Positions 1 to 59,973 of a stretch of DNA of 59,973 nucleotides are shown one piece after another; the stretch's first letter is position 1; the number at the start of each line of letters is the position of its first letter. The translations under genes and the position numbers were made by a program. This DNA is from a virus. The DNA is taken from IMG/VR virus record IMGVR_UViG_3300045988_079322; one strand, given 5' to 3'. The notes beneath the pieces were generated by a model. That model had not been told where the DNA came from. It worked only from the letters and a program-made list of their open reading frames with translations, and made no database searches.

Positions 1-335
1 AGTTAAAATACATTCCATGAAAATTTCTCCTTTCATTTTTAAAAAAGTACACTTTTTAACAGGAAAAATACTTTTTCTTCCTAGATAACAAAAAATTGGG
101 AAAAGGGTAAGAAACCCTTTTCCCAAAAGTGAGTATCTTACTCTTTTCAAATATACTTGAAAAAGAGTATAGATTGATTATATATGTTTGACCAAGTTCA
201 GTAAAGTGTACTTTTTCTCGGAAATTGTTTATGGCTTTCTAAAAGACTGGAGCGAAGATCGCTTCCATCCTCGACCTTCTATCTAGTAGTTTAGATTTGT
301 TTGAAACAATAGCTAGATAGAAGGAGGTAAATAAT

Positions 336-2102
336 TTGCCTAAATGTATTTTAGCTGAATAGGGTGGAAAAGGTGGAGGTTCTCTTTCTCTTATAAAAAT
401 TGAAGTAACCACTCCCCCTACTAAAACGAGCTATCTTGCTGGTGACACTTTTAATCCCGCGGGAATGGTAGTCACCGCATCTTACGGCATGGACGGCGTT
501 ATTGTAACAACAGCAGAAGTAACTGGGTATCAAGTTACTCCAAACCCTTTAACTGATGGGGTTACTAAAGTAACAATTACTTACTCTGAATTAGGAGAAA
601 CTTGTTAGACCACTCAAGACATTACTGTTATTCATAAACTTCTTAGTATTTAGGTTACTACTAACCCAACTAAGACAACTTATGAATATGGAGACACTCT
701 CCAAACAACAGGAATGGTAGTTACAGCAAGTTATTCTGATAGTACATCATCCGCGGTTACCGGGTATAGTTGCTCTCCAACGTCATTAACTGCGGTTGGC
801 ACCTAGAAAATTACTGTTTCTTACACAGAAAATGGAGTAACTCAGTCTGCTTCTTTCAGTGTTACTGTTGAAAGAAAATCGGTGCCGAAACCAACATGGA
901 AGAATAATCTTACCTATACTGGTAGTAGCCAATCAGTAAGTGGTGCTTCCTATTGGAATAACTTTAATACCACTTATATGACGATTGGCGGGACAACTTC
1001 CGCGACTAACGCTGGAACCTATACTGCTACTTTCACACTAAATAGTAATTATAGATGGGCTGATGGAACTACATCAAATCTTGATGTAAACTGGACTATC
1101 AATAAAGCTGCTGGGACTTTAACAGTAAGTCCAACTTCTGTAGCTCTTGATGGAGATAACTATAGTGCAGGCGTAAAAGTTACTATTACCCGTCCTGGAG
1201 ATGGAGCTATTAGTTATAGCCCAACTAGCGTTTCTGGCTTAACTTTATCTTTAAGTGGGAACGTTCTTACAATTAAAGGCGACGGTAGTACAGCTATTTC
1301 TTCTACAACTATTACTATCAAGGTTGCAGCAGGAACTAACTATACGGCTCCAAGTAATAAAACTGTTACAGTAACAGCTAGCTATTGGGAGTGGGGATCT
1401 GAAACTGCTGTTGGTGATGCTAAATGGTGGGCTGGATTAAAAACATGGGCCGCTAAGGCATCATCTGGAGAGCGACAAAATTGCGTAGGTAAGACTAAAA
1501 GAGTAAGTTTATCATCTTCTGTTTTAGGTGGTAATCAAGTATTAATGAGATGCGTTGGCGCAGATTAGGATGGAACAGGAACTTTAGCTTTTAATGCTGT
1601 CTCCGCTCTTCCTAATTCTACAGATTTTGGTAGCAATGCAGTATGGATTGGATCAACTGCTAGAGATCTATGTCAAGATTTCTATAACCGCTGTAGCGCG
1701 AAAGATTCTATTAAGACAGTAAAGAAGGGTACTTGTCCTAGTACAAATAGCTCTAGAAATGGTTCTGTAACCTATAATGATGAAACAGTATTCTTATTAT
1801 CCGAAAGAGAATACGGATTAGATTCTTACTCTCCTATCTCCACTTCAAACAGTACTACCTCTAAAGCAGAGTGTACTCAAGGTTATAATGCTGCGTATAG
1901 TTACTACATAAGCAACTCTAGAAGGGTTATGTACTTAGGAGATGCAAACGGTAATCCAACTAGCTCATATGCGTATCAATGGGAGAGGTCCCGTTACTAC
2001 TCCAACTCGGACTACGTTTGCTCTGTCGACACCGATGGATCTGCGAACCGCAACCGCTACGCCAACAGCGGCGGGCTCGCGCCGGCTTTCGTTATCGGAT
2101 AA
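336..2102 (+). CDS. DGR target protein, about 588 aa if read from TTG 336: N-terminal bacterial Ig-like (Big_2-type) repeats and a C-terminal variable region. About 6 in-frame TAG codons are read as sense. Start is uncertain; the ORF-track fragment is 882..1568.
   Basis: AGGAGG Shine-Dalgarno at 322-327, 8 nt before TTG 336. A single frame runs to TAA 2100-2102. Repeated motifs TKITVSYTENGVTQSASFSVTV and TKVTITYSELGET are typical of Ig-like domains. The VR lies in the last 40 codons. Confidence 0.55.
1987..2085 (+). repeat. DGR variable region (VR), 99 bp, inside the 3' end of the target gene
   Basis: Aligns base-for-base with 2710-2808. All of about 22 mismatches fall where the downstream copy has A. 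Ends with the GC-rich GGGCTCGCGCCGG, which resembles an IMH element. Confidence 0.85.
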
Positions 2103-2183
2103 CACAATAAAATAACAATTCGGGACAGTTAAGATTAAATTGTCCAACTAAAATTTTATATATTCAAGTGAGGGAGATTTTAA

Positions 2184-2522
2184 ATGTCTGTAAAAGTAAA
2201 AGATAGACACATATCAAAGCAAGATTGTCTTTATAAAGCACGCGACCTAATGGGATATATTTTAGTCTTAACTCGTCCTAGAGAATATGATAAGGATGGA
2301 AAACAAATTTGTAAGCCTGGACTGCTTGGAGAGGGTCAACCTCTTCAAGCGTTCGGGTACGATATAATTAAGTGCGGAAAGGGCTTATATGCTTGCTGTT
2401 ATGAGGCATGTAAGATAAACTTGAAAGACAAAGAAACCCTTGCAAAGAGAAATGACTATCATAATAAAGCACTAGAATATTGTGATAGTATATTTCGACA
2501 AATCGACCTATGTATTTATTAG
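2184..2522 (+). CDS. Small basic protein (112 aa) in the Avd (accessory variability determinant) position between target/VR and TR
   Basis: Intact ORF. Its size and synteny match the usual target-avd-TR-RT arrangement of a DGR. No sequence motif was recognised by eye. Confidence 0.4.
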   Translation: MSVKVKDRHISKQDCLYKARDLMGYILVLTRPREYDKDGKQICKPGLLGEGQPLQAFGYDIIKCGKGLYACCYEACKINLKDKETLAKRNDYHNKALEYCDSIFRQIDLCIY

Positions 2523-2709
2523 TATGCTCAGAACAGCAAAAAGAAAAGACGCTCTTTTGAACATCTAGCTAGATTGACAAAGAGAGTAAAAGAGTCAATC
2601 CAAGATAGAAAAAATAGAGATAAACTTATAACAGAGCATAGATATTCAGCTCCTAAGAGATATAGGAGAGGTCGATAATATTTTTCTACGGTTAAGTTCT
2701 GTATCTTTC

Positions 2710-2808
2710 GGTCCCGTAACTACAACAACTCGAACAACGTTTGCAATGTCAACAACGATGGATCTGCGAACAACAACAACTACAACAACAGCAACGGGCT
2801 CGCGCCGG
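2710..2808 (+). repeat. DGR template repeat (TR), adenine-rich (AAC/AAT repeats)
   Basis: 99-bp near-identical copy of the VR. Every TR/VR difference sits at a TR adenine, the hallmark of A-specific mutagenic retrohoming. The 3' end GGGCTCGCGCCGG is shared, then the sequences diverge (IMH versus IMH*-like). Confidence 0.85.
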
Positions 2809-3119
2809 ATTAGATGGAGCTATCATGTTGCGAGTTAAGCTGCGGAGCAGCGCAAACGAGCAACGCCTAAATAGTACCCCGGAGTATATTATTATCCATC
2901 TAATTAAGGTTTACTCTGGATTGCACTCACTTTATGTGGGGAAGAGATTGAGAGACCATTAAAGAGCTTTGCTCTACAACTATCGAATAATATACTATAG
3001 GTAGATCTGCCTTTTCATCTAAGGAGAACTTAACCATTTCACTGAAAAAGTGGATAAAGTAAGACTGTAGACGTGGAGCTCGAGTAGCTACCACTATAGC
3101 TACATGATAAGGAGAAAGT

Positions 3120-4337
3120 ATGTCTGAAATAAAACAAGATACTGCTTTCGAGCGTTTTTGTAGTTTTGACGCTATGTATGAGGCGTCTTATAAGGTATGT
3201 CGAAACGTTCGATGGAAAGATAGTACAATTAATTTTGAAGAGAATAGGATAGAAACAATTTTAAAAACAGAAGCTGACCTGCGAGCGTGTGAATACGAAC
3301 AGCTTGTGTTTAGTTGTTTTTCGATAATCGAACGAGGCAAACCAAGAGATATAAGAGCGTGTCATATCAACGACAGACTGGTACAAAATGCGTTATGTGA
3401 ACAAGTTTTGCTACCAGAATTAACTCCTAGATTTATCTATGATAATTGTGCAACCCTAAAAGGAAAGGGAATAGACTTCGCTCTGGAAAGAGTTAAGAAA
3501 CATCTCCAATAGGCTCATAAAGAGTATGGGTTAGGAAAAGATTTTTATGGATTAAGAATTGATATACAGAAATATTTTGATTCTATTGACCATGAATCTT
3601 TAAAGAAAGCAGCTAAACGGCTAATAAAAGATAAACTTGTTTATTAGTTATGTTGTTACTTGATAGATACATTTTCTTTTAAGCTAACAAAAGACACTTC
3701 GCCTATACCCGGTAAAATATATTACACAAGTAAGCGACACAAGTATGAAAGAGTTAATGTTACTCATTTCTAGCCTGGTCGTAAGTATTATGAATATGAA
3801 AGAAAGAGCCTGGGATTAGGAAGTCAAACGTCACAATTATTCGCATTGCTAGCATTGAACGAAATTGACCACTTCATAAAAGAAGAGTTACATATTAAGT
3901 ATTATGGTCGTTATATGGATGATTTATACTTGCTCCATAATGACAGTAAATACTTGGCCGAATGTGAGAAACAAATAGAAATTCGCTTAAATAAACAAGG
4001 ATTAAAGATGAATAAGAAGAAAACTACTATCACTAGAATTTCTCCTATTCACGCAGATGGCGAACGCCACGCTCCTTTTAAATATTTAAAGTGGAATTTT
4101 CATCTCACAGAAACTAATCATATAATACAACTTCCTTTCAAGAAAAAAGTAGCTCATCAGCGCAGAAAACTAAAGAAAATGTAGGCTTTATGGTTAGATA
4201 ATAAAATTTCAACTGAAGAAGTTTAGAAATCTTATTAGGGCTGGAGGGCGCATATTTCTAAAGGAACTTGCTTTTATATAATTCAGGACATGGACAATTA
4301 TTTTCGTTCATTATTCAAAGGAGTTGAAATAAAGTAA
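3120..4337 (+). CDS. DGR reverse transcriptase, about 405 aa, with 6 in-frame TAG read as sense
   Basis: RT motifs appear in order: FYGLRIDIQKYFDSIDHESL (motif A-like), GLGSQTSQLFALLALNEIDHF (motif B-like) and YGRYMDDLYLL (YxDD, motif C). The motifs continue uninterrupted across TAG codons at 3510, 3645 and 3771. TAA at 4335-4337. Confidence 0.85.
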
Positions 4338-4999
4338 TGTATATTCTATTAAATAGAGAGAATATAGTAGTTGATATTCTTTCAGAAGCACGTTACATTA
4401 AACTGCAATCCTCAAATGGTATTGTCGTTGCCTGCGAGGAAGAAGAGGGAACTGGGGTTATCGGCTCAGATAGTGATACTCATTACACTCTAGTCAAAGC
4501 CGATGTATTAAATCAACCTAATGCTGTTACAGTATTAGAGTTGGAAACAATTCCATCAAACGTCATTCCTAACTATTCAAAGTATAATCAAGAAGATGGT
4601 ACTTTCATCGCTGATTTAGATTAGGCAAAATATGATAAACAAGAGGAAAACAAGAAACTATTCGCAGAGTATCTTGCTACCCACCCGTTAACTTGGGTCG
4701 ATGGAAAAGAATATGGAATTACGTAGGAGGACCAATCTGAGATTAGCTTAAATCTCAATCAATTCTAGGTGGCTGTAGCTGCTGAAGTAGAAAATCCTAC
4801 GCTTGAGTGGCACGCTCGACACGAAGAGTGTGTACCATGGACTTTAGAGCAATTATCCGCTCTAAGTTTAGCTATTTCTAATGCGGTATATCCAAAATAC
4901 CACTTAATGCAAGAATATAAAACCTAGATATTTGGAGCTAATTCAATAGATGAATTAAAAGCTATTGAATTGAGTTATGAAGACACAGACAGCGAATAA
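4337..4999 (+). CDS. Tail-fibre-associated protein; the C-terminal part resembles the DUF4376/XkdW-like domain (tentative). About 220 aa with 4 in-frame TAG.
   Basis: ATG overlaps the RT stop (TAATG). A coherent reading frame passes through TAG codons at 4622, 4727, 4769 and 4925, ending at TAA 4997-4999. Confidence 0.4.
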
Positions 5000-5435
5000 A
5001 AATATAATTCTATTCGTAGTAGGAGGAACTCTATATTACAGTATAGAGTTCCTCTATAAAACTTTTATTAGCCTTGGAGTTTGTCATTGGTCTATGTTTT
5101 TGCTAGGTGGCTTATGCTTTCTATTAATTGGACTAATGAATGAGAATATTCTTTGGGAAGAATCTATCTTAACTCAAGGAGTAAAAGGATCTTTAATTAT
5201 AACTGCTTTAGAATTAATTTTTGGATTAGTTTTAAATATAAGACTAGGTTTAGGTATTTGGGATTATTCTAACATTCCACTTAACTTTATGGGGCAGATT
5301 TGCTTGCCCTTCTCTATTGCATGGTTCTTCTTGAGCCTTTTAGCAATAGTGTTAGATGATTACCTTAGATGGAAATGGTTTGGAGAAGAAAAACCGCATT
5401 ATCACTTATACAGTAGACCTCCTTGCGAGGAATAA
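4977..5435 (+). CDS. Small integral membrane protein, 152 aa, about 4 hydrophobic helices
   Basis: Intact ORF. Strongly hydrophobic segments, for example LFVVGGTLYYSIEFLY and LLGGLCFLLIGL. Lies immediately before the convergent bidirectional terminator. Confidence 0.45.
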   Translation: MKTQTANKNIILFVVGGTLYYSIEFLYKTFISLGVCHWSMFLLGGLCFLLIGLMNENILWEESILTQGVKGSLIITALELIFGLVLNIRLGLGIWDYSNIPLNFMGQICLPFSIAWFFLSLLAIVLDDYLRWKWFGEEKPHYHLYSRPPCEE

Positions 5436-5436
5436 A

Positions 5437-5480
5437 AAAAATAGGGAGAACCTTAATTAAAAGGTTCTCCCTATTTTTTT
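5437..5480. terminator. Bidirectional intrinsic terminator between the convergent plus and minus gene blocks
   Basis: Perfect hairpin AAAAATAGGGAGAACC-TTAATTAAAA-GGTTCTCCCTATTTTT with A/T runs on both sides. Confidence 0.6.
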
Positions 5481-6262
5481 TATTTTACATCAATAATAAC
5501 AATAGCAATATCGCTTTCTGGTTTATCTTTTGTGTAGAAAGTGATTCCAGATCCTACAGTTGCATCAGCATGATCAATTTTACTATATTCCTCTAAATTA
5601 GAAGTATAAGTAATGATAGGTGGCACATTTCCCGCTTTTCCGCAAGTTAAAGCAGTATTAGAGTATGTCTATGTATACATATCTCCGTTCAATACCCATG
5701 ATGCCGCGGCAAGAGTGGTTGTATAAGCTACAGATGTGCTACCAGTAATTTGGTTATCTGTTTCTGACTTGCTATATACATCCAAATTAGTTCTGGCTTG
5801 CGCGGCTGTCGTGCCTCCAGTTCCTCCAACCTAGATTGGAAGTGTACCAAATGTAGGTGCACCCGCAGTAATCGCGTATAAAGCACCAGCACCTTGTAAA
5901 CCAGCCACACCATTTTCCGCATTTCCGATTACTAAACTGCCGGCTGCAATTTCAATCATTTTTAATGCTTCTGTTCCATTTCCTACTAGCAAAGCATTAA
6001 CAGTTAATGTATCATGTCCAGTTCCACCCTACGCTACAGTAGCAGTCATATTTTTAAGAAAAATGTCGTCAATATCAATTTCAGTAACATTATTCTTTAA
6101 AACTTGAGCAGCATAGGCATTGACCTGTAGACGTCCGCCCTCTATATTACTTACATCAATAAATAAATTTCCTGTGTCCTCGCAGAAATAGGCGTATCCT
6201 TCATGAAGAGGTACATCATTAAGATCCTCTTCTGCGCCTTTAAAAATCTTAAATAAAGCCAT
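5480..6262 (-). CDS. Tail fibre or structural protein, about 260 aa, 3 in-frame TAG
   Basis: AAAGGAGGG Shine-Dalgarno followed by ATG 6260-6262. Translation continues through TAG at 6029, 5831 and 5669 in a single frame to TAA 5480-5482. Confidence 0.5.
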
Positions 6263-6295
6263 TTTAGGCCCTCCTTTATACTCTCTAAATATAAA

Positions 6296-8206
6296 TTAAG
6301 GTATTAAATCACTAAAACTTCCCCAAGATAGTAATTCTTCAATCTATGTTGCAGAATATGTCTATCTATCCTTATTTGTAATAGTTCCACCTATTAAGCT
6401 ATTAATATAGTGAATACTGTAAGTTTTATTTGTTACTTCTCCACCATCTTCACTATTATAACTATTGTCAATAAGATTAGAAATACCACCGGTTAACTAA
6501 ACTCTTCCCCACACTCCATCGGCAGCCTTATAATACCAATAAGAAGTTTCTTGATTGGTTTCATATTCTACCCATGTAATAGAGAAAATATCTTCCGCAC
6601 TAATTTCTCCGTCATAGTTTTCTTCAATATAATTTACACCATTCTATAAAGAATCTTTTAGTGTATCTGTCTCATTTATTGTATAGCTCTTAACAATATT
6701 AAGAGCTTCACCAACAGGGCCTTTTAGGTTGCCGGAATTTTTCTCCCATGTACCAGAAGATTTTAATTCATATATATTTCCGGTTTCTGTATTTAAATAT
6801 AAATCTCCAGCTTTCGCACCCTCAATAACAGTAGATGTCGTTGAATCAGAAATCTAAGTTCCAGAGTATAATTTTGATCCTCGAGGAATCTTAAAATCAA
6901 TATTCATAGTATCATCTGCTGTAATTTTATTGGATACAGAACCGGTTTCATCAATTCCAACAAAAGCAAATGAAGTTGTATATTTAACTGCGGAAGGCAG
7001 TCCAAAAACTAGTTTCCAAGCGGTTTGCTCCTCGTTGGTAAACTCCCTTGTAACTGTAGGAATTGTCGGCTCAAACTCAGAACCTTTATCTGTATATGGC
7101 TTTAATTCTGTAACTTCTATAGTAGGAAGAGGGGACTAAATACAAGCTATATACTAAAAAGTGCAAGTGGTTCCAGTTTTATTTATTACTTTATAAATAA
7201 AACCAGTTGGTGCATTAATGTAATAATCACCAACATTATAATCCGCAAAAGAATCATTAGCTTCTTCGTAAGTCCCTTCTGTCCTCTCGCCTAATAACTC
7301 GCCATAATAAAACTTAACCGCTTCTGGTAAACTAAATTTCAATACTGGCACATTAATATTCGAATCATCTATTATTACAGATGGGTTCTCCTCGGGTCCC
7401 ACTACCGTAGTTTCTGGATCTCCCATCACCTAACTTTGAGGCAAGAAGAAATTAATAATTGGATTGTTTATATCATCAAAATTTATTTCAAATCTAGGTT
7501 TTTCATTAGCATCTAAAGTTGTAGTAATACCTTCCTATAATGACTAAGATACAGGTAGATAAAACTTAATTGCCGGTTTGTTGATAGAATAATCTCCTGA
7601 AACTTCTAAAGATACTCTTGGATTTTCACCTACATCTAATAATTCTACTAATGCAGTATTAATTACCTAAGATTGCGGTAAGGACAACTTTAAGCTAGGA
7701 TTATTTATATCGGTTGTGTCTAAAGACGCTTCTGGAAGTTCATTACAATCCAGAATAGTAGTCTCTCCTAACTAGATATTCTAACTCTATGGTAACTGAA
7801 AAGTAAGCCAAAGTCTATCTAGATCGGTATTATCCCAAACCACGTTTGGATCTTCATCTGCATCCAAGACTTCTGTGTCATTTAAGCTAATTCTTGGTGT
7901 ATTACCAGTCATGGAAGCTATCATCTTATAGTATAGGCCGCCCGCAGATCCGCTTCCATCTTTATCATTATAACATTTTTGCCAAAGAGTAGAGTTATAG
8001 CTTTTCCCATAATTCTATAAATCTTCATTCTTATAAATATCATAGTTTGTATCGCTTGGCAAACCATATGATACAACAACGAGATCACCTGGGAAGATAG
8101 AAGATGTCCAACCCTTTGATAAATCTCTATCCATCTAATATTTGCTAGTAAAGATTTCCTTAATATCAAAATCTCTACCTTTAGGTCCTCCATAGAAACT
8201 TTCCAT
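6296..8206 (-). CDS. Tail structural protein, about 636 aa, with internal tandem repeats; each repeat carries a TAG codon at the equivalent position
   Basis: GGAGGTG Shine-Dalgarno then ATG 8204-8206. Repeated units ...NPxLxFxLPQS-TAG-V... appear four times in the hand translation (not enumerated by coordinate). TAA at 6296-6298. Confidence 0.5.
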
Positions 8207-8236
8207 AGTTTGACACCTCCTTATACATAGATAAAA

Positions 8237-10732
8237 TCAATAATAACATTATACAAATCCTAATAGTTCTCTGGAGCATCAATATTATCAGGATTGGGTA
8301 ACACATATATACCGTTTACACCCTAATTATACAAACTTAATGCTGTCTAATAAGCCTCTATATAGGTAGTCTAAATATTATTATATGAATCCCAGTAAGC
8401 TCTATATCCCTCTGGATCTGTATCCGGGTCTGGCATAACTGGATTTTCTTTATAAAATTGTTCCAAATCGTCTGCTCGTTTTTTATCCGCAGCCTACATT
8501 CCTTCAGTTCCCTACTCAATCGCCTACTAGGAGGCTTCTTCATCTTTTTCATACTTTCTAGGTCTAATAAAATACATATTAGTAATAGCTATGTCATCAT
8601 CTAGTTCATATATTCCAGTTCTACCAACCATAATAGTCTTTGATTCATTCATAACTATTTTTGTGCCGGCAGGAGCCTATACCCCAACTTTATTGAATTG
8701 AGAGGCTCCTACCTAGGCAATAATATCACTGAATATATTCTACCCACTAGAGACGTAGCTACCACTGTTATTATCTATTACATTATAGTATACTTGACCA
8801 ACAGTTGGCATTATCTCCTACTCCTCCTTATACTCTCGTTAATACTTCCGTTGCAGTAATGCTCATAGTTCCATTATAAGCAAGAGGCAAAGTAAACTGA
8901 GTTATCTAGTAATTTCCACTAATACCACTATTCTTATCTTCAATGTAGAGAATATTATTCGGCTCCATATAATACTTTGGTAAGCAGGTAATGGATATAG
9001 TTGTATTATAATTTAAATTCTAATACAACATTTCTCTAATCTTATCAAAACAACTTGCATTAGTAGAACTTATTGAAAATAAATCATAGTATTCAGAAGT
9101 AAGAACAAAAAATCTCTAACCTATCCCTCGATATTCTGCTATCAAGTCCTAATCAAGTCCTTCAATAAAAATAATATCAGGGGCTTCCATATTATATACG
9201 GAAGTTATATCAGAACTATTAACCACTTTAGTCCTTCTGCCTATTTCATTTATTGAATATTTTCCCATCTCTGAACCCGTATCTATAAAATCTAACCAAT
9301 AGTTCAAATTTTCTGGATTGTTAAAAACATCAGGGTTCCAATGATCGTATTCATCCCATTTCTCGTTCAATGGATCATATAAATTACGCCATTCCGCGAT
9401 TAATTCGGAATCATAGTAGTTATCATATACGCTATTAGTTACCTGCGCATTTAATGCTCTACGGTACAGCTCTTCTCGCCACTCATCACATGGAGACCCG
9501 ATTAATTTTGTTTCATATCCAGATACAGAGTAATCACTAGCTATATTATTAAAATCATATCTTACTATTAGTCCAGTTTCTTTATCACTAATAGCCCACA
9601 TATAATACCCAGCCAAATCTATAATAGGTTTGGTATCAATAGCTAAATGGTATCTAATGTCCACTTCTACATCAGATGTAGTTTTTCTTTTACCCCAAAC
9701 ATAAAAATCATTTTTAATATTATCAAACTTTGGACTGCGGGTTATCGCAGTCGTGGTATCAAGCTCGGTTAAAGAATATAAGAATTTAGCATTATTATAA
9801 CTCTTTACATAGTTTGCTGGCGTAAGTTCAGTTAAAGGGCTTCCAGTATTAAGATAGTTCTTTATCTCCTAAAAGATAAAACGACCGTTTATATCATAGA
9901 AATATTCAAAATTTCCAAGAACATCCACTATCTTATCTAGTAATGCAGTTACAGTATCACCAGCATCTAAAATCAATTCACCGGGATATGTAAATTCTGT
10001 TTCTTTATATCCAGCATCCTATCCATAGCTTACCATATGCGGGAAGTCTGAGCTGGGAGAGAAATCCATACTCTCATAATTATTACTAAAATATACTGGT
10101 TTGTCACCAATATACTTAACCAACATTTTACAGGTTTCCTCTATATCTGTAATAATTATATTCTCTATAGCTTCCCCTCCCCAGTGGTTTACCGCTTCAT
10201 ATATAATCTGGAATATGGTCGGATATACAATCTCTATATCTCCATCATTCTTCTATATGTAACTTTCATGGAGGGTAATAGAACCTGGAAAGGTACCTCC
10301 CGCAGTTCCATCTAATAAACACATCTTATCTTTTCCATTTATAGAAATTGTCCATCCAGAAGTCGATCTTGCTATTGATGCATTAGACAAGACAAATAGT
10401 CCGCAAGGAAACCAAATTATATCTCCATAACTAGAATAAGATCTTAAGGGGTTATTATATCCAACAAACACTTTAACCTTTTTGTTTATCGAAATCTCGT
10501 TATCTATATTCTCTATATCGCTATTATTTCCATCGGCTAGCATAGTTAAACTAATTGTTCTGCGCACTGAAGATGAACCATTAACACTTAAACTTCCTGC
10601 TGTTATGCGACCTTGTATCTCTCTAATAGGTTTTTCATCGAAAGAAAGCAAAATAATTTTCGCATAATGGGTTTTAATGTTTAACTTATCAAGGGCAGTA
10701 AGAAATTCCATATCGTTTAAATAATCAAACAT
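8237..10732 (-). CDS. Baseplate or distal tail structural protein, about 831 aa, multiple in-frame TAG
   Basis: ATG 10730-10732. ORF-track fragments 10253..10732 and 9149..9664 share one frame. The first in-frame TGA is at 8237-8239. Confidence 0.4.
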
Positions 10733-13514
10733 AATACTATTCCACCTTCATACGCATTTGATTTGTTAAACACTTATAGTTTATTACACAGAATTGAGCG
10801 CTTTCTAGAGCGATATATTTAATCATATTATCCAATGGGTTAAGTGTATATCTCCCTGTGGGACCGATTTTTACAGTAATAGGATTACTTCCATCAGCAT
10901 TTGAGCTAAGAAGAATAGTAGTTCCTTCGTCTGCTTCTATATCGAACAAAGTAATATCACTAAAAGTGTAATAAATCTCTCCGTCTGTTAGCTGTCCATC
11001 GCTACTTAATTCAAAGTGTGTATTATATATAAGCTCAACTTGCTTTTGTGTCTCTTCTTTTATTATCTCGTAGATATTTACCGTTTTATATAGATTAAAA
11101 GTCGTATTATCAACAATAATATCTCCTTGTTTATCCCTAACTAGAAATTTTTCCATATTCGCAGGAACATTACTAAATATGCGATATGTGTCACTATTCT
11201 TATAATCATAGTTATAAAACTTTAAAACACCATCTGTTCCTGTAAATATTCCAGAAATCTAACCCCAAATACGAGAAGCATCAATAGCAGAAACAACTCC
11301 CACTGAAACATCTTCAACCTAATTTAACTGACAAACATAATTCACAATAATAGGAACTGTTGATGCAGATAGAGATAGAGAATTAACATTCTCACTTAAA
11401 TGATACATTCTACCTGGTGCAACTAAGATCCTTGAACCATTAACATTAATTTCAATAGTCGCAGATTCAGGCCCATCAAGAGCAAGAATTAAATTTTCAC
11501 ATTCCTCAATCTATCTATCATACTCAGAAGTATCTTCTTCATTACCTGCGGCTTCCGCTCTAAGAGCTTCTAATTCTAGTAGCTACGCGGTTAGATCTAT
11601 CTTTGGGTATTGTTCAACTAGGATATCAGTAACCTAAACTAAGTTTAGTTTATACCCTCCACCTATGCTAACCTCTTCCTATTCTCTTATCTTTGCGTAT
11701 AAGTCTATATTTCGACCATAAATTCCGCTTATCTGCCCAAAGGAATTTATTCTATCTTCGCTTGCTAAACTCTCAAATTCACCAATATCAATTATATTAA
11801 CTTCATTTAAATTTTCTATGGTGTTCTCTAATACTTCATATGCCGTAGCAGAAAAAGAATAGAGCATGCGGCCGACCGTATTATTCGGAGTCAAAGAAAT
11901 ATTAAGCAAGCCTATAACTATATTCCCTTCGGTTGGAGACTTAAATAATTTATAGTTAAAATCATTTAAAAATTCTTCTACCTTTTCTCTAAAAGCTCTT
12001 TCAATGAAAACATTATCATCTGTTAAATCAGTTGAAATAGATAATTTACTCTCATTAGTTGAGACTTCTGAATGAGTTGTCTATCTCTCTTGACATTTTC
12101 CTCTAACCACATTTTTGATAGTAAACTTATCTTCTGGGATTGCAAGTTTGCCATTATAATAAAGGCCATCATCATCTAGAGAGAAGAATGTCTAATATTC
12201 ATCCATCTAAAAACTAATCAAACCAGAAATAGGAAATTCTGCATAGTAAGCATTACCATTCTAAATTAAATGAGGGTATTTATCTCCTAAAGTATCCTAT
12301 TTACTTCTTAAAGTGGTATGTTTAAAGCTGGATAAGGTTTGATTGAGTGATAGTTTTAACTATACTCCATCTCTATAAATATAGCTGTGCTCAAAATCAA
12401 CACTACGACCTTGGTTAGAGGTTTCATATACCTAGGAAGTCCGCAATCCTGCGGAGTTCTCTTGCTATATAGCGTATTTGTATCTAATTCCGCTTTCAAT
12501 AATAAAATCGGTATAGATTAGTGAATCGTTCAAAACCTAATTAGAAAATTTAAGATACTTCAAATCTTCCCATATCTAATAATTATCTTTCTCTGAACTT
12601 CTAGTTATTACATAACTTCCACTTAATCCATCTTTTGCTGTGCAAAAAATCTTTATACAACCATTCTCTTTGCAATATATATCGCTATCTTCAACTCTTA
12701 TAGATACTCCTTCTAAATCACCTAGATAAGTTCGACTAACAGAAAAATTATACTAATCAGACTCTCCCTCATAACCATTGACGGTAATAATAGAGTACAC
12801 AACAGTATAATCTTCACTATTAGTTAATACTGTTTTAAATCTATGAGTATCTGTATTATTAATAGAGCCATTATGCTAGATCCACCCAGAGCTTTCGATT
12901 AAATCACTGAGATCCTACGAAGAACCTTTGTATAAATCAAATTTATATTTATCCAATAATTCATTACTACTAGATTCAATCTTGTAACTGCCAATAAATA
13001 GCGGTGTTAAAGTTGCTTCTACTCGTTCTGTAGATATAACATCTTCTCGCTTTGCCTCGTCGTTTTCTATAATAATAGTCGGAGTATCTATCGCTTTAAT
13101 TACCATTACAGTAGACCATTCAGAGAAAGCTCCTTCATCTATTTGCTATTGTTTCCATGTTGCAAATTCATCTACCGAGGTATACATAGGATTAATTCCA
13201 AAGCGCATCTGCACTTTATATAAATACCCTGGCTACCAAGATTCGAACAATTCATTTTTATTGATTGATACAAAATACTAATTGCCCAGGGAACCAATAG
13301 CAGAGGGTGCTTTATAGATTGTCCCATCTGGGTATTGATTTGTATTAACAATGCTTTTATTATTCGACTAACGCACTATTCTTACCTATATATGTCCTAT
13401 ATCATTAAAAGATGTAATTGACTGTAAGGTAAAATAGATTTGATATACATTCACACTGGCTAGAAACGCTGGCTATGTGCTCTACAGAGTAGGCGGGTAA
13501 ATACTAATTGGCAT
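10725..13514 (-). CDS. Tail structural protein, about 929 aa, multiple in-frame TAG
   Basis: AAAGGAGG Shine-Dalgarno then ATG 13512-13514. Fragments 12915..13106, 11679..11909 and 10737..11156 are all in this frame. It reads through TAG 10737 to TGA 10725-10727, overlapping the next start. Confidence 0.4.
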
Positions 13515-13579
13515 AGTTAACGCCTCCTTTTTCTCATCTAAGATATTTAAAAAATCTTATATCATTAATAAAGATAATT

Positions 13580-13616
13580 GGCCAAAAGGCTGACGAGTTT
13601 TATTCCTCGTCAGCCT
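13580..13616 (-). terminator. Intrinsic terminator (minus strand) after the small late gene
   Basis: Hairpin AGGCTGACGAG-n7-CTCGTCAGCCT followed by a U-run on the minus strand. Confidence 0.4.
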
Positions 13617-13971
13617 CCACCATAAAGTATAGAATATTCATAACCTTTAAAGGAATATCATATCCCTACAAAATATCAATAGAAAAGGTAGCTAATGGAA
13701 CGCTAGTATTTACAGCTAATAAGTTATTTAGTTCTTTATTCGCCGCGTCTCTTTTCTCTTCTGGGATTGAATAAGTAATATCGTCTACTTGTTCTCCATA
13801 CCTTTCAATAATTTTCTTGCGCTCATTATAAATATCCTCAGCAATAGAAGAAAGAATTTTTAAATTTCTTATCACCGAATATGACACACTTGCGGGAAGG
13901 CATGATTGATCTTGAACTATATTACTTAATCCCTCGGTTATTTCTAAAATATCCTTGTTTGACATTTTCAT
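13600..13971 (-). CDS. Small late protein, about 123 aa, one in-frame TAG
   Basis: AAAGGAG Shine-Dalgarno then ATG 13969-13971. TAG at 13666 is read through to TAA 13600-13602. Confidence 0.4.
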
Positions 13972-14019
13972 AATTAAAACTCCTTTTTCTCTTATGGCGA
14001 AACTGCGTCAGCTAGTGCT

Positions 14020-17000
14020 TCAAATAATGCAGCACTAATCAAAGTTCTATCTGCGGTAACTTTTGAAGTCCCGCAAGCCGATGCCATAGAATTATAAATA
14101 CTTGCGGTTATCCAATCACCCCTTGAAACTTTTAAATAATCATATGAAGAATACTAGTTTGATTGACTGCGCCAACTTTTATATTTACCAACCTAATCAG
14201 CTAATTCATTCCAGTTAGCTGCGGTGGCATAATCCGCTATATAATCCCCCGGACTGCATCCAAAAGAAAAACCAGTTGGTTGCGTATATACAGTTACACT
14301 ATCTGATGCAGAACCTAAGCTAACTGTTGTTCTAGATGTAGTTGGACCAGTTGTTGTTGTTACATCTTCATAAATTGGTTTTCCATTTTCGTCTTTTCCA
14401 ACCTCTTGTCTATGAGTGGACCATCTAGTTACAGTAGTGGTTTTTGTACATCTAGCGCTCAATGTTCCTCTTACTGTATTTGCTCTACCTGCGGTTAAGC
14501 CAGTAAAATTATGAGTTGGTTCTTTTGAACTAGAAGTTCCTCCATCACTAAAACTCCAACTCCATACTGTATTACTATAAGAGATAGTAGTTCTAGAACC
14601 ATTTTTACTATCTCCGGTTGTGGTTGTTCCAGAATCGCTTGGATATACCCATCCCACCGCAGTACAACTTATTGAAGCATATCTCTATCCAACACTAGAA
14701 TAAGAGGGAGAGTGTAAGGTTACAGAACCCATATATAATCACTCCTTATGCAAACTAGGCATAAATACCTTTCTATCCAGATTTTGGTACATTCATGTTG
14801 AAATTTTCTGCATTTACCCAGATACCTGCTCCCTCAGCATTTAAGGCTATATTTCTTGCAGACTAAAGAATAATACTCTATCCCTAATCAAGTGTTCTAA
14901 TACCAATATTGTCAGTAACACCATCATCATCTCTACCAGGTACATATCCTAAAAATCCAAGATAAGTATTCCAGCGACCATGATCATTATAATATATTTG
15001 TACCTATTCTGTCTATACTAAGCCGTTAAACAATCTTGTAGTACCATTCTCTAATCCATCTTCACTAATAGTCCACCCGCCGATTTCGCCATTATCACAG
15101 GTTAAAGTAGTCGCATTAATATCTCCACTAATATCTACATTATCAGATTCAAAATCTTCACATACAATTCTACCATTTGAATATAAGGTAGTTCCGCCTC
15201 CAGAGATTCTACTTGGGCTAATAGTCCACCCGCCGATTTCGCCATCGTCTGCATAAATTGAGCCATTAATCGTTGCATTTTTACACTACATCTCACCTGA
15301 ACTGGTAACATAAAAATAAGAAGAACCAGAAAAAACAGGTCTATCTGCTGTACTACTAGAGCTGGCTCCGGCCCAGAAACGATAAGTTCCTGAACTTGCT
15401 ATACCGGTTCTGTAGTTATCACTAGTGAGTTTATTAGAAGAAAGGATCCATCCTCCAATATTTCCCTATTTAGCAGTAATTAATCCACCTTTAGAGACAG
15501 AAAATTTAGCACTTGAAGCAGTTGCACTACCAGCCCACATAGCAAAATCATTATTGTTTGTAGGTGTAGATGTATTAGTAGGTGACTAGCTATTCAATTC
15601 AACTCTTGTTGAACCAGAACCACTATATAGTCTATTAGTTTCAATAGTCCAACCATTAGATCCAGTTTTTGTGCCACCTATCTTACCAGAAGAAGCATAA
15701 ATAGTTCCTGAAATTTCAGCATTGGCCGCACTTACAGTACCATTATATTTTACTGTAAAAACGCCACCGCCGATTTTAATAGCCTCTGTAGAGCCATCAG
15801 CTTTAAGATCTGCTAGCGTAATAGTCATTCCATTGGATGCGTCTCCACCTTCACCAGAAGAATTTCCTCCTCCATAAATTTCGGCAGAGGTACCATCAAT
15901 AATGATCTATCCACCACCAGTTTTGGATCCAAAGAAGGCTGTACCATCTTCCATTAAGCCAAAGGTATTAATCCCCGCTTTATATCCATACAAACCGATT
16001 TTAGACTAAACACTATCTTTTCCCATTACTACGCCAGTAAAACGATTAAAACTATCTTTTTCTCCTGCACCTATCTACGGTGCCAAAATATACTGACCAT
16101 TTTCTTCATCAATTTCAAGCTATGTACCATCCCACCCATTAATTAATTCATTTCCATAGGTGTCAAGATACAAGATAATTGGATGATAAATACATTTTCC
16201 CTCATATTCACACTTTAACAATGCAATACTATTATCTTCAAAAACAAAGCTAGAAGCTGGTTCTAAGTAGTAAAGACCATCCTATTCTTCTATTGTTAGT
16301 ATTTCTTCCACAATAGAAGTAATATTCTTGCTCTAATCAACTTCATTGACAATAAATTCAATATTATTGCTATAGAACTAGGGATTTACTCCAGAAGCAG
16401 TATATTTAATATAAGAAGGAATAGAGCTAATATCAATACTCTCTATTTCTTGATCAGAAAAATTAACAGCGACATCAATAGGATAATTACTATAAATATC
16501 ATAAGTTCTATTATTCTTATTATCATTAATAGTAACTTGTACTTTCACATAACCGCCAATGGGAGTAGATACCAGTTGATTATCTCCACTAATTATCTTG
16601 CGGTCATCCAAGGTGCTATCCCCAATATTAACATTAACCCCTGTCCATTTATAGGTCAATGTATAGTTTCCATTGTCGTTAATTAACTCTCCATCTTTAT
16701 ATACGTAACATCTTAAAGGTAAAGTATTTTGCCATGAGTTATCCCTATAGATAAGAGGAACCAGGCCAGAAAGTTTTAGACCAGTATTTTCATCAAAAGG
16801 ACGAATTGCAGTAACATAGGTCGTACCATTAGTACCCTAATCTCCATCTTTTAAGAATAAAATCTCTTTCTAGAAAGAGTATCTCTATTCATCCATAGTA
16901 ACTATACGAACTAAGATAGTATTATTATTAAAATTAACTTTATACTTCTATTTAATAGTATAATGTAAAATATTGCTATTGTCAACCCAAAGATTTTCTA

Positions 17001-18666
17001 TCATAGATTCACTAGGATTATATCTTGAATTAGTGATATTTTTCCCATCTGGGCCAATCCATTCAACCTTATAAGAAGTTCCAACTCCATCTTTCCAAGT
17101 TAAAACAACCTAAAGAGTTCGTTCCTTCTCAGCATCTTCTATTGTTATATCTCCGTTTGCATCATATCTAAAGGTATCTTCTCCATTATAAGTGATTGTA
17201 ACATCTTCCTCGGAAGAACTATTTGTGACAAGATGTTCTAATACACAAATAATCTAGCTATGCTCTTTATTATAAACGCCGCAAACAAAAGTAACAGAAG
17301 AATATAGCAGTAAATTAGTTACAGTGATAGAATTTTGTTTTAACCCTACTGCGGTATAACTTCCATCTGGATAAAGCATATACCAATCTCCAATTAAAAC
17401 AGTATCATCTGCATTGTTCTAAATTTGAATGATAATATCTTCACCAACCGTAGTTTGATCTAACTCAAAACTATAGTCACTTGTTAAGTTATAAATCGTT
17501 GTTTCTGCGCTTAATGTCACGCTATCATTATATACAACGATCAATTTATACTACTTTTGATACTCAACCTATTCAGCATTAAGTGTCAACGTATTGCTCT
17601 CGGACGCTGTGACGGGAGCCCATCCTACCCCAGCATTTTTGTCGTACAAATCGCTCCCTAGTAAAACACTTACATCCCTCTCAAACCACTTACATTCACA
17701 GGTTTCTTCGTTCATAATATTATCGCCCTAATAAATCAATCTACCAACCAAATCAAGAGAAGAGATCTCGTTAGTGAATGAGTTTCCTCGCGGGGCCGAT
17801 ATATCTAAATAATATAAATTATCAGTTAAATCTTTCTGTTCAACAAACTGAATCTCTATATCCTTTACAAAAATATTAGGTACAGTTCTATTCTCTTTAT
17901 CTGTAACTATACCAGATTCTACATAACGATCATAGACAAAGTTTTCTTCAAATAATTTAATTTGTTTAAGTCCAGTTAAATAATTTTTTTGAGTTTTTAT
18001 GACTACAGATTGCGGGCTGTAGACCTAAAAGCGATATGGATCTCCATTAAAAGAACTTAGATCTAGTTTATAAGAAACTATATCCCCACTTTTTGTGAAA
18101 AACTATATATCTAAACCATAATTTCCTTTTGTATGTTCACAATGGAAAGTAGTCAAGAAAGAAGCCTTGATTCTAATAAGTTCGTTATTATTTGCGTATT
18201 GTTGGAATAATCCATGATAGCCCTCTTCAGTACCGTCATAAATAATCTATTGACTTAGATTACTATCGGCAGGCGCTCCAGCTACAACGCCCCTTTCCGC
18301 ACTTTTATTATATTCATACATGGTATCAAAGGTTGGGCTTTTCTCTATTATTGAATTAGATAAAGATAGCATCTCTCCGTATGATAGCGACTATTCACTT
18401 GTTTTACATACTATTCTTTTCCTTGCTGACAAGTCATCTTGAGGTATGGTAACGTATACAGTATCTCCTACTTTATATTGCTTTTTTACATCATCAGAAA
18501 AAGCAGATACTATATTACCAGAATATTTAACTTTATATTCTCCAGTATCAAGATTAACTATACTATTGATCTCTGCTGAAACAGTTTTATCATAAGTTAA
18601 TTTTGATAGTGCTTTATCAACAAGAATATCTATTGTCTAAAAGATAGATTCAGAAGCTGTATTCAT
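14020..18666 (-). CDS. Very large tail fibre or receptor-binding protein candidate, about 1,548 aa, with repeated GEIGGWTI-type motifs. It is treated as one ORF only because all fragments share one frame.
   Basis: AGGAGGAAG Shine-Dalgarno then ATG 18664-18666. ORF-track fragments 16378..16659, 15586..15828 and 14193..14657 lie in the same frame. AGTCCACCCGCCGATTTCGCC occurs twice (15069, 15229), encoding GEIGGWT. TGA at 14020-14022. Intervening TAA/TGA stops were not exhaustively excluded. Confidence 0.3.
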
Positions 18667-18717
18667 ATTCTTCCTCCTTTTACTCATAGGGAATAATAGG
18701 GGAGATTTTCTCCCCTA

Positions 18718-21700
18718 TTATTCTTTTCTTCTATTCGCCCATTGAGTAGCATCATCCGCCAAACTACGAATAGCATCTTGAATTTCATCAGAAGATGTCG
18801 CATTGGGGAATTCAACTCGTTCAATATTTATATTTGGCTAAACCACATTATCTGTCGGCGCAATCTAGGTATTAGTTCCCAATCTAGATGCCATAATACT
18901 AGAAATAGATAATGCATTTCCATCAAGAGTTTTCTCAATAGAGGCTATAAAACTAGGTCCAAAGGCTCTCATAGCAGAGACCGCCGCCAAGATATTTTTC
19001 GTATCCTCTTGATTTAAAACTAGCTCTTTTTCATGCAAGAAAGCTAATTTAGCATTATCAAATTCTCCGGTATATCCTCCAGTATCGAAACCACTTATCT
19101 AACTTTCTTTTAGCCATCCATAGGCAGAATTATTAGACTGCACATGGATTGGATATGGTCTACCCTTAGCTATATTTGTTATTCTAACCTTTTTACCTGG
19201 ACTACGTCTACCAGCAGGATCAGTACCATAAGAGTCATGATAATAAGTTCCGCCAATATAAGTAACTTCGTCTCCTACTTCGGGGATTCCATTACCCCCT
19301 CCGGTTCCACTGCTAGAAGACCCACTACCACTATTACCTGAGTTACCTTTATCAGTATCAGAAGATTGACTTGAATCAGAAGAAGGTAAGTCATCTTTAT
19401 CTATACTTCCTGCACTTTCTATTGTGCTACCAGCAGCTCTAGCGGCTTCTTCAAGCGCTCTTATATATTCTCTGACTGAATCGGCCATATCTAAATACTC
19501 TTGACTTAAATCTTGAATAGTGCTTATCTATTCTAACATCTAAGTAACGGCATTTGATCCAGCCTCAGAGCACAAATCAGTAGAAGTTGAAACATCGTCG
19601 ATATAATCTTTTAAATCATCGAGACTTGTTCCAGTCTAATCGGCTACTCCAGAAACAGTAGTTTGATAATCTTCCATCGCTCCGCTAGCTTCATCCATTG
19701 CATTAGATAAAAACTCTTCAAAGTTACCAGCATTAGCGGTCATATTGGCTAAGTCTTTCGCAAATACATTATCAAATAGGTCAATAAGTTTTGTATTACT
19801 TCCTACTATATCTTGAATCTACTCGTTATCTGATAGTAACAAATCAATAATGCTAGAGCCAGAGTTAGCTATAATATCTTGAATTTCTTGACTTGTAATT
19901 CCAGTTAGGTCACTTACCTCGTCTCCCGCAACAATAGCCATATCAATTAAAGCTTTATTGCCGGCTTCGGTCATATCCTAAATAGCGATCTATTTTTCGT
20001 TCTCTAGGTCCTTAACCTTCTGCGTATAATAAGAATAGATTTCTTGCGCGCGGGCAGATCTTTCTTCATCAGTCAAGGTCATATCAGAATAGATTTCTTT
20101 TATCTTATCTTGACATTCTTGCCAAGTAGAAATAATCTCTCCTGTAACATCCTCTACCTACTGCTTTGCTATATTATACCACTCATTCTCCGCATCAAGC
20201 AAATTCTATTCTGCGTCAGCTATCTGGCTCGCATCTGCGGTGTATTGATAATTCCAGTTACCTTGACTATCTCTCACTAGTCTAAGTTGATTTTTCGCAT
20301 TTTGAGCATCTTCAAGTGCCATCTAAGCCTAAAGAACATTATACTTAGCTTCGAGAATTTCTAAATCGTATTCAGATAAGGTATTGTTCTCTCTACGTAT
20401 ATCAATTTCCTCTTGTAGCTATTTTAACTAATCTTTCATCTTAGAGTTAGTAGCCTTATCAATATCCTGTTGTAGTTTATTATACCAAGAAGATACCTCA
20501 TACGCTTCATTTACTTTATCTAAATATCTATCCTCTTGCTCGATATAATGATCAAACTTGTCTTGTAGTAGATCTAATCCTACTCCGCCAGAAACAGCCT
20601 ATCCAAATTCATATACTGCTCTCTCAATAGCTTGAGTATACATCTCCTAGGCAGTTTCCATAGCGGCTTGCGCAGAACTTAACATAGCCTCTTGTGCTTC
20701 ATTATATTCTTCTAGTAGAGCATCTCTATTAGCTTTTAGACCATCATATGCAGGATCCGTTTCATCTCCGCCTAATGCGTCTAGTGCAGCTTGAGCTTCC
20801 AATAATTCTTGACGGATTCCATCGTACCATTGTTTATTTAGCTGCGCATTGGCGACCTGAGCCTTCATAGTTTCTTCGCTTACTTCCTGAAGCTACTCAA
20901 ATCCTTCCTCAGTCTTATATGTAACTCCCTAAAGAGCATATAGTTCTTTGATAAGTCCTAGAACGGATTCATTATGGTCAAGCTAATCAGTAAAAGCTGC
21001 AAATCTTTCTGACGCGGCATCTAATGCATCTGGTAGCATTTCTTCAAGACCTTCTACCCAATCAAGCAAAGCTTCCGCAGTAGAAATCATTTTACCTTGC
21101 AAGTCAGATAACTTGCTTACAATCTCATCAATATTAGTCGCATCTGTGGCATTAGCTAATTCTTCCTGATAACTTTTAAGGGCTTCTTCATAGCTCTTGA
21201 TGATTTCCTTATTCTCATTCATACTGTTTTCATCAATACGAGCGACTTCCATTCCATGAGTTAGTTCATCACCAAAAGATTCTGCTATTTGTCTTGTTAG
21301 CTCATTAACCGCATCTTTAGCATCTTTTATATCTATTGCAACTTCAAGTTTATATTCAATCTAATTTAATCTATTATCTGCAATATTTCTTTCTAGCTCT
21401 TCTTGCTCATCTTTTACATCTTGAATCTTGTCAAGAGTTTCTTCATATTGAGCTAAAGCGTCCTAACGAGCCTAGAATAATTCATCAGCAACTTCTTTTT
21501 GTAATTGCCAACTATCATATTCTGCCTATCTAGCCTCCTATTCATCTTTAGTAAGACTGCTAAACATTAATAAGAAAGCGTTGTAATCGGTTAAGAAGTT
21601 ATTATTATAATCATCAACAATAGATTGAAGAACGTCTTGATAACCTTCAATTTCTCCATTTTCATCAAAAGTAAGAGAATTGTTGAATAATCCTTGAAGG

Positions 21701-24700
21701 TCTGATCTATCTTTCTCAAGATAGGTCTCAGCCTCATCAAGCATCTTATTATAATTAGCTTGCTGTTTTTCTAACTCTTGAAGCTCTTTCTAATAAGCCT
21801 ATAATTTCTTCGCTCCATATGCTCTATCTATATTATTACCAATATCATCTAATAAATCATTCTAATTCTCAATCTCACGAGTTATTTCATGGTATCTATC
21901 TTCTATATCTTCAAGAGTTTTTTCATCTTCGGCATCATATTTTGTACCTTCGTTATCTCCGCCAGAATCTTTATTTCTAATATTGTCTGTTGCTATTCTA
22001 TTCGGATCTAATGCTCCATCAGGATCAAATGCAAATGGCTCCTAACCATAATCAAAAATACCATTCTATCCAGATCCCGTACCCTAAGAAGATAAATATG
22101 AACCAGCTTCTTTTAGAGCATTAGTAAAATTACCAATAGCATCTCCGCCCTCGCCGGAAATTTTTAATCCTAGAGTGGGAAGCTCAAAAGGAAGATCCGC
22201 TTTGCCAGCTAGCCAATCATCTATCTATAATTTTCCCCATGATTTTACATATGGAGTAAAACCTAAATCATATTCAAAATTAGAAATTAAATCTCCTAGT
22301 GCTGTTAGAACAGCCCCAGCCGCCTATGAAGTTGAGCTAATTGTATTAGCACTCTCGGACATAGTAGAATTAATAACGGCTCCAGCGATACTAGCATCAG
22401 TGGACATTGCTTGCATTAAAGCATCGGCGCTTGTATCTAGTCCATTTGCTAGCGTTATTCCCTAATCAAGAACACCCTAGAGAATCCTTTTATAAGATTC
22501 GTTATTAGTCTATTCTAGTCCTACGAGCTATTGTCCAATACTTGATACCATTGCCTAAAATTCTGTCGCAGTAGTATCGAAATTATTATCAATGGTAAAA
22601 TCTATCGCTCCAAAGCTATCAGCATAGTTTAATAAGTAATCGTAATTATCTACTAAACTATTTACAATTCCCATCATGTCTTGGGCATCGCTCACTTGTT
22701 TTTCCCAAGTATTTAAATTAGATATATCAGACATGGTTCTGGCATATTCTTCCTCAGAAATTGTAGTTTGATCTACTCCATCTTTGAGTTCCCAAACTCC
22801 GTCTGTATTTTTTGTAATATTCTAATTTAATTTAGACTAAGCCGTAATTAATGCTTTCGTGGCAGCGATTGTTCCCTCATAGTAATCATCCATATTGATG
22901 GTTCCAGATTTAAACTTTTTATTTAAATCTATCAGTCCATCCCCTATAGACCCGGTTGCAGCGACCAAAGTAGCTTCATATAAATCAGTTTCTTCTATAT
23001 TATCGTCAATTTCTTCGTTTAATCTATGAAAGCCTGCATTTATATTGCTTAATCTTTTATTAATCGTATCAAAATATTCTTGGGCAGATATTGCCCCCTC
23101 CTGATACGCTTTCGCATTATCACTAAGGGCCTATGTTCTCTCTTTAAACAATTCTACATCAGTTTCACTTGTAAACGTATAATCATTTATTGCATTTGAA
23201 TCACTGGCTCGCGATACTAATTCATCCCACATATTAATATAATTCTAGAGATAATCAGTATTTACCCCATATTTTTCTTTCATAGATTCTATTGTAGCAT
23301 CAAGAATTTGCTCTTCTTGTCGTTCAGAATCTAAAAATGTCTAAAGAGACTAATTTGTTAGTTTATACGCATCTCCAACTTTAACAATATACTAAGCATA
23401 TCTTTCATCTGCATTAATGAGTTCTTGAACTTGATCCATGGTTAGATAGCCTTCTTGATCCTTATATGACTATAAGGCAGATTCAAGAGCACTCTAACTA
23501 TTATTTAATTCTTCCAATATAGATTTTAAGTCGTCTATTCCCTTTACATTTATATTTATTTCATTAATTTTATAATTATCTAAAAATTCCTATAATTCTT
23601 CAACCGCATCAAAATTATCTATATTGACATCCATAAGGATTTCCCAATCCTCATTTGATAGAGAATCAAAATCAAAATCACTAAATTTACTTTCTACTTT
23701 TTCCTTTGCTTCATCTACTCTGCTATCTACAAAAGTTAAAAACTCATCTACGCTGACTCCAGCTAACATTAATTCATTTTTAATGGATTCTGTTATCAAA
23801 CCAGAGGCTGCACTAATATCACTACTAGCCAAAGTGCTATAAAGCTAAGTAGAAATCTATTTAACTGATTGGTTATCTAAAATTGGTTTTAATATAACCT
23901 CTTCATATTCACTTTGACTGCCATAAAGATTTTTACGAATAAGAGATAACTGCTCCTGCATTGAAGCTATCATTTCTGGATTATACTCAATAACCCCGTC
24001 AGTAACAGATTTAATATATGCAGCATAATCATCTTCTGCTTGCTATATAGCTTCAGAATTGTCAGTTACCCACTGTGCCGTAATCTATTCATTTTGAGTA
24101 ACCCAATCTTGATACTCTACTAAGTAATCACGATAGGCATCAGAATTTTTATCAAGGCCCTAAGTAATACTATTAAACCAAGTGTCTGCATCTACGTACT
24201 AATCTTTATAAGTATATCTATTCTATTCAAGTACAGATTGAGCATTTGGATCATTTAAATCCATGCTCTATTCTAACTCTTTAAACCAGTCCTAGTCTCC
24301 ATTGTATTCATTCCAACTTCTCCACTAGGTTAAATCTGGTCCTCCTGCCAAACTCTTAGTAGATTTATCATAATTCTCTTCGATAGTTTTTGCCTAGGCT
24401 TTTTGCGCTTCTTCTGTTAACTTCTCTTGTAACTCAACCTATCTCTACAAAGAAGATTCTGCCTATTTAAGTTTTTCTAATTCTTCTTGTTCGACTATAC
24501 TTAAAGAATCCTAATTATTTAATTCTTCTATTCTATCTTTCGTTGTCTATAATTCAGAATTTAAAGATTCTAATGCAGATTTCTAATCCTCATAAGCCTA
24601 GGTAGCACTAGATATTTTTTCTCTAGCCTCTTCTTCCGTAACAATAATGAGAGAAATAACATTAACAAGTAAGGTTACTCCCAAAGTGATTAACCCAATA

Positions 24701-27417
24701 AGTGGTAAAGCAGTTGAGATAGCCGCACCAACAGTAGTAATACCAGCAGCCGCAGTTTTAGCTGAAGCTCCAACTGTTAAATACGATATTGCAGTTAAAC
24801 TATTTTGTAATGCCTGCTTTTTAAACAAGGTAGAGATTGTTGGTAATAACATTCCAAAGTTAGTAAGAATAACTGTAAAATCTTCAACAGTAAACTCTCC
24901 CTCTTTCACAGAATTTGTAAAAGTAGAGAACATGGAATTAATACTTGTCATTCCCATTGTAACTTGCGATAAAGTGGTTCCTACTTTAACCAATGTCTCA
25001 GCCCAGTCTAAAGTAGCATATCTGTTATTCTTTAACCCCTCACTAATTTCTTTTGTTTTCTACTGTAATAATTCTAATCCCTATCTAAAAGCCTCAGCAC
25101 TAATTTCATTATTCTTAAAAGCTGCTACAAGACCACTTAGATCATTTTTAAATTTAACAGAACCATCACCTAAAGAAGTAATAACTCTATTTAATGCAGC
25201 AACGTCTGATTCTGCCCCTTTTAATGCTTCCTAAAACTACTAAGAGGTAGTAAGATATTCTATTATCTCCTAATTTGTTGCATCTTGAGCACCTTCAAAA
25301 AGATTTAGGCTTCTTACTAAATTAATAGTTTCTTGAGAGATTTCATTGGTTCCAGAACCAACTAATTTCTATACTTGCTAAAACTTAGAAAGACTTACGC
25401 TCGCCACTTTTAATTTGTCAATTAAACTCTAAAGGGCTTGCTAATTTGTCTTTGAACTATAGAGAATTTCTGTTTCTATGTCCTCATAAAAAGAAAATTT
25501 ATTTTCATCTTCTAACACAAGCGCCGATAGTAGATTATCCTTCCATTTTTTATTGGGAACTAAACGCTCAGACAAACTATTTGTATAAGCTGTAATAAGT
25601 TCATCTGATTTGCTAACCTACTACCCAATTAAATTAACCTATGTCTATAAAACCTTTACTCTATCTAAATCTTGTTGTAAAATACCAGCCTAGCGCTCAG
25701 ATAGTTGTGTGGCCGCAGCGGACGCTTCTCCTTCAAGCTAAACAATCTAAGCTTGAGTATTTACCATCTATCCCTAAATAGTATTATCAAGTGCGGATTT
25801 CGCGATAATATCAGCCATCTATGCGGCTTCAGTTCTCAAAGTTTGCGCTCTATCCTTTTCTCTCTATCCGATAATACCAAGATTAGAAGCAATATCTCTC
25901 ATTCCTTGCGCAATCTTATCACCAAAAGCCTTATTCATCAGTAAAGCAGTTGTTGCTAAAACGCCAGACATTCCGCCTAAACCATCAATAATATCAGCAG
26001 TTGTACTTAAAATAGGACTAAGAACATCATCTACCCCAATATAAAAATCAGGATTTATTAAACTATCATAAATATCTTCCGCGGATGCTCTTACTCTATC
26101 TCTTGCCGCCTCCCAAGATTCAGCATAAATATCTGCTTGTTCTTGTAGAGATCCTTCTGCTCCATAAGAACTCTCCAAATTTTCCTAGAAGAAATCCCAG
26201 TTATCCATAAGAGCAATAAGACGAGTATATTGACGTACTCCAGCTACAGTCTGTGCTAATGCAATCTATTGATCATTAGATAGAGTTTCCCATTTCTCTC
26301 CCATTTCATCTAATAAAGTATCCATAGTCTTGATTTCTCCATTAACGTCAAAGATGTTAATTCCAACTTTATCAAGAGCCTAAGAATATTTATTTAGAGT
26401 AGTTCCATCATCAAGTGTTTCTCCAAGATTTAAGCCCTGAATACGTGCAAATAATGTTCTAAATGCAGTACCTACAGTATTCGCAGATTCACGAGTTGTA
26501 GCAGTAACAGTAGCAAGCGCAGATGCGGCATACTCATAACTCAAACCTACCGTCTCTGCAACTGCGGCAAACTGCTAGATACCTTCTGAAATTTCATCAG
26601 AGCTTGATGCAGTATCTGCACCTAAGCGCACCATGACGTCTGCATAATACTCAAGACTTTTACTTCCATCATAGAAGTTATTCCATACCGCAGTTAACTA
26701 GTCAGATGCAGTCTAAGCGCTAACACCCGCGGCGTTTGCCATTTTTATAGTAGTTTCAGTTCTATCTAAAACTTCCTACTCAGTAAGGCCCTACTGATAG
26801 TAAATCAGAGCTGCGTCAGTATAATCTACTGTAGTTGTACTCAATGCCTTAGCTGCTTCGTTAGCCTACTTAGCAAAAACAGCCATATCCTCGGCAGAAT
26901 TTTCAGTAACTATACGAATGTTTGTCAGAGATTCATTTAAATCTTTTGCATAACCATAAGCTGTCTCTAAAGAGCCAATAAAACCCTATAAAGTGCTTGC
27001 TGTAATCTACCAACGAACCGTATTTTTCATTGTAATCCACAAATCAGACATTAACTTATTAGTTCTGATTAACGGAGTTTCCGCCGCCATAATAGCCTGA
27101 GAAAGATTTAAGAATGTTTCTTGCCCCTAAATTCCCAGTTTGCTTAGTTGATTATAATAATCTGTTAAAGTCTTTCCGCTTTTTACTAAACTATCATTAA
27201 AAGCAGTCAAATCTAACTTACCTGAATTTCCATTAGTAGCCATCTAAAGATTACGGCTCAATTCAAGGGCCGCCAAAGATGCCTACTGAAGTTCACTAGA
27301 AATAGATGGCTAATTGCCTAATTTCTATAAACTATTTATAACTTCATTAACAGAGGTTTTTAGCTGACTCGCGTCAGCGGTAAACCCAATCTAATAGTTT
27401 AATCTTTTATTAGCCAC
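18718..27417 (-). CDS. Tail tape measure protein, about 2,899 aa, dozens of in-frame TAG
   Basis: GGAGG Shine-Dalgarno then GTG 27415-27417. Seven ORF-track fragments (25864, 24598, 23590, 21538, 20983, 20647, 19099) share a single frame. TAG stops were verified at 20893, 20647 and 19099. TAA at 18718-18720. Ala/Glu/Leu-rich coiled-coil composition, and an N-terminal region typical of TP901-type tape measure proteins. Confidence 0.6.
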
Positions 27418-27527
27418 AGTCCTTTTCCTCCTTTATCTCTACGATAAAACAAATAAGGCTCTTGAGAATTATATCTTCTCAAGAGCCTTTTAATTCTCTA
27501 TCTAATTTGTAAATTTTATTAGATTTA

Positions 27528-28058
27528 TTAATCTTTTCCAACCACATCTTTAATTACTGATAGTGTTTCAAGATTTTCACCATTCTTAATCTTTTCTAGC
27601 ATATCAGTAATATATGTATCAAGACCAGAAGCATTTTTATTCATCATCTGAATAATGCCGGCCGCAGAACTATTATATCTTGAAATATCGCTTATAGTAT
27701 CCTTAACTAAATCCTCAATAAAAGATAGTTCCTCCACCGGAATAATATCACGAATTGCATCAATTACACCGTTTGTCTCAAGAGTGTCATAGGTTTTTGC
27801 GATATTTTCATGCACATCTTCTGGCTCAAAAGTAATTCCGCCATACCATCTGCATATAGCAATAGCAAAATAGGTCTCCACTCTAACTGGACTAAAACAG
27901 CCAGTTGCCTCATCTATTGATAAATCAGTGACAAACATAATAAGATTTGTTTTATCAGCAATAGGAAGATAATTAGCCACAGACAAAATCTTATCTGCTC
28001 CAACCTTTACTTCTGTATATTTAACTTTAGGCTCAAGCCCCAAATCTTTAAAAGTCAT
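27528..28058 (-). CDS. Tail assembly chaperone candidate, 176 aa, no TAG, immediately upstream of the tape measure gene
   Basis: Intact ORF. The position matches the G/GT chaperone slot. Confidence 0.45.
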   Translation of the reverse strand: MTFKDLGLEPKVKYTEVKVGADKILSVANYLPIADKTNLIMFVTDLSIDEATGCFSPVRVETYFAIAICRWYGGITFEPEDVHENIAKTYDTLETNGVIDAIRDIIPVEELSFIEDLVKDTISDISRYNSSAAGIIQMMNKNASGLDTYITDMLEKIKNGENLETLSVIKDVVGKD

Positions 28059-28121
28059 TGTAAAATCTCCTTTATCTCATTTATATTTTTATTATACTAG
28101 AAAAATTAACTATTGTCAAGT

Positions 28122-29538
28122 TTAATATGCGTATTTAGATAGTATATTATTATTTAAAGTTGCTGCAATAGTTAATTTATTTATAACTCCATTGACTATA
28201 TTACTACGGGTGATTGCATCTAATATGTTTGCTCCAGAATTGCCATACCACTTATTACCCAGAGCGCCTTCTCCACCAATAGAAACCACTTCATGAGCAC
28301 TATTTCTAACAATATCATCACAGATATTATTAATAATTCGCTAGATTGAAAATACTCTACCATTAACTATAATAAACTATCCTAAATGACCCTTCTATGA
28401 ACTAAACTCACTAGACTGAATCCACTAATTAAAGAAGGACGCTGCAACAGAAGCCCGTATATTATTAAACGATTCTTCAAAATCAGCTCCAGTATATCTA
28501 TGAGCAATCATATTATAAGCAAGATACTTCTCTGGCTAACCAGAAAAATATTCTCCAACATTCATACTTGAAGAAGCAGAAATTTTATTCTAAGACATTT
28601 TCTTATTTTGCCATCTTGCATTTACATTTGTCCCTATCTCTATATTAAAAGTCTGATTGCCCTTGGTTACTTGCAAACTAAAGGTATCATTATTAAATAT
28701 ATTTGTAGTACCTTTAGACTTAGAGACATTATTCTATCCTTTATCAACCCATCGCAATTTTCCACCAGATTGCGCGATTACCTTATCTAATATACTATCC
28801 GCGGTATTAACTCCTATTGATATACCCTCTGCAACTATCGCCTAACTAATCTAATTTCCAATAACCCTTCTAAATATATAAGCAATAGTATTAGCAAAAG
28901 AACGAGAGTTTACTGATCCCTATTCACTTAAACGAGTAACAGCCCTGTTTAAAGAATCTATTACATCTTTTGCGATATTTATATCTCCTTTGCCAACAGC
29001 CATAACATAACTTTGCTATGCCTAATCTATCTAAAAGCTAGTTCCTATTAGCTATCTTCCAATCTATGTTAAAGCATCAAGAACATTAACATTTATCATA
29101 TTCGCTTTCGTTAAAGCTGATATAAGTAACCTAAAGAAATCATTCACTCTCTATATTTCCGGTGTACCAGTTGATAACAAGTTATTAAAGCTTCCAACCT
29201 ATTGCAATATAGTATTATAGTTTTCAAAATCTACCTATCCACCAGCTAATTCAATACCCTCATTAATACCGGCGGCAATCTAATCAAGAGTAGAGTCTAA
29301 TAGGGTTCCTATCTCTAGATCACTTAGAATCTTTAATCCACTGGCTGCGGAAGGCGCTTTTAGCTGCATCTATTCTTGAATTGAGGAGATCTAAGCCTCA
29401 ATTCCCGCGGTCTATGCTTTATTTACTGCCTATTGATACTATGCGCTGAATAAGGTATTCGCTGATTCTACGTCGCCATATTCTCTCAAATGGCTACTGT
29501 GATATACAATATAGTTAATAGACCAACGCTAAACATAA
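28122..29538 (-). CDS. Late tail-module gene or genes. At least one TAG-containing CDS ends at TAA 28122-28124. Upper boundary and frame continuity unresolved.
   Basis: Protein-like translation (...IVRNSAHEVVSIGGEGALGNKWYGNSGANILDAITRSN...) in frame 0 ending at 28122. A candidate Shine-Dalgarno/ATG at 29536-29538 lies in a different frame. Confidence 0.25.
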
Positions 29539-29564
29539 TCATAAATATCAATATCCATAACTCC

Positions 29565-29600
29565 AATTACTCCTTATAAAAAGAAAAAGGGAGGACATTA
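29565..29600 (-). terminator. Intrinsic terminator (minus strand) downstream of the 464-aa major tail gene
   Basis: Hairpin AAGGGAGGAC-TTAATG-TCCTCCCTT followed by TTTTCTTTTT on the minus strand. Confidence 0.5.
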
Positions 29601-29615
29601 AGTCCTCCCTTTAGA

Positions 29616-31010
29616 TTAAATTCCGTCATCCTCGGTGACAGAGACTAACTTATTGCGGGTGCTAGTCTTAGCTTTTGCTGCGGCAGATGTAGCAAAGCTA
29701 AGTTTGTTATTAATGGTATAAGTCTTTTCAAAATCACCATTAATCTTATTAATCTTTGCGGTAATAGGAGTTGCCTGATCTTCGCTAGTAAGAATTACAA
29801 GCAATCCTTGAGCTAACTCTTCGCCGCTAACGGTTTGAGTCTTTGTATTACCTTCAATTCTTGGGTCTGTAGAGAAGTATCTCTCATAAGCTGGGTTTGT
29901 AGTTACCACATTATATTGGGTACTATCACTCTCTACTGGGATTTGCAGGCTGATCTGAGCAGCTTCTGCTATAGTATCGCCATAAGCCTCAGTGTCATAA
30001 GCCTTTCCTGTTACACTACCAGTAACATCAAGCTCTGCGGCTGTAGCACTATTAGATACGAAACTTACAGTCACATCAGCAGCTTCACTCTCATAAGTAC
30101 CTACATTCTCAGAGCATGGCTCACGAGTTTCCTCGGTTTCACCGCTTTCATCAGTGATTACTTGAATTGCAGCCAATACCTTATGGGTTTGGTCGAACTT
30201 GGTGTAATCAGGGAAAGCGTCCATTGTAAAGGTAAAGGTAGAAGGATCTCCGTTAGCTGCCATGCTGAATGTGAAGTTACTCTGAACTTTACAGTTAGGA
30301 ATAATAAATTCAGCAGGCATATCTACGCCATCGCTCTCACGACGGAATAGAGTTGAAGCCTCAAGATAATAGTTACCACCAAACTTATCAGCAGTAATTT
30401 CAATCATCTGTGCTCCACCGGTACGCTTTACATAGTAGTCAACTAAAACAATGGTTCCCGCAGGAAGTACGCCAGCATGAGAATAACAAGTTAAAGTTGT
30501 TTTGCCATCTTCTGTGTAACTTACAGAAACAGGAATACAAGGCTCGGCATTAACTTGACCATCATCGCCTAACACCATCACAAAGATGTCGGCAGAACGG
30601 TGATACATTTCATTATCATGGTCAGTAAATCCATTCCAGCAAGCCTTGTCTGGAACAATAATAGTATTGGCAGTCTCAACTTCAATCTGAGAAGTCTGGT
30701 GAACATAGATAGGAGCTTCTTTTGTTGCATCAAGTAGGCCAGCACCAGAAAGAATAGAGAAGCTTTCTGGAGAAAGTAGAGCATCTTCCATTGTAAAGGT
30801 TAGAGTACGCTCACCTTCCCAAGCAATCAATCTAGAATATCCACGTCCGCCCTGCGCATATACTGTTGTTGCAGCACCCTCAAGAGTAGAGGTTCTTAAA
30901 GTGTCGAAATATAAAACTGGTTCATTTTTGTAGAACTTACGATTACCAAGGGTTTGATAACTCTTCGCACGAAGCACTACATCGCAAATCTCACGAATAC
31001 CAAAACGCAT
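29616..31010 (-). CDS. Major tail protein candidate (tube or sheath-like), 464 aa, no in-frame TAG
   Basis: Intact ORF with AAGGAGG Shine-Dalgarno. Sits between the connector genes and the chaperone/tape-measure genes. Followed by a terminator. Confidence 0.5.
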   Translation of the reverse strand: MRFGIREICDVVLRAKSYQTLGNRKFYKNEPVLYFDTLRTSTLEGAATTVYAQGGRGYSRLIAWEGERTLTFTMEDALLSPESFSILSGAGLLDATKEAPIYVHQTSQIEVETANTIIVPDKACWNGFTDHDNEMYHRSADIFVMVLGDDGQVNAEPCIPVSVSYTEDGKTTLTCYSHAGVLPAGTIVLVDYYVKRTGGAQMIEITADKFGGNYYLEASTLFRRESDGVDMPAEFIIPNCKVQSNFTFSMAANGDPSTFTFTMDAFPDYTKFDQTHKVLAAIQVITDESGETEETREPCSENVGTYESEAADVTVSFVSNSATAAELDVTGSVTGKAYDTEAYGDTIAEAAQISLQIPVESDSTQYNVVTTNPAYERYFSTDPRIEGNTKTQTVSGEELAQGLLVILTSEDQATPITAKINKINGDFEKTYTINNKLSFATSAAAKAKTSTRNKLVSVTEDDGI

Positions 31011-31024
31011 GAGCTAATTCCTCC

Positions 31025-31426
31025 TTAATTTTTAGGATGTATATCTCGCATCCATGATTCAACTGGTTTATCCGGTTTGCCGCCTGCAAGACGAACCCGC
31101 AGATCAACATCCCATTCAATAAATGCATTATATCTTTCCATCAAGTCAAATATCTAAAACATATTGAGATTAAGGCAATCCTCCAAGCTCATTGTCTAAG
31201 ATCCAACTGTTAGGATAGATACATAACGTGTTAAAACACTTTCATTATTTCCCTTATTCTTTATTTCCGCTACTTTACGACGTCCCCGCATTAACTTCTC
31301 TGCTATTTCTTTTGCTCTATCATTCGCAGGATTATAGATAACATTATTACCTTGAAATATGCTATTTACACATAAGACCTCTTTTAATGTATCTTGGAAA
31401 ATATCAAAGTTATTATCATCTATCAA
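31025..31426 (-). CDS. Head-tail connector or tail completion protein candidate, about 133 aa, 2 TAG
   Basis: ORF fragment 31196..31426 reads through TAG to TAA 31025-31027, overlapping the Shine-Dalgarno of the next gene. Confidence 0.35.
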
Positions 31427-31766
31427 AATAGGTTGCTTTTCATTCTATTTTGTTAAAATAATAGAATTTCTCGTAAGTAGTGGTATATAGTCAGGAAATA
31501 ATAACGTAAGAAGCATGATAATTGCATCTTTCTTATCCTTATCCTAAGATTGTTCTAACACCTTCATCAATACTTGAAAATTAGTTAAGGATGATGAAAG
31601 AATTTCGTCCTATATTAATGATTCTTTGTCTAAACAAAGATATTGAACTGCCATAAAAAATTTTGTCTCGCCTATAAGAGCTATTTCTTTAATGGTGGGA
31701 ACATGAATAATAAGTTGTAATTCAGGAATGGGAATATCAATCCCAGCCATTAAAGCTAATCTATAA

Positions 31767-32303
31767 TCAGACAAGTGGATTTACCTTATCCTCATTACCA
31801 CGAATTGCAAGATAGGTAAGAGACAAACCGGCAAACTCTTCATCATAAATATACGGAACAGCGGATACAAATTCAAGTTCTCCTATCCCAGTTAAATGAG
31901 TTTTATCCAACATTGAATCTATCTCTCCGGCTATCCTATAAGGACGCAAATCATAATCTCCTAAATCCCAATTATCATAATGACATATAATATCTATTCC
32001 AAAGGTATTATCTCTATATTCAGGATTAGTAGAATTTCTAACCATCGTACCATAAATTAATCGCAAATATGATTTTTCTGGCCTATCTACTTTAATTTTA
32101 GGCACAGGAGAAATTTGCTATGTTTCAATCATTTCCTTTATCATATCTCCGGTAACCGCAGGTTTACTTTTCCAATCTCTAGTATTATAAGCTAATAACT
32201 TTAAAACATTCTAATTAGAAAGTATCCTCTCCATAATCAATGAAGCGTCTTTCTAAATTCCCAATAAACTAGATTTAGGATATTCATAGGTATTCTTTTT
32301 CAT
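31767..32303 (-). CDS. Head-tail connector protein candidate, about 178 aa, 3 TAG
   Basis: ATG 32301-32303 extends ORF fragment 31767..32105 through three TAG codons. TGA at 31767-31769. Confidence 0.4.
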
Positions 32304-32315
32304 TAATTTCACCCC

Positions 32316-33116
32316 TTAGAACAAAGACTCTACCACAATAACTTTTTCTAGCGTAATATTTTCTTTTTCCCATATTAGAGTGAATTGACCATGAGTAGAT
32401 TTATTCCATACTAAATCTACTGCTTTATTTCCATTCGGACATAAAGTTACAGGGAAATCTTTTTCTAGTATTGACCAAGTTCCATTAGGTTCTTCAACAG
32501 AATAAGTCTCTTTTATTAAGGGCTTAATGAAAGTTTCACCTAATATTCCACTTTCTGGAGTAGGATCAACAGGCTCAAAAACTAATCCATCTTTCATACT
32601 ATTCTCAATATCGTCTGTATCTCTATTGATATAGTCCTCTTCTGCATTGACTTCAATAACATTTCTCATGCTAATATCGTCTGGAGCCTAGACTTTCCAG
32701 CACCGTCCCGCAAATAGAAATTCTTTATATCTATCAAAAGCATGAATTGTTTTCTCATTTCTTGGCATGAGGATATTTAAACTTAAATTAGGTTTATCTA
32801 ATCTCTCTTGATTTTTCTGAATAGATTCTATCTAAGTTTCAACTGGCCCTCTAATTGCCGCCCATGTTTCACACCATTTTCCATCCTAATCTTTAAATTT
32901 AATCTTATATCTACAACGTCTTATTTCTCCTCTAAAGTAAGCATCCTCGGTTATTTCTTCTAAATAGATAATCCAATAAGTCCCAGTTCTTTTCCACTCA
33001 AAGACATCTCCCGGTTCATATTTTGCCATATGATCTATTGAAATTATCTTATCATCATAATCTTGTTTTACTTTATCGGGATTAATAAGCGCTCTATATA
33101 TAGGATAAATACCCAT
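32316..33116 (-). CDS. Head-tail connector protein candidate, about 266 aa, 3 TAG
   Basis: Fragments 32886..33116 and 32316..32669 lie in the same frame, joined through TAG codons at 32886, 32835 and 32670. TAA at 32316-32318. Confidence 0.4.
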
Positions 33117-33315
33117 TTCATTATCAATAGCATCTAAAGATGCATCTAATACCTAAGATGATTTTTGTACCATCTAAACTGAACAACTTTGATAAGAATA
33201 CTATAACGCTTTTTGAAGAGTGCGCCATTTATCCTTTATCATTCTATCTTCTTGCCGAACGCCGCCTTGCCACTCGAGTCTTTTCCTCATTAATTCAAGA
33301 TTCGTCATCTTTTAT

Positions 33316-33518
33316 TACCTATGCCAATAAATCTATACATCTAAAGACTGTTTTTCGATAAATCATAAAATCTTCTTTACATACACTTGAAGTTAAACCT
33401 TCTAATTTAGATAATAAGATAAGACCTTCGACTTTATCTTTATATATCCTAACCAAACCACTAATTTCCTCTATCATAGTATTTAAATGATTTATCCAAT
33501 CTTCATCGTTTTCCTTCA
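33316..33518 (-). CDS. Small late protein, about 66 aa
   Basis: ATG at 33516-33518. TAG at 33319 followed at once by TAA 33316-33318. Confidence 0.3.
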
Positions 33519-33599
33519 TTGGTATTAACTTCCACAACTAATTGATTAGTCTCTTTAAATCTTGCTCTCTAGTATCTAATGGAAAATCAATTTCATATT

Positions 33600-34087
33600 T
33601 ATCCATCAAAAACACTCGTTTCTCTAAGAGTAGACCAATTCGACTTATAAGACCCTTCATTATCAATTAGTTTTCTTCTTTTATAAAGACGTTGCATGTG
33701 GTGGCTTTGACGCTCAGCTTCCTTCTTTAGCTCTATCAACTTTGCTAAATGATTAGCCTAAGAAGTCATTTTAAAATCTGTACCAGAATATTTCATTCTC
33801 GTCTGCTCTATTGATGCTACCTAGCGCTATAACCAAGTATTATACATCAATAATGCAAGAATATTTATTTCTTCGGTTGTCAAATGTGCGGAAAAGGCTG
33901 GAACAGCAATCGTCCCAGTCTCTTCACTAGCTATCTCAACATTGGTAAAACTATATAATGGAAATCTAGGAAATTCAAACCCTGGGAGCGCATCCATTAA
34001 AATATTATACAAATCTTTCTCGGTATCTTCCTTAGTCCATTCCATATACATATCATCAGTAATTTTACCAAAAAATCTATCGTACAC
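33600..34087 (-). CDS. Small late protein, about 160 aa, several TAG; the 3' boundary is approximate
   Basis: Fragment 33827..34087 continues through TAG at 33827 into a basic/coiled-coil region. Confidence 0.3.
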
Positions 34088-34154
34088 TTCTTCAAAAAGG
34101 GTAGGATCGCCCTAAATTGGATACTTATTATCCATGGCTATAACCTCCCTTATC

Positions 34155-34712
34155 TTACTCGGATATAGTTACTCTACGCTTTGGAGTATCATCACTTGCA
34201 ACCGATGCTCTTCTAACAGGCTTAACCTCATTTTTAGAATTTTTTCCTTCGTCCGCGGTTAATTCCAACGCTTTAGTAACGTTAAAACCTAATTGTTTTT
34301 CTATCGCATCTCGCTTTGAAATATCATTCAAAGGAAGAGAAACCGCGTGAGCCTTAATCAAATCTTTTGTCCCATCAGGGGCAAAATCAAGAGCATCCTT
34401 GAATTCATCCAAAGAGCATGACTGCATCCACGAATCAATATCTTTCTCTTTTAACCAATATTCTGGTTCAACTTTCCCATTAATAAGATATTCAATAATT
34501 TCTTTATCATCAATTAATAGATAATTATAAATCAGCTTGCGGCCTCCGGGTGTTTGAACCAACTTTTCAAGCTCAGATACACTAATCTCTTTATGCTCAC
34601 CTGGATAGAACATACGACGTACACCAAGCTCAGGCAGTTTATATACCGCGCGGCCCGCACTTTTATTATAAACAATACACTTATCTTTCATATTATATCT
34701 CCTTTTTCTCAA
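34155..34712 (-). CDS. Head-associated protein, 185 aa, no TAG
   Basis: Intact ORF, AAGGAG Shine-Dalgarno, TAA stop. Confidence 0.5.
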   Translation of the reverse strand: MRKRRYNMKDKCIVYNKSAGRAVYKLPELGVRRMFYPGEHKEISVSELEKLVQTPGGRKLIYNYLLIDDKEIIEYLINGKVEPEYWLKEKDIDSWMQSCSLDEFKDALDFAPDGTKDLIKAHAVSLPLNDISKRDAIEKQLGFNVTKALELTADEGKNSKNEVKPVRRASVASDDTPKRRVTISE

Positions 34713-34717
34713 TAAAT

Positions 34718-34750
34718 AAAGGGGATAGGGATATTTCCCTATCCCCTTTT
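34718..34750 (-). terminator. Intrinsic terminator or attenuator (minus strand) directly after the major capsid gene
   Basis: Hairpin AAAGGGGATAGGG-ATATTT-CCCTATCCCCTTT followed by a U-rich tract on the minus strand. Confidence 0.45.
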
Positions 34751-34752
34751 AA

Positions 34753-35805
34753 TTAACCATTATTTGGATTTGGGTTAGTATTATCAAGCTCACCTTGAAG
34801 TTCAGTATCAACGTAAGAGAAAATGTTATTTGCCATCATTACGCCAACTCCGACCTTGCGGTAAACCTGAATATCACGAGACCAGTCATCGTTATCATCG
34901 CGCTCGCGCACGTGAGTAGTACCCTCAAAAGCAACTTTAACAGGACGGGTATCTGCTCCACCGGGGATAACCCAAGCATAACCAGGGTCAATCATCTTTC
35001 TAGAGTTAGTCTCATCCTCAAGAGTTTGAGGTAGAATTACCACTCTAGTTCCCTTGTAGTTAGCAAGGTATCCAGTTCCCCAATACTGATCTCTCATGTT
35101 ATCAGAAATCCAAGCCTCATTATCTGGAATCATCTTTACTGCAAACTCACGAGTACAGTAAATAGTAGGCTGACCATAAGCGCTAGCAGTATTTACAAGA
35201 TAATCCATAGTGGCTTCATCAAAACCAGCAACGGCACAACGGTTTGCTGCGGGAAGCTGATTAATAGAACCCATAAGAGCTTGAGCAATCTCTCTATAAA
35301 TAAGCTCTTGCATACCCTCAGTTACAATCTGAGTAAGTTCTGCGAAGTTTACTCTTCCGTCGAGGAACTCCTCGAATCCGATACGAGCAGCTCCGCCGAT
35401 AGCACTTGTACCAACTTCGAAGCTCTCGGAACCGAGCTTAAAGGTCTCGTATACGCCAGCAAGTCCAACGCGAGTGATGAATTGCTTAGCACGGGTAAGT
35501 CCAGTTCTACGAGTAAATACAGGTTTATCTCCCTGTCTGAAAGTTCTAATCTCGGCAAAATTGCCATAAGAATTGAGTAAACGATTAGGAACAACTTCAT
35601 CCATAGTTTGCTCAATTAAAGAGAATAGAGTATGTTTATTTTCTCTATAAAGTTCATCTGTGCCAACAAGCTCATTTAACTCATTGCGCAAAGTGGTGTT
35701 CAAAGCGTCGTAGCTAAAGGATTCTCCTTGATAGCTATAGGTACCAGAAGGATTTGCATTGGCGACAGTCTTCATTAAACTAAGTAAATTAGCTTTATCT
35801 AACAT
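34753..35805 (-). CDS. Major capsid protein candidate, 350 aa, no in-frame TAG
   Basis: Intact ORF immediately downstream of the scaffold and decoration-like genes. Its size and position fit an HK97-fold capsid protein. Confidence 0.5.
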   Translation of the reverse strand: MLDKANLLSLMKTVANANPSGTYSYQGESFSYDALNTTLRNELNELVGTDELYRENKHTLFSLIEQTMDEVVPNRLLNSYGNFAEIRTFRQGDKPVFTRRTGLTRAKQFITRVGLAGVYETFKLGSESFEVGTSAIGGAARIGFEEFLDGRVNFAELTQIVTEGMQELIYREIAQALMGSINQLPAANRCAVAGFDEATMDYLVNTASAYGQPTIYCTREFAVKMIPDNEAWISDNMRDQYWGTGYLANYKGTRVVILPQTLEDETNSRKMIDPGYAWVIPGGADTRPVKVAFEGTTHVRERDDNDDWSRDIQVYRKVGVGVMMANNIFSYVDTELQGELDNTNPNPNNG

Positions 35806-35824
35806 TCTTCTTCACTCCTTCCAA

Positions 35825-36514
35825 TTAACCTACACGCTGTACTTTTACACCGGGTTGAAGATCTGGCATGGTGTATACTTTTACTACTGTAAAGATAGGA
35901 TCTAAATCTCCACCCTTAGCAGAAGATTCAGTATCCTCGGTTAAATAACCATCAGTATCAATCTTTAAACGATCTCCAACAGCAAGTGAACCGGCATCAG
36001 CCTTAATAGTATTAGTCGTCCAAATATCACCAATACTAATCTTAATTACACGTGGAACCATTTTAGTTCCTTCTGGCATCAAAGCTGGATAAGTAAATGT
36101 TTCCATATTCTTTTTATATGCTACGTTACTACCTTCACGTACAGCTTCACCAGTATAGTCATTAATGGTAGCGAGTGTAGAAACGGTCTGTCCGATTGGG
36201 CTATAAACACGAGCGTTATAGTTATCTTTAATCATAGCAAAATCGGCATCAGTCTCACGATCTCTATAAATTTTTACCTCATTGAATACCATCATCCAAG
36301 CACCAGAAGTAGCCTCTGTGCTAAAATCACATACACCCTTAGCATAGTCATACTTTACGAATTGACCATTCTCAAGAAGGGTGATTGTGCTAGCAGCAGG
36401 AAGCTGGGCATATACCTGACCATTTCTTGGAGCGGAAAGATGGTTTGGTTCTACTTGACCATATCCATATTGGACAAAAGTAGCATTACCTAATCTTTTA
36501 GAACTCTTAGCCAT
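35825..36514 (-). CDS. Head protein in the decoration-protein position, 229 aa, no TAG
   Basis: Intact ORF with AAGGAGG Shine-Dalgarno, between the scaffold and major capsid genes (lambda Nu3-D-E order). Confidence 0.45.
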   Translation of the reverse strand: MAKSSKRLGNATFVQYGYGQVEPNHLSAPRNGQVYAQLPAASTITLLENGQFVKYDYAKGVCDFSTEATSGAWMMVFNEVKIYRDRETDADFAMIKDNYNARVYSPIGQTVSTLATINDYTGEAVREGSNVAYKKNMETFTYPALMPEGTKMVPRVIKISIGDIWTTNTIKADAGSLAVGDRLKIDTDGYLTEDTESSAKGGDLDPIFTVVKVYTMPDLQPGVKVQRVG

Positions 36515-36527
36515 TCTTTAATCCTCC

Positions 36528-37151
36528 TTAAATACTGCTCTTAGCAGTCTCACGAATTGCTTTTACCCAATCAGGAACATTATCTGTCTCTGGATGCTCC
36601 AAATTGAAAAGTCCTTTTGGGGTCTTATCATCTTCTTCATGTTTATCCTCAAGGTTAAAGTTTACCTTATTTCTAACACAAAGAATAGATAACTTAGCTT
36701 CAATATCATCTAAAGAATAAGTGTCAATATGCTCCACGACATCTTTCTTATCATCATCGCTAAGCATATAGAAACTATCAATCATTTGTTGCTTATTTTG
36801 ACGTTCAGCTTTGAGCTTAAACTTTTTCAATTCAGCAACTTCGGTATCTAGAGTATTCTTCTCTTGCTCAAGAGCAGAATATTTACCCTCTAATTCATTA
36901 AATTTAGCAAGCAACTCTGTATATTCGGTTACATCTTCGAGATTGTACTTGCCTTTCTTATCCTTATCCTCTTTTCCCTCTTTCTCAGGGGCAGGAGTTC
37001 CAGAAGAATTTTCTTTCTCCTTGTTTTTATCCTCTGGATTAGGATTATTTTTCTCGAATTCGGTAAGTGCTTTATTCTCATTATCCATAGGTTCTTGAGA
37101 GCCTCCTTTATTAAAAGTTTCTTTTAATTGATCCATCATAGAGTATACCAT
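36528..37151 (-). CDS. Scaffolding protein, 207 aa, acidic and coiled-coil, no TAG
   Basis: Highly charged K/E-rich sequence with heptad-like repeats (ELEGKYSALEQEKNTLDTEVAELKKFKLKAERQ). Located just before the capsid genes. Confidence 0.55.
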   Translation of the reverse strand: MVYSMMDQLKETFNKGGSQEPMDNENKALTEFEKNNPNPEDKNKEKENSSGTPAPEKEGKEDKDKKGKYNLEDVTEYTELLAKFNELEGKYSALEQEKNTLDTEVAELKKFKLKAERQNKQQMIDSFYMLSDDDKKDVVEHIDTYSLDDIEAKLSILCVRNKVNFNLEDKHEEDDKTPKGLFNLEHPETDNVPDWVKAIRETAKSSI

Positions 37152-37163
37152 AGTTTTAAGTTT

Positions 37164-37628
37164 CTAAAACTCTTGATTACCCTCTAAAGAAAATTGAGAA
37201 CTAAATTGAGCTCCCTCGAAACAAGGCTCAACATTTTCTCCGAGAACACATAATTTCTCAATCAATGCTTCATTGTAGATAAAGATTCTTTCATTTGTTT
37301 TTTCATCTTTTGTCCAAAATCCTGATTGATTTTTTTCATTTAATTCCATAGAATGATTGTTTCCATTTTCTAAAATTCTCTTAGATTCTGGATAAACACC
37401 AGTCCAAATATATACATCAGTAACTAGATATTCTCTTTCTACACCTTCATCATTGAACTTCTAAAACCATACATTAGCGTTATCTGGAACAAATCCATAA
37501 GGTCTTGTTACATCAACAATAGCAAACTTGCCGTCTTTAATATCAATCGCTCTATTGTGACCTTCAAAATCCTTTGTCTCTTGATTAAAATAGCCAACAA
37601 TAGGACTTCCCGGCAATTTACGCCCCAT
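37164..37628 (-). CDS. N-terminal domain ORF, about 155 aa. It is in the same frame as the scaffold gene and separated from it only by a TAG at 37164. Possible protease/scaffold nested arrangement.
   Basis: AAGGAAG then ATG 37626-37628. TAG 37164-37166 lies 4 codons upstream of the scaffold ATG, in frame. Confidence 0.35.
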
Positions 37629-37651
37629 CTCTATAGCTACTTCCTTGGTAA

Positions 37652-39307
37652 TCACTGTATGATTGCGGTTTGGCTGTTGACCAACATAACAAACTTTACA
37701 AACGCCTTTACTAACTAGAGGAGAAATCTAAGTGTTCTAAATATACTCCATTGTGTTTAAAATAGGAACACTAATATGCAAGTTCAATCCCTCCTTTATG
37801 ACGAACTTTCTTGATTAGCTATTGTCTTATCAGACTTTTCGCCATCTTCCTTCTTTGGCCTTCCGGCCCCATTACTGTTAGTTGAACTTGTCTATTTATT
37901 CTAAGAATTAGTATTAGATGACTAATTATTATTACCCAAATCTTTTCCGCTTCTGGTATTAGAACTCATAGGAGGAATCATAATCTCCGCCAAGTTCAAT
38001 ACTTCATTCTCAAATGTTAATGTAGCTAAGATGCTTGATTGAGAATGCCCTAAAGCGATTTGTGGCAACATCTTAGAATATCCTAACTGAGCGTGTTCTT
38101 TATACAACTTTGATAATTCTTTATAATTAAACTATGTTGTCTCTAACATCTCAGCTCTAAATTCATAATGATTCTTGCGGCTAAATTTTTCTACCACTCT
38201 ATTTAGTAATTCTGTAAACATAAGAGGTATATCTCTAACGCTAGATTCATCAGTCAATATAGAATTTGTTACAGCAATATTTCCATCGGCATTAAACAAA
38301 TTATGAGTTACACCTGAATTGTTGTAAACTGTACGTTCAACCTTTTCCAAATCGTCGGTTGTTGTATTGGAGTTATTGTCTTTTGTATCAATTTTTTCAA
38401 TGTCCGCAAAAGTTGTCAATACATCTACTCCAATAGCTCTTTTAAGCATAGCAACCGCGTTATTATGAATATCTCTAGCTTCATCAACGTCAAAAATTAA
38501 ATCACCATTCTTATCAAGAGGCAACTTCTAAATGATGATTTTCAATAGTTGCTACATTGTTTTTTGACGATCCAATTCTTGCGCCTAATCCAAATCAATA
38601 ATAGAAGGAATAACTCCCGCAAGGAAAGGAAATTCATTATCGTTTAAGCTAAACTTAACTGAAACACTAGGATCTAGAGGATACCAAACAGTTGTACTCC
38701 CCGGATAATCCCCCTTTAATTTCCCCTACTTATAAAGAATATAAGCCTTCTATATATCTTGAGGAAAAATCTTTAATATCTGAACCTTATACTGCGGATT
38801 TGGGAAATAAACATCAAAAAATTCAAGATTTAATTCAACAATAGGGTTAGGGCCTTGGAAATATCTATTGCGACAATATGAAGCAGGTAGTTTCTAAATG
38901 GCAAACCTATCCCCGAAGTCAATAATTATGCCATAATATGCCCCTTCTTTGATAATATCTAATGATATATTGCCAAACATTCTCTTTATATTAGATTTAT
39001 CAAGATAAAGCAATACTTTAGAAAAGTCTTTTAATAGCTTCTCCTTATCTTTCCGCGCGCTTACGGTATATGGGGTTATATACCAATCAAATCTGTATAA
39101 GAAAGCTAGGTATTTACATAATCTGTAATATATACCACTACTTTCATAGAAATAATTAGAAATCTCTCTTAGAGTTCTATAATCATGCTTATAGATAGCA
39201 TTTAATACGAACTTCTTATCTCCATAATTTCTATTTATTTTCTTATATGTACCTAGATTAATAAGCGCATCATCTACCGAGCGAAGCCCCACCCGCATCT
39301 TAGCATA
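37652..39307 (-). CDS. Portal protein candidate, about 550 aa, many TAG
   Basis: Fragments 38894..39298, 38132..38524 and 37922..38107 share one frame and join through TAG codons. Lies between the terminase and scaffold genes. TGA at 37652-37654. Confidence 0.45.
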
Positions 39308-39429
39308 ATCAACGCTCTTATAATCTAAGTCGTCCTCTTCCTCTTGCTACTAATAGCGAGTAACGTCTTGATTTAATAAATCAAAACCTTTGGCTCTAAT
39401 ACTTTCTTGTCTACTCTTTAACAAAATAT

Positions 39430-39804
39430 CACCTCCCGGATTCAGTATCCAGCCTTGCTCATTAAGTAATCATAAGAGATGATATTTTCCTCGGTATAGG
39501 GAACTTCTATAAGCGTAATTCCTTTTAAGGCACAAAATCTACGCTTTTGATTATCATTATATTTCTATTGATATAATCCTCTATTTCCACCAAATTTACT
39601 TACAGCCTAATAGTGCTATTTTCCTTGATATTCAATTAAAAAATCAAGATTTCCATCGTCATCAAAAACAGCAAAATCAAAACGAAGTGGTCTACCGCTT
39701 GGCGCTTTTAACCCAGGAAATTCATACTCTTCTTTAAAGTTTATGCCATTTTGCTCTAGTATTTCATGAATTTTAATTTCTCCACGACTAGCTTTCATAC
39801 TCAC
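39430..39804 (-). CDS. Vsr/DUF559-like PD-(D/E)xK nuclease (homing-endonuclease-like) inserted between the large terminase and portal genes. 3' end approximate.
   Basis: Motif RFDFAVFDDDGNLDFLIEYQGK-TAG-HY...QKRRFCALKGITLIEVPY. ATG overlaps the large terminase TGA (ATGA). Confidence 0.4.
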
Positions 39805-41546
39805 ACCTCGCTCATAAACATAAAGTCTGAAAATCTTCTACTTTTACGCTTGCGTTTACTATCTTCTTCCTATTTAATATAATACAACCCATATTCAAGC
39901 GCAGAGAATTTATCTTTAGGCACGGATTTATTTGCTTGTTTCAAAATAATATTCACGCCTTCATTTTCTTCTCGCAAATTCAGCATTTCTTCTCTTAATA
40001 TAGAAGTTAAAGTGAACGGTTTTAAATATTCTGCCCGTTCTTCTGGTTTCATAGCCTAACCTTTTTTAGTACCAAGCAATTTATTTCTTGCGACTTTTTC
40101 ATCAATCAAAAATCTAAGTTTTCCTGCTCTTAATTGTGTCTAAACATTACTATGTGCCTCGGTATTAATAGGGGCGTTAGCCTTAATTTCATAAATAGCA
40201 TCATATTCCGTATTCTCTGTTCTAAATCGTTTATACTCACCATCTTCATCATTGGCCACACCAAAGTCAGGAAAAACTTCATTGGTATCAGGCACTATCT
40301 AAGGCTTAACCATATAATCCATCAATCCGGCGCCAAGGCCATTACCGTCGATTACAATAATCTTAGCCTTATAATTATAATATAATCTCTTTAACTTAAT
40401 TGCCTAGTCTTCAAAATGTTCATCGTCCATAGTATATATATTTACCAAAGACTTTATAGCAGGTCCTTGTGACTAAGGAGTTACCTTAAAGACACAAACA
40501 ACAGATTGACATTTCTTTCTACCTACATCAACAGAAAGAACATAATAAGCCTGTGCAGAAGATCTTCCAGACGATTCATATTCAGGCTAAAGAAGTTTTC
40601 TACTTCTATCAAAAGCATCTCCATTAAAGAAAGCATCTTCAACAGTTCCACTCCACTTAGATTCATACTCTCTATCGAATGAAGCTTCATTAAAAGTACC
40701 GTCCTATTTTAGTTCCTATACGAAATTGCGGGATTGCAATCCTACTAGTACAGGAATTCTCCATGTTCCGCCCATAACAATACTCTTTTCTGGTTCTAAT
40801 ATCATGCGTACAAGGAGAGTAATAAGTTTATTGTAGGGGAACGTATTCTTCCATCCCGCAGTAGTAACATAAATCTAGGATTTATTGAGTGTTTCCTCTT
40901 CATGAACAGAACCATCTAAACATCTTCTATCAACGTTCATCAAGGGAATTAAAACTTCGTTTAGAATATCTCCATCTACGCCGACGCACTCCTCAATAAG
41001 TCCGCCATGTCTACGTTTACCACGAGAAGATTCTCTAGCTGCTACGTTATCAAAGTAGGAGCCGTTTTTGAAGATATATTTACAATAATCTTTTCCTTCC
41101 TATGTCTTACCTCGTCTCCAATCAATTTCTCTTTGGAGCGCGGGGATTGCATTACATATTTCCTAGACTTTTTCTTTAGCAATTCCAGCTGCTTGTTCCT
41201 TTCCTCCAGAAGTAATGAATAACTTACATCCGGGATATAAAATACATCTACACATAAGCACCATTACAGAAAGAAATGACTTAGAATAAGCACGGGGGAA
41301 TACCATGTATACATACTTATACCGCATTGCGGCCCGCAAGAAAACTCTCTAGTAAAAATAAAAGTTAATTTCTTTTTTCCTAGTTTCATCCCCACCAGTC
41401 TGCAAGAAATCAATAAACATATCTGGATATTCTCTCCAAAAAGCTATATACTATCTTGCCGCGGGGATTATGGCTCGAACTCTTTCTTCTGAAAGACCAA
41501 TCTTTTTATTATTATTCGAGAGGTTTAATAAATCTTTTAATGCCAT
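39801..41546 (-). CDS. terL: Terminase large subunit, about 581 aa, about 12 in-frame TAG
   Basis: AAGGAGG Shine-Dalgarno then ATG 41544-41546. ATPase-like stretch ...KLFITSGGKEQAAGIAKEKV-TAG-EICNAIPALQREIDWRRGKT-TAG-EGKDY...SSRGKRRHGGLIEEC, and a C-terminal nuclease-like stretch IVIDGNGLGAGLMDYM. TGA at 39801-39803. Confidence 0.7.
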
Positions 41547-42720
41547 TACTAAACCTCCTTTAGTATGCTATTTAGCATCTCTTCATCCTTATCTCTTTCG
41601 GATTCTTTCATATCCTCATACTCTTGATAATCTTCTTCTGTTAATTCTGGATGTTCATAATTAAATAAATCTTCATCCTCATCGCTATCCTCAACATCAA
41701 TATTCGCTTCGCGCTCTTTATCTTTCACGATTTCTCTCAAAGAAGCCTCAATCATATTACCAAGATTCATTTCTTCTGTAACTAGAGTATGCGTATATTG
41801 CTACAAATCCTAAAGAGTTCTATCTACTTTATCCTATGGCCCATCAGTATAATATCTAGGAATAAATCCTTCTTTCTCACATAATGCTACCAGCTCGCCA
41901 ATAGAATCAACAAATTCGCCGGATTCTCCCTTATTCTAAGCGGCAGTGAACTTTCCGCTTTTCATTAAGCTATCATAGGCCTTCTACATTTTCTAAAAGC
42001 CATCAATATCTCCAGCATCAATTAACTAATTCGCTTTCAAACTAGTCTTGCATACCATAATAAGAGTATCTTTATGTCCAGCTCCCTAAATATCATATGA
42101 ACTCATCATATCCTTATAGAGCTACTCCATTCGCACTCTTTCTTCCCAAGAATAACCTCGACCCCATTTAAGACGAAGCATTAATTTATCTTCTTCTGTT
42201 AGCTAATCGCTAAAGTCATCTTCTTCCTCTTCTGGATCTTGATATTCTGGAGTTCCAACTGGAGCCTAAACATCTTCTAACTCCTTTGGTTTTGGCGGAG
42301 TTCTATCAATAGCTAATTGCTCTTGAATTTCATCCTCTGTAAATCCTTGAGCTTTCATATTAAGAACTTTTTTCTCAGTTGAATCCTTCTCTAGTGCCTC
42401 TGTATCTGCCCAAGTATATTTATTCCATTGTTTTAATTTCATTTTGGATAAATAGCGTCCAATAATAGTTAATCCAGTAACCTTTTTTGGATCTTTTCCA
42501 TACCTCTCTAATAAGCCATTCCACTCTTCTTTGATGTATGGAACATCAATTTCCTACAAAATCCACTTATATGTCTCTGGATTCCAGTTGTCTACGTGCA
42601 TCGTAAGACATTTCTTACAGACATCCATCTTTCCATCTGGAGGATATTTTTCTATATTCTTTGATGTATAAAACTATGTATCATCCATAGTTTTACCACA
42701 CTTTTTACAATAATGACTCA
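41546..42720 (-). CDS. Small-terminase-position gene or genes: TAG-rich coding region with an N-terminal CxxC...CxxC motif and a highly acidic C-terminus. Frame continuity unresolved.
   Basis: GTG 42718-42720 with AAAGAGG Shine-Dalgarno. ORF fragment 41549..41770 reads through TAG to TAA 41546-41548, overlapping the large terminase ATG. The two ends appear to lie in different frames. This may be a programmed shift, two genes, or a reading error. Confidence 0.25.
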
Positions 42721-42726
42721 CTATAA

Positions 42727-43785
42727 TCAACCTCTTTTCTTGTTACGACACTTCTTACAAATACTATATAAATTATCTTTACTTGTCTTATTTTTTGAAA
42801 AGAATTGATTATGAGCTGGCTTTAATTGCCCACACTTAGAACATTTTTTCATTGGATAATTTCTGTTTTTATACTACCAATATAAAAAATCCTCTAGGGC
42901 GGCTTCGGCTATCAATTTAGGAATTTTATTTCTCCATAAACTGGAGATATATTCCACGCTATATGTTTTTCCGAACTCTTCATTTAATATTTCCTATATC
43001 TCATTATTCTGCTTTTTATCAATCTTTAACTCAACAATTCGTAAATAGATTGGAAAATCCTCAAGAGCTTTATCGCATATCTCTTCAAACGCTTGAATTA
43101 GATACCACGTATCCCCATCGAACTAATCATAACTATCTTCTTTTAATTTTGAATAATTGCATAAAATAGCAGAAACTACATTTGGATCCATTAAGGAAAT
43201 ACCTTTAACGACTACTTCCTATCCATTAAGATAACTTTCATCATTAAGAGGTATATGTGTTCTTGTATTTCTTGTTAGCTTACAAGGAACTATAGGCTTT
43301 TGATATGCCTATTTAATAATATACTAATCTTTTCGCATTTCTATCAATGCTTTTTTCATCATATAAGCTTGTTTCGTTCCCGCGGCGCGTTTCAAGGCAC
43401 CTTCCCAAGCATTAATGGTTTCTCTTAACTATTTTAAACATGGTATAGAATCTAAATCTTTCTGTGTAATAGAAATCTTTGGCTAAAATATAACATTTTT
43501 ATTATCTGACATTAAACCATAAATGCCATCCTCGCCATTTTCCATCTATGAAGCGAGTCCCTCAAAAGAACATTCTCGTTTATTGACGGTGGCCATTCGG
43601 TTATCAGTCAATATGTTCTTCTCTTTCTTCTCTTGTTTCTCCATACATAGAACTAAATAATCTGCTAATACTTCTAAATAACCTGGAGTTAAATCAGGAT
43701 TTTCTGCGATTATTTTTTCGACAAGCGCCTTGCGCTCTTCGGGAGATTCAATCGTATAGTCTAATTTTATCATATACTGGTTCAT
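42727..43785 (-). CDS. First gene of the late operon, about 350 aa, 9 TAG, C-terminal Cys4 zinc ribbon (CSKCGQ...CKKCRNKK)
   Basis: Starts just downstream of the late promoter. Reads through TAG at 43546, 43483, 43429 and others to TGA 42727-42729. Confidence 0.35.
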
Positions 43786-43802
43786 CTCCTTTTTATACTC
43801 AT

Positions 43803-43831
43803 ATAATAACAAAAAAAAACTAGATTGTCAA
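43803..43831 (-). promoter_or_regulatory. Late-operon promoter: TTGACA-17-TATTAT with TGn
   Basis: Reverse complement of 43826-43831 is TTGACA and of 43803-43808 is TATTAT, with a 17-nt spacer. Confidence 0.5.
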
Positions 43832-43838
43832 ATCTTAT

Positions 43839-43867
43839 TTGACCAATGTTTTTTAAAATGGTATAAT
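43839..43867 (+). promoter_or_regulatory. Divergent promoter: TTGACC-17-TATAAT with TG
   Basis: TTGACC at 43839-43844 and TATAAT at 43862-43867. AGGGAGG Shine-Dalgarno at 43883-43889. Confidence 0.5.
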
Positions 43868-43900
43868 TTAAATATAATAAATAGGGAGGTTTTTAATAAA

Positions 43901-44239
43901 ATGTTTTTCGATACACCCTATTCTGAATTACCAAAACGAGCATAGTATTACTTTAACATTTTAATTATAAGCATAGCAGTATAGCCAGAAGTTCTAACAG
44001 ACATACTTGGACATAAAAACACTGTTGACTTATGGGATGTTCAAAATATCAATAATGCAAGACCAACGGCTTTGCATATTTATGCTTCATATAATTTAGA
44101 TAGAGATTCTGATTATGAAATATGTTGTATCCCACATTAGGTTTTAGAAATAACGCCTAATAACAAAATATCATTCTATGATATGATTGATTATGATACT
44201 GATGATCCATGGGGGCTAGAACCAGATGCAATAGATTAA
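43901..44239 (+). CDS. Hypothetical protein, 112 aa, with 3 in-frame TAG
   Basis: ATG after AGGGAGG. Coherent frame through TAG at 43943, 43982 and 44123. TAA at 44237-44239. Confidence 0.4.
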
Positions 44240-45017
44240 CATAAAAGAATATTTTAAACAATAGAAAGATGAATTGCGGCAGTCCGATGTCAAGCCATCA
44301 TTGACCATAATTGATGCAACTAACGGGGATGCCGGAAATTAGATTTATATATAGAAAAAAGTAGACGACTTTGATGAATTAGGATGGCCAGTAAGCGTGA
44401 TTAAAGTTCCAGAACACTGGACTCCCGCAGATTTAAATAATTACATAAATAGTATAGATACTGATTGTATTATAGCACAAATGCCACTAAGAGATTCATT
44501 GAGTTCTTTTTCTATTGATGTAATTCCTACGATAAAAGACTGCGACGGTTTAACTTCTTCTACTCTTGTTTTACCGGCAACGGTAAGAGGAATAGTAGAC
44601 TATCTTGATGACTGTGGTTTTAAGTATGAAGGTAAAAGTGCTTTAATATTAGGTAGAAGTAATATAGTTGGTAAGCCAATGGCGAAAGAGTTGTTGGCGA
44701 GAAATATGACTGTATCTATCTGTCACAGTAAAACAAATGTAAATGCGAAGCTTTATTTAGCAAGAATAGCAGATTTAGTAGTATCCGCAGTTGGAGATTT
44801 TACTTTGACAAGAGAGGCTTGCCCTCACGCTATTGTTGTTGATGTTGGTATTCGTAGAAATTAGGCGAATTTTATTCAAGGCGATTTTGTTGAACTTGAA
44901 GATATTGCAAAGAGAAATGAAGTGTGGTCAACTCCTGTGCCCGGAGGGGTGGGATTATTGACTAGATTGGGGTTGATGAAAAATTGCTTATAGTTAGCGA
45001 AACAGGCGCGAAGATAA
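44226..45017 (+). CDS. folD: FolD-like bifunctional methylenetetrahydrofolate dehydrogenase/cyclohydrolase, about 263 aa, 6 in-frame TAG
   Basis: N-terminal ...GDAGN-TAG-IYI-TAG-KK... aligns with the FolD SNPASQIYVASKRK motif. Central GKSALILGRSNIVGKPMA matches the Rossmann-fold GxSxxVGxPM. C-terminal VVDVGIRRN-TAG-ANFIQGDFV...STPVPGGVGLLT matches VIDVGINR...TPVPGGVGPMT. TAA at 45015-45017. Confidence 0.75.
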
Positions 45018-45376
45018 TGAAATTCTCAGAAGATTTTGATAATTATGCTAGAGAGGTTCTTCATATTGAAAATCCTTTTCGAGAATTTTATCGTACACAG
45101 GATTCAACATTTAAGACTAATATTGATGGCAGCATAACAGTAGATATGGAGAAATCCAGAGAAATATACAGAGAAACAAAAATAAATAGAGAAGAATGGG
45201 TAAAGCTGAGGAATAGATATATCGCAGAAAGAATATTGCGAGAACTCGGGTATGAAGTCCTATTAGCTTCGTCTTATTTTGAGGATTACCCTGATGCAAT
45301 TCCCTGTGATGGAGCTACAGGACAGTGTTTACTAGATTGTAGAATAAAGGGGTGTAAATATGAACCCATGCATTGA
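45017..45376 (+). CDS. Hypothetical protein, 119 aa
   Basis: ATG overlaps the FolD stop (TAATG). Intact, TGA stop. Confidence 0.45.
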   Translation: MKFSEDFDNYAREVLHIENPFREFYRTQDSTFKTNIDGSITVDMEKSREIYRETKINREEWVKLRNRYIAERILRELGYEVLLASSYFEDYPDAIPCDGATGQCLLDCRIKGCKYEPMH

Positions 45377-45575
45377 TTATTGTTATCTTAGATTGCATCA
45401 ATAGTATGATCCAATTAGATGCGATGATTCATGCGAATATGCAAAAGTAATAAAAGAAAACAAAGAGTTAAAGTAGAAGATCGAGGAATTAAAAACTCAA
45501 CACACTTTATTTGAAAAATAAAATAAGACAATTATTTAATTTTGCCCAACGGCATTTTTATAAAAGGAGGCCGCG

Positions 45576-46340
45576 ATGACAAAACAAGAGCGCGCAATCA
45601 AGGCACGAGCGCATTATGAAGATATTAAAACTAGACTTGCCGCAAACACTAAATTATCTATCGAGCGCACATATGTATATAGTCCAGATTCTTTTACACA
45701 GCATGAATCCGGCAATCAGAAACCAGCTTTTACTCTAACAGATATGGATAGCGTATCTTGTCTATTCAACTTATCTGACAATGGTAGAACAGCAATTCTT
45801 AACTATGCCAGTTATAAAAGTCCTGGTGGTTTCTTCCTAGAAGGTAGTCCTGCGCAAGAAGAGGCTCTGTGTCATGAATCCAATCTTTACCCTATTCTTC
45901 TTGCTTTTGATGGGACGTATTACGCATGGAATCGGCAGAGGTTAAATAAGGCTTTATACTTGAATAGAGCGCTGTATTCTCCTAGTGTAGTATTCGAGCG
46001 GAATGACAAACAAAAGAAAGCAGATGTTATAACTTGCGCGGCCCCGAATTTCCGAACGGCGCATAGATACCAGAGTGTGAGTAAAAGCGAGAATGATAGA
46101 GTTCTTGAAAATCGAATTCACTTTATGTATCAGATTGCTGAGGAAAACGGTGTGGAAAATCTAGTCGCGGGAGCTTGGGGTTGTGGAGTTTTTATGCAGG
46201 ATCCGTACACGGTCGCAACCTTACTCATAGGCGCAGCACGCAATTATAATATTCCAAATATTTATTTTGCAATTCCTGACCGCAATTCCCAGAATTTTAG
46301 AGCATTTTTGAAAGCAGGTAAAGAATGTATAAACAGTTAA
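45576..46340 (+). CDS. Macrodomain protein of the bacterial PARG-like DUF2263/TIGR02452 type, 254 aa
   Basis: AAAGGAGG Shine-Dalgarno. Motif SPGGFFLEGSPAQEE fits the PARG signature GG-x6-8-QEE. No TAG. Confidence 0.65.
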   Translation: MTKQERAIKARAHYEDIKTRLAANTKLSIERTYVYSPDSFTQHESGNQKPAFTLTDMDSVSCLFNLSDNGRTAILNYASYKSPGGFFLEGSPAQEEALCHESNLYPILLAFDGTYYAWNRQRLNKALYLNRALYSPSVVFERNDKQKKADVITCAAPNFRTAHRYQSVSKSENDRVLENRIHFMYQIAEENGVENLVAGAWGCGVFMQDPYTVATLLIGAARNYNIPNIYFAIPDRNSQNFRAFLKAGKECINS

Positions 46341-46762
46341 TTATAGCTAGAAAAGATTTAAATATGTCTCCGGGTAAGCTAGCTGCGCAAGTTTCCCATG
46401 CTTCTATTGCTTTTCTTTTGGAAAAGATTCTTTGGGGAAGCAAAGAAGTGGTTCGGGAAAGAGATGGCATTATGTATCATATGGATATAAGTCTCGATAC
46501 AGACTTATTCCATGATTGGATAACTGGAGCAGAAACTAAAGTTGTTTGCCGCGCGAAGAATAAAGATGATTTATTGCGAGCGGTCGAAGCAGCTAAAGAG
46601 CTTGGTATGGAGGAGTATAAAGATTACTTTTTGATTTATGATGCTTGCAGGACAGAGCTGGAAAAAGAGAGTCCTGAAGGGACTCTCACTTGTATTGGAT
46701 TTAGACCAATGGAAGCTGAGGAGATTGATAAAATTGGGAAGAAATATCAATTATACCATTAA
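46325..46762 (+). CDS. Peptidyl-tRNA hydrolase, PTH2 family, 145 aa
   Basis: N-terminus LIIARKDLNMSPGKLAAQVSHASIA matches the PTH2 signature (xVVRxDLxMxxGKxAAQxxHA). Overlaps the end of the macrodomain gene by 16 nt. Confidence 0.65.
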   Translation: MYKQLIIARKDLNMSPGKLAAQVSHASIAFLLEKILWGSKEVVRERDGIMYHMDISLDTDLFHDWITGAETKVVCRAKNKDDLLRAVEAAKELGMEEYKDYFLIYDACRTELEKESPEGTLTCIGFRPMEAEEIDKIGKKYQLYH

Positions 46763-46785
46763 GGGATATTTTTGCCCTAACTGTG

Positions 46786-46825
46786 GAGAAAAGATGAAAG
46801 GTTAAAAGTTTAGCCTTTCATCTTT
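46786..46825 (+). terminator. Intrinsic terminator after the macrodomain/PTH2 operon
   Basis: GATGAAAGG-n12-CCTTTCATC followed by TTTTTTT. Confidence 0.6.
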
Positions 46826-47027
46826 TTTTCGTTATTGAGATTGAAAGTGCGATTTAGATTTTGAAATGGCGTGGCAGAACGAATTTGCGAAAAAATTTCC
46901 AGTTTTTCCCAAAATACACGCCCCTCTTTCACATGGTAAAGTATTGAAGTGTAGTTGGCCTCTTTCGCTCGCTAAAGTACGAAAGCAAGAAAGCACGCCC
47001 CTAAAGGAATACGCGCGCGTAAAGGGT

Positions 47028-47068
47028 TTGTGCAAACTGCACAACAAGATGTTATTTATTTTGTGCAA
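47028..47068. promoter_or_regulatory. Cluster of three TTGTGCAA / TGCACAA half-sites (operator-like)
   Basis: TTGTGCAA at 47028 and at 47061, TGCACAAC at 47038. The same octamer as in the cassette operators. Confidence 0.4.
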
Positions 47069-47098
47069 AAGAGAGAGAAAGAAATTTCAAAAAAACTA

Positions 47099-47127
47099 TT
47101 GACAAGTGAGCGTTTTGGTGGTAAACT
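47099..47127 (+). promoter_or_regulatory. Promoter: TTGACA-17-TAAACT
   Basis: Consensus -35, 17-nt spacer ending GTGG. Confidence 0.5.
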
Positions 47128-47194
47128 GGACTTGTCCAGTAGGACAGAGACAAAAGCACAGCACTTTGAAAATTAAAAAATTTCAAAAAAGGTA

Positions 47195-47223
47195 TTGACA
47201 AACTGCTAAAGGTTTGATACAAT
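47195..47223 (+). promoter_or_regulatory. Promoter: TTGACAAACT-17-TACAAT (class A consensus)
   Basis: TTGACA at 47195, TACAAT at 47218. Confidence 0.6.
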
Positions 47224-47276
47224 ACAGACAGAACAAAAGAGAATCACACCACAAAAAGAAAGGGAGTCAAAAGAGT

Positions 47277-47651
47277 ATGAAAAAGATTGATTTTACCAAT
47301 GAAGATCGAGCCATTATTATGGAGTATATGGCGGCTAAGATGGCTAAGTCTGCGGCGGAGGCGGCGGAGAAAGCAGCTAAGGCTAAGGCTAAAGAGCTAT
47401 TCTCCAGATTAGGTAAGGCTTTTAAGGCTACGGACAAAACAAGTTATCTATATGGCACGGTACAAATGCAGGGTAAGGCGAAAGCGGTGGTATATAAAGA
47501 AACTACCGCAAAAGGAACGGTTGACTGGAAAGCCTATGCTATGGCATTAGGTGGAACGGAAGCCGAAGCAGAGCAATTCCGCAGACCTTCCGATATTCGT
47601 ACCTCTTTTGATTGGGCGACAAAGACCCAAGAAGAAGAAATTAGAGGATAA
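47277..47651 (+). CDS. Hypothetical early protein, 124 aa, Ala/Lys-rich N-terminus
   Basis: AAAGGGAG Shine-Dalgarno then ATG 47277. TAA stop. Confidence 0.5.
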   Translation: MKKIDFTNEDRAIIMEYMAAKMAKSAAEAAEKAAKAKAKELFSRLGKAFKATDKTSYLYGTVQMQGKAKAVVYKETTAKGTVDWKAYAMALGGTEAEAEQFRRPSDIRTSFDWATKTQEEEIRG

Positions 47652-47660
47652 CAGTTTATA

Positions 47661-47696
47661 AACCCTGCCTTGCAAAACACAAGGCAAGGCAGGGTT
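47661..47696 (+). terminator. Hairpin terminator
   Basis: AACCCTGCCTTG-n12-CAAGGCAGGGTT. Confidence 0.45.
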
Positions 47697-47726
47697 ATAA
47701 TAATTAAAAGAAAGGGGTATACTATA

Positions 47727-47873
47727 TGTATCAATTACAGGTTTTAGCCAATGAGAAAATGCGCTATTATGAACCATCCACCCTTTCAATGGCAAGATGG
47801 AAAGCCAGTCACGAGATAGTCAATCCCAATCATTGGATTGTAGATTTATCCAGTGGAGAAATCGTAGATTAAA
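47727..47873 (+). CDS. Micro-ORF, 48 aa
   Basis: AAAGGGG Shine-Dalgarno then ATG 47727. TAA at 47871-47873. Confidence 0.3.
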
Positions 47874-47918
47874 AAGAAGCTGACCTAACGGCTATACGGG
47901 GAGAAAGGATAAAAGACT

Positions 47919-48221
47919 ATGAACAATTATATTAAGTGGTTCGTTGGGCCTACTTTTAGAAAGCATGAATTTATTAAACTTTTGCGGTATAAGATGAATG
48001 TGCGTTCCGCAGAGGTAGAGGACGGCATCATCTTAGACCTGGATGCTTTTAATGCCATGCGAGTGGCCTATATGCCACACTGGGCTTATATCAATAGAAA
48101 GTTTATCAATAGCAATCTGCATACCAGAATTGCAAGCGAAGATGAATATAAGATTGCTATGGTTGGAGATACAATCGGTACTGAATGGGTTAAAGAACAG
48201 GAGGCAAAGAAATGGAAATGA
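47919..48221 (+). CDS. Hypothetical protein, 100 aa
   Basis: Intact ORF after GGAGAAAGG. TGA stop. Confidence 0.45.
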   Translation: MNNYIKWFVGPTFRKHEFIKLLRYKMNVRSAEVEDGIILDLDAFNAMRVAYMPHWAYINRKFINSNLHTRIASEDEYKIAMVGDTIGTEWVKEQEAKKWK

Positions 48222-48364
48222 GAATTATTAAGCGGATAGGAGGCGGCATTTGTGCCGCTCTCCTACTCTGGACAGTTCTTAGTTGGGCTGATATAGTGGC
48301 GGATAACTGTGAGCCAAACCCACAGCACAGCGAATATAATATGTTCGTTCTCATGACTAAATAA
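48218..48364 (+). CDS. Micro-ORF, 48 aa, hydrophobic N-terminus
   Basis: ATG overlaps the preceding TGA (ATGA). TAA stop. Confidence 0.3.
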   Translation: MRIIKRIGGGICAALLLWTVLSWADIVADNCEPNPQHSEYNMFVLMTK

Positions 48365-48376
48365 TAGGAGGAAAAA

Positions 48377-48610
48377 ATGTATAGAGGGACTTATATCGAC
48401 GCCATGGGCCGCAAGCGCAGAGAGATGGGATATTTCAGTCTTAATAAGCCCACTCTGAATAAACTCCATATACCAGTAATTGTCCAAGCGAGAGATAAGA
48501 CAAGTGCGGCGAATAAAATCAATAGGAAATATAAATTGCGTATAAGTCCCAGCAATCTGCGGGAGGTGCCGATGGGCACGGGCTATCTCATGGAAACCAT
48601 GGAGCTGTAA
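48377..48610 (+). CDS. Hypothetical basic protein, 77 aa
   Basis: AGGAGG Shine-Dalgarno then ATG. Confidence 0.45.
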   Translation: MYRGTYIDAMGRKRREMGYFSLNKPTLNKLHIPVIVQARDKTSAANKINRKYKLRISPSNLREVPMGTGYLMETMEL

Positions 48611-48687
48611 AGGAATAATACTTGACTGGCAATCTACACAAAGATTGCCAGTCATTTTTATGCACTTTTCCATATTGACTTTTCGCC

Positions 48688-48720
48688 GGGCCGCCAGCGT
48701 GCGCCGCGGCCCGAATTTTT
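48688..48720 (+). terminator. Cassette copy 1: GC-rich hairpin terminator
   Basis: GGGCCGC-n11-GCGGCCC followed by AATTTTT. Confidence 0.5.
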
Positions 48721-48795
48721 ATTTATTCGGCAATTTCAACAATTATATGACCGAAAGTTTGTGCAATTCGACGAAAGTTTTTCTCCCGAAATTAC

Positions 48796-48824
48796 TTGAC
48801 ATTCCTTTTCCCATGTGTTATTAT
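48796..48824 (+). promoter_or_regulatory. Cassette copy 1 promoter: TTGACA-17-TATTAT with TGT
   Basis: Preceded by TTGTGCAA at 48749-48756. Confidence 0.55.
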
Positions 48825-48877
48825 ATACTTGTCCAAAGGGACAGGTCACAAAAAGAATTTGAAAGGAAGTAAAAAAA

Positions 48878-49117
48878 ATGACTTTAGATATGGTTGCTTG
48901 GTTACTTTCTCCGCTTGCAGAAGATACTATGTTCTTTGACGGGGAGGGATTCGAAATTATCAATAAGAATACCCAAGCTCATTACCATGAATTACCTGAT
49001 GGTAGAATAACTCTGGGAGGAGACGTAATCGAGGTATCTAAGGAATGGGTTCTGGGACTTCAGGTAACCGACATTGAGGCAAGAGATAACAATTTAATCA
49101 TTTATGTAGATGGTTAA
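48878..49117 (+). CDS. Hypothetical protein, 79 aa
   Basis: Intact, after GGAAGT Shine-Dalgarno-like sequence. Confidence 0.45.
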   Translation: MTLDMVAWLLSPLAEDTMFFDGEGFEIINKNTQAHYHELPDGRITLGGDVIEVSKEWVLGLQVTDIEARDNNLIIYVDG

Positions 49118-49179
49118 GAAAACTTGCGGGAGTGGAGGCCACAAACCTCTACTCCCCACGATAAAAAGGAGGAATAAAT

Positions 49180-49395
49180 ATGATTGCTGTTATTAAATTT
49201 GAAAGTGCAGAAAAGTCTGTGGAGTTTGGAAACACAATTTGTAATATGGCTGGCTGGTGTTTGGGTCATCCTCTCAATTCCAATGCTACCGGCTGTGTTT
49301 GTACACTTGATTTTAATACCGGCGACAAGCAAGATAGAGCCTTATATAATTATCTGCTAAAAATTGGAGCTTTCGAGGAGGTGGAACTAAAGTGA
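49180..49395 (+). CDS. Hypothetical protein, 71 aa
   Basis: AAAGGAGG Shine-Dalgarno. Confidence 0.45.
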   Translation: MIAVIKFESAEKSVEFGNTICNMAGWCLGHPLNSNATGCVCTLDFNTGDKQDRALYNYLLKIGAFEEVELK

Positions 49396-49510
49396 GTATT
49401 GAGCGTTTACCGCATACATATCCTATCGGTTCCACTGTTTGGACAAATAAGGGATATGGCACAGTTCTACTTCACATTGGTAAATACCATCTGGTTTGGC
49501 TACAGAGATT

Positions 49511-49546
49511 AGGGCTGGCGTAATGCCGGCCCTATTGATTTTTTCA
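49511..49546 (+). terminator. Intrinsic terminator
   Basis: AGGGCTGGC-GTAAT-GCCGGCCCT followed by ATTGATTTTTT. Confidence 0.5.
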
Positions 49547-49597
49547 AAAAAATATATTATAATAATTATAGAAAAATAAAGAAAGGAGTTTTTCTAA

Positions 49598-49714
49598 TGA
49601 CCTTAGAAGTGCTGAAAGCACTCGCGGTTATTTTGGAGTTCTGTTTGAACTAGGATTCTTGCAAGAATTGTCCTATGTCTCAGTTCTGCCAGAAAATGCC
49701 TTGCGAGTGGTAAA
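49598..49714 (+). CDS. 38-aa Cys-rich micro-protein with one in-frame TAG
   Basis: AAAGGAG Shine-Dalgarno then ATG 49598. ...EFCLN-TAG-DSCKNCPMSQFCQKMPCEW, TAA stop. Confidence 0.3.
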
Positions 49715-49801
49715 TGTTCCTTCCGATTGTTCTAAATCGGCGATTCCCGTGATGGAGTCGTTTTTCGCACGAGCCTAGGTCACTAGAATTTATTTATCAA
49801 A

Positions 49802-50035
49802 ATGCAAGAAACTACTTTCTCTCGCAAATTGGATTCAAGTGGTAGAATTATGATTCCGATTCGTTTGCGTGAACAAATGGGACTTACTTCCGGTTAGGAA
49901 TACTATTTCACTACTATGGTAAAAGATGGCAGAAAATACATCTGCATTGACTGCGGATCGGTTGATTCCTCACTTGAAGAAGCTATGAAAATTATCCAAG
50001 CAAACGGATTAAAGATTGTTGAAAATGCCGATTGA
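49802..50035 (+). CDS. AbrB/MazE-family (swapped-hairpin) DNA-binding protein, 77 aa, interrupted by one in-frame TAG
   Basis: RKLDSSGRIMIPIRLREQMGLTSG-TAG-EYYFTTMVKDGRKYI matches the AbrB/MazE consensus (GRVVIPIELRRxLGIxEKDxLEI). TGA stop. Confidence 0.5.
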
Positions 50036-50079
50036 CTTCTCAAAAGAAAGGGAGTTGTTGGTATGCAGAAATTAATGAC

Positions 50080-50110
50080 CTCCTGAAATTCAGGAGGTTC
50101 TTTTTTTATT
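50080..50110 (+). terminator. Intrinsic terminator
   Basis: CCTCCTGAAATTCAGGAGG followed by TTCTTTTTTT. Confidence 0.6.
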
Positions 50111-50115
50111 CGTTC

Positions 50116-50152
50116 GCCCGGCCGTGCACCACAGGCGCGGCCGGAATTTTTT
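50116..50152 (+). terminator. Cassette copy 2: GC-rich hairpin
   Basis: CCGGCCG-n13-CGGCCGG followed by AATTTTTT. Confidence 0.5.
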
Positions 50153-50165
50153 ATCAAGAGGCAAT

Positions 50166-50197
50166 TTGCACAATTTTAGGCTCGAATTGTTGTGCAA
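50166..50197. promoter_or_regulatory. Cassette copy 2 operator: TTGCACAA-N16-TTGTGCAA perfect inverted repeat
   Basis: TTGCACAA at 50166-50173 and TTGTGCAA at 50190-50197. Confidence 0.55.
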
Positions 50198-50226
50198 TCT
50201 GATGGAAGATTTTTTCCCAAAATCGC

Positions 50227-50255
50227 TTGACTTTCTATCTGTTATCTGTTATACT
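50227..50255 (+). promoter_or_regulatory. Cassette copy 2 promoter: TTGACT-17-TATACT, followed by the conserved leader ATCATCAAGAGGGGAGAAC
   Basis: 17-nt spacer. The leader 19-mer at 50260-50278 is identical to 53034-53052. Confidence 0.55.
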
Positions 50256-50308
50256 TGTATCATCAAGAGGGGAGAACAAAAGCCCTCGAAACAAAAGGAG
50301 AATGAGTT

Positions 50309-50542
50309 ATGTATCTGGTAATGGCTGACAGTAGAGAAAAGATTATCGGCGTTTCTGATACTGAAACTGGCGCACGCCATGCGGGATGGGACTGGCTCAA
50401 GGCCCAGTATTCCGAAAGCGAGTGGAGCCAAATTCTGGAAGATATGGACTATGAGAATGAAGGGGACTTGCGGCATGACCTTCTCATGGGCGCATATTGG
50501 GAAGATTTCGATATGGAGATTATCGAGGTTAAGAGGGTATAA
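50309..50542 (+). CDS. Hypothetical acidic protein, 77 aa
   Basis: AAAAGGAG Shine-Dalgarno. Confidence 0.45.
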   Translation: MYLVMADSREKIIGVSDTETGARHAGWDWLKAQYSESEWSQILEDMDYENEGDLRHDLLMGAYWEDFDMEIIEVKRV

Positions 50543-50571
50543 ACCCTCTTAACCAGAAAAGGAGTATATAT

Positions 50572-50724
50572 ATGACTACCTTCACAATGATTGTTTTGAT
50601 TGCGTTTGTGGCCTGCCTTGCATGGCAGTTAATGGCGGCTGCTCAAAAGAGCTGTATTCGGCTTGAAATCATGTTTGCCGCAGAAATTCTAATGTTCGCA
50701 TATTTGGCAAAAAATTTGATGTAA
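50572..50724 (+). CDS. 50-aa hydrophobic micro-protein (single transmembrane)
   Basis: AAAAGGAG Shine-Dalgarno then ATG 50572 (MTTFTMIVLIAFVACLAWQLMAA...). TAA at 50722-50724. Confidence 0.4.
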   Translation: MTTFTMIVLIAFVACLAWQLMAAAQKSCIRLEIMFAAEILMFAYLAKNLM

Positions 50725-50728
50725 AGGG

Positions 50729-50757
50729 TTGACAAACCGCTTAAACAGTGGTATAAT
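50729..50757 (+). promoter_or_regulatory. Class A promoter: TTGACAAACC-17-TATAAT (ends GTGGTATAAT)
   Basis: Consensus hexamers, 17-nt spacer. Confidence 0.6.
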
Positions 50758-50808
50758 CAATAATGTAAAGAGAAGGAAAACTCATTAAACCAGAAAGGAA
50801 ATATTGCT

Positions 50809-51039
50809 ATGTATAGAATGACTGAGCAGGATAGACAGGGGATTATTCTTCTGCATAAGACCATGGAGGAGTTCTGCCCAGGAGAAGCAGCACAGGCAAT
50901 GCTCCAGTCTTTGGGAAAATTCCTGCGGATCGGCATGTGTACTCCCGATGACGCGGCCGATATTATCAAGGGTATTTTCGATGAGGAAGCCGATAAGACA
51001 GTTGATGAAATGACTATGATGGATTTACTTTCCTTGTAA
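50809..51039 (+). CDS. Hypothetical protein, 76 aa
   Basis: Intact ORF after GAAAGGAAA. Confidence 0.45.
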   Translation: MYRMTEQDRQGIILLHKTMEEFCPGEAAQAMLQSLGKFLRIGMCTPDDAADIIKGIFDEEADKTVDEMTMMDLLSL

Positions 51040-51047
51040 AAAAGGGG

Positions 51048-51076
51048 TTGACAAACTGCCCCTTCTGTGGTACAAT
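51048..51076 (+). promoter_or_regulatory. Class A promoter: TTGACAAACT-17-TACAAT
   Basis: TTGACA at 51048, GTGGTACAAT at 51067-51076. Confidence 0.6.
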
Positions 51077-51136
51077 AAGACTATGGAAGGGGCAGCCCCC
51101 CAAAAATAAATTAAAATAAGAAAGGGAGTTTTAGAA

Positions 51137-51535
51137 ATGCGTGTTACTAAGAGGATTGAAGCCTATATCAATGATGAGGTCAACAAGATTGCGAACGCCA
51201 AGCGAGAGGAAATCAGAGCCAAGTATGCGGACGCTATGAAAGAGTTTGAGGATTTCATCGAGGAAGGCCGAAAAGAGATTGAGGCGCTGAATACAAGGAT
51301 TATTGAGCGCGCCACAGCGAAGGGATATAAGCTCCGCCGCTATTATGACCAGGAGTGTGCCAAGTCAAATATGTGCAGTCTTTACAACCCCATCAACCAA
51401 ACGATGGATGAAGAGCTGTCCACTGTGACAAAGTGGGTAGAGGAAAATGCAAGTCTGATCTGCGTCAAGCTGGAAATGGGCGGCGACATGAAAACTCTGT
51501 CTACTCTGCTTGAAGAACTGCGCAAGGAGTTTTAA
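51137..51535 (+). CDS. Hypothetical protein, 132 aa, predicted helical
   Basis: GGGAG Shine-Dalgarno, TAA stop. Confidence 0.45.
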   Translation: MRVTKRIEAYINDEVNKIANAKREEIRAKYADAMKEFEDFIEEGRKEIEALNTRIIERATAKGYKLRRYYDQECAKSNMCSLYNPINQTMDEELSTVTKWVEENASLICVKLEMGGDMKTLSTLLEELRKEF

Positions 51536-51586
51536 GGAAGGAGGTGGAGAGGGCAAGGCTATTGCTTGCCCTCTCTAATAAAAAAA

Positions 51587-52045
51587 ATGAAAGCAACTGG
51601 CATTGTGCGCCGCGTTGATGATCTCGGCCGGGTAGTAATTCCTAAGGAAATTCGTCGGAATATGAATATTCGGGAGGGCGACCCGCTAGAAATCTTTATT
51701 GAAGATGGCGGAGTGGTTTTCAAGAAATATTCTCTACTATCTTCTTTTGCTCCTCAGGCCGCACATATTCAAAAAGTTTTGAGCATTAACGGCATTTCCG
51801 CGTCGGTTTTTGATAATTCAAGTCTTTTGTGCGGTCCTCGCCCCTTCGGAATGTCAAAGACCCCGGACGAATGGCTCAATATTCGTAATTGGGGTACTGA
51901 ATGGAAGGGAAAGTCGTTGTTTGTTACTCCTATTATCGCAGAAGGTGAGGTAATCGGCTTTATTTGCTATAAAAACGATAAAGAATCGGCGCATGATATG
52001 ATTCGACTTTCTGCGCAATTTCTAGCTCAATTTGCAGAAAACTAA
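51587..52045 (+). CDS. SpoVT/AbrB-type transcriptional regulator, 152 aa: N-terminal swapped-hairpin DNA-binding domain plus a C-terminal (GAF-like?) domain
   Basis: MKATGIVRRVDDLGRVVIPKEIRRNMNIREGDPLEIFIEDGGVVFKKY closely matches the AbrB N-terminus. ATG 51587 follows a hairpin at 51551-51571. Confidence 0.6.
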   Translation: MKATGIVRRVDDLGRVVIPKEIRRNMNIREGDPLEIFIEDGGVVFKKYSLLSSFAPQAAHIQKVLSINGISASVFDNSSLLCGPRPFGMSKTPDEWLNIRNWGTEWKGKSLFVTPIIAEGEVIGFICYKNDKESAHDMIRLSAQFLAQFAEN

Positions 52046-52068
52046 GAGGGCTTCGGCCCTCTTTTTTT
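52045..52068 (+). terminator. Intrinsic terminator
   Basis: AGAGGGC-TTCG-GCCCTCT followed by TTTTTT. Confidence 0.6.
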
Positions 52069-52084
52069 ATATCAAAATTTCGAC

Positions 52085-52115
52085 GGCGCGCTGACGCTCA
52101 CAGCGCGCCGAGTTT
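52085..52115 (+). terminator. Cassette copy 3: GC-rich hairpin
   Basis: GGCGCGCTG-n7-CAGCGCGCC followed by GAGTTTTCTT. Confidence 0.5.
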
Positions 52116-52130
52116 TCTTGTTTGTAAGTT

Positions 52131-52162
52131 CTACACAATTTTTGACTTGAAATCTTGTGCAA
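52131..52162. promoter_or_regulatory. Cassette copy 3 operator: CTACACAA-N16-TTGTGCAA (left half degenerate)
   Basis: Same spacing as copies 2 and 4. Confidence 0.4.
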
Positions 52163-52171
52163 TTTGCCATC

Positions 52172-52200
52172 TTGAAATTATCCTTAAATTATGGTATTAT
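52172..52200 (+). promoter_or_regulatory. Cassette copy 3 promoter: TTGAAA-17-TATTAT with TGG
   Basis: The segment GCCATCTTGAAATTATCC...TATGGTATTATTA is nearly identical to copy 4. Confidence 0.55.
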
Positions 52201-52227
52201 TAGTACAGAAAGAAGGAGGGACACTAA

Positions 52228-52452
52228 ATGAAACCTTCAAAGTTTATTCGGCCTAATGAGTGTTTAACTGTGGCTGAAATCTACCGCCGCCAATTTGGTG
52301 GTACTACCACCCCAGAGAATTATGGGGTCTATATGCAAGCTATTCTTTTGCGCGACCCTCTAATTTATGTGGATTATACGTCAATGCCTTATAAGGTATA
52401 TCGGCATAAAAATTTCTTTGAAAAACTTGTTGACAAGATAGGCAACAGGTAG
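52228..52452 (+). CDS. Hypothetical protein, 74 aa. Its TAG terminator lies inside the next promoter.
   Basis: AGGAGGG Shine-Dalgarno. The stop is TAG 52450-52452. Read-through would add 12 residues, up to TAA 52487-52489. Confidence 0.45.
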   Translation: MKPSKFIRPNECLTVAEIYRRQFGGTTTPENYGVYMQAILLRDPLIYVDYTSMPYKVYRHKNFFEKLVDKIGNR

Positions 52453-52458
52453 TATAAT
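52430..52458 (+). promoter_or_regulatory. Promoter: TTGACA-17-TATAAT overlapping the 3' end of the preceding gene
   Basis: TTGACA at 52430, TATAAT at 52453. Confidence 0.55.
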
Positions 52459-52480
52459 AAAACAAAAGGAGGTTATATAT

Positions 52481-52945
52481 ATGATAACTAAAAAAATGCT
52501 CTGCTTTGATATGGATGGGACTATTGCAGATCTGTATGCAGTCCCTAACTGGCTCGAAAAACTCCGCAAGGGAGACCCCAGCCCATTCCAAGACGCCGCC
52601 CCTATGTGGGATATGAAGGCCCTTCGAAATGCGCTTCTAAACGCAATCAATAAAGGGTGGGAGGTTAGAGTTATTACATGGTTGCCCCCTGAAAGCCCCC
52701 CTGAATATAAGAAAGCAGTCACAGCCGCCAAAAAGGAATGGCTTGCAAGGCATAAATTTCCGGCCCATAAATGCCATTGTGTGGCGTATGGAACAACTAA
52801 AGCTAAATGCGTATTCCGCAGTTTTTATGAACCGCCGTTCATTCTCTTTGATGATAACGACAAAATTAGAAACGGCTGGCATTTAGGGGATACTGTAGAC
52901 CCCCAAACTACAAACATTATTGAATATATCAACAATCTGGACTAA
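52481..52945 (+). CDS. HAD-superfamily 5'(3')-deoxyribonucleotidase-like protein (NT5C family), 154 aa
   Basis: HAD motif I CFDMDGTIADL at the N-terminus. ILFDDNDKI resembles a C-terminal Asp motif. Overall size and layout match NT5C-type dNMP nucleotidases. Confidence 0.55.
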   Translation: MITKKMLCFDMDGTIADLYAVPNWLEKLRKGDPSPFQDAAPMWDMKALRNALLNAINKGWEVRVITWLPPESPPEYKKAVTAAKKEWLARHKFPAHKCHCVAYGTTKAKCVFRSFYEPPFILFDDNDKIRNGWHLGDTVDPQTTNIIEYINNLD

Positions 52946-53002
52946 ATAAAAGGGGCGGGTGAAATCCCCGCCCCATATCTGGAAAATACGTAAAAAAGTT
53001 CT

Positions 53003-53030
53003 TGACAATCTCACTACATTGTGATATAAT
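53003..53030 (+). promoter_or_regulatory. Promoter: TTGACA-16-TATAAT, followed by the conserved leader ATCATCAAGAGGGGAGAAC
   Basis: Leader at 53034-53052. Confidence 0.55.
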
Positions 53031-53079
53031 TTAATCATCAAGAGGGGAGAACCCTCATAAAAGAAAGGGAGTTTTTGTT

Positions 53080-53228
53080 ATGATGAATTTCTACTTTAAG
53101 ACTGCGGCGGGCCATGTGTTCGTGGGTGTGGGTAAGGATGTTGACCGCGCCCGTTCTGACGCCAAGCGCAAGGCTGGTTCCCTTTGGTCGCCTTCGGCCA
53201 AGTGCTTTAAGGTCGGGAACGCCATTTA
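53080..53228 (+). CDS. Micro-protein, 48 aa, basic
   Basis: AAAGGGAG Shine-Dalgarno then ATG 53080. TAA at 53226-53228. Confidence 0.35.
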
Positions 53229-53260
53229 AGGCGTTCCCCGATAGGAAGGAGGTCTCAAAA

Positions 53261-53452
53261 ATGTTTGCTTTTCTTGTTGCTGTCCTCGCGGTTCTTGCCA
53301 CCTGCGTAATTTCTTTCTTCGGCACAGCCCTGCTGATCTGGCTCATCTGTTGGGCGTTCGCTCTCACTTTCTCATGGAAAATCACTTTCGGCATCTGGAT
53401 TATCATTTGCATCCTCAGAAGCATTTTCAAAACCGTAATTCATAGGGATTAA
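53261..53452 (+). CDS. 63-aa hydrophobic membrane micro-protein
   Basis: AGGAAGGAGG Shine-Dalgarno then ATG 53261 (MFAFLVAVLAVLATCVISFFGTALLIWLICWAF...). The ORF-track call 53114..53452 is an N-terminally over-extended version. Confidence 0.4.
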   Translation: MFAFLVAVLAVLATCVISFFGTALLIWLICWAFALTFSWKITFGIWIIICILRSIFKTVIHRD

Positions 53453-53454
53453 AT

Positions 53455-53490
53455 AAAAGCGGGGTGAAAATCCCCGCTTTTATTTTTTTT
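53455..53490 (+). terminator. Intrinsic terminator
   Basis: AAAGCGGGG-TGAAAAT-CCCCGCTTT followed by a T-run. Confidence 0.6.
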
Positions 53491-53497
53491 ATAACTT

Positions 53498-53535
53498 GGC
53501 CGGCCCGCGCACAAGCGCCGCGGGCCGAATTTTTC
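53498..53535 (+). terminator. Cassette copy 4: GC-rich hairpin
   Basis: CGGCCCGCG-n9-CGCGGGCCG followed by AATTTTTCTTC. Confidence 0.5.
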
Positions 53536-53548
53536 TTCTATTGTAATG

Positions 53549-53580
53549 TTGCACAATTTTCAAGCAGAAATCTTGTGCAA
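53549..53580. promoter_or_regulatory. Cassette copy 4 operator: TTGCACAA-N16-TTGTGCAA perfect inverted repeat
   Basis: Coordinates 53549-53556 and 53573-53580. Confidence 0.55.
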
Positions 53581-53589
53581 AATGCCATC

Positions 53590-53618
53590 TTGCAATTATC
53601 CCGAGACTATGGTATTAT
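53590..53618 (+). promoter_or_regulatory. Cassette copy 4 promoter: TTGCAA-17-TATTAT with TGG
   Basis: About 130 nt of transcribed leader with no convincing ORF before the next promoter. Confidence 0.5.
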
Positions 53619-53753
53619 TATCATGTCAGGAGGGAGAGGCCAAGAAATCAAGAGGTCGCGAACTCTTAGAAAGTAGAGGAAGCAAAGAGAAAATAACTAA
53701 ATTCCGATTAGCTATCGGGAGGATTAAGTTAAAAAGTCTTTCCTTTTTCCCTC

Positions 53754-53782
53754 TTGACACCAAGCATTAAATATGCTATAAT
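53754..53782 (+). promoter_or_regulatory. Promoter: TTGACA-17-TATAAT, followed by the leader TCATCAAGAGAAGAAAGG
   Basis: TTGACA at 53754, TATAAT at 53777. Confidence 0.6.
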
Positions 53783-53816
53783 AATATCATCAAGAGAAGA
53801 AAGGACTTGATAGATT

Positions 53817-54641
53817 ATGATTGATAAACGCCGACATTATGTGCTGGTGGTCGATACAGAAACCGCCAACACATTGACCGAGACTATCCCCGCTGAAATC
53901 GGTGAGAACGGGGAAATCATTACCCCGGAGCGCATCCGTATGGATATGTCAAATGTTTTGGTGTATGACTGCGGCTGGGCGGTCGTAGACACCAAGGGCA
54001 ATATTTATGAAACCGCAAGTTTTGTAAATCGGGACATTTTCAATGACGAGCGGGATTTAATGCGGACGGCCTATTATAACTGGAAAATCCCCCGGTATGT
54101 GGAGGAATTGCGTGCCGGCAGTCGCAAGATGGCTACTACCTATGAAATCCGTCAGGCCATGCTGGATACTATCGAGCGATACGGCATTAAGGAGGTCGCC
54201 GCATATAACGCCCGCTTTGATGATAACGCCCTTCGGGTTACTCAGCGTTGGGTCACTTGTTCCAAGTTCCGGTATTGGTTCCCCTTTGACAGCGTGGAAA
54301 TTTGGGACATTATGAAAATGACACAAGATGTCATTTGTCAGATGCCCACCTATAAAAAGTTCTGTGAAGAACATGGGTATATGCAGGCTAACGGCGTTCC
54401 CCGCAAGACTGCGGAAATCGTATGGCGGTTTATCTCCGGCAATACCGATTTTGAGGAAAGCCACACGGGGCTGGAAGATGTTCTGATTGAAGCGGAAATC
54501 ATGTGGTATTGTATGCGCCAGCATAAGCCCATGAGAAAGGCTCTGTATGAGAACAAGCGGGAGTTTCCGCCCATGACAGATTTTCAGCGTCAGCTTTCCG
54601 CAAGTCTGCGGCAAATTCCGACAATCCGGGTCGGGGCTTAA
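53817..54641 (+). CDS. DEDDh (DnaQ-like) 3'-5' exonuclease, 274 aa
   Basis: Exo I VVDTETAN, Exo II AYNARFDDNAL, Exo III ESHTGLEDV. Confidence 0.6.
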   Translation: MIDKRRHYVLVVDTETANTLTETIPAEIGENGEIITPERIRMDMSNVLVYDCGWAVVDTKGNIYETASFVNRDIFNDERDLMRTAYYNWKIPRYVEELRAGSRKMATTYEIRQAMLDTIERYGIKEVAAYNARFDDNALRVTQRWVTCSKFRYWFPFDSVEIWDIMKMTQDVICQMPTYKKFCEEHGYMQANGVPRKTAEIVWRFISGNTDFEESHTGLEDVLIEAEIMWYCMRQHKPMRKALYENKREFPPMTDFQRQLSASLRQIPTIRVGA

Positions 54642-54670
54642 TGCCCCGCCCGGTAGAAGGAGAAATAAAG

Positions 54671-54820
54671 ATGCTTCAAGGATTAAAAAATAAGGCTATC
54701 CGCTTTCTGCTTGAGCGGACGTGCCCGGATGTATTTACCATTAAGGCTATGCTTTCCAAAGTGACGCGGAAAGAGATGCAGTTTTATGTCGATCAATTCT
54801 ACTCAAAGAAAGAGGGTTAA
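54671..54820 (+). CDS. Micro-protein, 49 aa
   Basis: GAAGGAG Shine-Dalgarno then ATG 54671. TAA at 54818-54820. Confidence 0.3.
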   Translation: MLQGLKNKAIRFLLERTCPDVFTIKAMLSKVTRKEMQFYVDQFYSKKEG

Positions 54821-54822
54821 AT

Positions 54823-55005
54823 ATGAAAATAAAAACTGTATATACCTCTTCCCTTTGTCCAGATGCTGTTTTCATGGCGCTTGAAATTATCAAGCGTATG
54901 GGATGGTGTCATGATGAACCAGATGAAAATGGGGATATGTTGGTATCTATTCCCATTGAGGATGAACACTTGTTTGATTTTTTGGATAATTGTCTTTTTG
55001 GATAA
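54823..55005 (+). CDS. Hypothetical acidic protein, 60 aa
   Basis: Intact ORF. Confidence 0.4.
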   Translation: MKIKTVYTSSLCPDAVFMALEIIKRMGWCHDEPDENGDMLVSIPIEDEHLFDFLDNCLFG

Positions 55006-55009
55006 AATA

Positions 55010-55045
55010 AAGAGAGCTTCGGCTCTCTTTTTATTTTTTATTTTT
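55010..55045 (+). terminator. Intrinsic terminator
   Basis: AGAGAGC-TTCG-GCTCTCT followed by TTTTATTTTTT. Confidence 0.6.
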
Positions 55046-55048
55046 GGC

Positions 55049-55082
55049 GGGTCGCGCATGGGCGGCGCGACCCGAGTTTTTC
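55049..55082 (+). terminator. Cassette copy 5: GC-rich hairpin
   Basis: GGGTCGCGC-n7-GCGCGACCC followed by GAGTTTTTCTTT. Confidence 0.5.
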
Positions 55083-55092
55083 TTTGTAAATG

Positions 55093-55170
55093 TTGCACAA
55101 AAATTTCAGCCCCATTTTGTGTAAAATTCTGCACAAAAGCCCTATCCCAAAATTCTGATTTTTTGTGCAA
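55093..55170. promoter_or_regulatory. Cassette copy 5 operator cluster: TTGCACAA-N16-TTGTGTAA plus TGCACAAA and TTGTGCAA
   Basis: Half-sites at 55093, 55117, 55130 and 55163. Confidence 0.45.
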
Positions 55171-55178
55171 TTTGCCTA

Positions 55179-55207
55179 TTGCAATCTGCTTTCTGGTATG
55201 GTAAAAT
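55179..55207 (+). promoter_or_regulatory. Cassette copy 5 promoter: TTGCAA-17-TAAAAT
   Basis: 17-nt spacer, TGG at -15. Confidence 0.45.
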
Positions 55208-55277
55208 ACATTCAGAAAGTGAGAGAGACGAACGGCAGACAGCGACAGCGAACTTTCAAAAATCTTTCAAAAACCCC

Positions 55278-55306
55278 TTGACAAGCCCTTGTGAGTGTGC
55301 TATAAT
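55278..55306 (+). promoter_or_regulatory. Tandem promoter 2 of 4: TTGACA-17-TATAAT
   Basis: Consensus hexamers. Confidence 0.6.
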
Positions 55307-55354
55307 AAGTACAGAAAACAAGGCAAGGAACCTTGAAAAGTGAATAAAAAGGGC

Positions 55355-55383
55355 TTGACAAACTCTCCAAAGTGTGTTACACT
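55355..55383 (+). promoter_or_regulatory. Tandem promoter 3 of 4: TTGACAAACT-17-TACACT
   Basis: Class A -35 context. Confidence 0.5.
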
Positions 55384-55450
55384 ATAAGGGGAACGAGAGA
55401 GGGCAAACAAGTAAAGGGCAAAAGTTCTTGAAAAAAGTTTGAAAAACCTC

Positions 55451-55479
55451 TTGACAAACTCCTAATAGTGTGGTACAAT
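55451..55479 (+). promoter_or_regulatory. Tandem promoter 4 of 4: TTGACAAACT-17-TACAAT
   Basis: Identical -35 context to the promoters at 47195 and 51048. Confidence 0.6.
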
Positions 55480-55528
55480 ATAATCAAAGGACAAGGACAG
55501 TCCTAAAAACCAGAAAGGATGTATCATT

Positions 55529-55930
55529 ATGAGTGAGAAGAAAATCCGCATTACCAAGGCCCAGCGTTTTGAGGACATTAAGGCCCTCTTGACCGGCGGC
55601 GAGGTAAAGCATGGCACGACCATGGAGATTGCCATGACTGTTATCGACCATGAGTTGGAGCTGTTGCGGAAGAAGAATAGCTCCGGGGGAGATAAGAAGC
55701 TGACTCCGACTCAGCAGGAGAACGAGAGCCTTAAGGAGCAGATTATGGAGTATCTTGCCGGTCTGCCCGAGGACACCGACGGCGTGACCTGTACCGACAT
55801 TTTCAAGTCTGTGCCTTCTCTGGCCGCTTTCTCCACTCAGAAGGCCGCCGCCCTTGTGCGGATGCTCAAGCTGGACGGCCGTGTGACCTGTCAGGAGAAG
55901 AAGGGCAAGTCTCTCTTTAAGATGGCGTAA
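55529..55930 (+). CDS. Hypothetical early protein, 133 aa, driven by four stacked promoters; possible winged-helix C-terminus
   Basis: GAAAGGA Shine-Dalgarno. Intact. Confidence 0.5.
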   Translation: MSEKKIRITKAQRFEDIKALLTGGEVKHGTTMEIAMTVIDHELELLRKKNSSGGDKKLTPTQQENESLKEQIMEYLAGLPEDTDGVTCTDIFKSVPSLAAFSTQKAAALVRMLKLDGRVTCQEKKGKSLFKMA

Positions 55931-55938
55931 CCCCGTAT

Positions 55939-55963
55939 AGGGCGGGGTGAAAATCCCCGCCCT
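55939..55963 (+). terminator. Hairpin AGGGCGGGG-TGAAAAT-CCCCGCCCT (weak U-tract)
   Basis: Same loop TGAAAAT as the terminator at 53455. Confidence 0.4.
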
Positions 55964-56068
55964 ACTCTATCTTAGGGGGGTGAGACTATATCAAGCCGTA
56001 TCACTGACGCCGAGAGGTTATCGAGATATAAGCCTCTCCAACTGACACCAGAGGAGGAGGCGGAGCTA

Positions 56069-56386
56069 TTGGCCTATGACAAGGCGGTGGAAGCTGGCGA
56101 AAAAACGCAATACGATTTATCGCCCGATAAAGCGAAAATCGCGCAGAAATTCGCCCATGCTGGCACAAGAAAAACCCCTACCGCCTACAAATTTACACCA
56201 CGGCAACGCAAGCCAAACGCAACTAAAGGCGGCATAATCGCAGAGCTGGCGGACTTTTTGGAAAAAAATAGTCAATTCTCGATTGTTGACCTTGCCATAA
56301 CAAACAAGGAACGCCAAATTGCGTTTTCTATCGGTGGGGATAGTTTCGAGTTAACGCTTGTGCAAAAGCGTAAACCGAAAAAATAA
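56069..56386 (+). CDS. Hypothetical basic protein, 105 aa (TTG start)
   Basis: GAGGAGGAGG Shine-Dalgarno 8 nt before TTG 56069. Confidence 0.45.
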   Translation: MAYDKAVEAGEKTQYDLSPDKAKIAQKFAHAGTRKTPTAYKFTPRQRKPNATKGGIIAELADFLEKNSQFSIVDLAITNKERQIAFSIGGDSFELTLVQKRKPKK

Positions 56387-56463
56387 CGGGGTAGGGCTGG
56401 CCTACCCCAGCCCTACCAGAAAAGAGGTATTCCATAGTTAGCACACAGACACGGGAAAAGGAG

Positions 56464-56793
56464 TTTCTATACGTCGGGCATTATGTAGACGTAAAGGGGC
56501 GCTATATTCTCAAGATTGGCACGACAAACGACCTTGAAAGACGTGCCGCCGAGCATACAAGGAATTACAAACGAGCGAGAGACTATACTATGCCTACGGA
56601 TAGTGCTTTTTCCTATGATTGGTATATCCGGTTATCTAAGTATAATACCCTTCGATATGAGGACTTGAACCGGACTTTATGGCAAAATATGGGAATTGGA
56701 CATTTTATCAGAAATGACCGTTTTCTCTGTGATACGCCCCCGCGCATGGTAACAGTCATTATCCGCAAGGCATACCCCGTTATTCTGAATTAA
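56464..56793 (+). CDS. GIY-YIG nuclease-domain protein (T5orf172-like). No canonical start codon upstream of the domain; possible non-AUG start, frameshift or pseudogene.
   Basis: Motif LYVGHYVDVKGRYILKIGTTNDLERRAAEH (GIY...YIG...R...H) starts right after GAAAAGGAG. The first in-frame ATG is at 56590, after the motif. Confidence 0.4.
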   Translation, partial: FLYVGHYVDVKGRYILKIGTTNDLERRAAEHTRNYKRARDYTMPTDSAFSYDWYIRLSKYNTLRYEDLNRTLWQNMGIGHFIRNDRFLCDTPPRMVTVIIRKAYPVILN

Positions 56794-56798
56794 GAAGA

Positions 56799-56827
56799 AC
56801 CACCCCAGAAATGGGGTGGTTTTTTTG
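56799..56827 (+). terminator. Intrinsic terminator
   Basis: ACCACCCCA-GAAA-TGGGGTGGT followed by TTTTTTT. Confidence 0.6.
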
Positions 56828-56837
56828 TCCCAATATG

Positions 56838-56875
56838 CGGGCGGTCCGCTTGCGTGCGCCGCGGACCGAGTTTTT
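56838..56875 (+). terminator. Cassette copy 6: GC-rich hairpin
   Basis: CGGTCCGC-n11-GCGGACCG followed by AGTTTTTCTTC. Confidence 0.5.
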
Positions 56876-56929
56876 CTTCTATTTGCATTTTAGATAATTT
56901 TCGCTCGATTTTTTGTGCAAAATGACTAC

Positions 56930-56958
56930 TTGACATTCTCCTAAAAATGTGGTATTAT
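56930..56958 (+). promoter_or_regulatory. Cassette copy 6 promoter: TTGACA-17-TATTAT, with TTGTGCAA at 56913-56920 just upstream
   Basis: Ends ...TGTGGTATTATTA, as in copies 3 and 4. Confidence 0.55.
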
Positions 56959-56984
56959 TATCTCAACAAAGGAGGTCAAAGAGA

Positions 56985-57437
56985 ATGGAGAGTTTGAAGC
57001 AGTTTCGAGTTAGTTACAAGGTAACTTATCACTGTTGGGGCTATAAAGGAATTTTCCGCAGAGAGGCTTATAGATTTTCAGTCACGTTTTACAATGACCC
57101 TATGGAAACTCTATCCTATATTAACGCCAGAACTGAAAAAGAAGCTATTGAAATAGCAGAAACCTATATCAAAAAGCATATTGAAAGATATGTTGAGCAA
57201 TCGGAGAAAAATCAAGAAACCGGCGATTATATGATTTTGGGCGGGAATACTCCTCCCGATGGAAAATTCAAAATGTCAGATAAAATCTATTTTATCTCTG
57301 GATATGAATATGAACTTGTTTCTTGTAAAATGGTTTGCGATTGGTCAAAAGAAAGAGTTGAAAGAGCGGCTAAAGAGCTTACTATGGAACAATTCAAGCA
57401 AATTTTTAATGAAATTCCAACCGAGATTTTCAAATAA
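56985..57437 (+). CDS. Hypothetical protein, 150 aa
   Basis: AAAGGAGG Shine-Dalgarno then ATG 56985. Confidence 0.5.
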   Translation: MESLKQFRVSYKVTYHCWGYKGIFRREAYRFSVTFYNDPMETLSYINARTEKEAIEIAETYIKKHIERYVEQSEKNQETGDYMILGGNTPPDGKFKMSDKIYFISGYEYELVSCKMVCDWSKERVERAAKELTMEQFKQIFNEIPTEIFK

Positions 57438-57454
57438 AGAAGGGAGATTTTAAG

Positions 57455-57718
57455 ATGGATAATTCTGGATTCAATATTGCGGAAATGAATGATGAAACTT
57501 TGCAATATCTTCTTTCCGCTTGTGAAAAAGAAATGCAAGCAAGAAAGAATAAAGATAAAGAGAGAAAATGGAAGGCTGTCAGAACTGCTATTGCTGACTA
57601 TGTAGAAACATATGGCGATATTGTTTGTTCCTTGGCATATGAGGATGACTTTAGAATAAATCTCCACAATATTGATTTTGATACCATCGGAGTTTTTGAA
57701 GAAAGAGATAATTACTAA
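57455..57718 (+). CDS. Hypothetical protein, 87 aa
   Basis: GAAGGGAG Shine-Dalgarno. Confidence 0.45.
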   Translation: MDNSGFNIAEMNDETLQYLLSACEKEMQARKNKDKERKWKAVRTAIADYVETYGDIVCSLAYEDDFRINLHNIDFDTIGVFEERDNY

Positions 57719-57723
57719 AATAA

Positions 57724-57750
57724 AGAGGGCTTCGGCCCTCTTTTTATTTT
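57724..57750 (+). terminator. Intrinsic terminator
   Basis: AGAGGGC-TTCG-GCCCTCT followed by TTTTATTTT. Same stem as the terminator at 52045. Confidence 0.6.
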
Positions 57751-57768
57751 CATTTTTATTAAACTTGG

Positions 57769-57800
57769 CGGGCCGGTCGCGGGCGACTCGGCCCGAATTT
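57769..57800 (+). terminator. Cassette copy 7 (partial): GC-rich hairpin without an attached promoter
   Basis: GGGCCG-n13-CGGCCC followed by GAATTT. Confidence 0.4.
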
Positions 57801-57802
57801 CC

Positions 57803-58404
57803 CCGATCGGACCATAGCGCAAAATTTTCATAGCAAGTTGGCCATAACGCAACTTAGTCTAGAATCTCCCGAAATTATACCATAATCCGATCGGTTTTCT
57901 ATCTTACTCCGATCAGTCCAGCAATAGCGGCTTTCTCGTCCATTTTTTATAATAAAAAAATTCAAAATTGTCAAGTGTTCATAAGACTAATATTATCCCC
58001 TATACAGCTAACAATAGCAAAGATGTTGCTATGAAAAACAAATACCACCGAGAGATTTTTCTGCGGTACCGATCGGTTTAACGAGATTTTATAATAAAAA
58101 TAGCTAGAAAATTCTACTTTTAACTAGGTAAACCGATCGGTCCGCAGGTTTTTCCTCTTGTTTTTCTCTTAATATAGCGAAAATTCTCTAAAAATCTAGC
58201 AAAAACGCACATTTTTCTAATAAAATTACTTAAAAATTAGCAAAATTTGCCTCATTTTCAGCAAATCTTCTTGATGTTCACCCTTTCTATACTTTTATAG
58301 ATACAATTAAAAAGACTTATTCTCTAGCTAAGAATTTTCTAGTCGATGCCTCAATCAGAGAAGTTATTTTAGAATAAAAGATCTTTAAGCTAGGGCCGAT
58401 CGGT
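57803..58404. repeat. AT-rich noncoding region carrying six copies of the palindrome CCGATCGG (four as ACCGATCGGT), plus a 20-bp inverted repeat pair flanking a 55-bp AT-rich spacer. Candidate origin or control region.
   Basis: Copies at 57803, 57887, 57909 (variant CCGATCAG), 58068, 58132 and 58395. CTGCGGTACCGATCGGTTTA (58061) opposes TAAACCGATCGGTCCGCAG (58129). No ORF of 40 aa or more. Confidence 0.55.
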
Positions 58405-58468
58405 TGCAATTTATAAAATAATATTATATAATATAAATATAAAAGGAAAGAAAAGAGGAATATATTCC

Positions 58469-58942
58469 ATGGATTATACTAATATGATTAAATGTGCTCT
58501 TGATGGCGGTGCGTCTCTCGACGATATTGCTAAGGAGTTTACTGATGCTCTAAATGTCTTTAATAAGCAGAATCAGGTTCGGAAGGCTCGTCAGCAAGCT
58601 TTGGATGAAATTGAGTGCGACTTTCTAAATGCTGTTGATGATGAGCATCTTGATGCAGAGCATATCGGACAGCTTGCAGTTCTTATTTATGCTCCTTCTC
58701 ACCCTGAGTGGGATGCTGATACTATCAATAAATATGCAGAGGCTATCACTGAGACTGCTCGTATTTCTGCCCGAATTGTCGGGATGAATAATATCAATGA
58801 TGCACTTGCAGCGACAGAGGAAGAGCTTGATAAGATAATTGAGAAGGCGATTCAGGAGATGCGAAATGAATCGGTCTCCGTTTCCATCAAGAGCAACAAT
58901 GATGAAGATGTGGTAGCTAAGTTCTTGAGAGGGCTTAGATAA
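58469..58942 (+). CDS. Hypothetical acidic protein, 157 aa
   Basis: AAAGAGGAA Shine-Dalgarno. Intact. Confidence 0.5.
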   Translation: MDYTNMIKCALDGGASLDDIAKEFTDALNVFNKQNQVRKARQQALDEIECDFLNAVDDEHLDAEHIGQLAVLIYAPSHPEWDADTINKYAEAITETARISARIVGMNNINDALAATEEELDKIIEKAIQEMRNESVSVSIKSNNDEDVVAKFLRGLR

Positions 58943-58944
58943 AA

Positions 58945-58974
58945 GAGAGGTAGAGATACCTCTCTTTTTTTATT
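58945..58974 (+). terminator. Intrinsic terminator
   Basis: AGAGAGGTA-GAGA-TACCTCTCT followed by TTTTTTT. Confidence 0.65.
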
Positions 58975-59079
58975 GCTATTAAACAAGAGGAAAGAAGTAG
59001 AAGAATCGCGGAAGCCTAGGTTTACGATCGTTTTGACGAGTGTTGTGATGGTTGTACCTAGACCCGATCGGCACCCAAC

Positions 59080-59140
59080 TCTACTATTTCTCCAATTTTC
59101 TCTACTATTCTTCTAATTTTCTCCAATTTCACTTATATTC
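59080..59140. repeat. Direct repeats TACTATTTCTCCAATTTTCTC x about 3
   Basis: CTACTATTTCTCCAATTTTCTCTACTATTCTTCTAATTTTCTCCAATTT. Confidence 0.4.
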
Positions 59141-59253
59141 TCCCTATAGTCTATCCACTTTCTTATGGCTTCGCTTGTAATCTAACTCGAATCCTCATAT
59201 AGATTCAATAATCCCTTTTCCTCTACCTCTATTAATCTCTCTTACCCTACCCA

Positions 59254-59403
59254 TTACTCTTCTTCTTGACTTTTCCCTTTAATTTTTGATTCGATTTTTC
59301 TAAAACCTTCTTCCAGCTTTTCAATTCGATTTTCTAAATCATTTGCTCCCATCGTCCCATCTATACTTCCTTGAATATCCTCCCACCTCTGAAAATCTTC
59401 CAT
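59254..59403 (-). CDS. 49-aa coiled-coil micro-protein
   Basis: GGGAGG Shine-Dalgarno 7 nt before ATG 59401-59403 (MEDFQRWEDIQGS...KIKGKSQEEE). TAA at 59254-59256. Confidence 0.4.
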   Translation of the reverse strand: MEDFQRWEDIQGSIDGTMGANDLENRIEKLEEGFRKIESKIKGKSQEEE

Positions 59404-59430
59404 GGTTATCCTCCCTATCCATCGCTTTCT

Positions 59431-59718
59431 CACAAATACATGAAAAAGTCGCCGTTGTCTTTTCTTTGTTATCTTATATATGTTATATTTATGGTATTGT
59501 CAGAATACCATGAAATGGATTTTTATTTACTTTCATGGTATTGTCAGAATACCATGTCATAGTATTGTTGGAATACCATGAAATAAATCTTTCAATTAAA
59601 ATCATGTATTTGTCAGAATACTATGAAATTTTCATAACTTTCCAACAAATACATGATTTCATAGGTTTCTCACAATACTATGAAATTTTCATGGTATTCT
59701 CAGAAATACATGAAAATT
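59431..59718. repeat. Iteron or operator array with two repeat families: the palindromic unit ATGGTATTGTCAGAATACCATGAAAT (about 5 copies) and CAnAAATACATGA (3 copies)
   Basis: Copies at 59491, 59535, 59561, 59606 and 59682, plus 59431, 59644 and 59701. Lies between two minus-strand small genes. Confidence 0.55.
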
Positions 59719-59929
59719 AAAACGAAAATTTTTCTCCGTTGGGAGCGACATAATTATATTTATCCTCGTCAATAATTTTAGGAACTTCGTAAAAATCGTA
59801 ATACCCCTTCTTCTCAAGAGGAATCAAATACCCTTTTTCTACCAATCCTTCTATTGCATTTGTATATTTAGCTTTCTTTATACCCAACTCCCTCTCAATA
59901 ATAGTAGGGCCAAAATCATAATCTGTCAA
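59717..59929 (-). CDS. Small winged-helix-like DNA-binding protein, 70 aa
   Basis: KAKYTNAIEGLVEKGYLIPLEKKGYY resembles a recognition helix plus wing. In-frame TGA at 59936 bounds the start. TAA at 59717. Confidence 0.4.
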   Translation of the reverse strand: MTDYDFGPTIIERELGIKKAKYTNAIEGLVEKGYLIPLEKKGYYDFYEVPKIIDEDKYNYVAPNGEKFSF

Positions 59930-59973
59930 CTTCTCTGACTAACTAGCAAAAAATATCCATAAAGAAAACTCAC

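Follow-up and report, generated by a model that had tools for sequence, protein, structure and literature searches.

A human-gut phage distantly related to phAss-1 in which TAG is a sense codon, probably read as glutamine

We conclude that the window, by which we mean the whole 59,973-nt stretch of viral DNA analyzed here, is very probably part of a siphovirus-like phage of ~147 kb from human-gut Bacillota that uses genetic code 15, in which TAG specifies glutamine. Within the genes at 243-45017 (Table 1), TAG is used as sense on a par with CAA and CAG, and TAA and TGA are the sole reliable stops, as had been proposed in an earlier note on this DNA. The phage is distantly related to phAss-1 and to SPbeta-like Enterococcus phages. 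Gut phages with TAG-to-Gln recoding are well known already, and the window adds no new principle. Under table 11, ~70% of the first 45 kb appears non-coding, and the terminase, portal and tape-measure genes are shattered. Given that one early protein of the window is listed in ~2,500 blocks of a public assembly collection, correct annotation with table 15 matters to many gut-virome analyses.

Table 1. Features of the window, with positions counted from its first nucleotide
Feature	Position	Strand	Remarks
Recoded block	243..45017	mixed	323 in-frame TAGs / 14,311 codons; gene ends all TAA or TGA
DGR target gene	243..2102	+	Big_3 and DUF6273 domains; 4 TAGs
DGR variable repeat (VR)	1987-2088	+	within target gene
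DGR template repeat (TR)	2710..2811	+	pairs with VR 1987-2088
DGR reverse transcriptase	3120..4337	+	6 TAGs; RVT_1 at 5.8e-16
Internally repetitive tail protein	about 6296-8236	-	16 TAGs
929-aa tail or baseplate protein	10725..13514	-	27 TAGs
1,313-aa tail protein	14746..18687	-	32 TAGs
Tape-measure-like gene	18718..27432	-	single TAA-bounded frame, 2,905 codons, 104 TAGs
478-aa protein	28122..29558	-	25 TAGs, 71% of its Gln codons
464-aa virion structural protein (phrog_2729)	29616..31010	-	0 TAG / 15 Gln codons
Major capsid protein	34753..35805	-	0 TAG / 13 Gln codons
229-aa protein adjoining major capsid protein	35825..36514	-	0 TAG / 8 Gln codons
Portal protein (phrog_2739)	37796..39469	-	10 TAGs after first ATG; 12 in stop-to-stop frame
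Large terminase (TerL)	39801..41546	-	14 TAGs; TGA end at 39801-39803
FolD	44193..45017	+	7 TAGs
Standard-code-compatible block	45017..59973	mostly +	~25 small genes, including PARG, PTH2 and AbrB/MazE-like
AbrB/MazE-like gene	49802..50035	+	one TAG at 49895 (codon 32)
Only ORF ending in TAG	52228..52491	+	TAG at 52450; read-through would add 12 codons to TAA

Coding density and homology across TAG codons

Coverage of positions 1 to 45,400 by open reading frames (ORFs) of at least 100 aa was 28.5% under code 11 and 97.3% when TAG was treated as sense, compared with 30.3% and 53.8% when TGA or TAA, respectively, was treated as sense. The densities under tables 11 and 15, the equality of which had been named as an outcome speaking against sense TAG, thus lie far apart. 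The longest ORF under the standard code was 465 aa; with TAG as sense, ORFs tiled the minus strand from 5480 to 43827 and the plus strand from 243 to 5435 and from 43682 to 45376. The genes ending by 45,020 contain no in-frame TAA or TGA, and TAG accounts for 323 of the 657 glutamine codons of the block (49%). In the off-frames of the same genes TAA and TGA together occur at 7.9% per triplet, so that the tape-measure frame without either is not possible by chance. The TGA and TAA gene ends sit at overlapping start junctions. Four TGA triplets had been offered as gene ends: those at 39801 and 10725 are true ends at overlapping ATG junctions (the TGA at 10725-10727 closes the 929-aa gene and overlaps the ATG of the next one), but those at 14020 and 8237 lie in other frames and close no gene.

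Profile and structure-sequence matches of the portal, TerL, reverse transcriptase (RT), FolD and tape-measure products were unbroken across TAG codons, and nowhere did we find an alignment that breaks at a TAG, the second outcome that would have spoken against the proposal. A single profile match covers all of the portal TAGs past the first ATG, and FolD residues 15-271 align with solved FolD structures. The RT and the terminase had both been described as reading through TAG; the RVT_1 Pfam match (73-323) indeed spans three TAGs, and the TerL profile matches likewise span TAGs. PHROG families 15503 and 24618 cover no more of the window terminase than its N-terminal and C-terminal portions, a split that is perhaps due to table-11 fragmentation. 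The tape measure proved to be the one frame over 8.7 kb that had been described; it is homologous to a phAss-1 frame of ~3,150 codons, which matches the published 3,149-aa tape-measure protein (TMP), and to a 2,675-aa protein of phage EF1. In the repetitive tail protein, TAG occupies an equal position in four LP(Q/X/V)S-X repeats, in agreement with the constant position reported earlier, and one TAG matches the Q of two paralogous repeats.

If the TAG codons were true stops, the block would be a decaying, pseudogenized prophage or a defective element, and both the severe fragmentation of the genes under the standard code and the lack of a tRNA in the window could be read that way. The frames, however, are interrupted by TAG only (323, against no TAA and no TGA, with the off-frame frequency given above), and homology goes on past every TAG. 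TAG sites are also conserved or exchanged with glutamine codons in relatives, and complete contigs of ~147 kb occur in very many samples (2,464 blocks in the index). We consider decay to be exceedingly improbable, and treat TAG as a sense codon in what follows.

The recoding had been described as running throughout the late module. TAG is indeed sense across the module, but five of its genes carry no TAG, and the label "late" does not cover the nonstructural RT of the diversity-generating retroelement (DGR) and FolD, to which the recoding extends. FolD heads the rightward transcription direction, which is otherwise without TAG, and its seven TAGs fit poorly with a simple early/late split. All 18 differences between the template and variable repeats lie at TR adenines; an RT accompanied by a TR/VR pair that differs at TR adenines only identifies the element as a DGR.

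Glutamine at TAG sites and the suppressor tRNA

Glutamine was found in relatives at 34-45% of the columns that hold TAG in the window, compared with a background of 3% (~12-fold enrichment); glutamate and lysine were at background frequency. The Q codons of the relatives at these columns were CAA more often than CAG, which argues that one-step mutation alone is not the cause. When TAG columns were classified by likelihood, Q was the best residue in all seven comparators, which include the cultured standard-code Enterococcus phage EF1, with a lead over the runner-up (K, E or H in different comparators) of 19-117 natural-log units; W, Y and L were never among the top residues. The rate of Q matches at TAG columns resembled that at true CAA/CAG columns, being 47% vs 52% for comparator L009 and 23% vs 18% for EF1. 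In addition, another allele of the AbrB-like gene carries CAA at codon 32, the site of the window TAG; at codon 25 it is the other way round, with CAA in the window and TAG in that allele. The two positions are seven codons apart, each allele has exactly one TAG, and each CAA-to-TAG change requires two substitutions.

The choice between Gln and Glu had been left open with a weak lean towards Gln; the seven comparators and the allele swap settle it for Gln, as judged from sequence. The peptides recognized earlier in FolD were confirmed, with one TAG under the conserved Q of ASQ.YV. The TAG of the AbrB-like gene is real, although it lies at 49895 and not at 49884. Single TAGs in FolD and in the AbrB-like gene do fall under Asp, Glu or Lys when more distant homologues are aligned, but the other AbrB-like allele has Gln (CAA) at the window TAG. 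These single TAGs could be taken to mean that the sense TAG codes for Glu, Lys, Trp, Tyr, Leu or pyrrolysine, as could the resemblance of the anticodon and T arms of the suppressor tRNA (see below) to those of the phage tRNA-Trp, and the name "Pyl" that ARAGORN gives to that tRNA because of its anticodon only. Given the lead of Q in every comparator, the mere background level of E and K, and the reciprocal CAA/TAG exchange, we regard any of these residues as a highly improbable meaning of TAG compared with glutamine.

No tRNA was found when the whole 59,973-nt window was searched, but the phage species carries a suppressor tRNA(CUA), which is seen in genomes of the same species ~28 kb beyond the right end of the window. 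Its sequence is the same (100% identity) in all ten contigs of 137-294 kb; it is located at one common locus in contigs L133-L135, and belongs to an array of ~30 tRNAs on the early-gene strand. One of the ten contigs, ERZ24911583 NODE_11, has the 157-aa protein of the window and aligns with the window over ~7 kb at 96% mean identity; contig L039, which is 100% identical to the window, stops before the array. The tRNA folds as a canonical cloverleaf with the anticodon loop CUCUAAA, GG in the D loop and GGTTCGAATCC in the T loop. tRNA-Pyl has a small D loop without GG and no canonical T-loop sequence, and goes with pyl genes; an identity as tRNA-Pyl was rejected on the fold and on both loops.

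From the alignments we infer that the amino acid on tRNA(CUA) is glutamine. In E. coli, the supE tRNA-Gln(CUA) competes with release factor 1 (RF1) for UAG and places Gln there. The phage tRNA shares with supE the anticodon CUA, the retained U35, G73 and a weak 1:72 pair; it differs in being phage-borne and in that TAG has become a regular, fixed Gln codon at hundreds of positions. Unlike that of supE, its descent from tRNA-Gln is not evident, and none of the tRNAs encoded by the phage is a clear parent: Leu(CAA) comes closest at 0.70, followed by Gln(UUG) at 0.69. It is 83% identical to tRNA-Sup-CTA (SUP2) of phAss-1. No release-factor gene, including one for RF2, was found in the parts of the genome examined (all but ~40 kb).

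Genes that avoid TAG and a proposed scheme of decoding

The five TAG-free genes within the recoded module include those for the major capsid protein and a PHROG virion structural protein. Together they have no TAG among 40 Gln codons, compared with 323 of 617 elsewhere (Fisher p = 6e-13), and the avoidance holds in 12 comparators. Major capsid protein orthologues lack TAG in 11 of 12 cases and have a single TAG in the other; the phrog_2729 orthologues in the clade are likewise without TAG, as is the 229-aa capsid-adjoining protein throughout the clade. On a more speculative reading, taken up below, this clade-wide avoidance in the capsid and two other virion genes might mean that the capacity for suppression is in short supply and subject to selection.

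The block from 45017 to the end of the window avoids in-frame TAG. It has 83 CAA/CAG codons, and its only in-frame TAG, also the only one between 45,017 and 50,035, is that of the AbrB-like gene, giving one TAG in ~87 Gln codons vs 323/657 in the recoded block. At most one ORF in the 45-60 kb block is terminated by TAG, and the public gene call for that ORF is the read-through version of 87 aa. This partition bears on the view that the host itself reads TAG as sense and that no code switch occurs during infection. Code-matched phages do exist for code-25 hosts (bioRxiv 10.1101/2021.08.26.457843), but a TAG-sense host gives no reason for 15 kb with ~25 genes nearly free of in-frame TAG to adjoin a block in which TAG is half of the Gln codons. 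Moreover, the phage species has its own tRNA(CUA), and the phage is contained in metagenome-assembled genome bins of Oscillospiraceae and Eubacterium; the hosts predicted for all alternatively coded gut-phage clades but the code-25 ones are Firmicutes or Bacteroidetes with the standard code (bioRxiv 10.1101/2021.08.26.457843). A TAG-sense host is thus very unlikely, and we favor a host with the standard code.

In such a host, the phage tRNA(CUA) would accumulate, be charged with Gln by a host enzyme and outcompete RF1, whereupon full-length products would be made from the recoded genes for packaging, tail, tape measure, DGR and FolD. Borges et al. have described a "late switch" model of this post-transcriptional kind, to which the scheme would correspond. 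That the major capsid protein and a few neighbors remain free of TAG is probably explained by suppression being slower or leakier than normal decoding, which would hold down their yield. One could also envisage, from the single TAG in each AbrB-like allele and the two substitutions that each requires, that this gene could act as a sensor, with the full-length DNA-binding regulator being made only after the suppressor tRNA builds up; transcription control would then be coupled to the code switch. That the sensor and the TAG-free virion genes reflect a recoding under finer control than a simple early/late division is a speculation to which we give rather little credence.

Relation to phAss-1, crAss-like phages and EF1

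Among published phages the closest relative is phAss-1 (NCBI "Caudoviricetes code 15 clade"), described with the proposed Phassvirus group by Babkin et al. 2023 (PMC10607447; GenBank OQ749652), and the window phage therefore adds to an already known kind of recoded phage. Both are human-gut Caudoviricetes of ~136-148 kb with a giant tape-measure gene, and phAss-1 and genomes of the window's species have a large tRNA array that includes tRNA-Sup-CTA; in both phages, the TerL, portal, TMP and tail genes are interrupted by TAG and the major capsid protein gene is not. No dedicated aminoacyl-tRNA synthetase was reported for phAss-1 (PMC10607447). The major capsid proteins, however, are only 51% identical, and megablast of the window against OQ749652 gave no match, so that the two are not of one genus; by these comparisons the window phage lies outside the proposed genus Phassvirus but inside a wider monophyletic group. 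Unlike phAss-1, in which there are three tRNAs(CUA), genomes of the window's species were found to have one; the window phage also carries the DGR and is far commoner in public metagenomes than reported for phAss-1.

TAG-to-Gln recoding has been described in crAss-like, Lak and other gut phages (Borges et al., bioRxiv 10.1101/2021.08.26.457843; Peters et al. 2022, PMC9523058). As in those clades, TAG is concentrated in structural genes (the window has no identified lysis genes) and depleted as a stop, a separate standard-code-compatible gene block is accompanied, in genomes of the same species, by a phage suppressor tRNA, and close relatives vary in the extent of recoding. The window phage differs in belonging to an SPbeta/EF1-related lineage with a presumed Bacillota host, in having the DGR RT and FolD among its recoded genes, and in that no RF2 gene was seen in the parts examined. 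In crAss-like phages TAG-to-Gln decoding has been proven by proteomics (PMC9523058), whereas here it is known from sequence. The major capsid protein (38% identity), portal, TMP and tail proteins are homologous to those of the SPbeta-like phage EF1, with gene order kept; in contrast, EF1 has no in-frame TAG in 4,850 aligned columns, and has Gln at window TAG sites. EF1, the lightly recoded relatives and the window phage provide a natural series for the spread of stop-codon recoding and for the genes that resist it.

Reading frames and homology across TAG codons

The earlier note had proposed that in the window (59,973 bp, G+C 36%) TAG is a sense codon while TAA and TGA are stops. This observation is confirmed, and its interpretation is supported by coding density. 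Under the standard code the longest ORF in the window is 465 aa, whereas with TAA and TGA as the only stops the longest frame reaches ~2,900 codons. The share of positions 1-45,400 covered by ORFs of at least 100 aa was 28.5% with the code 11 stop set and 97.3% with TAG as sense, compared with 53.8% and 30.3% when TAA or TGA, respectively, was taken as sense. The TAG-sense stop-to-stop frames form a tight array (minus strand 5480-43827; plus strand 243-5435 and 43682-45376), and the majority of them contain in-frame TAGs. Genes ending by 45,020 comprise 14,311 codons, among which are 323 in-frame TAGs but no TAA or TGA, while in the two off-frames of these genes TAA and TGA together account for 7.9% per triplet. 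This disparity excludes chance and general decay, and the stop-codon effect is specific to TAG. Although the overall claim stood, a few of the coordinates and examples that came with it needed correction: of four TGAs cited as gene ends, two (39801 and 10725) do terminate genes, at junctions with an overlapping ATG, but those at 14020 and 8237 are out of frame and end nothing.

The peptides quoted in the earlier note were correct, and when checked for breaks in homology, the reverse transcriptase (RT), FolD, portal and tape-measure alignments were found to run through the TAGs. The RT matched Pfam RVT_1 at residues 73-323 across three TAGs. Both FolD domains were matched in the FolD ORF, which aligned with solved FolD structures continuously over residues 15-271 across five TAGs, one of which aligns to the conserved motif ASQ(T/V)YV at its Q. 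The portal matched phrog_2739 in a single stretch (34-499) that runs through each of the ten TAGs of the protein starting at ATG. The giant ORF aligned to a ~3,150-codon frame of phAss-1 that corresponds to the published tape measure (3,149 aa), and also to an Enterococcus phage EF1 protein of 2,675 aa, with 11 to 33 TAGs in each segment used. Profile matches covered both halves of the terminase; residues 5-218 match phrog_15503 and residues 353-578 match phrog_24618, two separate PHROGs without known function whose source gene calls may have been fragmented at TAG.

Features of the window and of two fetched loci (L133 and L140)
Feature	Position	Remarks
Region of inverted segment	42-217	segment of 147 bp at 56-202
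Terminator, strong	126 to 96	in region 42-217
Promoter-like site	205 to 177	in region 42-217
DGR	243-4337	complete
VR, in DGR target gene	1987-2088
TR	2710-2811
RT	3120-4337
Repeat protein	6296-8236	LP-X-S-X repeats
TAG-rich frame	18718-27432	104 in-frame TAGs
TAG-free gene	27528-28076	1 Gln codon
TAG-free gene	29616-31031	virion structural protein (PHROG); 15 Gln codons
TAG-free gene	34155-34748	3 Gln codons
TAG-free gene	34753-35811	major capsid protein; 13 Gln codons
TAG-free gene	35825-36517	8 Gln codons
Terminase	39801-41582
Gene with TAG directly before its true stop	41546-42742	C-terminal end ...E-V-TAG-TAA
PARG and PTH2 genes	45576-46762	start of TAG-free block
AbrB/MazE-like gene	49802-50035	one TAG, at 49895
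ORF with possible TAG end	52228-52452
ROOL RNA	L133:12032-12627	RF03087, 350 bits
tRNA with insertion	L133:12894-13013	~47 nt, anticodon region
Gene group	L140:11004-20318	downstream of suppressor tRNA

The residue read at TAG

Which amino acid TAG specifies, Gln or Glu, had been left open. Relatives were retrieved with the TAG-free major capsid protein, yielding 29 IMG/VR loci of 55-97% identity. At the window's TAG columns, Q occurred in 34-45% of cases in related loci, against a background of ~3%, whereas E and K were at background level. CAA exceeded CAG at these columns, so the Q signal is not an effect of one-step mutation between TAG and CAG. The 20 residues were then compared for how well their substitution profiles, taken from the same alignments, predict the TAG columns. 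Q was best in 7/7 comparators, phAss-1 and the cultured standard-code phage EF1 among them, by a margin of 19 to 117 log units (natural log). In EF1 itself, the 4,850 aligned columns are free of in-frame TAGs. The Q-match frequency of TAG columns equals that of true CAA/CAG columns, being 47% versus 52% in the closest lightly recoded relative and 23% versus 18% in EF1. Within the window, the first TAG of the LP-X-S-X repeat corresponds to Q in two paralogous repeats of the repeat protein. The two alleles of the AbrB/MazE-like gene (below) carry CAA and TAG in exchanged positions. These comparisons leave the Glu alternative unsupported and resolve the question in favor of Gln, indicating that TAG in the window is a Gln codon.

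Distribution of TAG among the genes

TAG makes up 49% of Gln codons in the genes of 243-45017 and as many as 79% in single genes. The recoded set had been described as the late module; the left 45 kb is indeed recoded, but the set is wider than the late structural genes and includes the diversity-generating retroelement (DGR) and FolD. Five genes within this block are free of TAG (0/40 Gln codons versus 323/617 elsewhere; Fisher p = 6e-13). These genes are essentially without TAG in 12 comparators with 36-97% capsid identity, whereas the portal, terminase and other genes contain TAGs in every one of the 12 but EF1. G+C is higher and the CAG share larger in the five than in other late genes.

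To the right of 45,017 lie ~25 small genes with 83 CAA/CAG codons, and the sole in-frame TAG is in the AbrB/MazE-like gene. This gene occurs in public contigs as two alleles, CAA25/TAG32 and TAG25/CAA32 (codon numbers), so that exactly one TAG is kept in both known alleles. Two substitutions are required for each change of CAA to TAG. The gene may encode a suppression-dependent regulator. At most one ORF is ended by TAG (52228-52452). Read-through of this TAG would add 12 conserved codons, the longer form is used by the public gene call, and the TAG and 12-codon tail are kept in 6/6 relatives. The TAG-free block opens with a microbial-type PARG (poly-ADP-ribose glycohydrolase) next to a PTH2 peptidyl-tRNA hydrolase, and the latter may be relevant for translation under suppression.

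All 18 differences between the template (TR) and variable (VR) repeats of the DGR are at TR adenines, which confirms the element. Given that its target gene and RT contain in-frame TAGs, retrohoming would depend on suppression. Just upstream of the target gene, a segment between the perfect 14-nt inverted repeats AAAAAGTACACTTT and AAAGTGTACTTTTT is reversed with respect to both of its flanks in 19/19 related loci; either an invertible switch or a flip introduced during assembly could account for this.

Suppressor tRNA, known relatives and proposed mechanism

The genome is ~147 kb, as judged by ENA and MAG contigs of 147-149 kb; contigs of 293 kb are head-to-tail dimers. The IMG/VR contig 093451 is 93-99% identical to the window and, from the positions of its fetched loci, lacks ~33 kb. 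A locus (L032) considered as 11.6 kb of upstream sequence was rejected, being a window region on the other strand. A scan of GTDB genomes found no host flanks on the phage MAG contigs of 148-149 kb, which therefore yield no sign of integration and no more than a weak hint of the host.

Scans for tRNAs and Rfam RNAs found none in the window, and no tRNA was detected in ~21 kb to its left in close relatives or in the first ~10 kb to its right. Two further steps rightwards along same-species contigs reached an array of ~30 tRNAs, on the same strand as the TAG-free genes, which contains one tRNA with the anticodon CUA, ~28 kb past the right end of the window by the offsets of fetched loci. The tRNA(CUA) sequence is identical in 10/10 contigs of 137-294 kb, one of which also encodes the window's 157-aa protein and has 96% mean identity to the window over ~7 kb aligned. 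Over 11.5 kb the Logan contig SRR6474228_614 matches the window with 100% identity, but it stops short of the array, so that we can only infer that tRNA(CUA) lies on the window's molecule. That the species carries a phage-borne tRNA(CUA) is observed directly. It folds into a normal cloverleaf with the anticodon loop CUCUAAA, G73 and unpaired U1/U72, and is 83% identical to one of three phAss-1 suppressors. Sequence comparison revealed no clear parent among the phage's own tRNAs, and the "Pyl" label given by ARAGORN reflects the anticodon alone. A search for release factors found no GGQ motif in any of the 140 fetched sequences, outside which lie ~40 kb of the genome.

Among published phages, the closest relative is phAss-1 (PMC10607447; OQ749652; "Caudoviricetes code 15 clade" at NCBI), which has 36 tRNAs and three tRNA-Sup-CTA genes and resembles the window in overall design, with 51% capsid identity. 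It is part of a wider monophyletic group that contains both recoded members and members without recoding, EF1 being one of the latter (PMC10607447). A megablast of 17 kb against GenBank phages returned solely a 33-nt chance match; the lack of a nucleotide-level match to phAss-1 places the window's phage in the wider group but outside the proposed genus. Previous work has thus already described the recoding itself, its amino acid and tRNA mechanism, and even the lineage. Features that may be worth following up are the avoidance of TAG in the major capsid and neighboring virion-module genes across the clade, the one-TAG AbrB-like gene in a standard-code block, and the graded series of recoding among relatives.

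As judged from sequence, TAG in the left 45 kb is equivalent to Gln, the stops are TAA and TGA, and a separate gene set is free of TAG. For the mechanism we followed the switch model of Borges et al. (bioRxiv 10.1101/2021.08.26.457843). The host would use the standard code, and the TAG-free genes would be expressed first. The suppressor tRNA would build up and be charged with Gln by a host enzyme, and the recoded genes would become translatable after the charged suppressor had accumulated. Suppression would be costly for abundant proteins, which would fit the lack of TAG that is conserved in the major capsid protein gene and its neighbors. That TAG is translated as Gln has been proven by proteomics in crAss-like phages (PMC9523058), a lineage other than that of the window.

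Within the tRNA array, a ROOL RNA lies between tRNA-Gln(UUG) and tRNA-Gln(CUG), and close to it is a tRNA with an insertion that was missed by ARAGORN. The gene group downstream of the suppressor tRNA encodes a DUF2828/DUF7788 protein, a metallophosphatase, an RNA ligase and an 811-aa major-vault-protein-like protein (PF11978), and looks like RNA repair or RNP machinery.

Follow-up and report, generated by a model that had tools for sequence, protein, structure and literature searches.

At positions 336-4337 of the window (the whole 59,973-nucleotide stretch of viral DNA that was analysed, IMG/VR record IMGVR_UViG_3300045988_079322) lies what is very probably a diversity-generating retroelement (DGR) of the BPP-1 type, complete and still active (Table 1). 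We hold this reading with high confidence because the affiliation of the reverse transcriptase (RT), the restriction of repeat differences to template adenines, the lectin fold of the target, a structured RNA and the hypervariation of the variable repeat (VR) concur. A complete DGR within a tail-fibre module was also what the original prediction had proposed, and tail-fibre-like genes do flank the cassette on both sides. Its parts follow the canonical order that had been described, namely target gene, accessory ORF, template repeat (TR) and RT gene.

Table 1. Features of the retroelement and its surroundings, with positions in the window
Feature	Position	Strand	Details
Invertible segment	42-216	.	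175 bp, non-coding, directly upstream of target gene
DGR target gene	336-2102	+	588 aa; TTG start at 336, RBS GAAGGAGG at 321-328
C-terminal ligand-binding domain (predicted C-type-lectin fold, Pfam DUF6273), displays VR	1380-2099	+	Structure model
Variable repeat (VR)	1987-2085	+	Last ~38 codons of target gene; 17 mismatches to TR
IMH-like element	2072-2085	+	GC-rich VR 3' end CGGGCTCGCGCCGG, common to TR
Accessory gene	2184-2678	+	164 aa; one in-frame TAG at 2520
Template repeat (TR)	2710-2808	+	Non-coding; 14 AAC and 1 AAT codons in VR frame
Structured RNA element	2804-2910	+	Begins at TR 3' end; long stem GGATTAGATGGA / TCCATCTAATT around three-part hairpin
DGR reverse transcriptase	3120-4337	+	405 aa; GSQTSQ (GxxxSQ) and RYMDD motifs
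Downstream gene	4337-4999	+	220 aa; weak tail-fibre / DUF4376 matches; ATG overlaps RT stop codon
Membrane-protein gene	4977-5435	+	152 aa; TAG-free
Perfect 24-bp inverted repeat	5431-5484	.	100% complementary; boundary between rightward gene block and convergent tail-gene block

Target gene and amber recoding

The target protein comprises a conserved N-terminal CIL..Q motif, two Ig-like domains (Pfam Big_3, 3e-12), more beta-rich repeats and a C-terminal DUF6273/C-type-lectin-fold domain (DUF6273, 6e-11), and the VR, as had been stated, closes this Ig-repeat gene. The C-type-lectin fold that had been suspected at the C-terminus is indeed the fold of the structure model, the matches of which include the DGR variable protein TvpA; Pfam family DUF6273 is now tied to both this fold and DGR targets. 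The model suggests that the target is a tail-associated Ig-domain adhesin with the VR residues on the surface of its lectin fold. The N-terminus is kept among relatives, and the TAG codon at 360 pairs with Gln. Public gene calls place the start of this gene at an ATG at 465, truncating the first Ig domain.

In-frame TAG codons had been reported in the RT and target genes; six were located in the former (3510, 3645, 3771, 4182, 4224 and 4236) and five in the latter (360, 606, 651, 804 and 1566), and the accessory gene also has one. TAG pairs with Gln in homologs of the target, the accessory protein and the RT, the RT alignment extends full-length through its TAG codons, and one ORF of 2905 aa, with TAG read as sense, holds 104 of them. 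As shown by these alignments, TAG is evidently read as Gln (genetic code 15) in all three DGR genes, as in the structural genes. No suppressor tRNA(CUA) was found in the 60-kb window, outside which about 87 kb of the roughly 147-kb genome lie, or in the surroundings of the DGR at 25 related loci; phAss-1, a distant relative, has three suppressor tRNAs (phAss-1 paper).

Since all three genes contain in-frame TAG, the element would be made only while amber suppression operates, and we infer that this amber-dependent translation falls late in infection. Considerable weight should nevertheless be given to the alternative that TAG codons in the DGR genes have no timing function and accumulate in whatever genes are translated while a suppressor from phage or host is available, in which case late translation, which the original prediction had also proposed, over-reads the data. 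The DGR genes have fewer TAG per codon (1/164 in the accessory gene, 6/405 in the RT gene and 5/588 in the target gene) than structural genes (for example 104/2905 and 25/484), and the number and positions of these codons differ between related lineages, with 1-11 in the RT gene and 0-8 in the target gene. Yet the RT gene retains at least one TAG in every lineage, and a largely TAG-free, non-structural block on the plus strand (45.5-57 kb) contrasts with a TAG-rich structural block on the minus strand (5.5-44 kb), a split that is the pattern of a published lysis-timing model.

Template and variable repeats in natural populations

In the first 6 kb of the window, no repeat family is larger than a direct repeat (1987-2088 and 2710-2811, offset 723), the copies of which align without gaps over 102 nt and differ at 18 positions, the downstream copy having an A at each; for 18 of 18 mismatches to fall on the 36 A's among 102 positions, P = 2e-10 (hypergeometric). 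At the 18th mismatch (2086 C, 2809 A) all lineages have the same C/A pair, so homology ends there and the repeats are 99 nt long with 17 mismatches. Ungapped alignment and lineage comparison therefore agree with the 99-nt VR and TR originally described, and on realignment the differences are confined to TR adenines as claimed (17/17, or 18/18 with the boundary base), whereas the earlier count of about 22 mismatches was too high. Read in the target frame, every mismatch falls on the first or second position of its codon. The TR, AAC-rich as had been noted, is situated in the 441-nt gap separating the accessory gene from the RT gene, and no further VR for it was found on either strand of the 60-kb window. 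It differs at 1 of 102 positions from the TR of the L001 lineage, though the flanking DNA is just 86-88% identical.

The GC-rich sequence CGGGCTCGCGCCGG occupies the place expected of an IMH-type element and, by its position, is a candidate for one. Immediately after it the two copies diverge in all lineages, the VR continuing with CTTTCG and the TR with ATTAGA, and a C/G change within it is found, in other lineages, in both the VR and its cognate TR. A hairpin or cruciform 3' of the VR is a property of BPP-1 and a subset of DGRs and is not universal. Across seven lineages no conserved hairpin or cruciform was found downstream of the VR; the window and the L001 lineage do have a local hairpin at about 2126-2149.

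The VR is undergoing adenine-specific diversification, as established by a between-sample comparison of 11 conspecific genomes that come from different samples or people and are about 99.3% identical over 12 kb. These genomes have 11 distinct VRs on an essentially invariant TR: 34 of the 36 A-sites of the VR are polymorphic versus 1 of 66 non-A sites, while polymorphism is limited to 1 of 102 positions in the TR and to about 1% of the flanking DNA. Across 29 related loci from several lineages, 557 of 561 TR-VR differences are located at TR adenines, and uncommon non-A changes of a TR reappear in its own VR, which shows transfer from TR to VR. Because near-identical genomes carry different VRs while TR and RT are nearly invariant, the activity must be recent. 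With one unchanging template and a separate VR in each genome, this set constitutes a natural experiment on DGR activity. The phage is apparently very common, one identical protein being indexed in 1158 blocks of an assembly collection.

These observations leave very little room for the cassette being a relic that once diversified its VR but has since lost its activity, for instance if the TAG codons were true stops that truncate all three DGR proteins. The standard code does split all three genes into short ORFs and the window yielded no suppressor tRNA, but genomes with about 99.3% identity and nearly invariant TR and RT differ in their VRs, the TAG sites align with Gln, homology is unbroken across every TAG, and as many as 104 TAG occur in a single essential structural gene.

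Reverse transcriptase, accessory protein and structured RNA

An RT with a YMDD motif had been recognized in the final gene of the cassette, and its product matches RVT_1 (2e-16) and phrog_1423 (6e-83) and contains RYMDD. The best sequence match in the PDB is 8ub7 (E 3.5e-14), a 328-aa reverse transcriptase which we take to be the bRT of BPP-1, followed by a group II intron RT (1e-7). In the alignment with 8ub7, IGSLTSQLFAN pairs with LGSQTSQLFAL and RYMDD is present in both proteins, and the RTs of DGR-bearing gut phages are 34-35% identical over 96-98% of the length. Based on the GxxxSQ and YMDD motifs and on this best match, the RT most likely belongs to the DGR clade. An RT of another class (retron, group II intron or defence RT) beside an unrelated duplication is exceedingly improbable, since the NCBIfam matches to group II intron RT, Drt3a, Drt2 and retron RT models are all sub-threshold, with scores far under the curated cut-offs, the best solved relative is instead the presumed bRT, the GxxxSQ motif is present, searches for an intron or retron RNA family found none, and the adenine-only pattern across the 561 TR-VR differences contradicts an unrelated duplication.

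The ORF between target gene and TR had been called Avd-sized, and its relation to Avd is only partly shown: position, a four-helix fold and a remote profile match favour it, whereas matches in Pfam (including PF05635), among PDB sequences and to bAvd of BPP-1, to which similarity is undetectable by sequence, are all absent. The protein is basic and is modelled (pLDDT 89.8) as a bundle of four long helices with an inserted beta-hairpin, which in its family carries a conserved PGLLGEGQPLQAFG loop; typical Avd proteins are smaller and lack this extra hairpin. Top Foldseek matches of the model are to 2rld of the S23/IVP family (E 0.06, probability 1.0), a family to which Avd belongs. A profile comparison using hhalign aligned it end-to-end with the protein annotated as Avd in Roseburia phage Shimadzu (129 columns, E 1e-4, probability 58%), a match backed by an intermediate family member. 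The protein may accordingly be described as Avd-like in position, predicted fold and remote profile similarity, and it defines a divergent family invisible to Pfam models, so that Avd searches based on HMMs would miss this gene.

The RNA element that starts at the 3' end of the TR is predicted by RNAalifold, from nine lineages, to form 37 pairs, 9 of which have compensatory double changes. None of the 308 sites at 2812-3119 is polymorphic among the conspecific genomes, and no Rfam family was found for the RNA. This element is a candidate for the spacer part of the DGR RNA, and its covariation offers a comparison with the spacer RNA of BPP-1.

By analogy with the BPP-1 model, the rightward operon would be transcribed and the TR with the structured RNA that follows it would serve as template. 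The RT, aided by the Avd-like four-helix-bundle protein, would copy the TR into cDNA with misincorporation opposite template adenines, and this cDNA, directed by the common GC-rich 3' end, would then take the place of the VR within the target gene's last 38 codons. Randomisation of the fifteen AAC/AAT codons, together with a small number of further codons that contain A, could generate about 1e20 possible proteins, and the exchanged residues on the lectin-fold surface would change the binding specificity of the phage.

An invertible segment and comparison with known systems

The segment upstream of the target gene is bounded by the site AAAAAGT-AC-ACTTTTT (42-57) and an inverted partner ending at 216, both 7-2-7 palindromes; the motif has no further copy in 60 kb and is conserved down to about 70% DNA identity. 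Relative to 10 conspecific contigs the segment is reversed and 100% identical, and it is reversed relative to 26 relatives as well, the window representing the rare orientation. Contigs break at the segment, and in a second lineage, L062, a flipped junction was seen at a contig end. Scans for promoters and terminators located, both on the minus strand in the window, a promoter-like site at 205 to 177 and the hairpin of an intrinsic terminator at 126 to 96, and the terminator sits between the promoter-like site and either flanking gene. These flanking genes are two divergent fibre-like genes; one is the DGR target and the second is lineage-variable and has the N-terminal CIL..Q motif in common with it. 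In relatives, outside the window, a serine recombinase of about 207 aa (YGYARVSS; Resolvase 1e-30, phrog_125 DNA invertase 2e-53) is encoded about 1.6 kb from the segment in conserved synteny, and in the L026 lineage the gene adjoins the segment. This TAG-recoded, Hin-like invertase is a candidate recombinase for the sites. Because the segment is flipped in the window, the sole sigma-70-like promoter upstream of the target points away from it, and expression of the cassette may be poor in this genome.

We tentatively raise the idea, which is rather unlikely as matters stand, that the cassette is phase-variable and that a Hin-like invertase flips a putative promoter and terminator, so that transcription would run rightward into the DGR operon in one orientation and leftward into the second fibre-like gene in the other. 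If true, three layers of control, namely inversion, DGR mutagenesis and amber recoding, would meet at one receptor-binding locus, with inversion determining which fibre is made and whether hypermutation runs, the DGR setting fine specificity and recoding the timing of translation. If the switch does control the cassette, targeted hypermutation and the host range of the phage would be regulated in a new way.

Serine-invertase switches are known from phage Mu (Gin and the G segment), phage P1 (Cin and the C segment) and Salmonella (Hin and hix). As in these systems, the relatives of the window have, beside tail-fibre genes, a gene for a small DNA-invertase-type serine recombinase, and the segment has inverted, internally palindromic sites and is seen in both orientations. 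The invertible segments of Mu and P1 carry alternative fibre coding sequence, unlike the non-coding 175 bp with promoter-like site and terminator described here.

The gene order of BPP-1 (mtd-avd-TR-brt) is identical to that of the window, and there, too, a receptor-binding gene carries the VR at its 3' end. The best solved-structure match of the RT is to the presumed bRT of BPP-1, with IGxxxSQ and YMDD in common, and adenine-only mutagenesis, display of the VR on a lectin fold and a GC-rich VR/TR 3' end are found in both. Unlike BPP-1, the window has an accessory protein of 164 aa with a beta-hairpin insert and undetectable similarity to bAvd, a target that, in place of the Mtd architecture, combines Big_3 Ig-like domains with a lectin-fold domain of DUF6273 type, no conserved hairpin after the VR and genes with in-frame TAG, and its element is carried by a human-gut phage of about 147 kb. 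Among phages, the closest RTs are those of Roseburia phage Shimadzu (34% identical across 96% of the length) and of the Faecalibacterium phages Toutatis, Brigit and Lelie (about 28% identity). In Shimadzu, a tail fibre with a DUF6273 C-terminus, an annotated Avd and an RT follow one another in the same order as in the window. However, the Shimadzu and Faecalibacterium genomes are 45-60 kb in size and presumably use the standard code, their RT matches are single uninterrupted stretches, and no similarity to the window was found at the DNA level.

The window phage is not crAss-like: the product of 29616-31031 (PHROG 'virion structural protein') resembles proteins of 130-160-kb siphoviruses, its relatives occurring in Enterococcus, Lactococcus and Bacillus siphoviruses and in phage phAss-1, for which a DGR is not mentioned (phAss-1 paper). 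The DGR itself is routine, and its combination with amber recoding has already been published, in 2023 and 2025, for other phages: a DGR RT with several in-frame TAG codons beside a recoded tail target has been described in infant-gut persister phages (bioRxiv 10.1101/2023.08.07.552389) and in Zeta crAss-like phages (PMC12386605). In these recoded gut-phage DGRs the VR changes over time or between genomes, and their pairing of recoded RT and recoded target is precisely the one to which the original prediction had drawn attention. Most of the Zeta crAss-like cassettes are without an Avd gene (PMC12386605), in contrast to the cassette described here, which has an accessory gene.

The repeat pair and its variation

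Of the direct repeats in the window's first 6 kb, the largest pairs 1987-2088 with 2710-2811 at an offset of 723. An ungapped comparison of the two copies gives 18 mismatches in 102 nt, and the downstream copy, which contains 36 A's, has A at 18/18 of these positions while the upstream copy has C at 7, G at 7 and T at 4 (P = 2e-10 for all 18 landing on adenines by chance). Since the 2086/2809 mismatch reads C/A in each lineage examined, the homology ends there, and the true variable repeat (VR) and template repeat (TR) of the diversity-generating retroelement (DGR) are the 99-nt spans listed in the table, with 17 mismatches. The repeat observation of the original prediction is confirmed: its 99-nt spans, the restriction of mismatches to TR adenines (18/18 on realignment, boundary base included) and the AAC-rich TR were all recovered, and its count of about 22 mismatches is to be replaced by 17. 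All VR mismatches affect first or second codon positions in the frame with the terminal TAA at 2100-2102; in that frame, the TR contains 14 AAC and one AAT codons, so that about 1e20 protein variants are possible. A search within the window revealed no further VR for this TR.

Related loci were gathered via the accessory protein, an identical neighbouring protein or a DNA pattern, and VRs were located by matching at non-A positions only; 10-mer seeds miss them because the mismatches are too dense. The exact A-to-N pattern of the TR had zero matches in IMG/VR, since the relatives are one base off in the GC-rich end. In those loci whose VR could be paired to its own TR (29 of the first 35, L001-L035, plus the window), 557/561 TR-VR differences are located at TR adenines. 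Non-adenine mutagenesis was considered for three loci (L010, L021 and L040) and rejected, these having TR or VR indels. The TRs of the window and of the lineage of related locus L001, whose DNA is 86-88% identical, differ at one position, a C/G difference in the GC-rich end that is copied in each lineage's own VR. Other rare non-A changes in the TR are likewise copied in the respective VR, and such mirroring is a signature of TR-to-VR transfer.

Comparing VRs among near-identical genomes is a described method (PMC8008677). Ten other samples each contributed a conspecific contig that, over 12 kb, shares 98.5-99.3% identity with the window (mostly about 99.2%), and the VR is different in all ten; contigs of this species are about 147 kb long. 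Among these 11 sequences, polymorphic columns account for 34/36 A-sites and 1/66 non-A sites of the VR, 1/102 positions of the TR, 19/1770 of the rest of the target gene and 3/1218 of the reverse transcriptase (RT) gene. The DGR interpretation is supported with high confidence.

The 308-nt gap between TR and RT gene has 0/308 polymorphic sites among the conspecific genomes. RNAalifold predictions from nine lineages give a long stem starting from the last TR bases (GGATTAGATGGA / TCCATCTAATT), which encloses a three-part hairpin, and nine stem pairs with changes on both sides keep pairing, for instance GCTGC/GCAGC, GTGCC/GGCAC and GCGTT/AACGC. A spacer forms part of the DGR RNA of the Bordetella phage BPP-1, and the predicted structure 3' of the TR would fit such a functional element. 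Rfam gave no matching family for window 1-6000, with sub-threshold chance matches on hairpins only, and a conserved hairpin sought 3' of the VR was not found.

Features of the DGR region and its surroundings (window coordinates unless a related locus, L, is named)
Feature	Position	Length	In-frame TAG
Target gene	336-2102	588 aa	5
VR	1987-2085	99 nt	
Accessory gene	2184-2678	164 aa	1
TR	2710-2808	99 nt	
RT gene	3120-4337	405 aa	6
RT stop TAA/ATG of next gene, overlap	4335-4339	220 aa (next gene)	
Membrane protein (PF06541, phrog_20274)	4977-5435	152 aa	0
Perfect inverted repeat	5431-5484	24 bp, 6-nt loop	
Invertible segment	42-216	175 bp	
Putative transcript	172 to 86 (minus strand)	87 nt	
Leftward neighbour gene	1-18, start codon 18 (minus strand); L001 3126-3827; L037 1401-2042		
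Serine recombinase	L001 about 1802-2428 (minus strand); L037 1-457; L026 left of segment	~207 aa	
Contig ends at segment	window position 1; L046 position 1; ends of L049, L050, L051, L062, L077, L081, L095		
TR without 15 nt still in its VR	L010 4529-4615		
VR without 21 nt found in its TR	L021 about 3801-3880		
VR with one additional codon	L040 about 4008-4112		
Recoded ORF	18718-27432 (minus strand)	2905 aa	104
Virion structural protein	29616-31031		
TAG-free genes in structural block	34155-36517 and 27528-28076 (minus strand)		0
TAG-free ORF in structural block (phrog_4088)	34753-35811	352 codons	0
Plus-strand block, largely TAG-free	45564-57437		

Recoding, target and accessory proteins

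The standard code splits the DGR region into short ORFs, and reading TAG as sense restores three genes. TAG-as-sense ORFs span 243-45,000, among them the 2905-aa ORF, whose neighbours are 1324 aa (33 TAG) and 944 aa (27 TAG) long. TAG aligns with Gln in accessory homologs, in target homologs (ADQDG) and at the target N-terminus. Over all related lineages, in-frame TAG codons number 1-11 in the RT, 1-6 in the accessory and 0-8 in the target gene; those predicted earlier for RT and target are present. The largely TAG-free plus-strand block contains non-structural genes, such as one for an AbrB-like regulator, and from 45.5 kb onwards has a G+C content of 0.39-0.46 versus about 0.34. Individual TAG-free genes also occur within the TAG-rich structural block. 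No tRNA, suppressors included, was detected in the window or, for 25 related loci, around the cassette, and so late translation of the DGR machinery is something we infer from the published model.

The virion structural protein is similar to its counterparts in 130-160-kb siphoviruses of Enterococcus, Lactococcus and Bacillus and in the gut phage phAss-1; the phage is therefore not crAss-like, an origin that had been considered from the literature. In phAss-1, TAG is read as Gln and three suppressor tRNAs are present, with no DGR mentioned (PMC10607447). An RT with several in-frame TAG codons beside a recoded tail target whose VR changes has been reported (bioRxiv 10.1101/2023.08.07.552389), and seven DGR RT genes found in Zeta crAss-like phages carry amber codons (PMC12386605). 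The amber-recoded state is genuine, yet it has already been described for other phages, and the combination headlined by the original prediction was known in kind. The exact sequence of the 152-aa membrane protein is indexed in 1158 blocks of an assembly collection (859 with contigs of 50-200 kb), and the phage thus seems to be very common in human-gut metagenomes.

The target gene starts at TTG 336 with a strong RBS before it, and its N-terminus, PKCILAEQGG, is kept in relatives, in which TAG 360 is replaced by the Gln codons CAA/CAG. Public gene calls place the start at ATG 465, clipping the first Ig domain. The Ig-like repeats noted earlier correspond to two Pfam Big_3 domains, followed by a C-terminal DUF6273. 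Comparison of the target domain gave the highest score, 15.5, for a domain of the Thomasclavelia ramosa IgA protease, followed by the Legionella Lcl C-terminal domain (8.1), the Bdellovibrio fibre tip Bd2740 (7.0), the DGR variable protein TvpA (2y3c; 6.7) and the FGE-like OvoA (6.7) and EgtB-IV (5.8), and dozens of canonical C-type lectin domains scored 5.4-6.4. The check proposed for the target C-terminus, a C-type-lectin fold, thus comes out positive.

The accessory protein has no match in Pfam, NCBIfam or PHROGs, none among PDB sequences by profile search and none in deposited phages by tblastn, and Pfam was also empty for its homologs, including the most distant family members. The family is compact: a word-indexed search gave 87 clusters, and 1.8 billion proteins searched exhaustively by HMM yielded just 26 representatives. 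The AlphaFold model of family member P0001 (91% identical to the accessory protein; pLDDT 89.8) has four long helices, with helices 1 and 2 separated by an inserted beta-hairpin, and a basic, disordered C-terminus. The top four Foldseek matches of this model are chains of 2rld, from the S23 ribosomal/IVP family to which Avd belongs (E 0.06-0.11, probability 1.0, TM 0.64-0.68 on target). The most distant members, P0154-P0156 (137-148 aa), are without the beta-hairpin; P0155 and the annotated Avd of Roseburia phage Shimadzu can be aligned along 134 residues (BLASTP 4e-5), and a profile containing P0154-P0156 also aligns with this Avd (hhalign, 129 columns, E 1e-4, probability 58%). The accessory profile gave no hhalign match to BPP-1 bAvd. 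Based on its position, fold and remote link, we call the protein Avd-like, a candidate member of the Avd family.

An invertible segment beside the cassette

Unexpectedly, the relatives all match window 42-216 in the reverse direction whereas both flanks align forward; in the ten conspecific contigs, this non-coding segment is 100% identical and flipped. At its borders lie AAAAAGT-AC-ACTTTTT and the inverted partner of this site, both of them 7-2-7 palindromes. Almost every lineage, down to a DNA identity of about 70%, has the site motif unchanged, and the core of the motif occurs at just these two places in 60 kb; a general promoter motif was therefore rejected. Within the segment, a conserved sigma-70-like site (TTTACT-17-TATAAT) lies about 50 nt ahead of a predicted strong intrinsic terminator, and the putative transcript has a fold z of -6.2. 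This putative promoter faces the DGR target gene in the common orientation and the opposite way in the window, and the promoter/hairpin module has no extra copies elsewhere in the window.

The divergent leftward neighbour gene is lineage-variable, its L001-lineage version matching a PHROG tail-fibre family. Its N-terminal motif M.CIL.GQ (CIL..Q) is that of the DGR target, suggesting two alternative proteins with one docking end. A TAG-recoded gene for a small serine recombinase (YGYARVSS; Resolvase 1e-30, phrog_125 DNA invertase 2e-53) is located shortly beyond the window, at a distance of about 1.6 kb from the segment; it adjoins the segment directly in related locus L026 and is shortened to 158 aa in public gene calls.

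A junction census over all loci counted 86 and 76 common-type junctions, and flipped junctions in the window and L062 only. L062 belongs to another lineage, and at its contig end the segment is joined to the left flank in reverse complement. No more flipped contigs were found in IMG/VR or the metagenome collection, versus 50 in the common orientation, using for IMG/VR a flipped-junction pattern that could not match the L062 lineage. Contigs end in or at the segment far above chance, near-complete genomes of about 147 kb included, and the starts of the window and of L046 each precede the first orientation-specific base by exactly 55 nt, as would be expected from a de Bruijn branch at k = 55. 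Together, these ends suggest mixed orientations within samples. Segment 42-216 is thus a putative DNA inversion switch next to the DGR cassette.

Reverse transcriptase, gene order and relation to known DGRs

The RT matches RVT_1 (Pfam) and phrog_1423 (6e-83) and shares 34-35% identity with gut-phage RTs, including that of Shimadzu, across 96-98% of its length. Its best solved relative is the 328-aa reverse transcriptase 8ub7 (E 3.5e-14), which we take to be BPP-1 bRT; LGSQTSQLFAL of the RT aligns with IGSLTSQLFAN, and RYMDD is common to both. A group II intron RT scores 1e-7, and intron, retron and defence RT identities were rejected, their NCBIfam matches all being far under the cut-offs. The stop codon of the RT gene overlaps the start of the next gene, whose product has weak tail-fibre/DUF4376 matches, suggesting that translation of the RT is coupled to that of a downstream tail-associated gene. 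Farther downstream, the inverted repeat flanked by A/T runs separates the rightward DGR gene block from a convergent block of tail genes and is probably a bidirectional terminator.

Deposited phages gave no megablast match to window 1-6000 or 28000-40000. At the level of gene content, the record of Shimadzu has a tail fibre, an Avd and an RT arranged as in the window, and its fibre too ends in DUF6273. The canonical gene order and the YMDD motif of the RT, both predicted earlier, hold as well: the succession of target gene, accessory gene, TR and RT corresponds to mtd-avd-TR-brt of BPP-1.

Follow-up and report, generated by a model that had tools for sequence, protein, structure and literature searches.

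Recurrent, facultative linkage of a PARG-type macrodomain and a PTH2-family peptidyl-tRNA hydrolase in a TAG-recoded gut phage and other diverged lineages

The ADP-ribosylation of RNA by toxins and its reversal by PARGs were shown only in 2025. The activities of PARG on RNA have been demonstrated for the enzyme from D. radiodurans, which is the closest solved relative of the phage protein described here (Lu et al., NAR 2025, PMC11833690). The 2'-OH ADP-ribosylation of RNA by the toxin RhsP2 has been found to be reversed by no hydrolases other than bacterial-type PARGs. These enzymes likewise remove ADP-ribose from 5'-phosphate ends and shield cells from RhsP2, and their published specific substrates are ribose-ribose and phosphate-linked ADP-ribose. 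On the side of the peptidyl-tRNA hydrolases, the acetylation of aminoacyl-tRNA by TacT is reversed by Pth (PMC9241777), and PTH2, already described across jumbo phages, has been proposed to help phages repair RNA and rescue ribosomes (Iyer et al., Viruses 2021, PMC7824862). No description of phage use of PARG-type RNA de-ADP-ribosylation was found in the literature searched. Likewise, searches on PTH2 and recoding, on PARG and gcADPR, and on Pth and macrodomain neighbourhoods returned no earlier description of the two genes as a pair. What is new here is the PARG-PTH2 pairing; both families were already known.

The pair lies in a stretch of 59,973 nucleotides of viral DNA (IMG/VR record IMGVR_UViG_3300045988_079322), hereafter the window, which is part of a ~147 kb TAG-recoded phage common in the human gut. 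Among public assemblies, human-gut metagenomes included, the sample blocks that contain this phage number well over a thousand. No GenBank phage was matched by positions 44000-48000 in a megablast search, and at the DNA level the phage is accordingly without a cultured or deposited relative. That the phage is recoded, as an initial annotation made from the sequence alone had supposed, is borne out, and its reliance on the codon is heavy, with 305 TAG codons and with TAG accounting for 51% of the Gln-type codons in late genes. Within the PARG and PTH2 genes, in contrast, none of the 13 Gln-type codons is TAG (P ~9e-5). The absence of TAG is consistent with expression of the pair early in infection, before the code switch.

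Two overlapping open reading frames are read from the sequence at 45576-46762, as first annotated. The PARG gene (45576-46340, + strand) encodes 254 amino acids and the PTH2 gene (46325-46762, + strand) encodes 145; both run from ATG to TAA with no in-frame TAG, and PTH2 starts 16 nt inside the 3' end of PARG. The pair is kept with the same 16-nt overlap in six IMG/VR contigs and one MAG contig, and both genes are under purifying selection, with dN/dS values of 0.04-0.17 overall (0.13-0.17 for PARG and 0.04-0.11 for PTH2). Both genes are therefore real and constrained. A Shine-Dalgarno sequence, AAGGAGG (45564-45570, + strand), lies 5 nt 5' of the PARG start codon, and its AAAGGA core is kept in four relatives. 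Downstream of PTH2, the transcription unit is closed by a hairpin terminator (46785-46830, + strand) with a 21-bp stem (dG -30.9 kcal/mol, z -4.7); none of 200 shuffled sequences folded equally well. Directly upstream of PARG, frame translation reveals a Cys-rich ORF of 55 codons (45360-45527, + strand), which contains two in-frame TAG codons and shows synonymous-type substitutions in relatives. This ORF occupies most of an apparent 199-nt gap 5' of PARG, leaving ~48 nt before the gene, and it is here that TAG-containing genes give way to TAG-free ones, the TAG-free block running over 45576-57437. A sigma-70 scan returned only weak sites and no convincing separate promoter for the pair, and the repeats of the conserved upstream blocks ACACACTTTATTTGAA and TTTGCCCAACGGCA within the window are not above chance. 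For a putative operon, the features seen are a shared strand, the conserved overlap and the strong terminator, with only a short gap upstream and no convincing promoter.

The first gene encodes a bacterial-type PARG macrodomain. Its product matches PF10021 (1.2e-25, 91 bits, cut-off 23.5) and, over residues 10-244, TIGR02452 (8.1e-54, 182.9 bits, cut-off 50). Both matches exceed the curated cut-offs and agree with the initial annotation of a PARG-like macrodomain (DUF2263). The GG-x8-QEE signature noted there is present as G84-G85-x8-Q94-E95-E96 (45825-45863, + strand) and aligns to the GGG...QEE motif of the D. radiodurans enzyme (DrPARG), the family signature being GGG-X6-8-QEE. P83, G84, G85, Q94, E95 and E96 are invariant across 16 diverse homologues, and the third glycine of the GGG motif is replaced by F86 at a position that varies within the clade (F/Y/G/L/M). 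The diphosphate-binding loop G199-A-W-G-C-G-V-F206 (46170-46193, + strand) aligns to GAWGCGVF of DrPARG, with G199, G202, C203, G204, V205 and F206 invariant. The best PDB matches are the PARGs of D. radiodurans and T. curvata, that of D. radiodurans being the closest (7e-21). The AlphaFold2 model (pLDDT 88.5) superimposes on 3sih (T. curvata) and 5zdc (D. radiodurans) with TM scores of 0.76-0.82, so that the protein is predicted to adopt a macrodomain fold with a diphosphate-binding loop. Neither PARG nor PTH2 matched any family among the PADLOC models, DarG included, at E <= 0.1, which indicates that the pair is not DarG-like and is not part of a known defence system. The DarTG-like systems proposed earlier as targets are for this reason unlikely: the domain is of the PARG type, and the published PARG-specific substrates differ.

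The second gene was likewise placed in the family proposed for it, the match to PF01981 (1.2e-23, 84 bits, cut-off 23) covering positions 1-115 of the 115-position profile; the protein also matches phrog_1866. It scores 84 bits where the NCBIfam equivalog NF003314 demands 126, and 67.3 bits where TIGR00283 demands 82, and hence a substrate specificity identical to that of archaeal Pth2 cannot be assumed. Judged by its sequence, it is a family member from a divergent subfamily with a 30-residue insert. The N-terminal active-site motif GKLAAQVSHA, recognized in the initial annotation, spans residues 17-26 (46373-46402, + strand) and aligns to GKiaAQvaHa of archaeal Pth2 structures. The D-x3-T motif of Pth2 is present as D106-A-C-R-T110 (46640-46654, + strand), aligning to the D and T of Ta0108 and PH1539. 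G17, K18, D106 and T110 are invariant among 13 members of the subfamily, and in the alignment K18, D106 and T110 fall opposite their counterparts in 1rlk and 1wn2. The roles of the active-site lysine and of the D-x3-T residues are presumably those they have in S. solfataricus Pth2. In the AlphaFold2 model (pLDDT 86.4), the protein is predicted to have the Pth2 alpha/beta fold, with target-normalised TM scores of 0.82-0.84 to 1rlk, 3erj and 1xty, and the top 14 PDB matches of the model are all Pth2 or Bit1. A subfamily-specific variable insertion at about residues 39-53 (46439-46483, + strand) is modelled as a beta-hairpin, whose strands (39-45 and 48-53) have pLDDT values of 65-80; the length of the insertion ranges from 0 to ~60 residues among homologues.

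The linkage of the two genes recurs beyond this phage. PARG and PTH2 are found no more than 3 kb apart, in either order, in at least five and probably six diverged lineages. In the window clade, PARG precedes PTH2 and overlaps it, while PTH2 precedes PARG in L022/23/25/26 and a DUF4406 gene separates PARG from PTH2 in L180. PARG is also within 3 kb of PTH2 in L146, L122 and L100, the PARG match in L100 being weak and partial. Additionally, at least two contigs of 120-157 kb carry both genes roughly 9-13 kb apart. Among the neighbours within two genes of PARG in 17 viral lineages, PTH2 ties for the most frequent; these are small, raw lineage counts without phylogeny correction or a formal null model, made per family rather than per protein, with key cases re-scanned individually. 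Between sister clades, the side of PTH2 on which PARG is inserted differs, and the two PARGs are diverged (41-45% identity). The sister-clade PARG forms a ~800-bp cassette that is present in some genomes and missing from others with 93-96% identical flanks. The linkage is facultative: about 30 of 36 PTH2 lineages have no nearby PARG, most PARG loci have no PTH2, and Lak phages possess PARG without a detectable PTH2. Among the best 120 matches of either search, no PARG-PTH2 fusion was found as Rosetta-stone evidence, and the sole fusion was PARG-YAcAr/SLOG.

In other genomes, the neighbours of each gene include functions in RNA repair and tRNA metabolism. tRNA genes lie within 1 kb of PTH2 in seven of the 36 lineages, and in L130 PTH2 is located inside an array of 34 tRNAs. 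RtcB is encoded directly downstream of PTH2 in L038, Thg1 adjoins it in L106 and L122, and fusion proteins of PNK, Metallophos and a T4 Rnl1-type ligase adjoin it in L062 and L095. Metallophos, the top protein neighbour of PTH2 overall (five lineages), also occurs together with Rnl beside PTH2 in L157 and in the order Metallophos-PTH2-ligase in L007. PARG is followed by an OB-RNA ligase and a kinase-HD protein in L231 and by an AAA protein and an RNA ligase in L189. These contexts fit the broad suggestion of the initial annotation that the pair could counter a tRNA-directed attack. In the window phage, the pair stands alone: no RNA ligase, PNK, RtcB, Thg1 or tRNA is encoded in the 60-kb window or in flanks of ~4-5 kb at each end. 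Because the RNA-repair genes that adjoin homologues elsewhere are missing from the window and these flanks, the pair would work alongside or like RNA repair rather than form an RNA repair operon.

The reading we prefer, with a probability of roughly 0.45, is that PARG and PTH2 form an early pair that de-blocks RNA, chiefly tRNA. They would constitute a compact, translationally coupled and probably early cassette of two hydrolases that strip blocking groups from the RNA of the translation apparatus. PARG would cleave ADP-ribose held in ribose-ribose (2'-OH) or phosphate linkages, and PTH2 would hydrolyse the ester by which the 3' end of tRNA carries a peptide or an N-blocked amino acid. Through the joint action of the two enzymes, tRNA and other RNA that has been modified, stalled or corrupted by toxins would become usable again. 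The damage could come from RNA ADP-ribosyltransferases, from aminoacyl-tRNA acetyltransferases, from anticodon nucleases, which would leave peptidyl-tRNA fragments, or from heavy phage translation. A stricter version, in which the two enzymes are an obligate pair acting on a single toxin-ADP-ribosylated tRNA or peptidyl-/aminoacyl-tRNA, seems improbable. In that case ADP-ribose would be attached to a ribose hydroxyl, for instance at or near the 3'-terminal A76, and full restoration of the tRNA would need both its removal and that of the acyl or peptidyl group.

Both genes occur in accessory regions that collect unrelated counter-defence genes, so their adjacency may instead reflect a shared insertion hotspot. 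PARG would then act on a target other than RNA, either soluble ADP-ribose signals of immunity such as 2'cADPR and 3'cADPR or ADP-ribosylated protein or PAR, and PTH2 would independently add to the host Pth during heavy phage translation. We consider this explanation unlikely but worth serious weight. The gain and loss of the PARG cassette between near-identical genomes and the many loci with only one of the two genes are what a hotspot would produce, and in the view of Iyer et al. (2022) the phage domains that process ADPr are directed mainly at soluble derivatives. Moreover, a ribose-ribose O-glycosidic bond, of the kind present in poly(ADP-ribose), closes the cADPR isomers, and phages are able to hydrolyse it with the unrelated enzyme RyDEP (PMC13232231); in Clostridia the PAR made by bacterial PARPs is degraded by bacterial PARGs. 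However, diverged PARGs lie on different sides of PTH2 in the sister clades, and the two genes are also adjacent in three or four other lineages, among which are loci without recoding signs over the stretch covered; a single hotspot does not account for all of this. Phage PARGs also adjoin RNA ligase and PNK genes, the literature search found no link between PARG and gcADPR, and no PARP or ART domain is encoded in the early region of the window.

The initial annotation had suggested that PTH2 recycles peptidyl-tRNAs dropped at poorly suppressed TAG codons. A PTH2 that exists because of recoding would suit the heavy reliance of the late genes on TAG, and a TAG-free PTH2 could be made before late translation begins. 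A tRNA(CUA) suppressor also lies 775 bp from PTH2 in L082 and ~5 kb from PARG in L189. The window pair itself does not adjoin a code-switch module of the kind carried by recoded phages (suppressor tRNA, aaRS, release factor), no tRNA or suppressor tRNA being encoded in the window or in L243 and L246, the loci that flank it. Counting against the proposal, premature action of RF1 at TAG frees the peptide with no requirement for Pth. The distribution of the gene gives it no support either. Among the 36 lineages of the window's PTH2 subfamily, clear recoding occurs only in the window phage group itself, as judged from the local stretch of sequence at each locus. In the largest viral lineage (51 loci), the PTH2 gene is terminated by a TAG stop. 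Further subfamily members occur in Faecalibacterium, Lachnospiraceae and Treponema genomes, and the presence of the subfamily in phage and bacterial loci that read as standard-code over the stretch covered leaves a link to recoding unsupported. The adjacency of PARG and PTH2 is likewise seen where signs of recoding are absent, and a survey of recoded phages (Borges et al.) mentions neither gene and does not include them among code-switch genes. Nor is a phage-encoded PTH2 unusual, as had been thought. tblastn detects it in 46 GenBank phage records, mostly of cultured phages, such as Xanthomonas XacN1, C. difficile phiCD211, Sinorhizobium phiM12, mycobacteriophage Baka and Enterococcus phages. 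The window PTH2 is ~30-36% identical to those of cultured phages, and the family has its own PHROG (phrog_1866) besides its description in jumbo phages in 2021. Recoding was rejected as a general reason for PTH2, given that most PTH2 and PARG loci lack recoding signs over the stretch covered, and for this phage the drop-off explanation is improbable and simply not needed. PARG might also serve to reverse, or give immunity to, the action of an ADP-ribosyltransferase that the phage itself encodes for host takeover in the style of T4 Alt, ModA and ModB, with PTH2 unrelated. Writer/eraser pairs are common in ADP-ribosylation systems, and the ~147-kb genome extends ~85 kb beyond the window. Still, this role is very improbable, as no ART, PARP or sirtuin domain occurs among the early-region proteins of the window, the called flank genes or the top neighbour families of phage PARGs.

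The recurrent linkage offers a concrete and cheap enzyme pair to test, for which RNA-targeting ARTs, tRNA acetyltransferases and anticodon nucleases are candidate opponents. Should the linkage prove functional, tRNA-directed ADP-ribosylation would be indicated as a defence of gut Firmicutes, and phage RNA repair would reach beyond the rejoining of breaks to the removal of adducts. An obligate pair on a single substrate, if true, would be a new two-enzyme anti-toxin module and would imply that gut Clostridia hold a still undiscovered family of defences that ADP-ribosylate tRNA. If only a hotspot is involved, the results still correct the assumptions that phage PTH2 is rare and tied to recoding.

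Several known systems resemble parts of the de-blocking pair proposed here. Like the window PARG as proposed here, the antitoxin-like orphan ADP-ribosylhydrolases (NADAR and DarG2-like) that phages direct against DarTG are phage-encoded enzymes that remove ADP-ribose as a counter-defence (PMC11825919, PMC13309987). However, they are NADAR or DarG/TARG1-type macrodomains acting on ADP-ribosylated DNA bases, whereas that of the window is PARG-type. RyDEP, in cleaving the 2'cADPR and 3'cADPR of Thoeris, attacks the same type of bond as PARG does in PAR (PMC13232231), but its fold is unrelated, and acceptance of cyclic ADPR isomers by PARG would be by analogy only. The reversal of TacT toxicity by Pth1 follows the same reaction logic as proposed for PTH2, with an N-blocked aminoacyl ester hydrolysed and the tRNA freed (PMC9241777). 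The folds of Pth1 and PTH2 are unrelated, and an encounter of the phage PTH2 with a GNAT toxin is likewise an analogy only. The PTH2s of jumbo phages share with that of the window an archaeo-eukaryotic type, a large phage, a host that normally uses Pth1 and an RNA-repair/tRNA context, and no PARG partner has been reported for them (PMC7824862). In contrast, the window PTH2 belongs to a subfamily of gut Clostridia and Treponema with a very conserved N-terminus, MYKQLIIARKDLNMSPGKLAAQVSHA, and the variable beta-hairpin insert. The DRB0100-DRB0099-DRB0098 operon of D. radiodurans contains, in DRB0099, a PARG of the same enzyme family as that of the window, with the same QEE catalytic pair and diphosphate loop, although DrPARG retains the GGG motif where the putative hydrolase of the window has Phe as the third residue. 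This operon is bacterial and induced by DNA damage, and its PARG is partnered with a ligase and PNK rather than with PTH2 in a phage; the L231 phage locus has the same ligase, PARG and kinase-HD components in another gene order. Finally, the healing and sealing of tRNA by T4 Pnkp and Rnl1 against the anticodon nuclease PrrC is, like the proposed role of the pair, a phage counter-measure that restores tRNA, and a related ligase adjoins PTH2 in the fusion proteins of L062 and L095. The T4 enzymes rejoin breaks, whereas the window is without ligase and kinase, and the chemistry proposed for its pair would be the removal of ADP-ribose, acyl and peptidyl adducts.

The two plus-strand ORFs of the initial annotation are present exactly as described, and both are ordinary members of known families. 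ORF 1 (45576-46340, 254 amino acids, ATG to TAA) is a bacterial-type PARG. Its assignment as a PARG-like macrodomain (DUF2263) is borne out by profile searches (PF10021, 1.2e-25; TIGR02452, 8.1e-54), with both scores far above the cut-offs. The closest solved structures are the PARGs of D. radiodurans and T. curvata, and an AlphaFold2 model (pLDDT 88.5) gives a TM-score of about 0.8 to each. The motifs P83-G84-G85, Q94-E95-E96 and G199-x2-GCGVF206 are invariant in 16 homologues with identity down to 43%. The suggested connection to DarTG is unlikely, given that the domain is of the PARG type and no PADLOC model matches it. In two homologues (P0200 and P0205, 43-44% identity), PARG is joined to a YAcAr/SLOG domain (PF10686), a fusion that ties the PARG clade to NAD/ADPr-nucleotide-binding modules.

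ORF 2 (46325-46762, plus strand, 145 amino acids, ATG to TAA) is a PTH2, as had been proposed, and matches PF01981 at 1.2e-23 over the whole profile. It scores under the NCBIfam equivalog cut-offs for archaeal Pth2 (84 versus 126 bits) and is assigned to phrog_1866, annotated as 'unknown function'. Residues K18, D106 and T110, all invariant, line up with their counterparts in archaeal Pth2 structures. The structural model (pLDDT 86.4) gives target-normalised TM-scores of 0.82-0.84 to 1rlk, 3erj and 1xty, and a variable insert past residue 31 is modelled as a beta-hairpin. Both genes are under purifying selection relative to their relatives (dN/dS 0.04-0.17, with dS saturated).

The two genes overlap by 16 nt, a Shine-Dalgarno sequence (AAGGAGG, read from the sequence) lies 5 nt ahead of the ORF 1 ATG, and ORF 2 is followed by a hairpin with a 21-bp stem (46785-46830; dG -30.9 kcal/mol, z -4.7). 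The designation of the pair as a two-gene operon is plausible only, since coupled genes and a terminator are present but no convincing separate promoter was found in the upstream region or among repeats of conserved upstream blocks sought in the window. The seeming 199-nt gap upstream of ORF 1 is largely coding. An unannotated Cys-rich ORF of 55 codons (45360-45527), two of them in-frame TAG, overlaps the last part of the preceding gene and stops 48 nt short of ORF 1. It encodes a CxxxC...CxxxC arrangement and then a coiled-coil tail, is kept in relatives with substitutions that look synonymous, and lies exactly where genes with TAG give way to genes without it. A short block, TGCCCAAC(G/C)GCA (45541-45554), lies about 20 nt ahead of the PARG Shine-Dalgarno and is kept in all five relatives, although amino-acid identity in PARG has fallen to 65%. 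This block does not recur elsewhere in the window and could be a small hairpin or operator.

The phage is TAG-recoded. Reading TAG as sense extends the longest ORF from 465 to 2,904 codons, and 305 in-frame TAG codons occur in the minus-strand late block (5480-43812), which includes the portal gene (37796-39424; phrog_2739, 2.8e-81). Directly upstream of the cassette, a phage FolD (methylene-THF dehydrogenase/cyclohydrolase; 44226-45017) contains six in-frame TAG codons. One TAG falls at the position where two bacterial FolD structures have the conserved Gln of their ASQxYV motif, consistent with TAG encoding Gln in this phage. FolD also neighbours PARG in three viral lineages, and its synteny extends to the sister clade. 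The TAG share of Gln-type codons is 51% in the late block and zero among the 13 Gln codons of the pair (P ~9e-5). Most real plus-strand genes at 45576-57437 are likewise TAG-free, a pattern read as standard-code early genes (Borges et al.).

Neighbouring proteins have exact copies in 1,158-1,413 blocks of public assemblies, human-gut metagenomes included. Contigs with such copies reach the genome length of about 147 kb; one longer contig, at 294,660 bp, is possibly a head-to-tail dimer. A close relative is binned with an Oscillospiraceae MAG. The TAG-free block includes one or two AbrB/MazE/SpoVT-type regulators (51566-52045 in the window; 5027-5383 in the flank L243), a Firmicutes-like regulatory signature that may hint at the host. 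A complete diversity-generating retroelement (297-4337) comprises a target gene with Big_3 and DUF6273 domains (297-2102), the variable repeat inside it (1987-2088), a template repeat (2710-2811; 18 of 18 mismatches at template adenines) and a reverse transcriptase (3120-4337; RVT_1, 1.8e-15), and its genes carry in-frame TAG codons. Amid the TAG-rich late block, five TAG-free genes of 176, 464, 185, 350 and 229 codons (27528-28058, 29616-31010 and 34155-36514) could be the virion genes with the highest expression, or genes acquired recently; the 350-residue product matches phrog_4088 (unknown function). A homing/HNH-type endonuclease gene (39442-39804; phrog_9084, 4e-29) lies between the portal gene and a 581-codon gene (39801-41546) whose only PHROG matches are of unknown function and which may encode the large terminase. 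A resolvase gene is located about 5 kb past the left end of the window.

Linkage of PARG and PTH2 within 3 kb recurs. PARG precedes PTH2 with the 16-nt overlap in the window clade, and the order is reversed in the sister clade, whose PARG is 41-45% identical. The two also lie within 3 kb at three loci from bacterial-genome collections (L146, L122 and L100, the last with a weak, partial PARG match), and a further locus, L180, has the layout PARG-DUF4406-PTH2. No signs of recoding were found in the stretch around L122, L100 or L180. In at least two further contigs (120-157 kb) the two genes are separated by 9-13 kb, and the best 80 PTH2 and best 80 PARG matches have nine contigs in common. Homologues were viewed within 8-10 kb on either side, and neighbourhood counts are small and not phylogeny-corrected; PTH2 ties for first among the +/-2 neighbours of phage PARGs in 3 of 17 lineages, a small count uncorrected for kinship. 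The link is facultative. Most PTH2 loci lack PARG and most PARG loci lack PTH2, Lak phages possess PARG with no detectable PTH2, and the sister-clade PARG is a cassette of about 800 bp, with about 220 bp in its place in genomes with 93-96% identical flanks. Roles for PTH2 (2021) and PARG (2025) have already been proposed, separately. The recurrent linkage is a new observation, and the literature searched yielded no earlier description of it or of its TAG-free setting in this recoded and highly prevalent gut phage.

Phage PTH2 is not unusual, contrary to the initial annotation. It was detected by tblastn in 46 GenBank phage records, mostly of cultured phages, and has been described across jumbo phages, where it was proposed to free peptidyl-tRNA when ribosomes blocked by cleaved tRNA are rescued (Iyer et al., 2021; PMC7824862). 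The subfamily in the window has 2,908 database relatives, 134 IMG/VR matches and 70 matches in bacterial genomes; the bacterial copies occur in Faecalibacterium, Lachnospiraceae, Butyrivibrio and Treponema, often adjoined by integrases. Among the 36 lineages obtained by grouping loci at 75% identity, only the phage group of the window is clearly recoded, and the link to TAG recoding suggested in the initial annotation is unsupported. In a 51-locus lineage of 100-167 kb phages, the PTH2 gene itself ends in a TAG stop. Peptidyl-tRNA drop-off driven by recoding, which draws no support from this distribution, is quite improbable.

The best explanation, held at a probability of about 0.45, is that the cassette encodes an early-made pair of adduct-removing hydrolases for translation-system RNA, chiefly tRNA. 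Here we infer the enzymatic activities, substrates and expression timing of the pair: expressed early from TAG-free genes, it would act like RNA repair systems and, in other phages, alongside them. The pair is not filed as an RNA repair operon itself because no RNA ligase, kinase or tRNA gene lies near it in the window or in flanks a few kb beyond. It is possible, if doubtful, that the locus is instead a hotspot of unrelated functions, with PARG cleaving protein-bound PAR or soluble signals such as 2'cADPR/3'cADPR; these signals share the ribose-ribose bond with PAR, so that cleavage is chemically reasonable, but it is undocumented in the literature searched. It is very unlikely that PARG is an eraser for a phage-encoded ART, as none turned up in the early region of the window, the called flank genes or the top PARG neighbours, the available sequence covering all but about 85 kb of the genome.

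For the pair as adduct-removing hydrolases, the company kept by each family elsewhere is informative. tRNA genes lie within 1 kb of PTH2 in 7 of 36 lineages, a small count with kinship uncorrected. PTH2 is inside an array of 34 tRNAs at the locus L130 (3142-8930) and beside tRNA-Gln at L082 (7134-7929), with two tRNA-Gln genes just upstream and a tRNA(CUA) suppressor 775 bp off. At L102 (6625-7155), as at these two loci, the gene is embedded in a large tRNA array. The commonest protein neighbour is a calcineurin-type phosphoesterase (five of the 36 lineages). Individually verified neighbours include RtcB (L038), Thg1 (L106 and L122), an OB-RNA ligase with a phosphoesterase (L157), and the arrangement phosphoesterase-PTH2-ATP ligase (L007). 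Trifunctional PNK-phosphatase-T4 Rnl1 proteins, also individually verified, lie about 0.9-2.3 kb from PTH2 in L062 (9312-11531) and L095 (3554-5725). Each joins a PNK-like kinase (AAA_33), a calcineurin-type phosphatase and a T4 Rnl1-type RNA ligase in a single polypeptide, and is a complete heal-and-seal enzyme.

Known systems provide precedents for both hydrolases. Acetylation of aminoacyl-tRNA by TacT toxin is reversed by Pth (PMC9241777). Among tested hydrolases, bacterial-type PARGs alone reverse the 2'-OH RNA ADP-ribosylation by RhsP2; they additionally remove ADP-ribose from 5'-phosphate ends and protect cells against this toxin (Lu et al., PMC11833690). PARG is followed by an AAA protein and an RNA ligase at L189, and by an OB-RNA ligase and a kinase-HD protein at L231. 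The latter locus combines the three components of the D. radiodurans operon DRB0100-0098 (Lu et al.), but in a different order.

Follow-up and report, generated by a model that had tools for sequence, protein, structure and literature searches.

The window, a stretch of 59,973 nucleotides, comes from an uncultured gut phage with stop-codon recoding (TAG-recoded). Its portal protein is 36% identical to that of phAss-1 and 30% to those of Enterococcus phages; the phage is siphovirus-like, not T4-type. The early genes are punctuated between 48.69 and 57.80 kb by seven copies of a composite control element, which combines a very GC-rich 27-base hairpin, a two-part putative protein-binding site and a promoter. 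An earlier reading of the sequence alone had placed seven copies here, and all were located, on the + strand throughout:

48623..48654, + strand: ordinary intrinsic terminator ahead of copy 1 (tail score -4.90)
48687..48724, + strand: copy 1 hairpin (48687-48713) and AATTTTTATTT tail (covariance model, 50.9 bits)
48735..48766, + strand: copy 1 operator, degenerate TTCAACAA, N16, TTGTGCAA (48759-48766)
48784..48824, + strand: copy 1 TCCCGAAA motif (48784-48791) and promoter TTGACA-17-TATTAT (48796-48824)
50077..50099, + strand: ordinary terminator ahead of copy 2
50118..50155, + strand: copy 2 hairpin (50118-50144) and tail (folding, covariance model)
50166..50197, + strand: copy 2 operator, perfect TTGCACAA-N16-TTGTGCAA (50166-50173 / 50190-50197)
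50215..50255, + strand: copy 2 TCCCAAAA motif and promoter TTGACT-17-TATACT (50227-50255)
52044..52063, + strand: ordinary terminator ahead of copy 3
52084..52121, + strand: copy 3 hairpin (52084-52110) and AGTTTTCTTGT tail (folding, covariance model)
52131..52200, + strand: copy 3 operator CTACACAA, N16, TTGTGCAA (52155-52162) and promoter TTGAAA-17-TATTAT (52172-52200)
53451..53485, + strand: ordinary terminator ahead of copy 4
53501..53538, + strand: copy 4 hairpin (53501-53527) and AATTTTTCTTC tail (folding, covariance model)
53549..53618, + strand: copy 4 perfect operator (53549-53556 / 53573-53580) and promoter TTGCAA-17-TATTAT (53590-53618), with TCCCGAGA in its spacer (53599-53606)
55009..55030, + strand: ordinary terminator ahead of copy 5
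55048..55085, + strand: copy 5 hairpin (55048-55074) and AGTTTTTCTTT tail (covariance model, 55.6 bits)
55093..55207, + strand: copy 5 doubled operator and promoter TTGCAA-17-TAAAAT (55179-55207)
55093..55124, + strand: copy 5 N16 pair, TTGCACAA (55093-55100), N16, TTGTGTAA (55117-55124)
55129..55170, + strand: copy 5 N26 pair, CTGCACAA (55129-55136), N26, TTGTGCAA (55163-55170)
56798..56821, + strand: ordinary terminator ahead of copy 6 (stem listed on the - strand by the scan, with the T run after it on the + strand)
56842..56879, + strand: copy 6 hairpin (56842-56868) and AGTTTTTCTTC tail (folding, covariance model)
56890..56958, + strand: copy 6 operator (degenerate TTAGATAA; TTGTGCAA 56913-56920) and promoter TTGACA-17-TATTAT (56930-56958)
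57722..57743, + strand: ordinary terminator ahead of copy 7
57769..57894, + strand: copy 7, terminal variant, hairpin (57769-57795), AATTTCC tail, CCGATCGG (57803-57810 and 57887-57894)
57867..57874, + strand: copy 7 TCCCGAAA, 6 nt ahead of CATAAT

Copies 1 to 6 thus have one order: ordinary terminator, 27-nt hairpin with an A-R-T-T-T tail, operator (TTGCACAA-N16-TTGTGCAA), sigma70-type promoter. The single layout and the closing promoter that the sequence-only reading attributed to all seven copies hold for these six, whose promoters have the form TTGAMA-17-TG-n-TATTAT/TATACT/TAAAAT. Copy 7 has neither the TTGCACAA operator nor such a promoter, and the hairpin and the TCCCGAAA motif are the only parts that it has in common with the others; its hairpin is nearly invariant among relatives.

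The seven hairpins of the window all measure exactly 27 nt, follow the pattern CGGnnCG..CGnnCCG and have a predicted RNA folding energy of -17.8 to -22.3 kcal/mol. Their GC content of 81-93% bears out the claim of GC-rich stem-loops, but the surrounding genome is not of 30-percent GC as had been stated: the window ranges from 32 to 46% per 2 kb, and from 40 to 46% locally. The stem has 8-10 bp, with no lower stem in the window copies, and the tail reads A(A/G)TTT, with TTCTT next in copies 3-6. When the 60-kb window was searched with a covariance model of the hairpin and its flanks, exactly these seven were matched (E<=1e-9), with no other match on the + strand.

The stem sequence varies while remaining complementary, as had been noticed by eye. 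Seven of the ten stem pairs have changes on both sides, and none of 500 shuffles reached the observed covariation score. For a non-circular test IMG/VR was scanned with a pattern blind to pairing: Watson-Crick pairs occupied both free stem positions in 59 of 71 distinct 27-mers, and all four pair types were present there. Orthologous hairpins also display compensatory changes (e.g. CGGT..ACCG in copy 6 of the window vs CGGA..TCCG in L003). The stem covariation is therefore genuine. Single stem mismatches are more often of the G.U type than of the A.C type (24 vs 9, p=0.014), which indicates that the hairpin folds from the sense strand. Conservation extends beyond the stem: 27 nt is the length of 108 of 146 GC hairpins in a length-agnostic scan, loop positions C12, G13, C16 and G17 are conserved (65-85%), as are the flanks (T at -4, G at -2, A at +1), and the A-R-T-T-T tail is invariant.

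The model search of relatives proposed by the sequence-only reading gave 336 matches outside the window, in 80 related IMG/VR loci (129 in 22 loci and 207 in 58 further loci), all running the same way as the early genes. The cassette was found in every relative examined, so that its absence from relatives, an objection foreseen at the outset, falls away; in the most distant of them the neighbouring exonuclease-like protein is only 47% identical. An ordinary terminator lies upstream in 74% of the distinct cassette contexts (median 31 nt) and a promoter downstream in 86% of 182. Within the window the copies are 60-77% alike and the cargo at their flanks is unrelated, thus they do not result from recent local duplication with identical flanks. 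Neither Rfam nor the literature, both searched, yielded a family or a publication describing the element.

The half-sites TTGTGCAA and TTGCACAA occur 13 times for 1.7 expected. As claimed, copies 2 and 4 have a perfect inverted repeat, while copies 1, 3 and 6 have one with a degenerate left arm; across the family the half-sites are separated by N16 or, in a minor class, by N26. Most often (63 of 90 cases) the right half-site lies 39/40 bp away from the -10 box, the next classes being 49, 60 and 70 bp. The putative operator is thus placed in steps of a helical turn relative to that box, i.e. its phasing is quantised. The promoter lies 60-130 nt downstream of the hairpin, with no overlap. Two AbrB/MazE/SpoVT-fold proteins, encoded at 49802-50035 and 51587-52045, are candidates for the operator-binding factor. 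Each unit holds 2-6 genes, mostly orphan, and further internal consensus promoters without cassettes; the proposal that every small gene forms its own insulated transcription unit is therefore untrue.

The reading that we consider slightly more probable than not to be correct is that of a promoter cassette that is insulated and regulated by a factor, and whose dispersed copies double as substrates for recombination. Each copy would stand at the head of a small early unit of transcription. Transcription of the upstream unit would stop mainly at the ordinary terminator; in read-through RNA from the sense strand the 27-nt GC hairpin with its A-R-U-U-U tail would form, and act as a second, insulating stop or as an RNA-end structure. 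With read-through blocked in this way, the downstream promoter would be controlled only by its own operator. A phage-encoded factor would bind TTGCACAA-N16/N26-TTGTGCAA, on one helix face relative to the -10 box, and tune a sub-consensus sigma-A-type promoter with extended -10.

The part played by the hairpin is where this proposal meets its most serious competitor. An ordinary terminator precedes all seven window hairpins (18-32 nt from the end of its stem to the first hairpin base), more than the "most copies" of the sequence-only reading. By a TransTermHP-style tail score the hairpins reach -2.2 to -2.9 in the window (family median -2.59), the adjacent terminators -4.1 to -5.0 (family median -5.29), and tails such as AGTTTGCACAAG and AATTTCCCC carry three U only. 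In the family comparison the hairpin tail is no stronger where the upstream ordinary terminator is missing. Judged from these tails the hairpin would be a marginal intrinsic terminator at best, its U-tract weak beside the upstream terminator, and its fixed length, conserved loop, flanks and ARTTT tail are more than a generic terminator should need. In 24% of family contexts a strong promoter (P1) has its -10 box ending 2-4 nt ahead of the hairpin, which would then be the 5' end of a transcript, not the 3' end.

The hairpin might therefore not be a terminator but a structured RNA bound by a specific phage or host protein, an alternative that we take seriously while thinking it unlikely. Its role might be that of a cleavage site for an endonuclease or of a stabiliser of RNA ends, comparable to the RNase III sites that lie between early genes in T7, or, in relatives where P1 abuts it, that of a 5'-terminal stabiliser. 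It might also be the signal of an antitermination/termination factor; the A-R-U-U-U tail would belong to the recognition or cleavage site. Recognition by a protein would account for the fixed 27-nt geometry, for loop CpGs, flanks and tail kept although the stem changes extensively by compensation, for sense-strand folding as seen in the G.U bias, for a weak U-tract redundant with the strong terminator just upstream and for hairpins that would stand at transcript 5' ends. But the analysis turned up neither an RNA-binding protein or nuclease as a candidate nor an Rfam match, and a stem of 8-10 bp, lacking a lower stem in the window copies, is short for RNase III. Moreover, only transcripts that escape a strong terminator would include the window hairpins, and substrate RNA should accordingly be scarce.

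The second component of the favoured reading concerns recombination. An 893-nt block of the window, running exactly from hairpin 6 to hairpin 7, is absent from L001, and other lineages show further indels exactly hairpin-to-hairpin or operator-to-operator. Four of the nine edges of high-identity blocks in the window fall within cassettes: for instance, a block of 97.8% identity common to the window and L003-L006 ends at 50196, inside the copy 2 operator, and a homology block with L001 starts at 53501, the first base of the copy 4 hairpin. Breakpoints at cassette edges, as anticipated, are thus real. They are nevertheless few, since 188 of the 208 indels of the zone have neither end in a cassette; 13 have both ends in a cassette core (about 1% expected), and the breakpoint enrichment is only 1.6-fold, from counts that are not phylogenetically independent. 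Cassette recombination is a minority process among these indels, and the idea that cassettes drive modular shuffling stands to that extent only.

Crossovers are not confined to one position: they lie at the hairpin base, in its loop, in the operator (overlaps of 58 nt and 93 nt) or in the leader. Five to seven diverged copies, all pointing the same way within some 10 kb, would offer short stretches of homology and microhomologies at hairpin bases, and recombination or replication slippage at cassettes may delete, insert or swap whole hairpin-to-hairpin modules. It is improbable, in our view, that the hairpin is instead a structure-specific DNA recombination site (single-stranded or cruciform) defining mobile gene cassettes, with a dedicated enzyme inserting and excising hairpin-plus-cargo modules at the base of a resident hairpin, on the model of integron attC sites or of IS200/IS605 and REP hairpins. 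Such a site would fit the conservation of structure rather than sequence, the strict orientation, and the finding, in different lineages, of at least four different cargo modules directly before the terminal hairpin, each beginning with its own hairpin and joined at the hairpin 5' base (within the hairpin in L019), despite little common sequence between the paired hairpins beyond CGG/CCG. It would also fit a related cargo family at this spot in two distant lineages (L019 and L156) and the finding that in the first 23 genomes no indel had one end inside a cassette core and the other outside. But a single cleavage site explains the variable crossovers less well than general recombination by homology or microhomology does, and repeated independent deletions between direct hairpin repeats suffice, without insertion machinery. 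Among the scanned proteins (part of the ORFs, the window being about half of the genome) there is no integrase or HUH transposase, a T5orf172 domain protein being the only find; 27 nt with a perfect stem is unlike attC, and the G.U bias fits RNA too.

Finally, that the copies are by-products of recent local duplication, or unrelated terminators and promoters alike through chance and composition, is barely credible and was rejected: such matches abound in the AT-rich DNA of phages (shuffled background has 40 promoter-like and 13 terminator-like sites in 16 kb), but the divergence of the copies amid unrelated flanking genes, the specificity and single orientation of the hairpin model's matches in the window and its relatives, covariation far above chance and quantised phasing all contradict it.

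The insulated, factor-regulated promoter cassette that we favour shares features with several known systems. RNase III processing hairpins separate early genes in T7 and in Bacillus phage SP82, likewise as repeated conserved sense-strand hairpins in intercistronic spaces of an early region; those are irregular helices of ~50-60 nt with an internal loop, within one long transcript, whereas the stem here has 8-10 bp and stands between terminator and promoter. The attC sites are imperfect palindromes of 57-141 nt with extrahelical bases, recombined by IntI, and integron cassettes are without promoters. Structure over sequence, a single orientation and a unit of gain or loss made of cargo plus one hairpin are common to both; the element here differs by its 27 nt, perfect stem, own promoters, variable crossovers and lack of an integrase among the scanned proteins. 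The stoperators of cluster A mycobacteriophages are single asymmetric sites of 13-14 bp that block elongation: they too are one short regulator-binding site (putative here) in many copies over intergenic spaces, but here the putative site consists of two inverted half-sites in phase with a promoter. Intrinsic (rho-independent) terminators have in common with the hairpin a G+C-rich stem followed by an A/U-rich stretch, on the sense strand downstream of genes, and a second terminator ahead of a regulated promoter is a classic insulation design. Here, however, the U-tract begins after A-R, often with only 3-5 U, and gives marginal tail scores; length, flanks and loop positions are conserved, and, unlike in tandem insulators, nothing compensates for a missing upstream terminator.

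There is also a likeness to the PeSL (promoter-early stem-loop) cassettes of T4-type phages (Arbiol et al. 2010, PMC2839356; Comeau et al. 2014, PMC4122927), to which the sequence-only reading had compared the element. Both are small intergenic composites of a host-sigma-type early promoter and a stable G+C-rich stem-loop, in many dispersed co-oriented copies over a plastic region rich in orphan genes; both show element-bounded indels between close relatives, with crossovers at several internal places including the stem-loop, and whether the stem-loop doubles as a protein target is a question in both. The resemblance thus extends to indels and identity breaks exactly at cassette edges, as in PeSL shuffling (PMC2839356), but not to family membership. 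This TAG-recoded siphovirus-like gut phage with sigma-A-type promoters is of another lineage and host type, and there is no sequence relationship; its fixed 27-nt hairpin with conserved loop positions lies 60-130 nt upstream of the promoter, which the PeSL stem-loop overlaps, follows a separate ordinary terminator, and is accompanied by a helically phased operator and the TCCCGAAA motif, with several genes per unit. On the best reading, the cassette would work like the PeSLs of T4 but outside the PeSL family.

Reading of the region 48.4-58.4 kb, together with a repeat scan, confirmed the layout described in the sequence-only reading, i.e. seven repeated copies of a cassette, all on the + strand. 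Their hairpins start as follows:

48687, + strand: 27-nt hairpin of copy 1
50118, + strand: 27-nt hairpin of copy 2
52084, + strand: 27-nt hairpin of copy 3
53501, + strand: 27-nt hairpin of copy 4
55048, + strand: 27-nt hairpin of copy 5
56842, + strand: 27-nt hairpin of copy 6
57769, + strand: 27-nt hairpin of copy 7

An ordinary terminator stem ends 18-32 nt ahead of each of the seven copies. The hairpins follow the consensus CGGnnCG..CGnnCCG, with a GC content of 81-93% and a predicted RNA folding energy of -17.8 to -22.3 kcal/mol, and are followed 3' by the tail A(A/G)TTT. In copies 1-6 there come next a putative operator, TTGCACAA-N16-TTGTGCAA, and a predicted sigma70-type promoter with an extended -10 box. 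Copies 2 and 4 carry the operator in perfect form, copies 1, 3 and 6 have it with a degenerate left arm, and copy 5 has two pairs, one N16 and one N26; TTGTGCAA/TTGCACAA was counted 13 times versus 1.7 expected. Copy 7 keeps the hairpin (the "terminal hairpin", a name also used for its counterparts in relatives), but CCGATCGG sites come after it and its downstream sequence differs. A covariance model made of the hairpin and flanks of 10 nt and 13 nt retrieved exactly the seven copies from the 60-kb window at E<=1e-9, the sole other match being the antisense of copy 6 (E about 1).

Two statements of the same reading had to be corrected. The window does not have 30% GC: 2-kb segments range from 0.32 to 0.46, the cassette region being the richest. 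The proposal that every small gene forms its own transcription unit is overstated, since the inter-cassette units hold 2-6 small genes and stronger consensus promoters without cassette also lie inside them. This cargo consists of small genes, most without Pfam match. A T5orf172-domain (GIY-YIG-like) protein, encoded at 56437-56793 (+), ends just 5' of copy 6 and is kept in 23/23 genomes first compared. Downstream of the promoter in copies 4 and 5, stretches of ~200 nt (53620-53816) and ~320 nt (55208-55528) with no convincing ORF precede the next gene; these are possible leaders or small RNAs.

That the cassette contains a new structured motif is well supported. Among 44 distinct hairpins, 7 of the 10 stem pairs changed on both sides, and the observed covariation was reached by none of 500 shuffles. 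These hairpins had been chosen for pairing at the outer seven pairs; a pairing-blind test was therefore added, in which IMG/VR was scanned with CGGNNCG-N13-CGNNCCGARTTTT, leaving stem positions 4/24 and 5/23 free. Watson-Crick pairs occupied both free positions in 59 of 71 distinct 27-mers (about 1 in 16 expected), with all four pair types present. Single stem mismatches were more often of the G.U type than of the A.C type (24 vs 9, p=0.014), which points to folding of the sense strand (RNA or + strand ssDNA) and not to a symmetric duplex site or cruciform. A double-stranded palindrome bound by a dimer is thus rejected, the variable stem positions being complementary and not conserved, with G.U exceeding A.C.

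The hairpin shows more constraint than a generic terminator would. In a position table of 124 distinct hairpins, C1, G3, C6, G7, C21, G22, C25 and G27 are near-invariant, loop positions C12, G13, C16 and G17 are conserved at 65-85%, and the flanks keep T-4, G-2, A+1 and T at +3 to +5. A length-agnostic scan found the 27-nt length in 108/146 cases.

We considered as candidate roles a back-up terminator or insulator, an RNA recognised by a protein, and a recombination site. As a terminator component the stem is excellent, and every instance is on the sense strand. The tail is weak: it starts A-R, with 3-6 T in the first 8 nt, and its TransTermHP-style score is -2.2 to -2.9 in the window (family median -2.59), against -4.1 to -5.0 for the ordinary terminators directly upstream (family median -5.29). 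Tails above the lenient threshold amount to 67%, and those above the strict threshold to 12%. An ordinary terminator precedes 74% of the 182 distinct contexts pooled across the family, at a median distance of 31 nt. A working terminator would predict a stronger U-tract where no ordinary terminator precedes it; the tails are no stronger there. Given this weak tail, the strong terminator upstream and the lack of compensation, the hairpin is a back-up stop at most, and may have another role.

Predicted promoters of the form TTGAMA-17-(TG)n-TATTAT/TATACT/TAAAAT, matching at 9-11 of 12 positions, follow in 6/7 copies, and a predicted promoter lies downstream in 86% of the 182 contexts. In these contexts N16 is the usual spacing of the operator half-sites; a smaller class has N26, which adds one helical turn. 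The -10 box is 39/40 bp away from the right half-site in 63/90 cases, the rest clustering at 49, 60 and 70 bp. In the window the centre of the right half-site lies near -49.5 (copies 3, 4, 6), -48.5 (copy 5) and -69.5 (copies 1, 2), as read from the coordinates with the start assumed 7 nt after the -10 box. By its geometry the operator would behave like a transcription-factor site. Two proteins of the AbrB/MazE/SpoVT fold are encoded between the cassettes and are only candidates for factors that would bind it. In PDB sequence searches a 77-aa protein weakly resembled the AbrB N-terminal domain, and a conserved 133-aa protein gave nothing informative.

Further regulatory sequences were observed. 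A TCCCGAAA-like motif lies 13-14 nt ahead of the -10 start in 35 family members; in the window TCCCGAAA is not enriched at one mismatch (42 found vs 43 expected), so that its fixed position in relatives is the only argument for it. Against an expectation of 0.23 for the window, the palindrome CCGATCGG has six exact copies, at 57803-59071, none of them more than 1.3 kb past the last hairpin; in relatives it also occurs inside the spacer of the promoter that precedes the terminal hairpin, and it probably represents a second operator system. Tandem near-consensus promoters, AAAAA..CTTGACAAAC-17-TGTGGTAYAAT, are found at 47079-47239 and 55258-55495, two and three in a row, 77-96 nt apart, ahead of genes conserved in all relatives; the copy number of this repeat differs between relatives via 172-183-nt indels. 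In more distant relatives (loci L055 at 9113, L095 at 6096, L125 at 8893 on the - strand, and similar loci) two convergent sigma70-like promoters flank the hairpin. One ends 2-4 nt before it (24% of contexts); the other, CCATTATAC-N17-TGTCAA, is on the opposite strand (16% of contexts). Transcripts from both would start with the hairpin. Both are lost from the window copies.

The cassette, which had been likened to a mobile module, is not absent from relatives, an absence that would have counted against the sequence-only reading. The 274-aa exonuclease-like protein (53817-54641) led to 22 IMG/VR loci with 76-98% identity, and its profile to 246 relatives, of which 80 loci were kept, down to 47% identity. 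The hairpin model matched 129 times in the initial 22 loci and 207 times in the remaining 58, always on the early-gene strand. We therefore regard the cassette as an old feature that the clade has conserved. Among 50,697 GenBank phages no close DNA match was found, either for the 10-kb region (megablast) or for a single cassette (distant blastn). For phAss-1, the closest described group, the hairpin model found one weak match (E=0.02) in the 96 of 136 kb scanned, so the hairpin is not shared with this phage; the phAss-1 paper makes no mention of promoters, terminators, hairpins or regulatory repeats. An exact search of the terminal hairpin in 185,579 reference genomes returned a single occurrence, on L139 (CALCFD010000051.1, 147.8 kb), a contig of phage size that is binned into the MAG of an uncultured Eubacterium, which gives a weak hint at the host.

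The remainder of the genome is that of a recoded phage. With TAG as sense, ORFs of 150 aa or more cover 57 kb of the window, against 19 kb with the standard code; since the long ORFs appear only when TAG is read as sense, we consider TAG recoded. In-frame TAG occurs even in two early genes (49598-49714 and 49802-50035), an AbrB-like gene among them. No tRNAs were found. The portal is 36% identical to that of phAss-1, a TAG-recoded gut phage, and about 30% identical to those of large Enterococcus siphoviruses, its nearest relatives being phAss-1, then large siphoviruses of Enterococcus, Lactococcus and Bacillus. The late genes occupy the minus strand at 5.5-43.8 kb, behind a sigma-like gene. 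This first gene of the late block (42727-43827, -) encodes a sigma-factor-like protein, phrog_5767, with an HNH-like C-terminus, and opposes the + strand early genes over a divergent promoter region at about 43.8 kb. Directly upstream of the cassette region, at 44193-46762 (+), are genes for FolD-like (tetrahydrofolate dehydrogenase/cyclohydrolase), microbial-type PARG-like and PTH2 (peptidyl-tRNA hydrolase) proteins. GC content then steps from 0.32-0.36 to 0.40-0.46 at about 46770-46820, where the cassette-bearing region starts, and this step coincides with a break of identity with the related genomes L001-L006. At the left end a reverse transcriptase (phrog_1423, E=6e-83) adjoins a repeat-rich 620-aa surface-type protein (243-2102 and 3111-4337, +), a pair that looks like a diversity-generating retroelement. 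The non-coding stretch 59420-59720 carries dense direct and inverted repeats of 24-35 nt (CATGGTATTGTCAGAATACCATGAAAT and variants) and looks like origin iterons or a packaging site.

Gene content between hairpins differs among relatives. In a gene-cluster map of 23 genomes the order of the hairpin-delimited modules is broadly conserved, each module is either present as a whole or missing, and some genes (g4, which is HAD-like, and g12) occupy different modules by genome. A block of 893 nt, from hairpin 6 to just before hairpin 7, is present in the window and absent from its relative L001, with the junction at the 5' hairpin base (GGCGG microhomology); an equivalent difference of 882-883 nt separates L002 from L003-L006. 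A deletion of 1.5-1.7 kb in another relative (L015) has a 58-nt overlap in the operator zone, and more hairpin-bounded indels, as well as operator-to-operator ones, are found in other lineages. The place directly before the terminal hairpin is taken by different cargo modules in different lineages, at least four in all, each opening with its own hairpin. In two distant lineages, L019 (13485-14244) and L156 (13594-14339), related cargo genes of 203/204 aa are enclosed by a private hairpin on one side and the terminal hairpin on the other; the sister genomes lack these genes.

Of nine edges of blocks in the window with 88% identity or more, four lie in cassettes (50196, 53501, 56873, 57767). The hairpin zone of 81 genomes contains 208 indels, of which 13 start and end in the cassette core (about 1% expected from its coverage of 9-11%), 7 have one end there and 188 neither. 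Breakpoints are 1.6-fold enriched in the core. All these are raw counts, which include shared ancestry. The effect of the cassette on indels is thus modest and concerns a minority of events. Crossovers also occur at stand-alone consensus promoters. Because crossover points vary, a single cleavage site seems less likely than general recombination (homologous or microhomology-mediated) or replication slippage at hairpins. One reading takes the hairpin as protein-recognised and not a mere terminator; to its boldest form, a structure-specific excision/insertion site for hairpin-plus-cargo modules, we give only a slim chance. If true, such a site would define a phage-borne integron-like system with self-promoted cassettes and a hairpin unrelated to attC, and would account for the accumulation, across lineages, of different cargo modules exactly at the terminal hairpin's base.

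Whatever its role, the hairpin is a searchable new motif that covaries strongly, has about 340 instances and belongs to no Rfam family, and the putative, helically phased operator marks early transcription units; the two provide a handle for annotating regulation in unculturable phages. The idea of promoter-terminator "linker" cassettes, developed for T4-type coliphages, can be extended to gut phages, namely a large, uncultured clade with stop-codon recoding, the neighbouring exonuclease-like gene being present on at least 246 IMG/VR contigs with Bacillota as predicted hosts. The precise hairpin-to-hairpin indels make it testable whether modules are exchanged through microhomology or actively, a question left by the original work on promoter-early stem-loop (PeSL) cassettes (PMC2839356).

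Against Rfam no match was obtained at gathering thresholds, only far-sub-threshold chance matches at E<=1. Integron attC sites are imperfect palindromes of 57-141 nt with R/L boxes and extrahelical bases, and have an IntI integrase nearby. The cassette hairpin, in contrast, is 27 nt long with a perfect stem of 8-10 bp, and no integrase was found among the proteins scanned (part of the window's ORFs). No matching PeSL-like element from phages other than T4-type ones turned up in the literature searched. We thus found neither an Rfam family nor a paper describing the cassette; the PeSL type of element is itself known.

PeSLs are small motifs of intergenic regions in which a strong sigma70-like early promoter is joined to a transcription-terminating stem-loop; they cluster among orphan genes of hyperplastic regions and mediate indels via recombination at several motif positions, with formation of mini-circles (PMC2839356; PMC4122927). 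The likeness to PeSLs put forward in the sequence-only reading is partly supported: layout, location and association with indels agree, whereas membership of the PeSL family and one gene per unit are not supported. The strong sigma70-like early promoter is present by sequence in 6/7 copies, the location among orphan genes is similarly hyperplastic, with small cargo mostly blank in Pfam, and indels or replacements between close relatives are bounded by the elements in a minority of cases (13/208). In PeSLs the stem-loop lies within the promoter motif, between or overlapping -35 and -10 or in the AT-rich stretch just upstream, whereas that of the cassette is stable and lies 60-130 nt upstream of the -35 box, with the operator in between. 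Nor is the genome that of a T4-like myovirus, its portal being siphovirus-like and its TAG codon recoded. The cassette therefore resembles PeSLs in layout, location and indel association, and differs from them in phage lineage and host type, in the absence of sequence relationship, in a hairpin of fixed geometry set apart from the promoter and behind a separate terminator, and in its extra phased operator.

Follow-up and report, generated by a model that had tools for sequence, protein, structure and literature searches.

Does a single in-frame TAG in each of two short neighbouring genes make them a built-in switch between the early and the late phase of a phage infection, or are these TAGs ordinary sense codons in a spot that tolerates them? 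The question is raised by a locus in a 59,973-nt stretch of viral DNA (here called the window), for which a preliminary description had reported one TAG each in the genes of an AbrB-type DNA-binding protein and of a Cys-rich peptide, both lying among early genes held to be otherwise free of TAG. It had been proposed that the full-length regulator would appear only once suppressor activity exists, and that this would constitute the switch. Direct reading and translation of the DNA confirmed that each of the two short genes contains exactly one in-frame TAG, and the peptide gene is indeed an ORF of 38 codons. Several positions had to be revised, as the first ATG is found at 49597 and not at 49598, the TAG of the micropeptide gene occupies 49651-53, and the TAG of the AbrB-like gene lies at 49895-97 instead of 49884. 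Since the latter is codon 32, a truncated product would be 31 and not 27 amino acids long.

TAG as a glutamine codon and the two genes that carry it

The window belongs to a phage with an estimated genome size of ~147 kb and a terminase of the SPbeta type; the contigs of close relatives measure ~146-148 kb. ORFs of at least 100 aa in the window add up to 22.6 kb if TAG is taken as a stop and to 62.4 kb if it is taken as a sense codon. The late minus-strand block (5480-43812) contains 305 in-frame TAGs, among them 104 in the gene of a 2899-aa protein, and in the late genes of the window TAG accounts for a share of 0.51 of the Gln-type codons, by which we mean TAG, CAG and CAA together. All 62 of the 62 curated genes of the window terminate with TAA or TGA, and none terminates with TAG. 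The window phage decodes TAG as a sense codon, very probably as glutamine. The terminase gene, which is used below as a measure of recoding in relatives, is the following:

39801-41546: terminase gene of the SPbeta YonF type, with 14 in-frame TAGs

Its product shares 50% identity with the terminase of Enterococcus phage H1 and 44% with that of phAss-1 ('Phassvirus'), a TAG-recoded gut phage that carries three tRNA-Sup(CTA) genes (PMC10607447). A megablast search of 44-58 kb of the window against GenBank phages returned no match. With respect to a suppressor tRNA(CUA), ARAGORN detected no tRNA gene either in the 60 kb of the window or in the DNA of relatives, where up to 10 kb around a gene near each window end as well as the cassette loci were searched; the DNA sampled in this way covers all but ~70 kb of the ~147 kb genome, and an exact-pattern walk off the window end gave an extension of only 1.5 kb. 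Since no tRNA was found in the searched DNA, both the timing and the source of TAG suppression are assumed in what follows.

The two genes and the elements around them are arranged as listed here, all of them on the plus strand:

49510-49534 (+): intrinsic-terminator-like hairpin with T-run (11-pair stem with 7 GC pairs, tail TTGATTTTTT)
49535-49563 (+): sigma-70-type promoter (TTGATT, 17 nt, TATAAT; no TG extension; 10 of 12 matches)
49582-49588 (+): AAAGGAG, the Shine-Dalgarno sequence of the micropeptide ORF, by direct reading; strong, and kept in relatives
49592-49606 (+): 5' strand of a long-range helix, spanning the micropeptide AUG and codons 2-4
49597-49713 (+): micropeptide gene, 38 codons, from ATG 49597 to TAA 49711-13, by direct reading
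49723-49740 (+): hairpin 1 of the spacer, CCGATT-6 nt-AATCGG
49741-49765 (+): hairpin 2 of the spacer, CGATTCC-6 nt-GGAGTCG (stem-loop 49741-60), followed by TTTTT
49775-49788 (+): 3' strand of the long-range helix, the conserved box CTAGGTCACTAGAA, which ends 13 nt ahead of the AbrB-like AUG
49802-50035 (+): gene of the AbrB/SpoVT-fold protein, 77 codons, no Shine-Dalgarno sequence, sole TAG at 49895-97 (codon 32)
50063-50086 (+): remnant of a third gene, 7 codons, from the alignment with relatives
50077-50099 and 50118-50144 (+): two terminator-like hairpins closing the cassette, from a terminator scan

The first of these hairpins closes the upstream early operon, and a hairpin is found at the same place in relatives. 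The promoter that follows is kept at the nucleotide level in all relatives and also in an unrelated context, a contig (L120) in which promoter, Shine-Dalgarno sequence, micropeptide and both hairpins recur, and which has no AbrB-like gene downstream. The spacer between the two genes measures 88 nt. The stem of hairpin 1 is maintained with differing sequences in L013, L015, L018 and L023, and the stem of hairpin 2 is likewise preserved in relatives through sequence changes. Hairpin 2 (helix 4), in which 95.9% of cells are paired and two pairs have both sides changed, is terminator- or attenuator-like; a consensus terminator scan did not flag it. When the spacer was aligned with MAFFT, the consensus from RNAalifold was poor, the hairpins being misaligned by indels, and we therefore used per-sequence folds and duplex tests instead. 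At the downstream end, relatives carry a third gene of 45 aa (MWEFEVLL...) with a strong promoter of its own (TTGACA-17-TATACT), which is deleted in the window clade. A search of 49300-50400 against Rfam returned sub-threshold sRNA matches only. Neither G+C nor GC3 differs between the cassette and its neighbours, and hence nothing points to the cassette having a separate origin.

The micropeptide reads MTLEVLKALAVILEFCLN-TAG-DSCKNCPMSQFCQKMPCEW, with its sole TAG at codon 19, and displays the Cys motif C-x5-C-x2-C-x5-C-x4-C. It has no match in Pfam, NCBIfam or PADLOC, and in PHROG it weakly matches a family of unknown function. An exhaustive profile search collected 64 clusters of proteins of 38-42 aa that share four invariant Cys and the consensus M..ELLKAL..I...C..Q.NC..CP...FCGKMP(C/S)EW. 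The TAG at codon 19 coincides with a nearly invariant Gln of this broad family, which directly supports the decoding of TAG as Gln. Between the window and the related locus L001, the micropeptide genes differ mostly at third codon positions and the TAG is retained; by lineage, the TAG is found at codon 19, 29 (L124) or 32, or is absent.

The micropeptide allele of the window is intact, all five of its Cys being kept. Among relatives this is often not the case. Of 32 distinct loci, 17 carry an intact allele, 7 a single Cys->Tyr exchange (with C22Y and C25Y each found in two separate clades), 6 a frameshift or deletion, and 2 a TAA at the site where relatives have TAG. At the level of protein clusters, the canonical Cys pattern is kept in only ~30 of 113, and the damage across relatives includes changes of Cys to Tyr or Arg at every core Cys. 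Some of the damaged alleles are common (P0052 is present on 135 contigs, P0058 on 73). Such recurrent damage speaks against a switch in which the micropeptide is indispensable.

The product of the second gene reads MQETTFSRKLDSSGRIMIPIRLREQMGLTSG-TAG-EYYF...ENAD. A protein search found 41 relatives of this 77-aa protein. The protein database used for this search was translated with TAG as Gln, and we hence went to the DNA itself for 33 related loci; ~20 loci anchored on the terminase likewise extend to the cassette. In none of the related loci examined is the AbrB-like ORF disrupted. For codons 33-77, which lie behind the TAG of the window gene, dN/dS is 0.07-0.27 in 6 of 7 comparisons (and 0.62 against L025), with dS of 0.6-2.0; for codons 2-31, dS was too saturated to be computed in four comparisons. 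The purifying selection on codons 33-77 implies that translation runs on through the TAG. Two other readings of the gene were rejected. An upstream in-frame extension finds no start codon between the prior TAA and the ATG at 49802, and is also excluded by the AbrB homology, which begins at residue 1. A split gene, with 31 aa followed by a 39-aa ORF from the ATG at 49916, is at odds with the orthologues, which are continuous and in which the site of the TAG varies.

The window protein scores below the curated cut-offs of MraZ (22.4 bits, cut-off 23), MazE_antitoxin (21.5, cut-off 24.7) and TIGR01439 (18, cut-off 28.3), whereas orthologues exceed the Pfam cut-offs (25.7 versus 24.7; 23.6 versus 23). 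In the PDB, the family profile hits the AbrB-N structures (1z0r, 2k1n, 1yfb) with E ~5e-5 (best 4.8e-5). An AF2 model with a mean pLDDT of 70.7 places a helix at residues 20-26 and strands at 36-41 and 44-49, and the top Foldseek matches of this model are AbrB-N, SpoVT, Abh and MazE (1yfb, 2k1n, 2ro5, 2w1t; E 7e-3 and weaker). With moderate confidence, the protein would thus be predicted to adopt the beta-beta-alpha-beta-beta looped-hinge-helix fold. It also matches phrog_4681 ('antitoxin from a toxin-antitoxin system') with E = 7.6e-8, and two homologues are labelled PrlF-like by JGI. Invariant in the family are R8, R15 and R23, which correspond to three of the four DNA-contact arginines of AbrB, and a C-terminal C-I-D-C-G with an invariant CxxC. 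The assignment to the AbrB/SpoVT/MazE swapped-hairpin superfamily, with the TAG inside the domain, which had been made in the preliminary description, is therefore supported by the profile, the Pfam scores of the orthologues, the model and the Foldseek matches. According to the model, the 31-aa truncated product would be devoid of strands 3 and 4 of the AbrB fold.

In a tblastn search of phages, the AbrB-like protein gave one weak match in a Moorella phage and none in any other cultured phage, phAss-1 included. No toxin-family gene is found beside the AbrB-like gene, its 38-aa and (in relatives) 45-aa neighbours being without a match in Pfam, NCBIfam or PADLOC, and PADLOC gave no match to a defence system. 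We considered labelling the pair a toxin-antitoxin module and rejected the label, as there is no adjacent toxin gene and PADLOC returned nothing.

Distribution of TAG in the early block and among relatives

The plus-strand genes at 45576-57718 contain 3 TAGs among 83 Gln-type codons. Two of these three are in the micropeptide/AbrB-like pair, and the third stands 12 codons ahead of the TAA in the gene at 52228-52491. The earlier statement that the early genes are otherwise TAG-free thus holds for ~45.5-57.7 kb, save for this one codon, and does not hold for the plus-strand genes that directly follow the divergent junction (44187-45521, FolD and others), where nine TAGs are found.

In the window, 2 of the 7 Gln-type codons of the pair are TAG versus 0-1 of 75-76 in the other early genes, an excess that is modestly significant (Fisher p = 0.006-0.018). 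With unique orthologues from related contigs, the contrast becomes 25 of 116 for the pair versus 2 of 706 for 25 neighbouring gene families, though a p-value on these pooled orthologues is only indicative, because it is inflated by the kinship of the sequences. Counted as distinct TAG sites, there are 5 to at least 6 in the pair versus 2 singletons across all neighbours. Across relatives, a block of ~12 kb avoids TAG, and the pair is its sole TAG-bearing place. Synonymous sites are saturated among the lineages, such that the neighbouring genes had ample chance to gain TAG; they purge it. The TAG share of the cassette, ~0.2-0.3, is near that of the late genes of L039-type relatives (~0.25) and lower than in the late genes of the window itself.

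The position of the TAG in the AbrB-like gene differs between lineages. It is at codon 32 in the window clade only, at codon 25 in L001-6, L012, L029-30 and L115-117, and at codon 40 in L014, L016, L017, L020-22, L024, L026 and L031-33, and at each of these three codons TAG interchanges with CAA or CAG between lineages. The gene is free of TAG in L013, L015, L018, L019, L023, L025, L027 and L028. No locus has two TAGs in either gene of the pair, and in about three out of four loci there is exactly one. Such a one-TAG pattern is also expected under weak selection for a single TAG, and given the few independent lineages its difference from neutrality is only marginal.

The absence of TAG from the pair is not confined to phages that use the standard code. 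Both genes are TAG-free in the recoded lineages L038 (the contig of L025) and L051/L052 (the contigs of L019 and L015), in whose terminase genes TAG makes up 5 of 26 Gln-type codons and 10 of 27, respectively. Further TAG-free AbrB-like genes in recoded relatives are those of L013 (the same as L045) and L027 (together with L025, L038). In more distant relatives, the AbrB-like protein is preceded by a longer Cys-rich one of 85-128 aa, and the two usually lie beside FolD. Among the distant relatives that are weakly recoded, TAG occurs in the Cys-rich gene of L053 and in both genes of L098; in the non-recoded L062, L079 and L084, the pair is without TAG and an ordinary Shine-Dalgarno sequence precedes the AbrB-like gene.

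Tolerated codons, a timer or a sensor

We consider it probable, though well short of certain, that the two TAGs are ordinary Gln codons in a TAG-tolerant cassette that is expressed after the code switch, which would make them a passive or soft gate and no dedicated switch. The cassette is a conserved unit of two genes, with its own sigma-70-type promoter, a Cys-rich protein, a structured spacer, an AbrB-fold protein and terminators. While the ~25 gene families around it purge TAG, the cassette tolerates it, about a quarter of its Gln codons being TAG at synonymous saturation, at sites that drift between lineages. In a standard-code host, RF1 terminates at TAG. Hence full-length products would be expected only in the code-switched phase, and transcripts made before the suppressor is present would yield only fragments of 18 and 31 aa. 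The cassette would thereby act as a delayed or late-type gene set inside a standard-code block.

The part of the original proposal according to which a full-length regulator requires a suppressor agrees with these considerations, as the TAG is read in frame as a sense codon. The built-in early-to-late switch, in contrast, finds little backing. The drift of the TAG between codons 25, 32 and 40, the recoded relatives without TAG, the non-recoded carriers of the pair and the partner micropeptide, which is often inactivated and thus appears dispensable, all agree better with passive tolerance or a soft gate. The cassette promoter resembles that of the host sigma-70, and transcription may be early, which is a point against our preferred explanation; the TAG would then be an active gate, beyond a merely tolerated codon. 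The general idea that recoded stops delay translation has already been published (bioRxiv 10.1101/2021.08.26.457843), and the cassette is one instance of it.

A selected timer would go further than this, and we regard it as unlikely. Here, the single TAG would delay a DNA-binding regulator that drives the early-to-late transition, for instance via operators of the form TTGCACAA-N16-TTGTGCAA. A dependence on suppression is inherent in an in-frame TAG, and a host-type promoter on the cassette would be in keeping with a timer. The TAG recurs at different sites and is never doubled within one gene, as a timer might require, yet it drifts as a synonymous codon would at saturated dS, and the recoded relatives L013, L015/19 and L025/27 do without a TAG in the AbrB-like gene altogether. 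DNA binding by the regulator would be compatible with the invariance of the three presumed contact arginines, and operator half-sites are concentrated in the early block, where 13 of 14 exact TTGCACAA matches lie at 47-57 kb and two full N16 inverted repeats are found at 50166 and 53549. However, a second, canonical SpoVT/AbrB gene is located 1.6 kb downstream (51590-52045; 45 bits to MazE_antitoxin), and this TAG-free paralogue is at least an equal candidate for binding to the operators. Furthermore, the frequent inactivation of the partner micropeptide speaks against a timer, as does the fact that we found no link of the AbrB-like protein to late promoters, to the control of late genes or to the TTGCACAA operators. 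No late-promoter consensus was readable from the late intergenic regions. As to where the AbrB-fold protein with Q32 might bind, the CTAGGTCA box, the cassette promoter and the TTGCACAA-N16-TTGTGCAA sites are candidate targets.

The spacer between the two genes suggests another possibility, which we hold to be more doubtful still, namely a translational device that senses suppression. The micropeptide ORF, its TAG and a panhandle of 190 nt would couple the synthesis of the AbrB-like protein to the decoding of TAG, in that ribosome traffic past the micropeptide TAG and the helix would decide whether the AbrB-like gene is translated. If this were true, the phage would be reading out its own code switch. 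Both the MFE and the centroid fold of 49572-49815 contain the helix (z = -3.6), and it is found in every distinct relative, with duplex energies of -10 to -19 kcal/mol (p <= 0.013 versus shuffles). Its pairing is restored by the compensatory variants CGUG/CACG (L018), CUUG/CAAG (L023, L122), AUCUA/UAGAU (L124) and CUAA/UUAG (L127); 91% of helix cells are paired versus 27-45% in slid controls, and the observed count of double changes was reached by 0 of 500 shuffles. As judged from this comparison of sequences, a conserved long-range helix that links the start of the micropeptide to the leader of the AbrB-like gene is well supported. The possibility that the box CTAGGTCACTAGAA is a repeated promoter motif was rejected, since the window holds no other good copy of it save the inverted partner at the micropeptide start.

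A sensing device could also account for the AbrB-like gene being without a Shine-Dalgarno sequence in all cassette relatives. Nevertheless, the helix could simply silence the translation of the micropeptide on read-through transcripts. A short-range fold allows pairing between the AbrB-like AUG and the 3' end of the micropeptide ORF, as such a device might use, but the register of this pairing is not conserved among relatives. The site of the micropeptide TAG varies as well, and at codon 32 a terminating ribosome already covers the 3' end of the ORF. Furthermore, many relatives have a frameshifted micropeptide and an intact AbrB-like gene. Leader peptides are usually not conserved as proteins, whereas the micropeptide is, with four Cys invariant across a broad family.

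That the TAGs are true nonsense mutations, so that the genes are pseudogenes or function as short fragments, is very improbable, because the many disrupted micropeptide alleles (frameshifts, Cys->Tyr/Arg, TAA for TAG), which would fit decay, are outweighed by the genome-wide decoding of TAG, by the strong purifying selection 3' of the TAG in an AbrB-like gene that is intact at all loci, by the five Cys of the window micropeptide with its TAG on a conserved Gln, and by the loss of strands 3 and 4 from the 31-aa fragment. The pseudogene concern that had been raised with the initial proposal can therefore be set aside for both genes of the window, while the micropeptide is degenerate in many relatives.

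Comparison with known systems

At the level of the protein, the AbrB-like product resembles AbrB, Abh and SpoVT of Bacillus (1z0r, 2k1n, 1yfb, 2fy9, 2ro5) in its N-terminal ~50 residues, by profile as well as by predicted fold, and it shares with them the conserved R8, R15, R23, G14 and P19. Unlike in Bacillus AbrB, R24 is replaced by Glu, and the protein is only 77 aa long. Its C-terminal half, in which C-I-D-C-G is invariant and a single helix spans residues 58-67, is unrelated to the C-domains of AbrB and SpoVT, and in contrast to members of these families the window protein remains below the curated Pfam and NCBIfam cut-offs. With antitoxins of the MazE/PrlF type it has the fold superfamily, the small size and the phrog_4681 match in common. 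However, these modules have an adjacent toxin gene, and here the partner is a 38-aa Cys-rich protein instead.

The short upstream ORF with conserved hairpins and a long-range helix invites comparison with leader-peptide attenuators, in which the state of translation of such an ORF selects among alternative RNA structures and thereby governs the next gene. Here, however, the peptide belongs to a conserved Cys-motif family and occurs also without an AbrB-like gene downstream. Our analysis has brought to light an unannotated family of four-Cys proteins of 38-40 aa with a conserved promoter. In the relatives that bear the cassette, this family comes with a conserved RNA panhandle, and in gut phage populations inactivation of its alleles is a recurrent event.

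With respect to the genetic code, phage genomes with blocks of different codes have been described with Mgcod (bioRxiv 10.1101/2022.06.29.495998). Like these genomes and phAss-1, the window phage is a large gut phage that uses TAG as Gln in part of its genome. Unlike the blocks in those descriptions, which are far larger, the island found here measures ~440 nt within a standard-code block of ~12 kb. It is a natural example of gene-by-gene selection on TAG, since a 440-nt cassette is permissive where ~700 Gln codons are almost never TAG. With two short genes and two TAGs, the cassette is also a small and tractable object in which the delay imposed by a code switch can be tested.

The closest parallel is provided by Borges et al., who described stop-codon recoding as a translational gate in phages with TAG->Gln recoding (code 15), and who found a homing endonuclease within an early gene to be preferentially recoded (bioRxiv 10.1101/2021.08.26.457843). 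As in their phages, a standard-code-compatible early block is combined with a recoded late block, and as in their case a gene amid early genes carries in-frame recoded stops, such that its protein would be expected after the code switch. The TAG island in this sense lends support to the model in which phage genes are sorted by recoded stops according to their time of translation. The present case differs from theirs in that the island comprises two genes with a single TAG each, that the TAG sites turn over, that some recoded relatives are TAG-free, and that there is no preferential recoding, TAG being no more frequent than CAA or CAG.

TAG in the late and early genes

Several late genes contain no TAG at all, even though they lie among TAG-rich neighbours (27528-28058, 29616-31010 and 34155-36514). 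For the 350-aa late gene at 34753-35805, the TAG count is also zero in nearly all relatives. The lack of TAG in these late genes fits an avoidance of this codon in very highly expressed structural genes.

In the gene at 52228-52491, codon 75 is TAG and a TAA follows 12 codons further on. The stretch around this TAG overlaps with the start of the next gene, and the TAG itself is present in four of five orthologues. It could serve as a stop early in infection and be read through late, such that the protein would have two alternative C-termini.

The TAG-free block opens with two adjoining genes (45576-46762), one for a poly(ADP-ribose) glycohydrolase of the microbial PARG type and the other for a PTH2 peptidyl-tRNA hydrolase. 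In one relative, L003, a SIR2 gene is also located near this region. A peptidyl-tRNA hydrolase in a phage that switches its code may merit attention.

Repeated elements of the window

The region 297-4337 of the window is a diversity-generating retroelement (DGR). All 18 mismatches between the VR and TR copies of its 102-nt repeat pair fall at adenines of the template copy.

Components of the DGR
297-2102, target gene, Big_3/DUF6273, 6 TAGs
2184-2678, 164-aa gene, 1 TAG
3120-4337, RVT_1 reverse transcriptase, 6 TAGs
1987-2088 (VR) and 2710-2811 (TR), repeat pair, 102 nt each, 82% identical

The window furthermore carries two inverted repeats of the form TTGCACAA-N16-TTGTGCAA, as compared to zero expected by chance. 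Exact half-sites are concentrated at 47-57 kb (13 of the 14 in the window), and promoter-like sites lie close to several of them.

Inverted repeats, TTGCACAA-N16-TTGTGCAA
50166-50197, first of two in the window
53549-53580, second of two in the window

The micropeptide and AbrB-like genes

Genes of the cassette
49597-49713 (+), Cys-rich micropeptide gene, 38 codons
49802-50035 (+), AbrB-like gene, 77 codons

Within this cassette, the start codon region of the micropeptide gene pairs with a box near the AbrB-like gene in a long-range RNA helix (49592-49606 with 49775-49788), which is retained, with compensatory changes, in all relatives examined. The AbrB-like gene lacks a Shine-Dalgarno sequence, and the box at 49775-49788 is located 13 nt 5′ of its AUG.

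In all other relatives (L001-L033), a 45-aa gene (MWEFEVLL...) follows the AbrB-like gene, whereas the window clade has lost it together with its TTGACA-17-TATACT promoter (window 50036-50110), retaining only 7 codons and a terminator.

Inactivating alleles of the micropeptide gene have arisen recurrently and independently among its homologues in metagenomic relatives (L001-L052, protein clusters P0042-P0154). Among them are substitutions by Tyr or Arg, which affect every one of the four core cysteines, many distinct frameshifts around CPMAQFC, in-frame deletions, and TAG-to-TAA changes. The AbrB-like gene beside these alleles is intact throughout.

The micropeptide family has a distant, approximately 50% identical member on an unrelated 8-kb contig (L120, 2950-3200). 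The promoter, spacer and Shine-Dalgarno sequence of this member are nearly identical to those of the cassette, and two hairpins are likewise kept 3′ of the gene. The micropeptide gene of the window is followed by the AbrB-like gene; its L120 counterpart is not, and approximately 700 nt of G+C-rich sequence without a called gene are found there instead.
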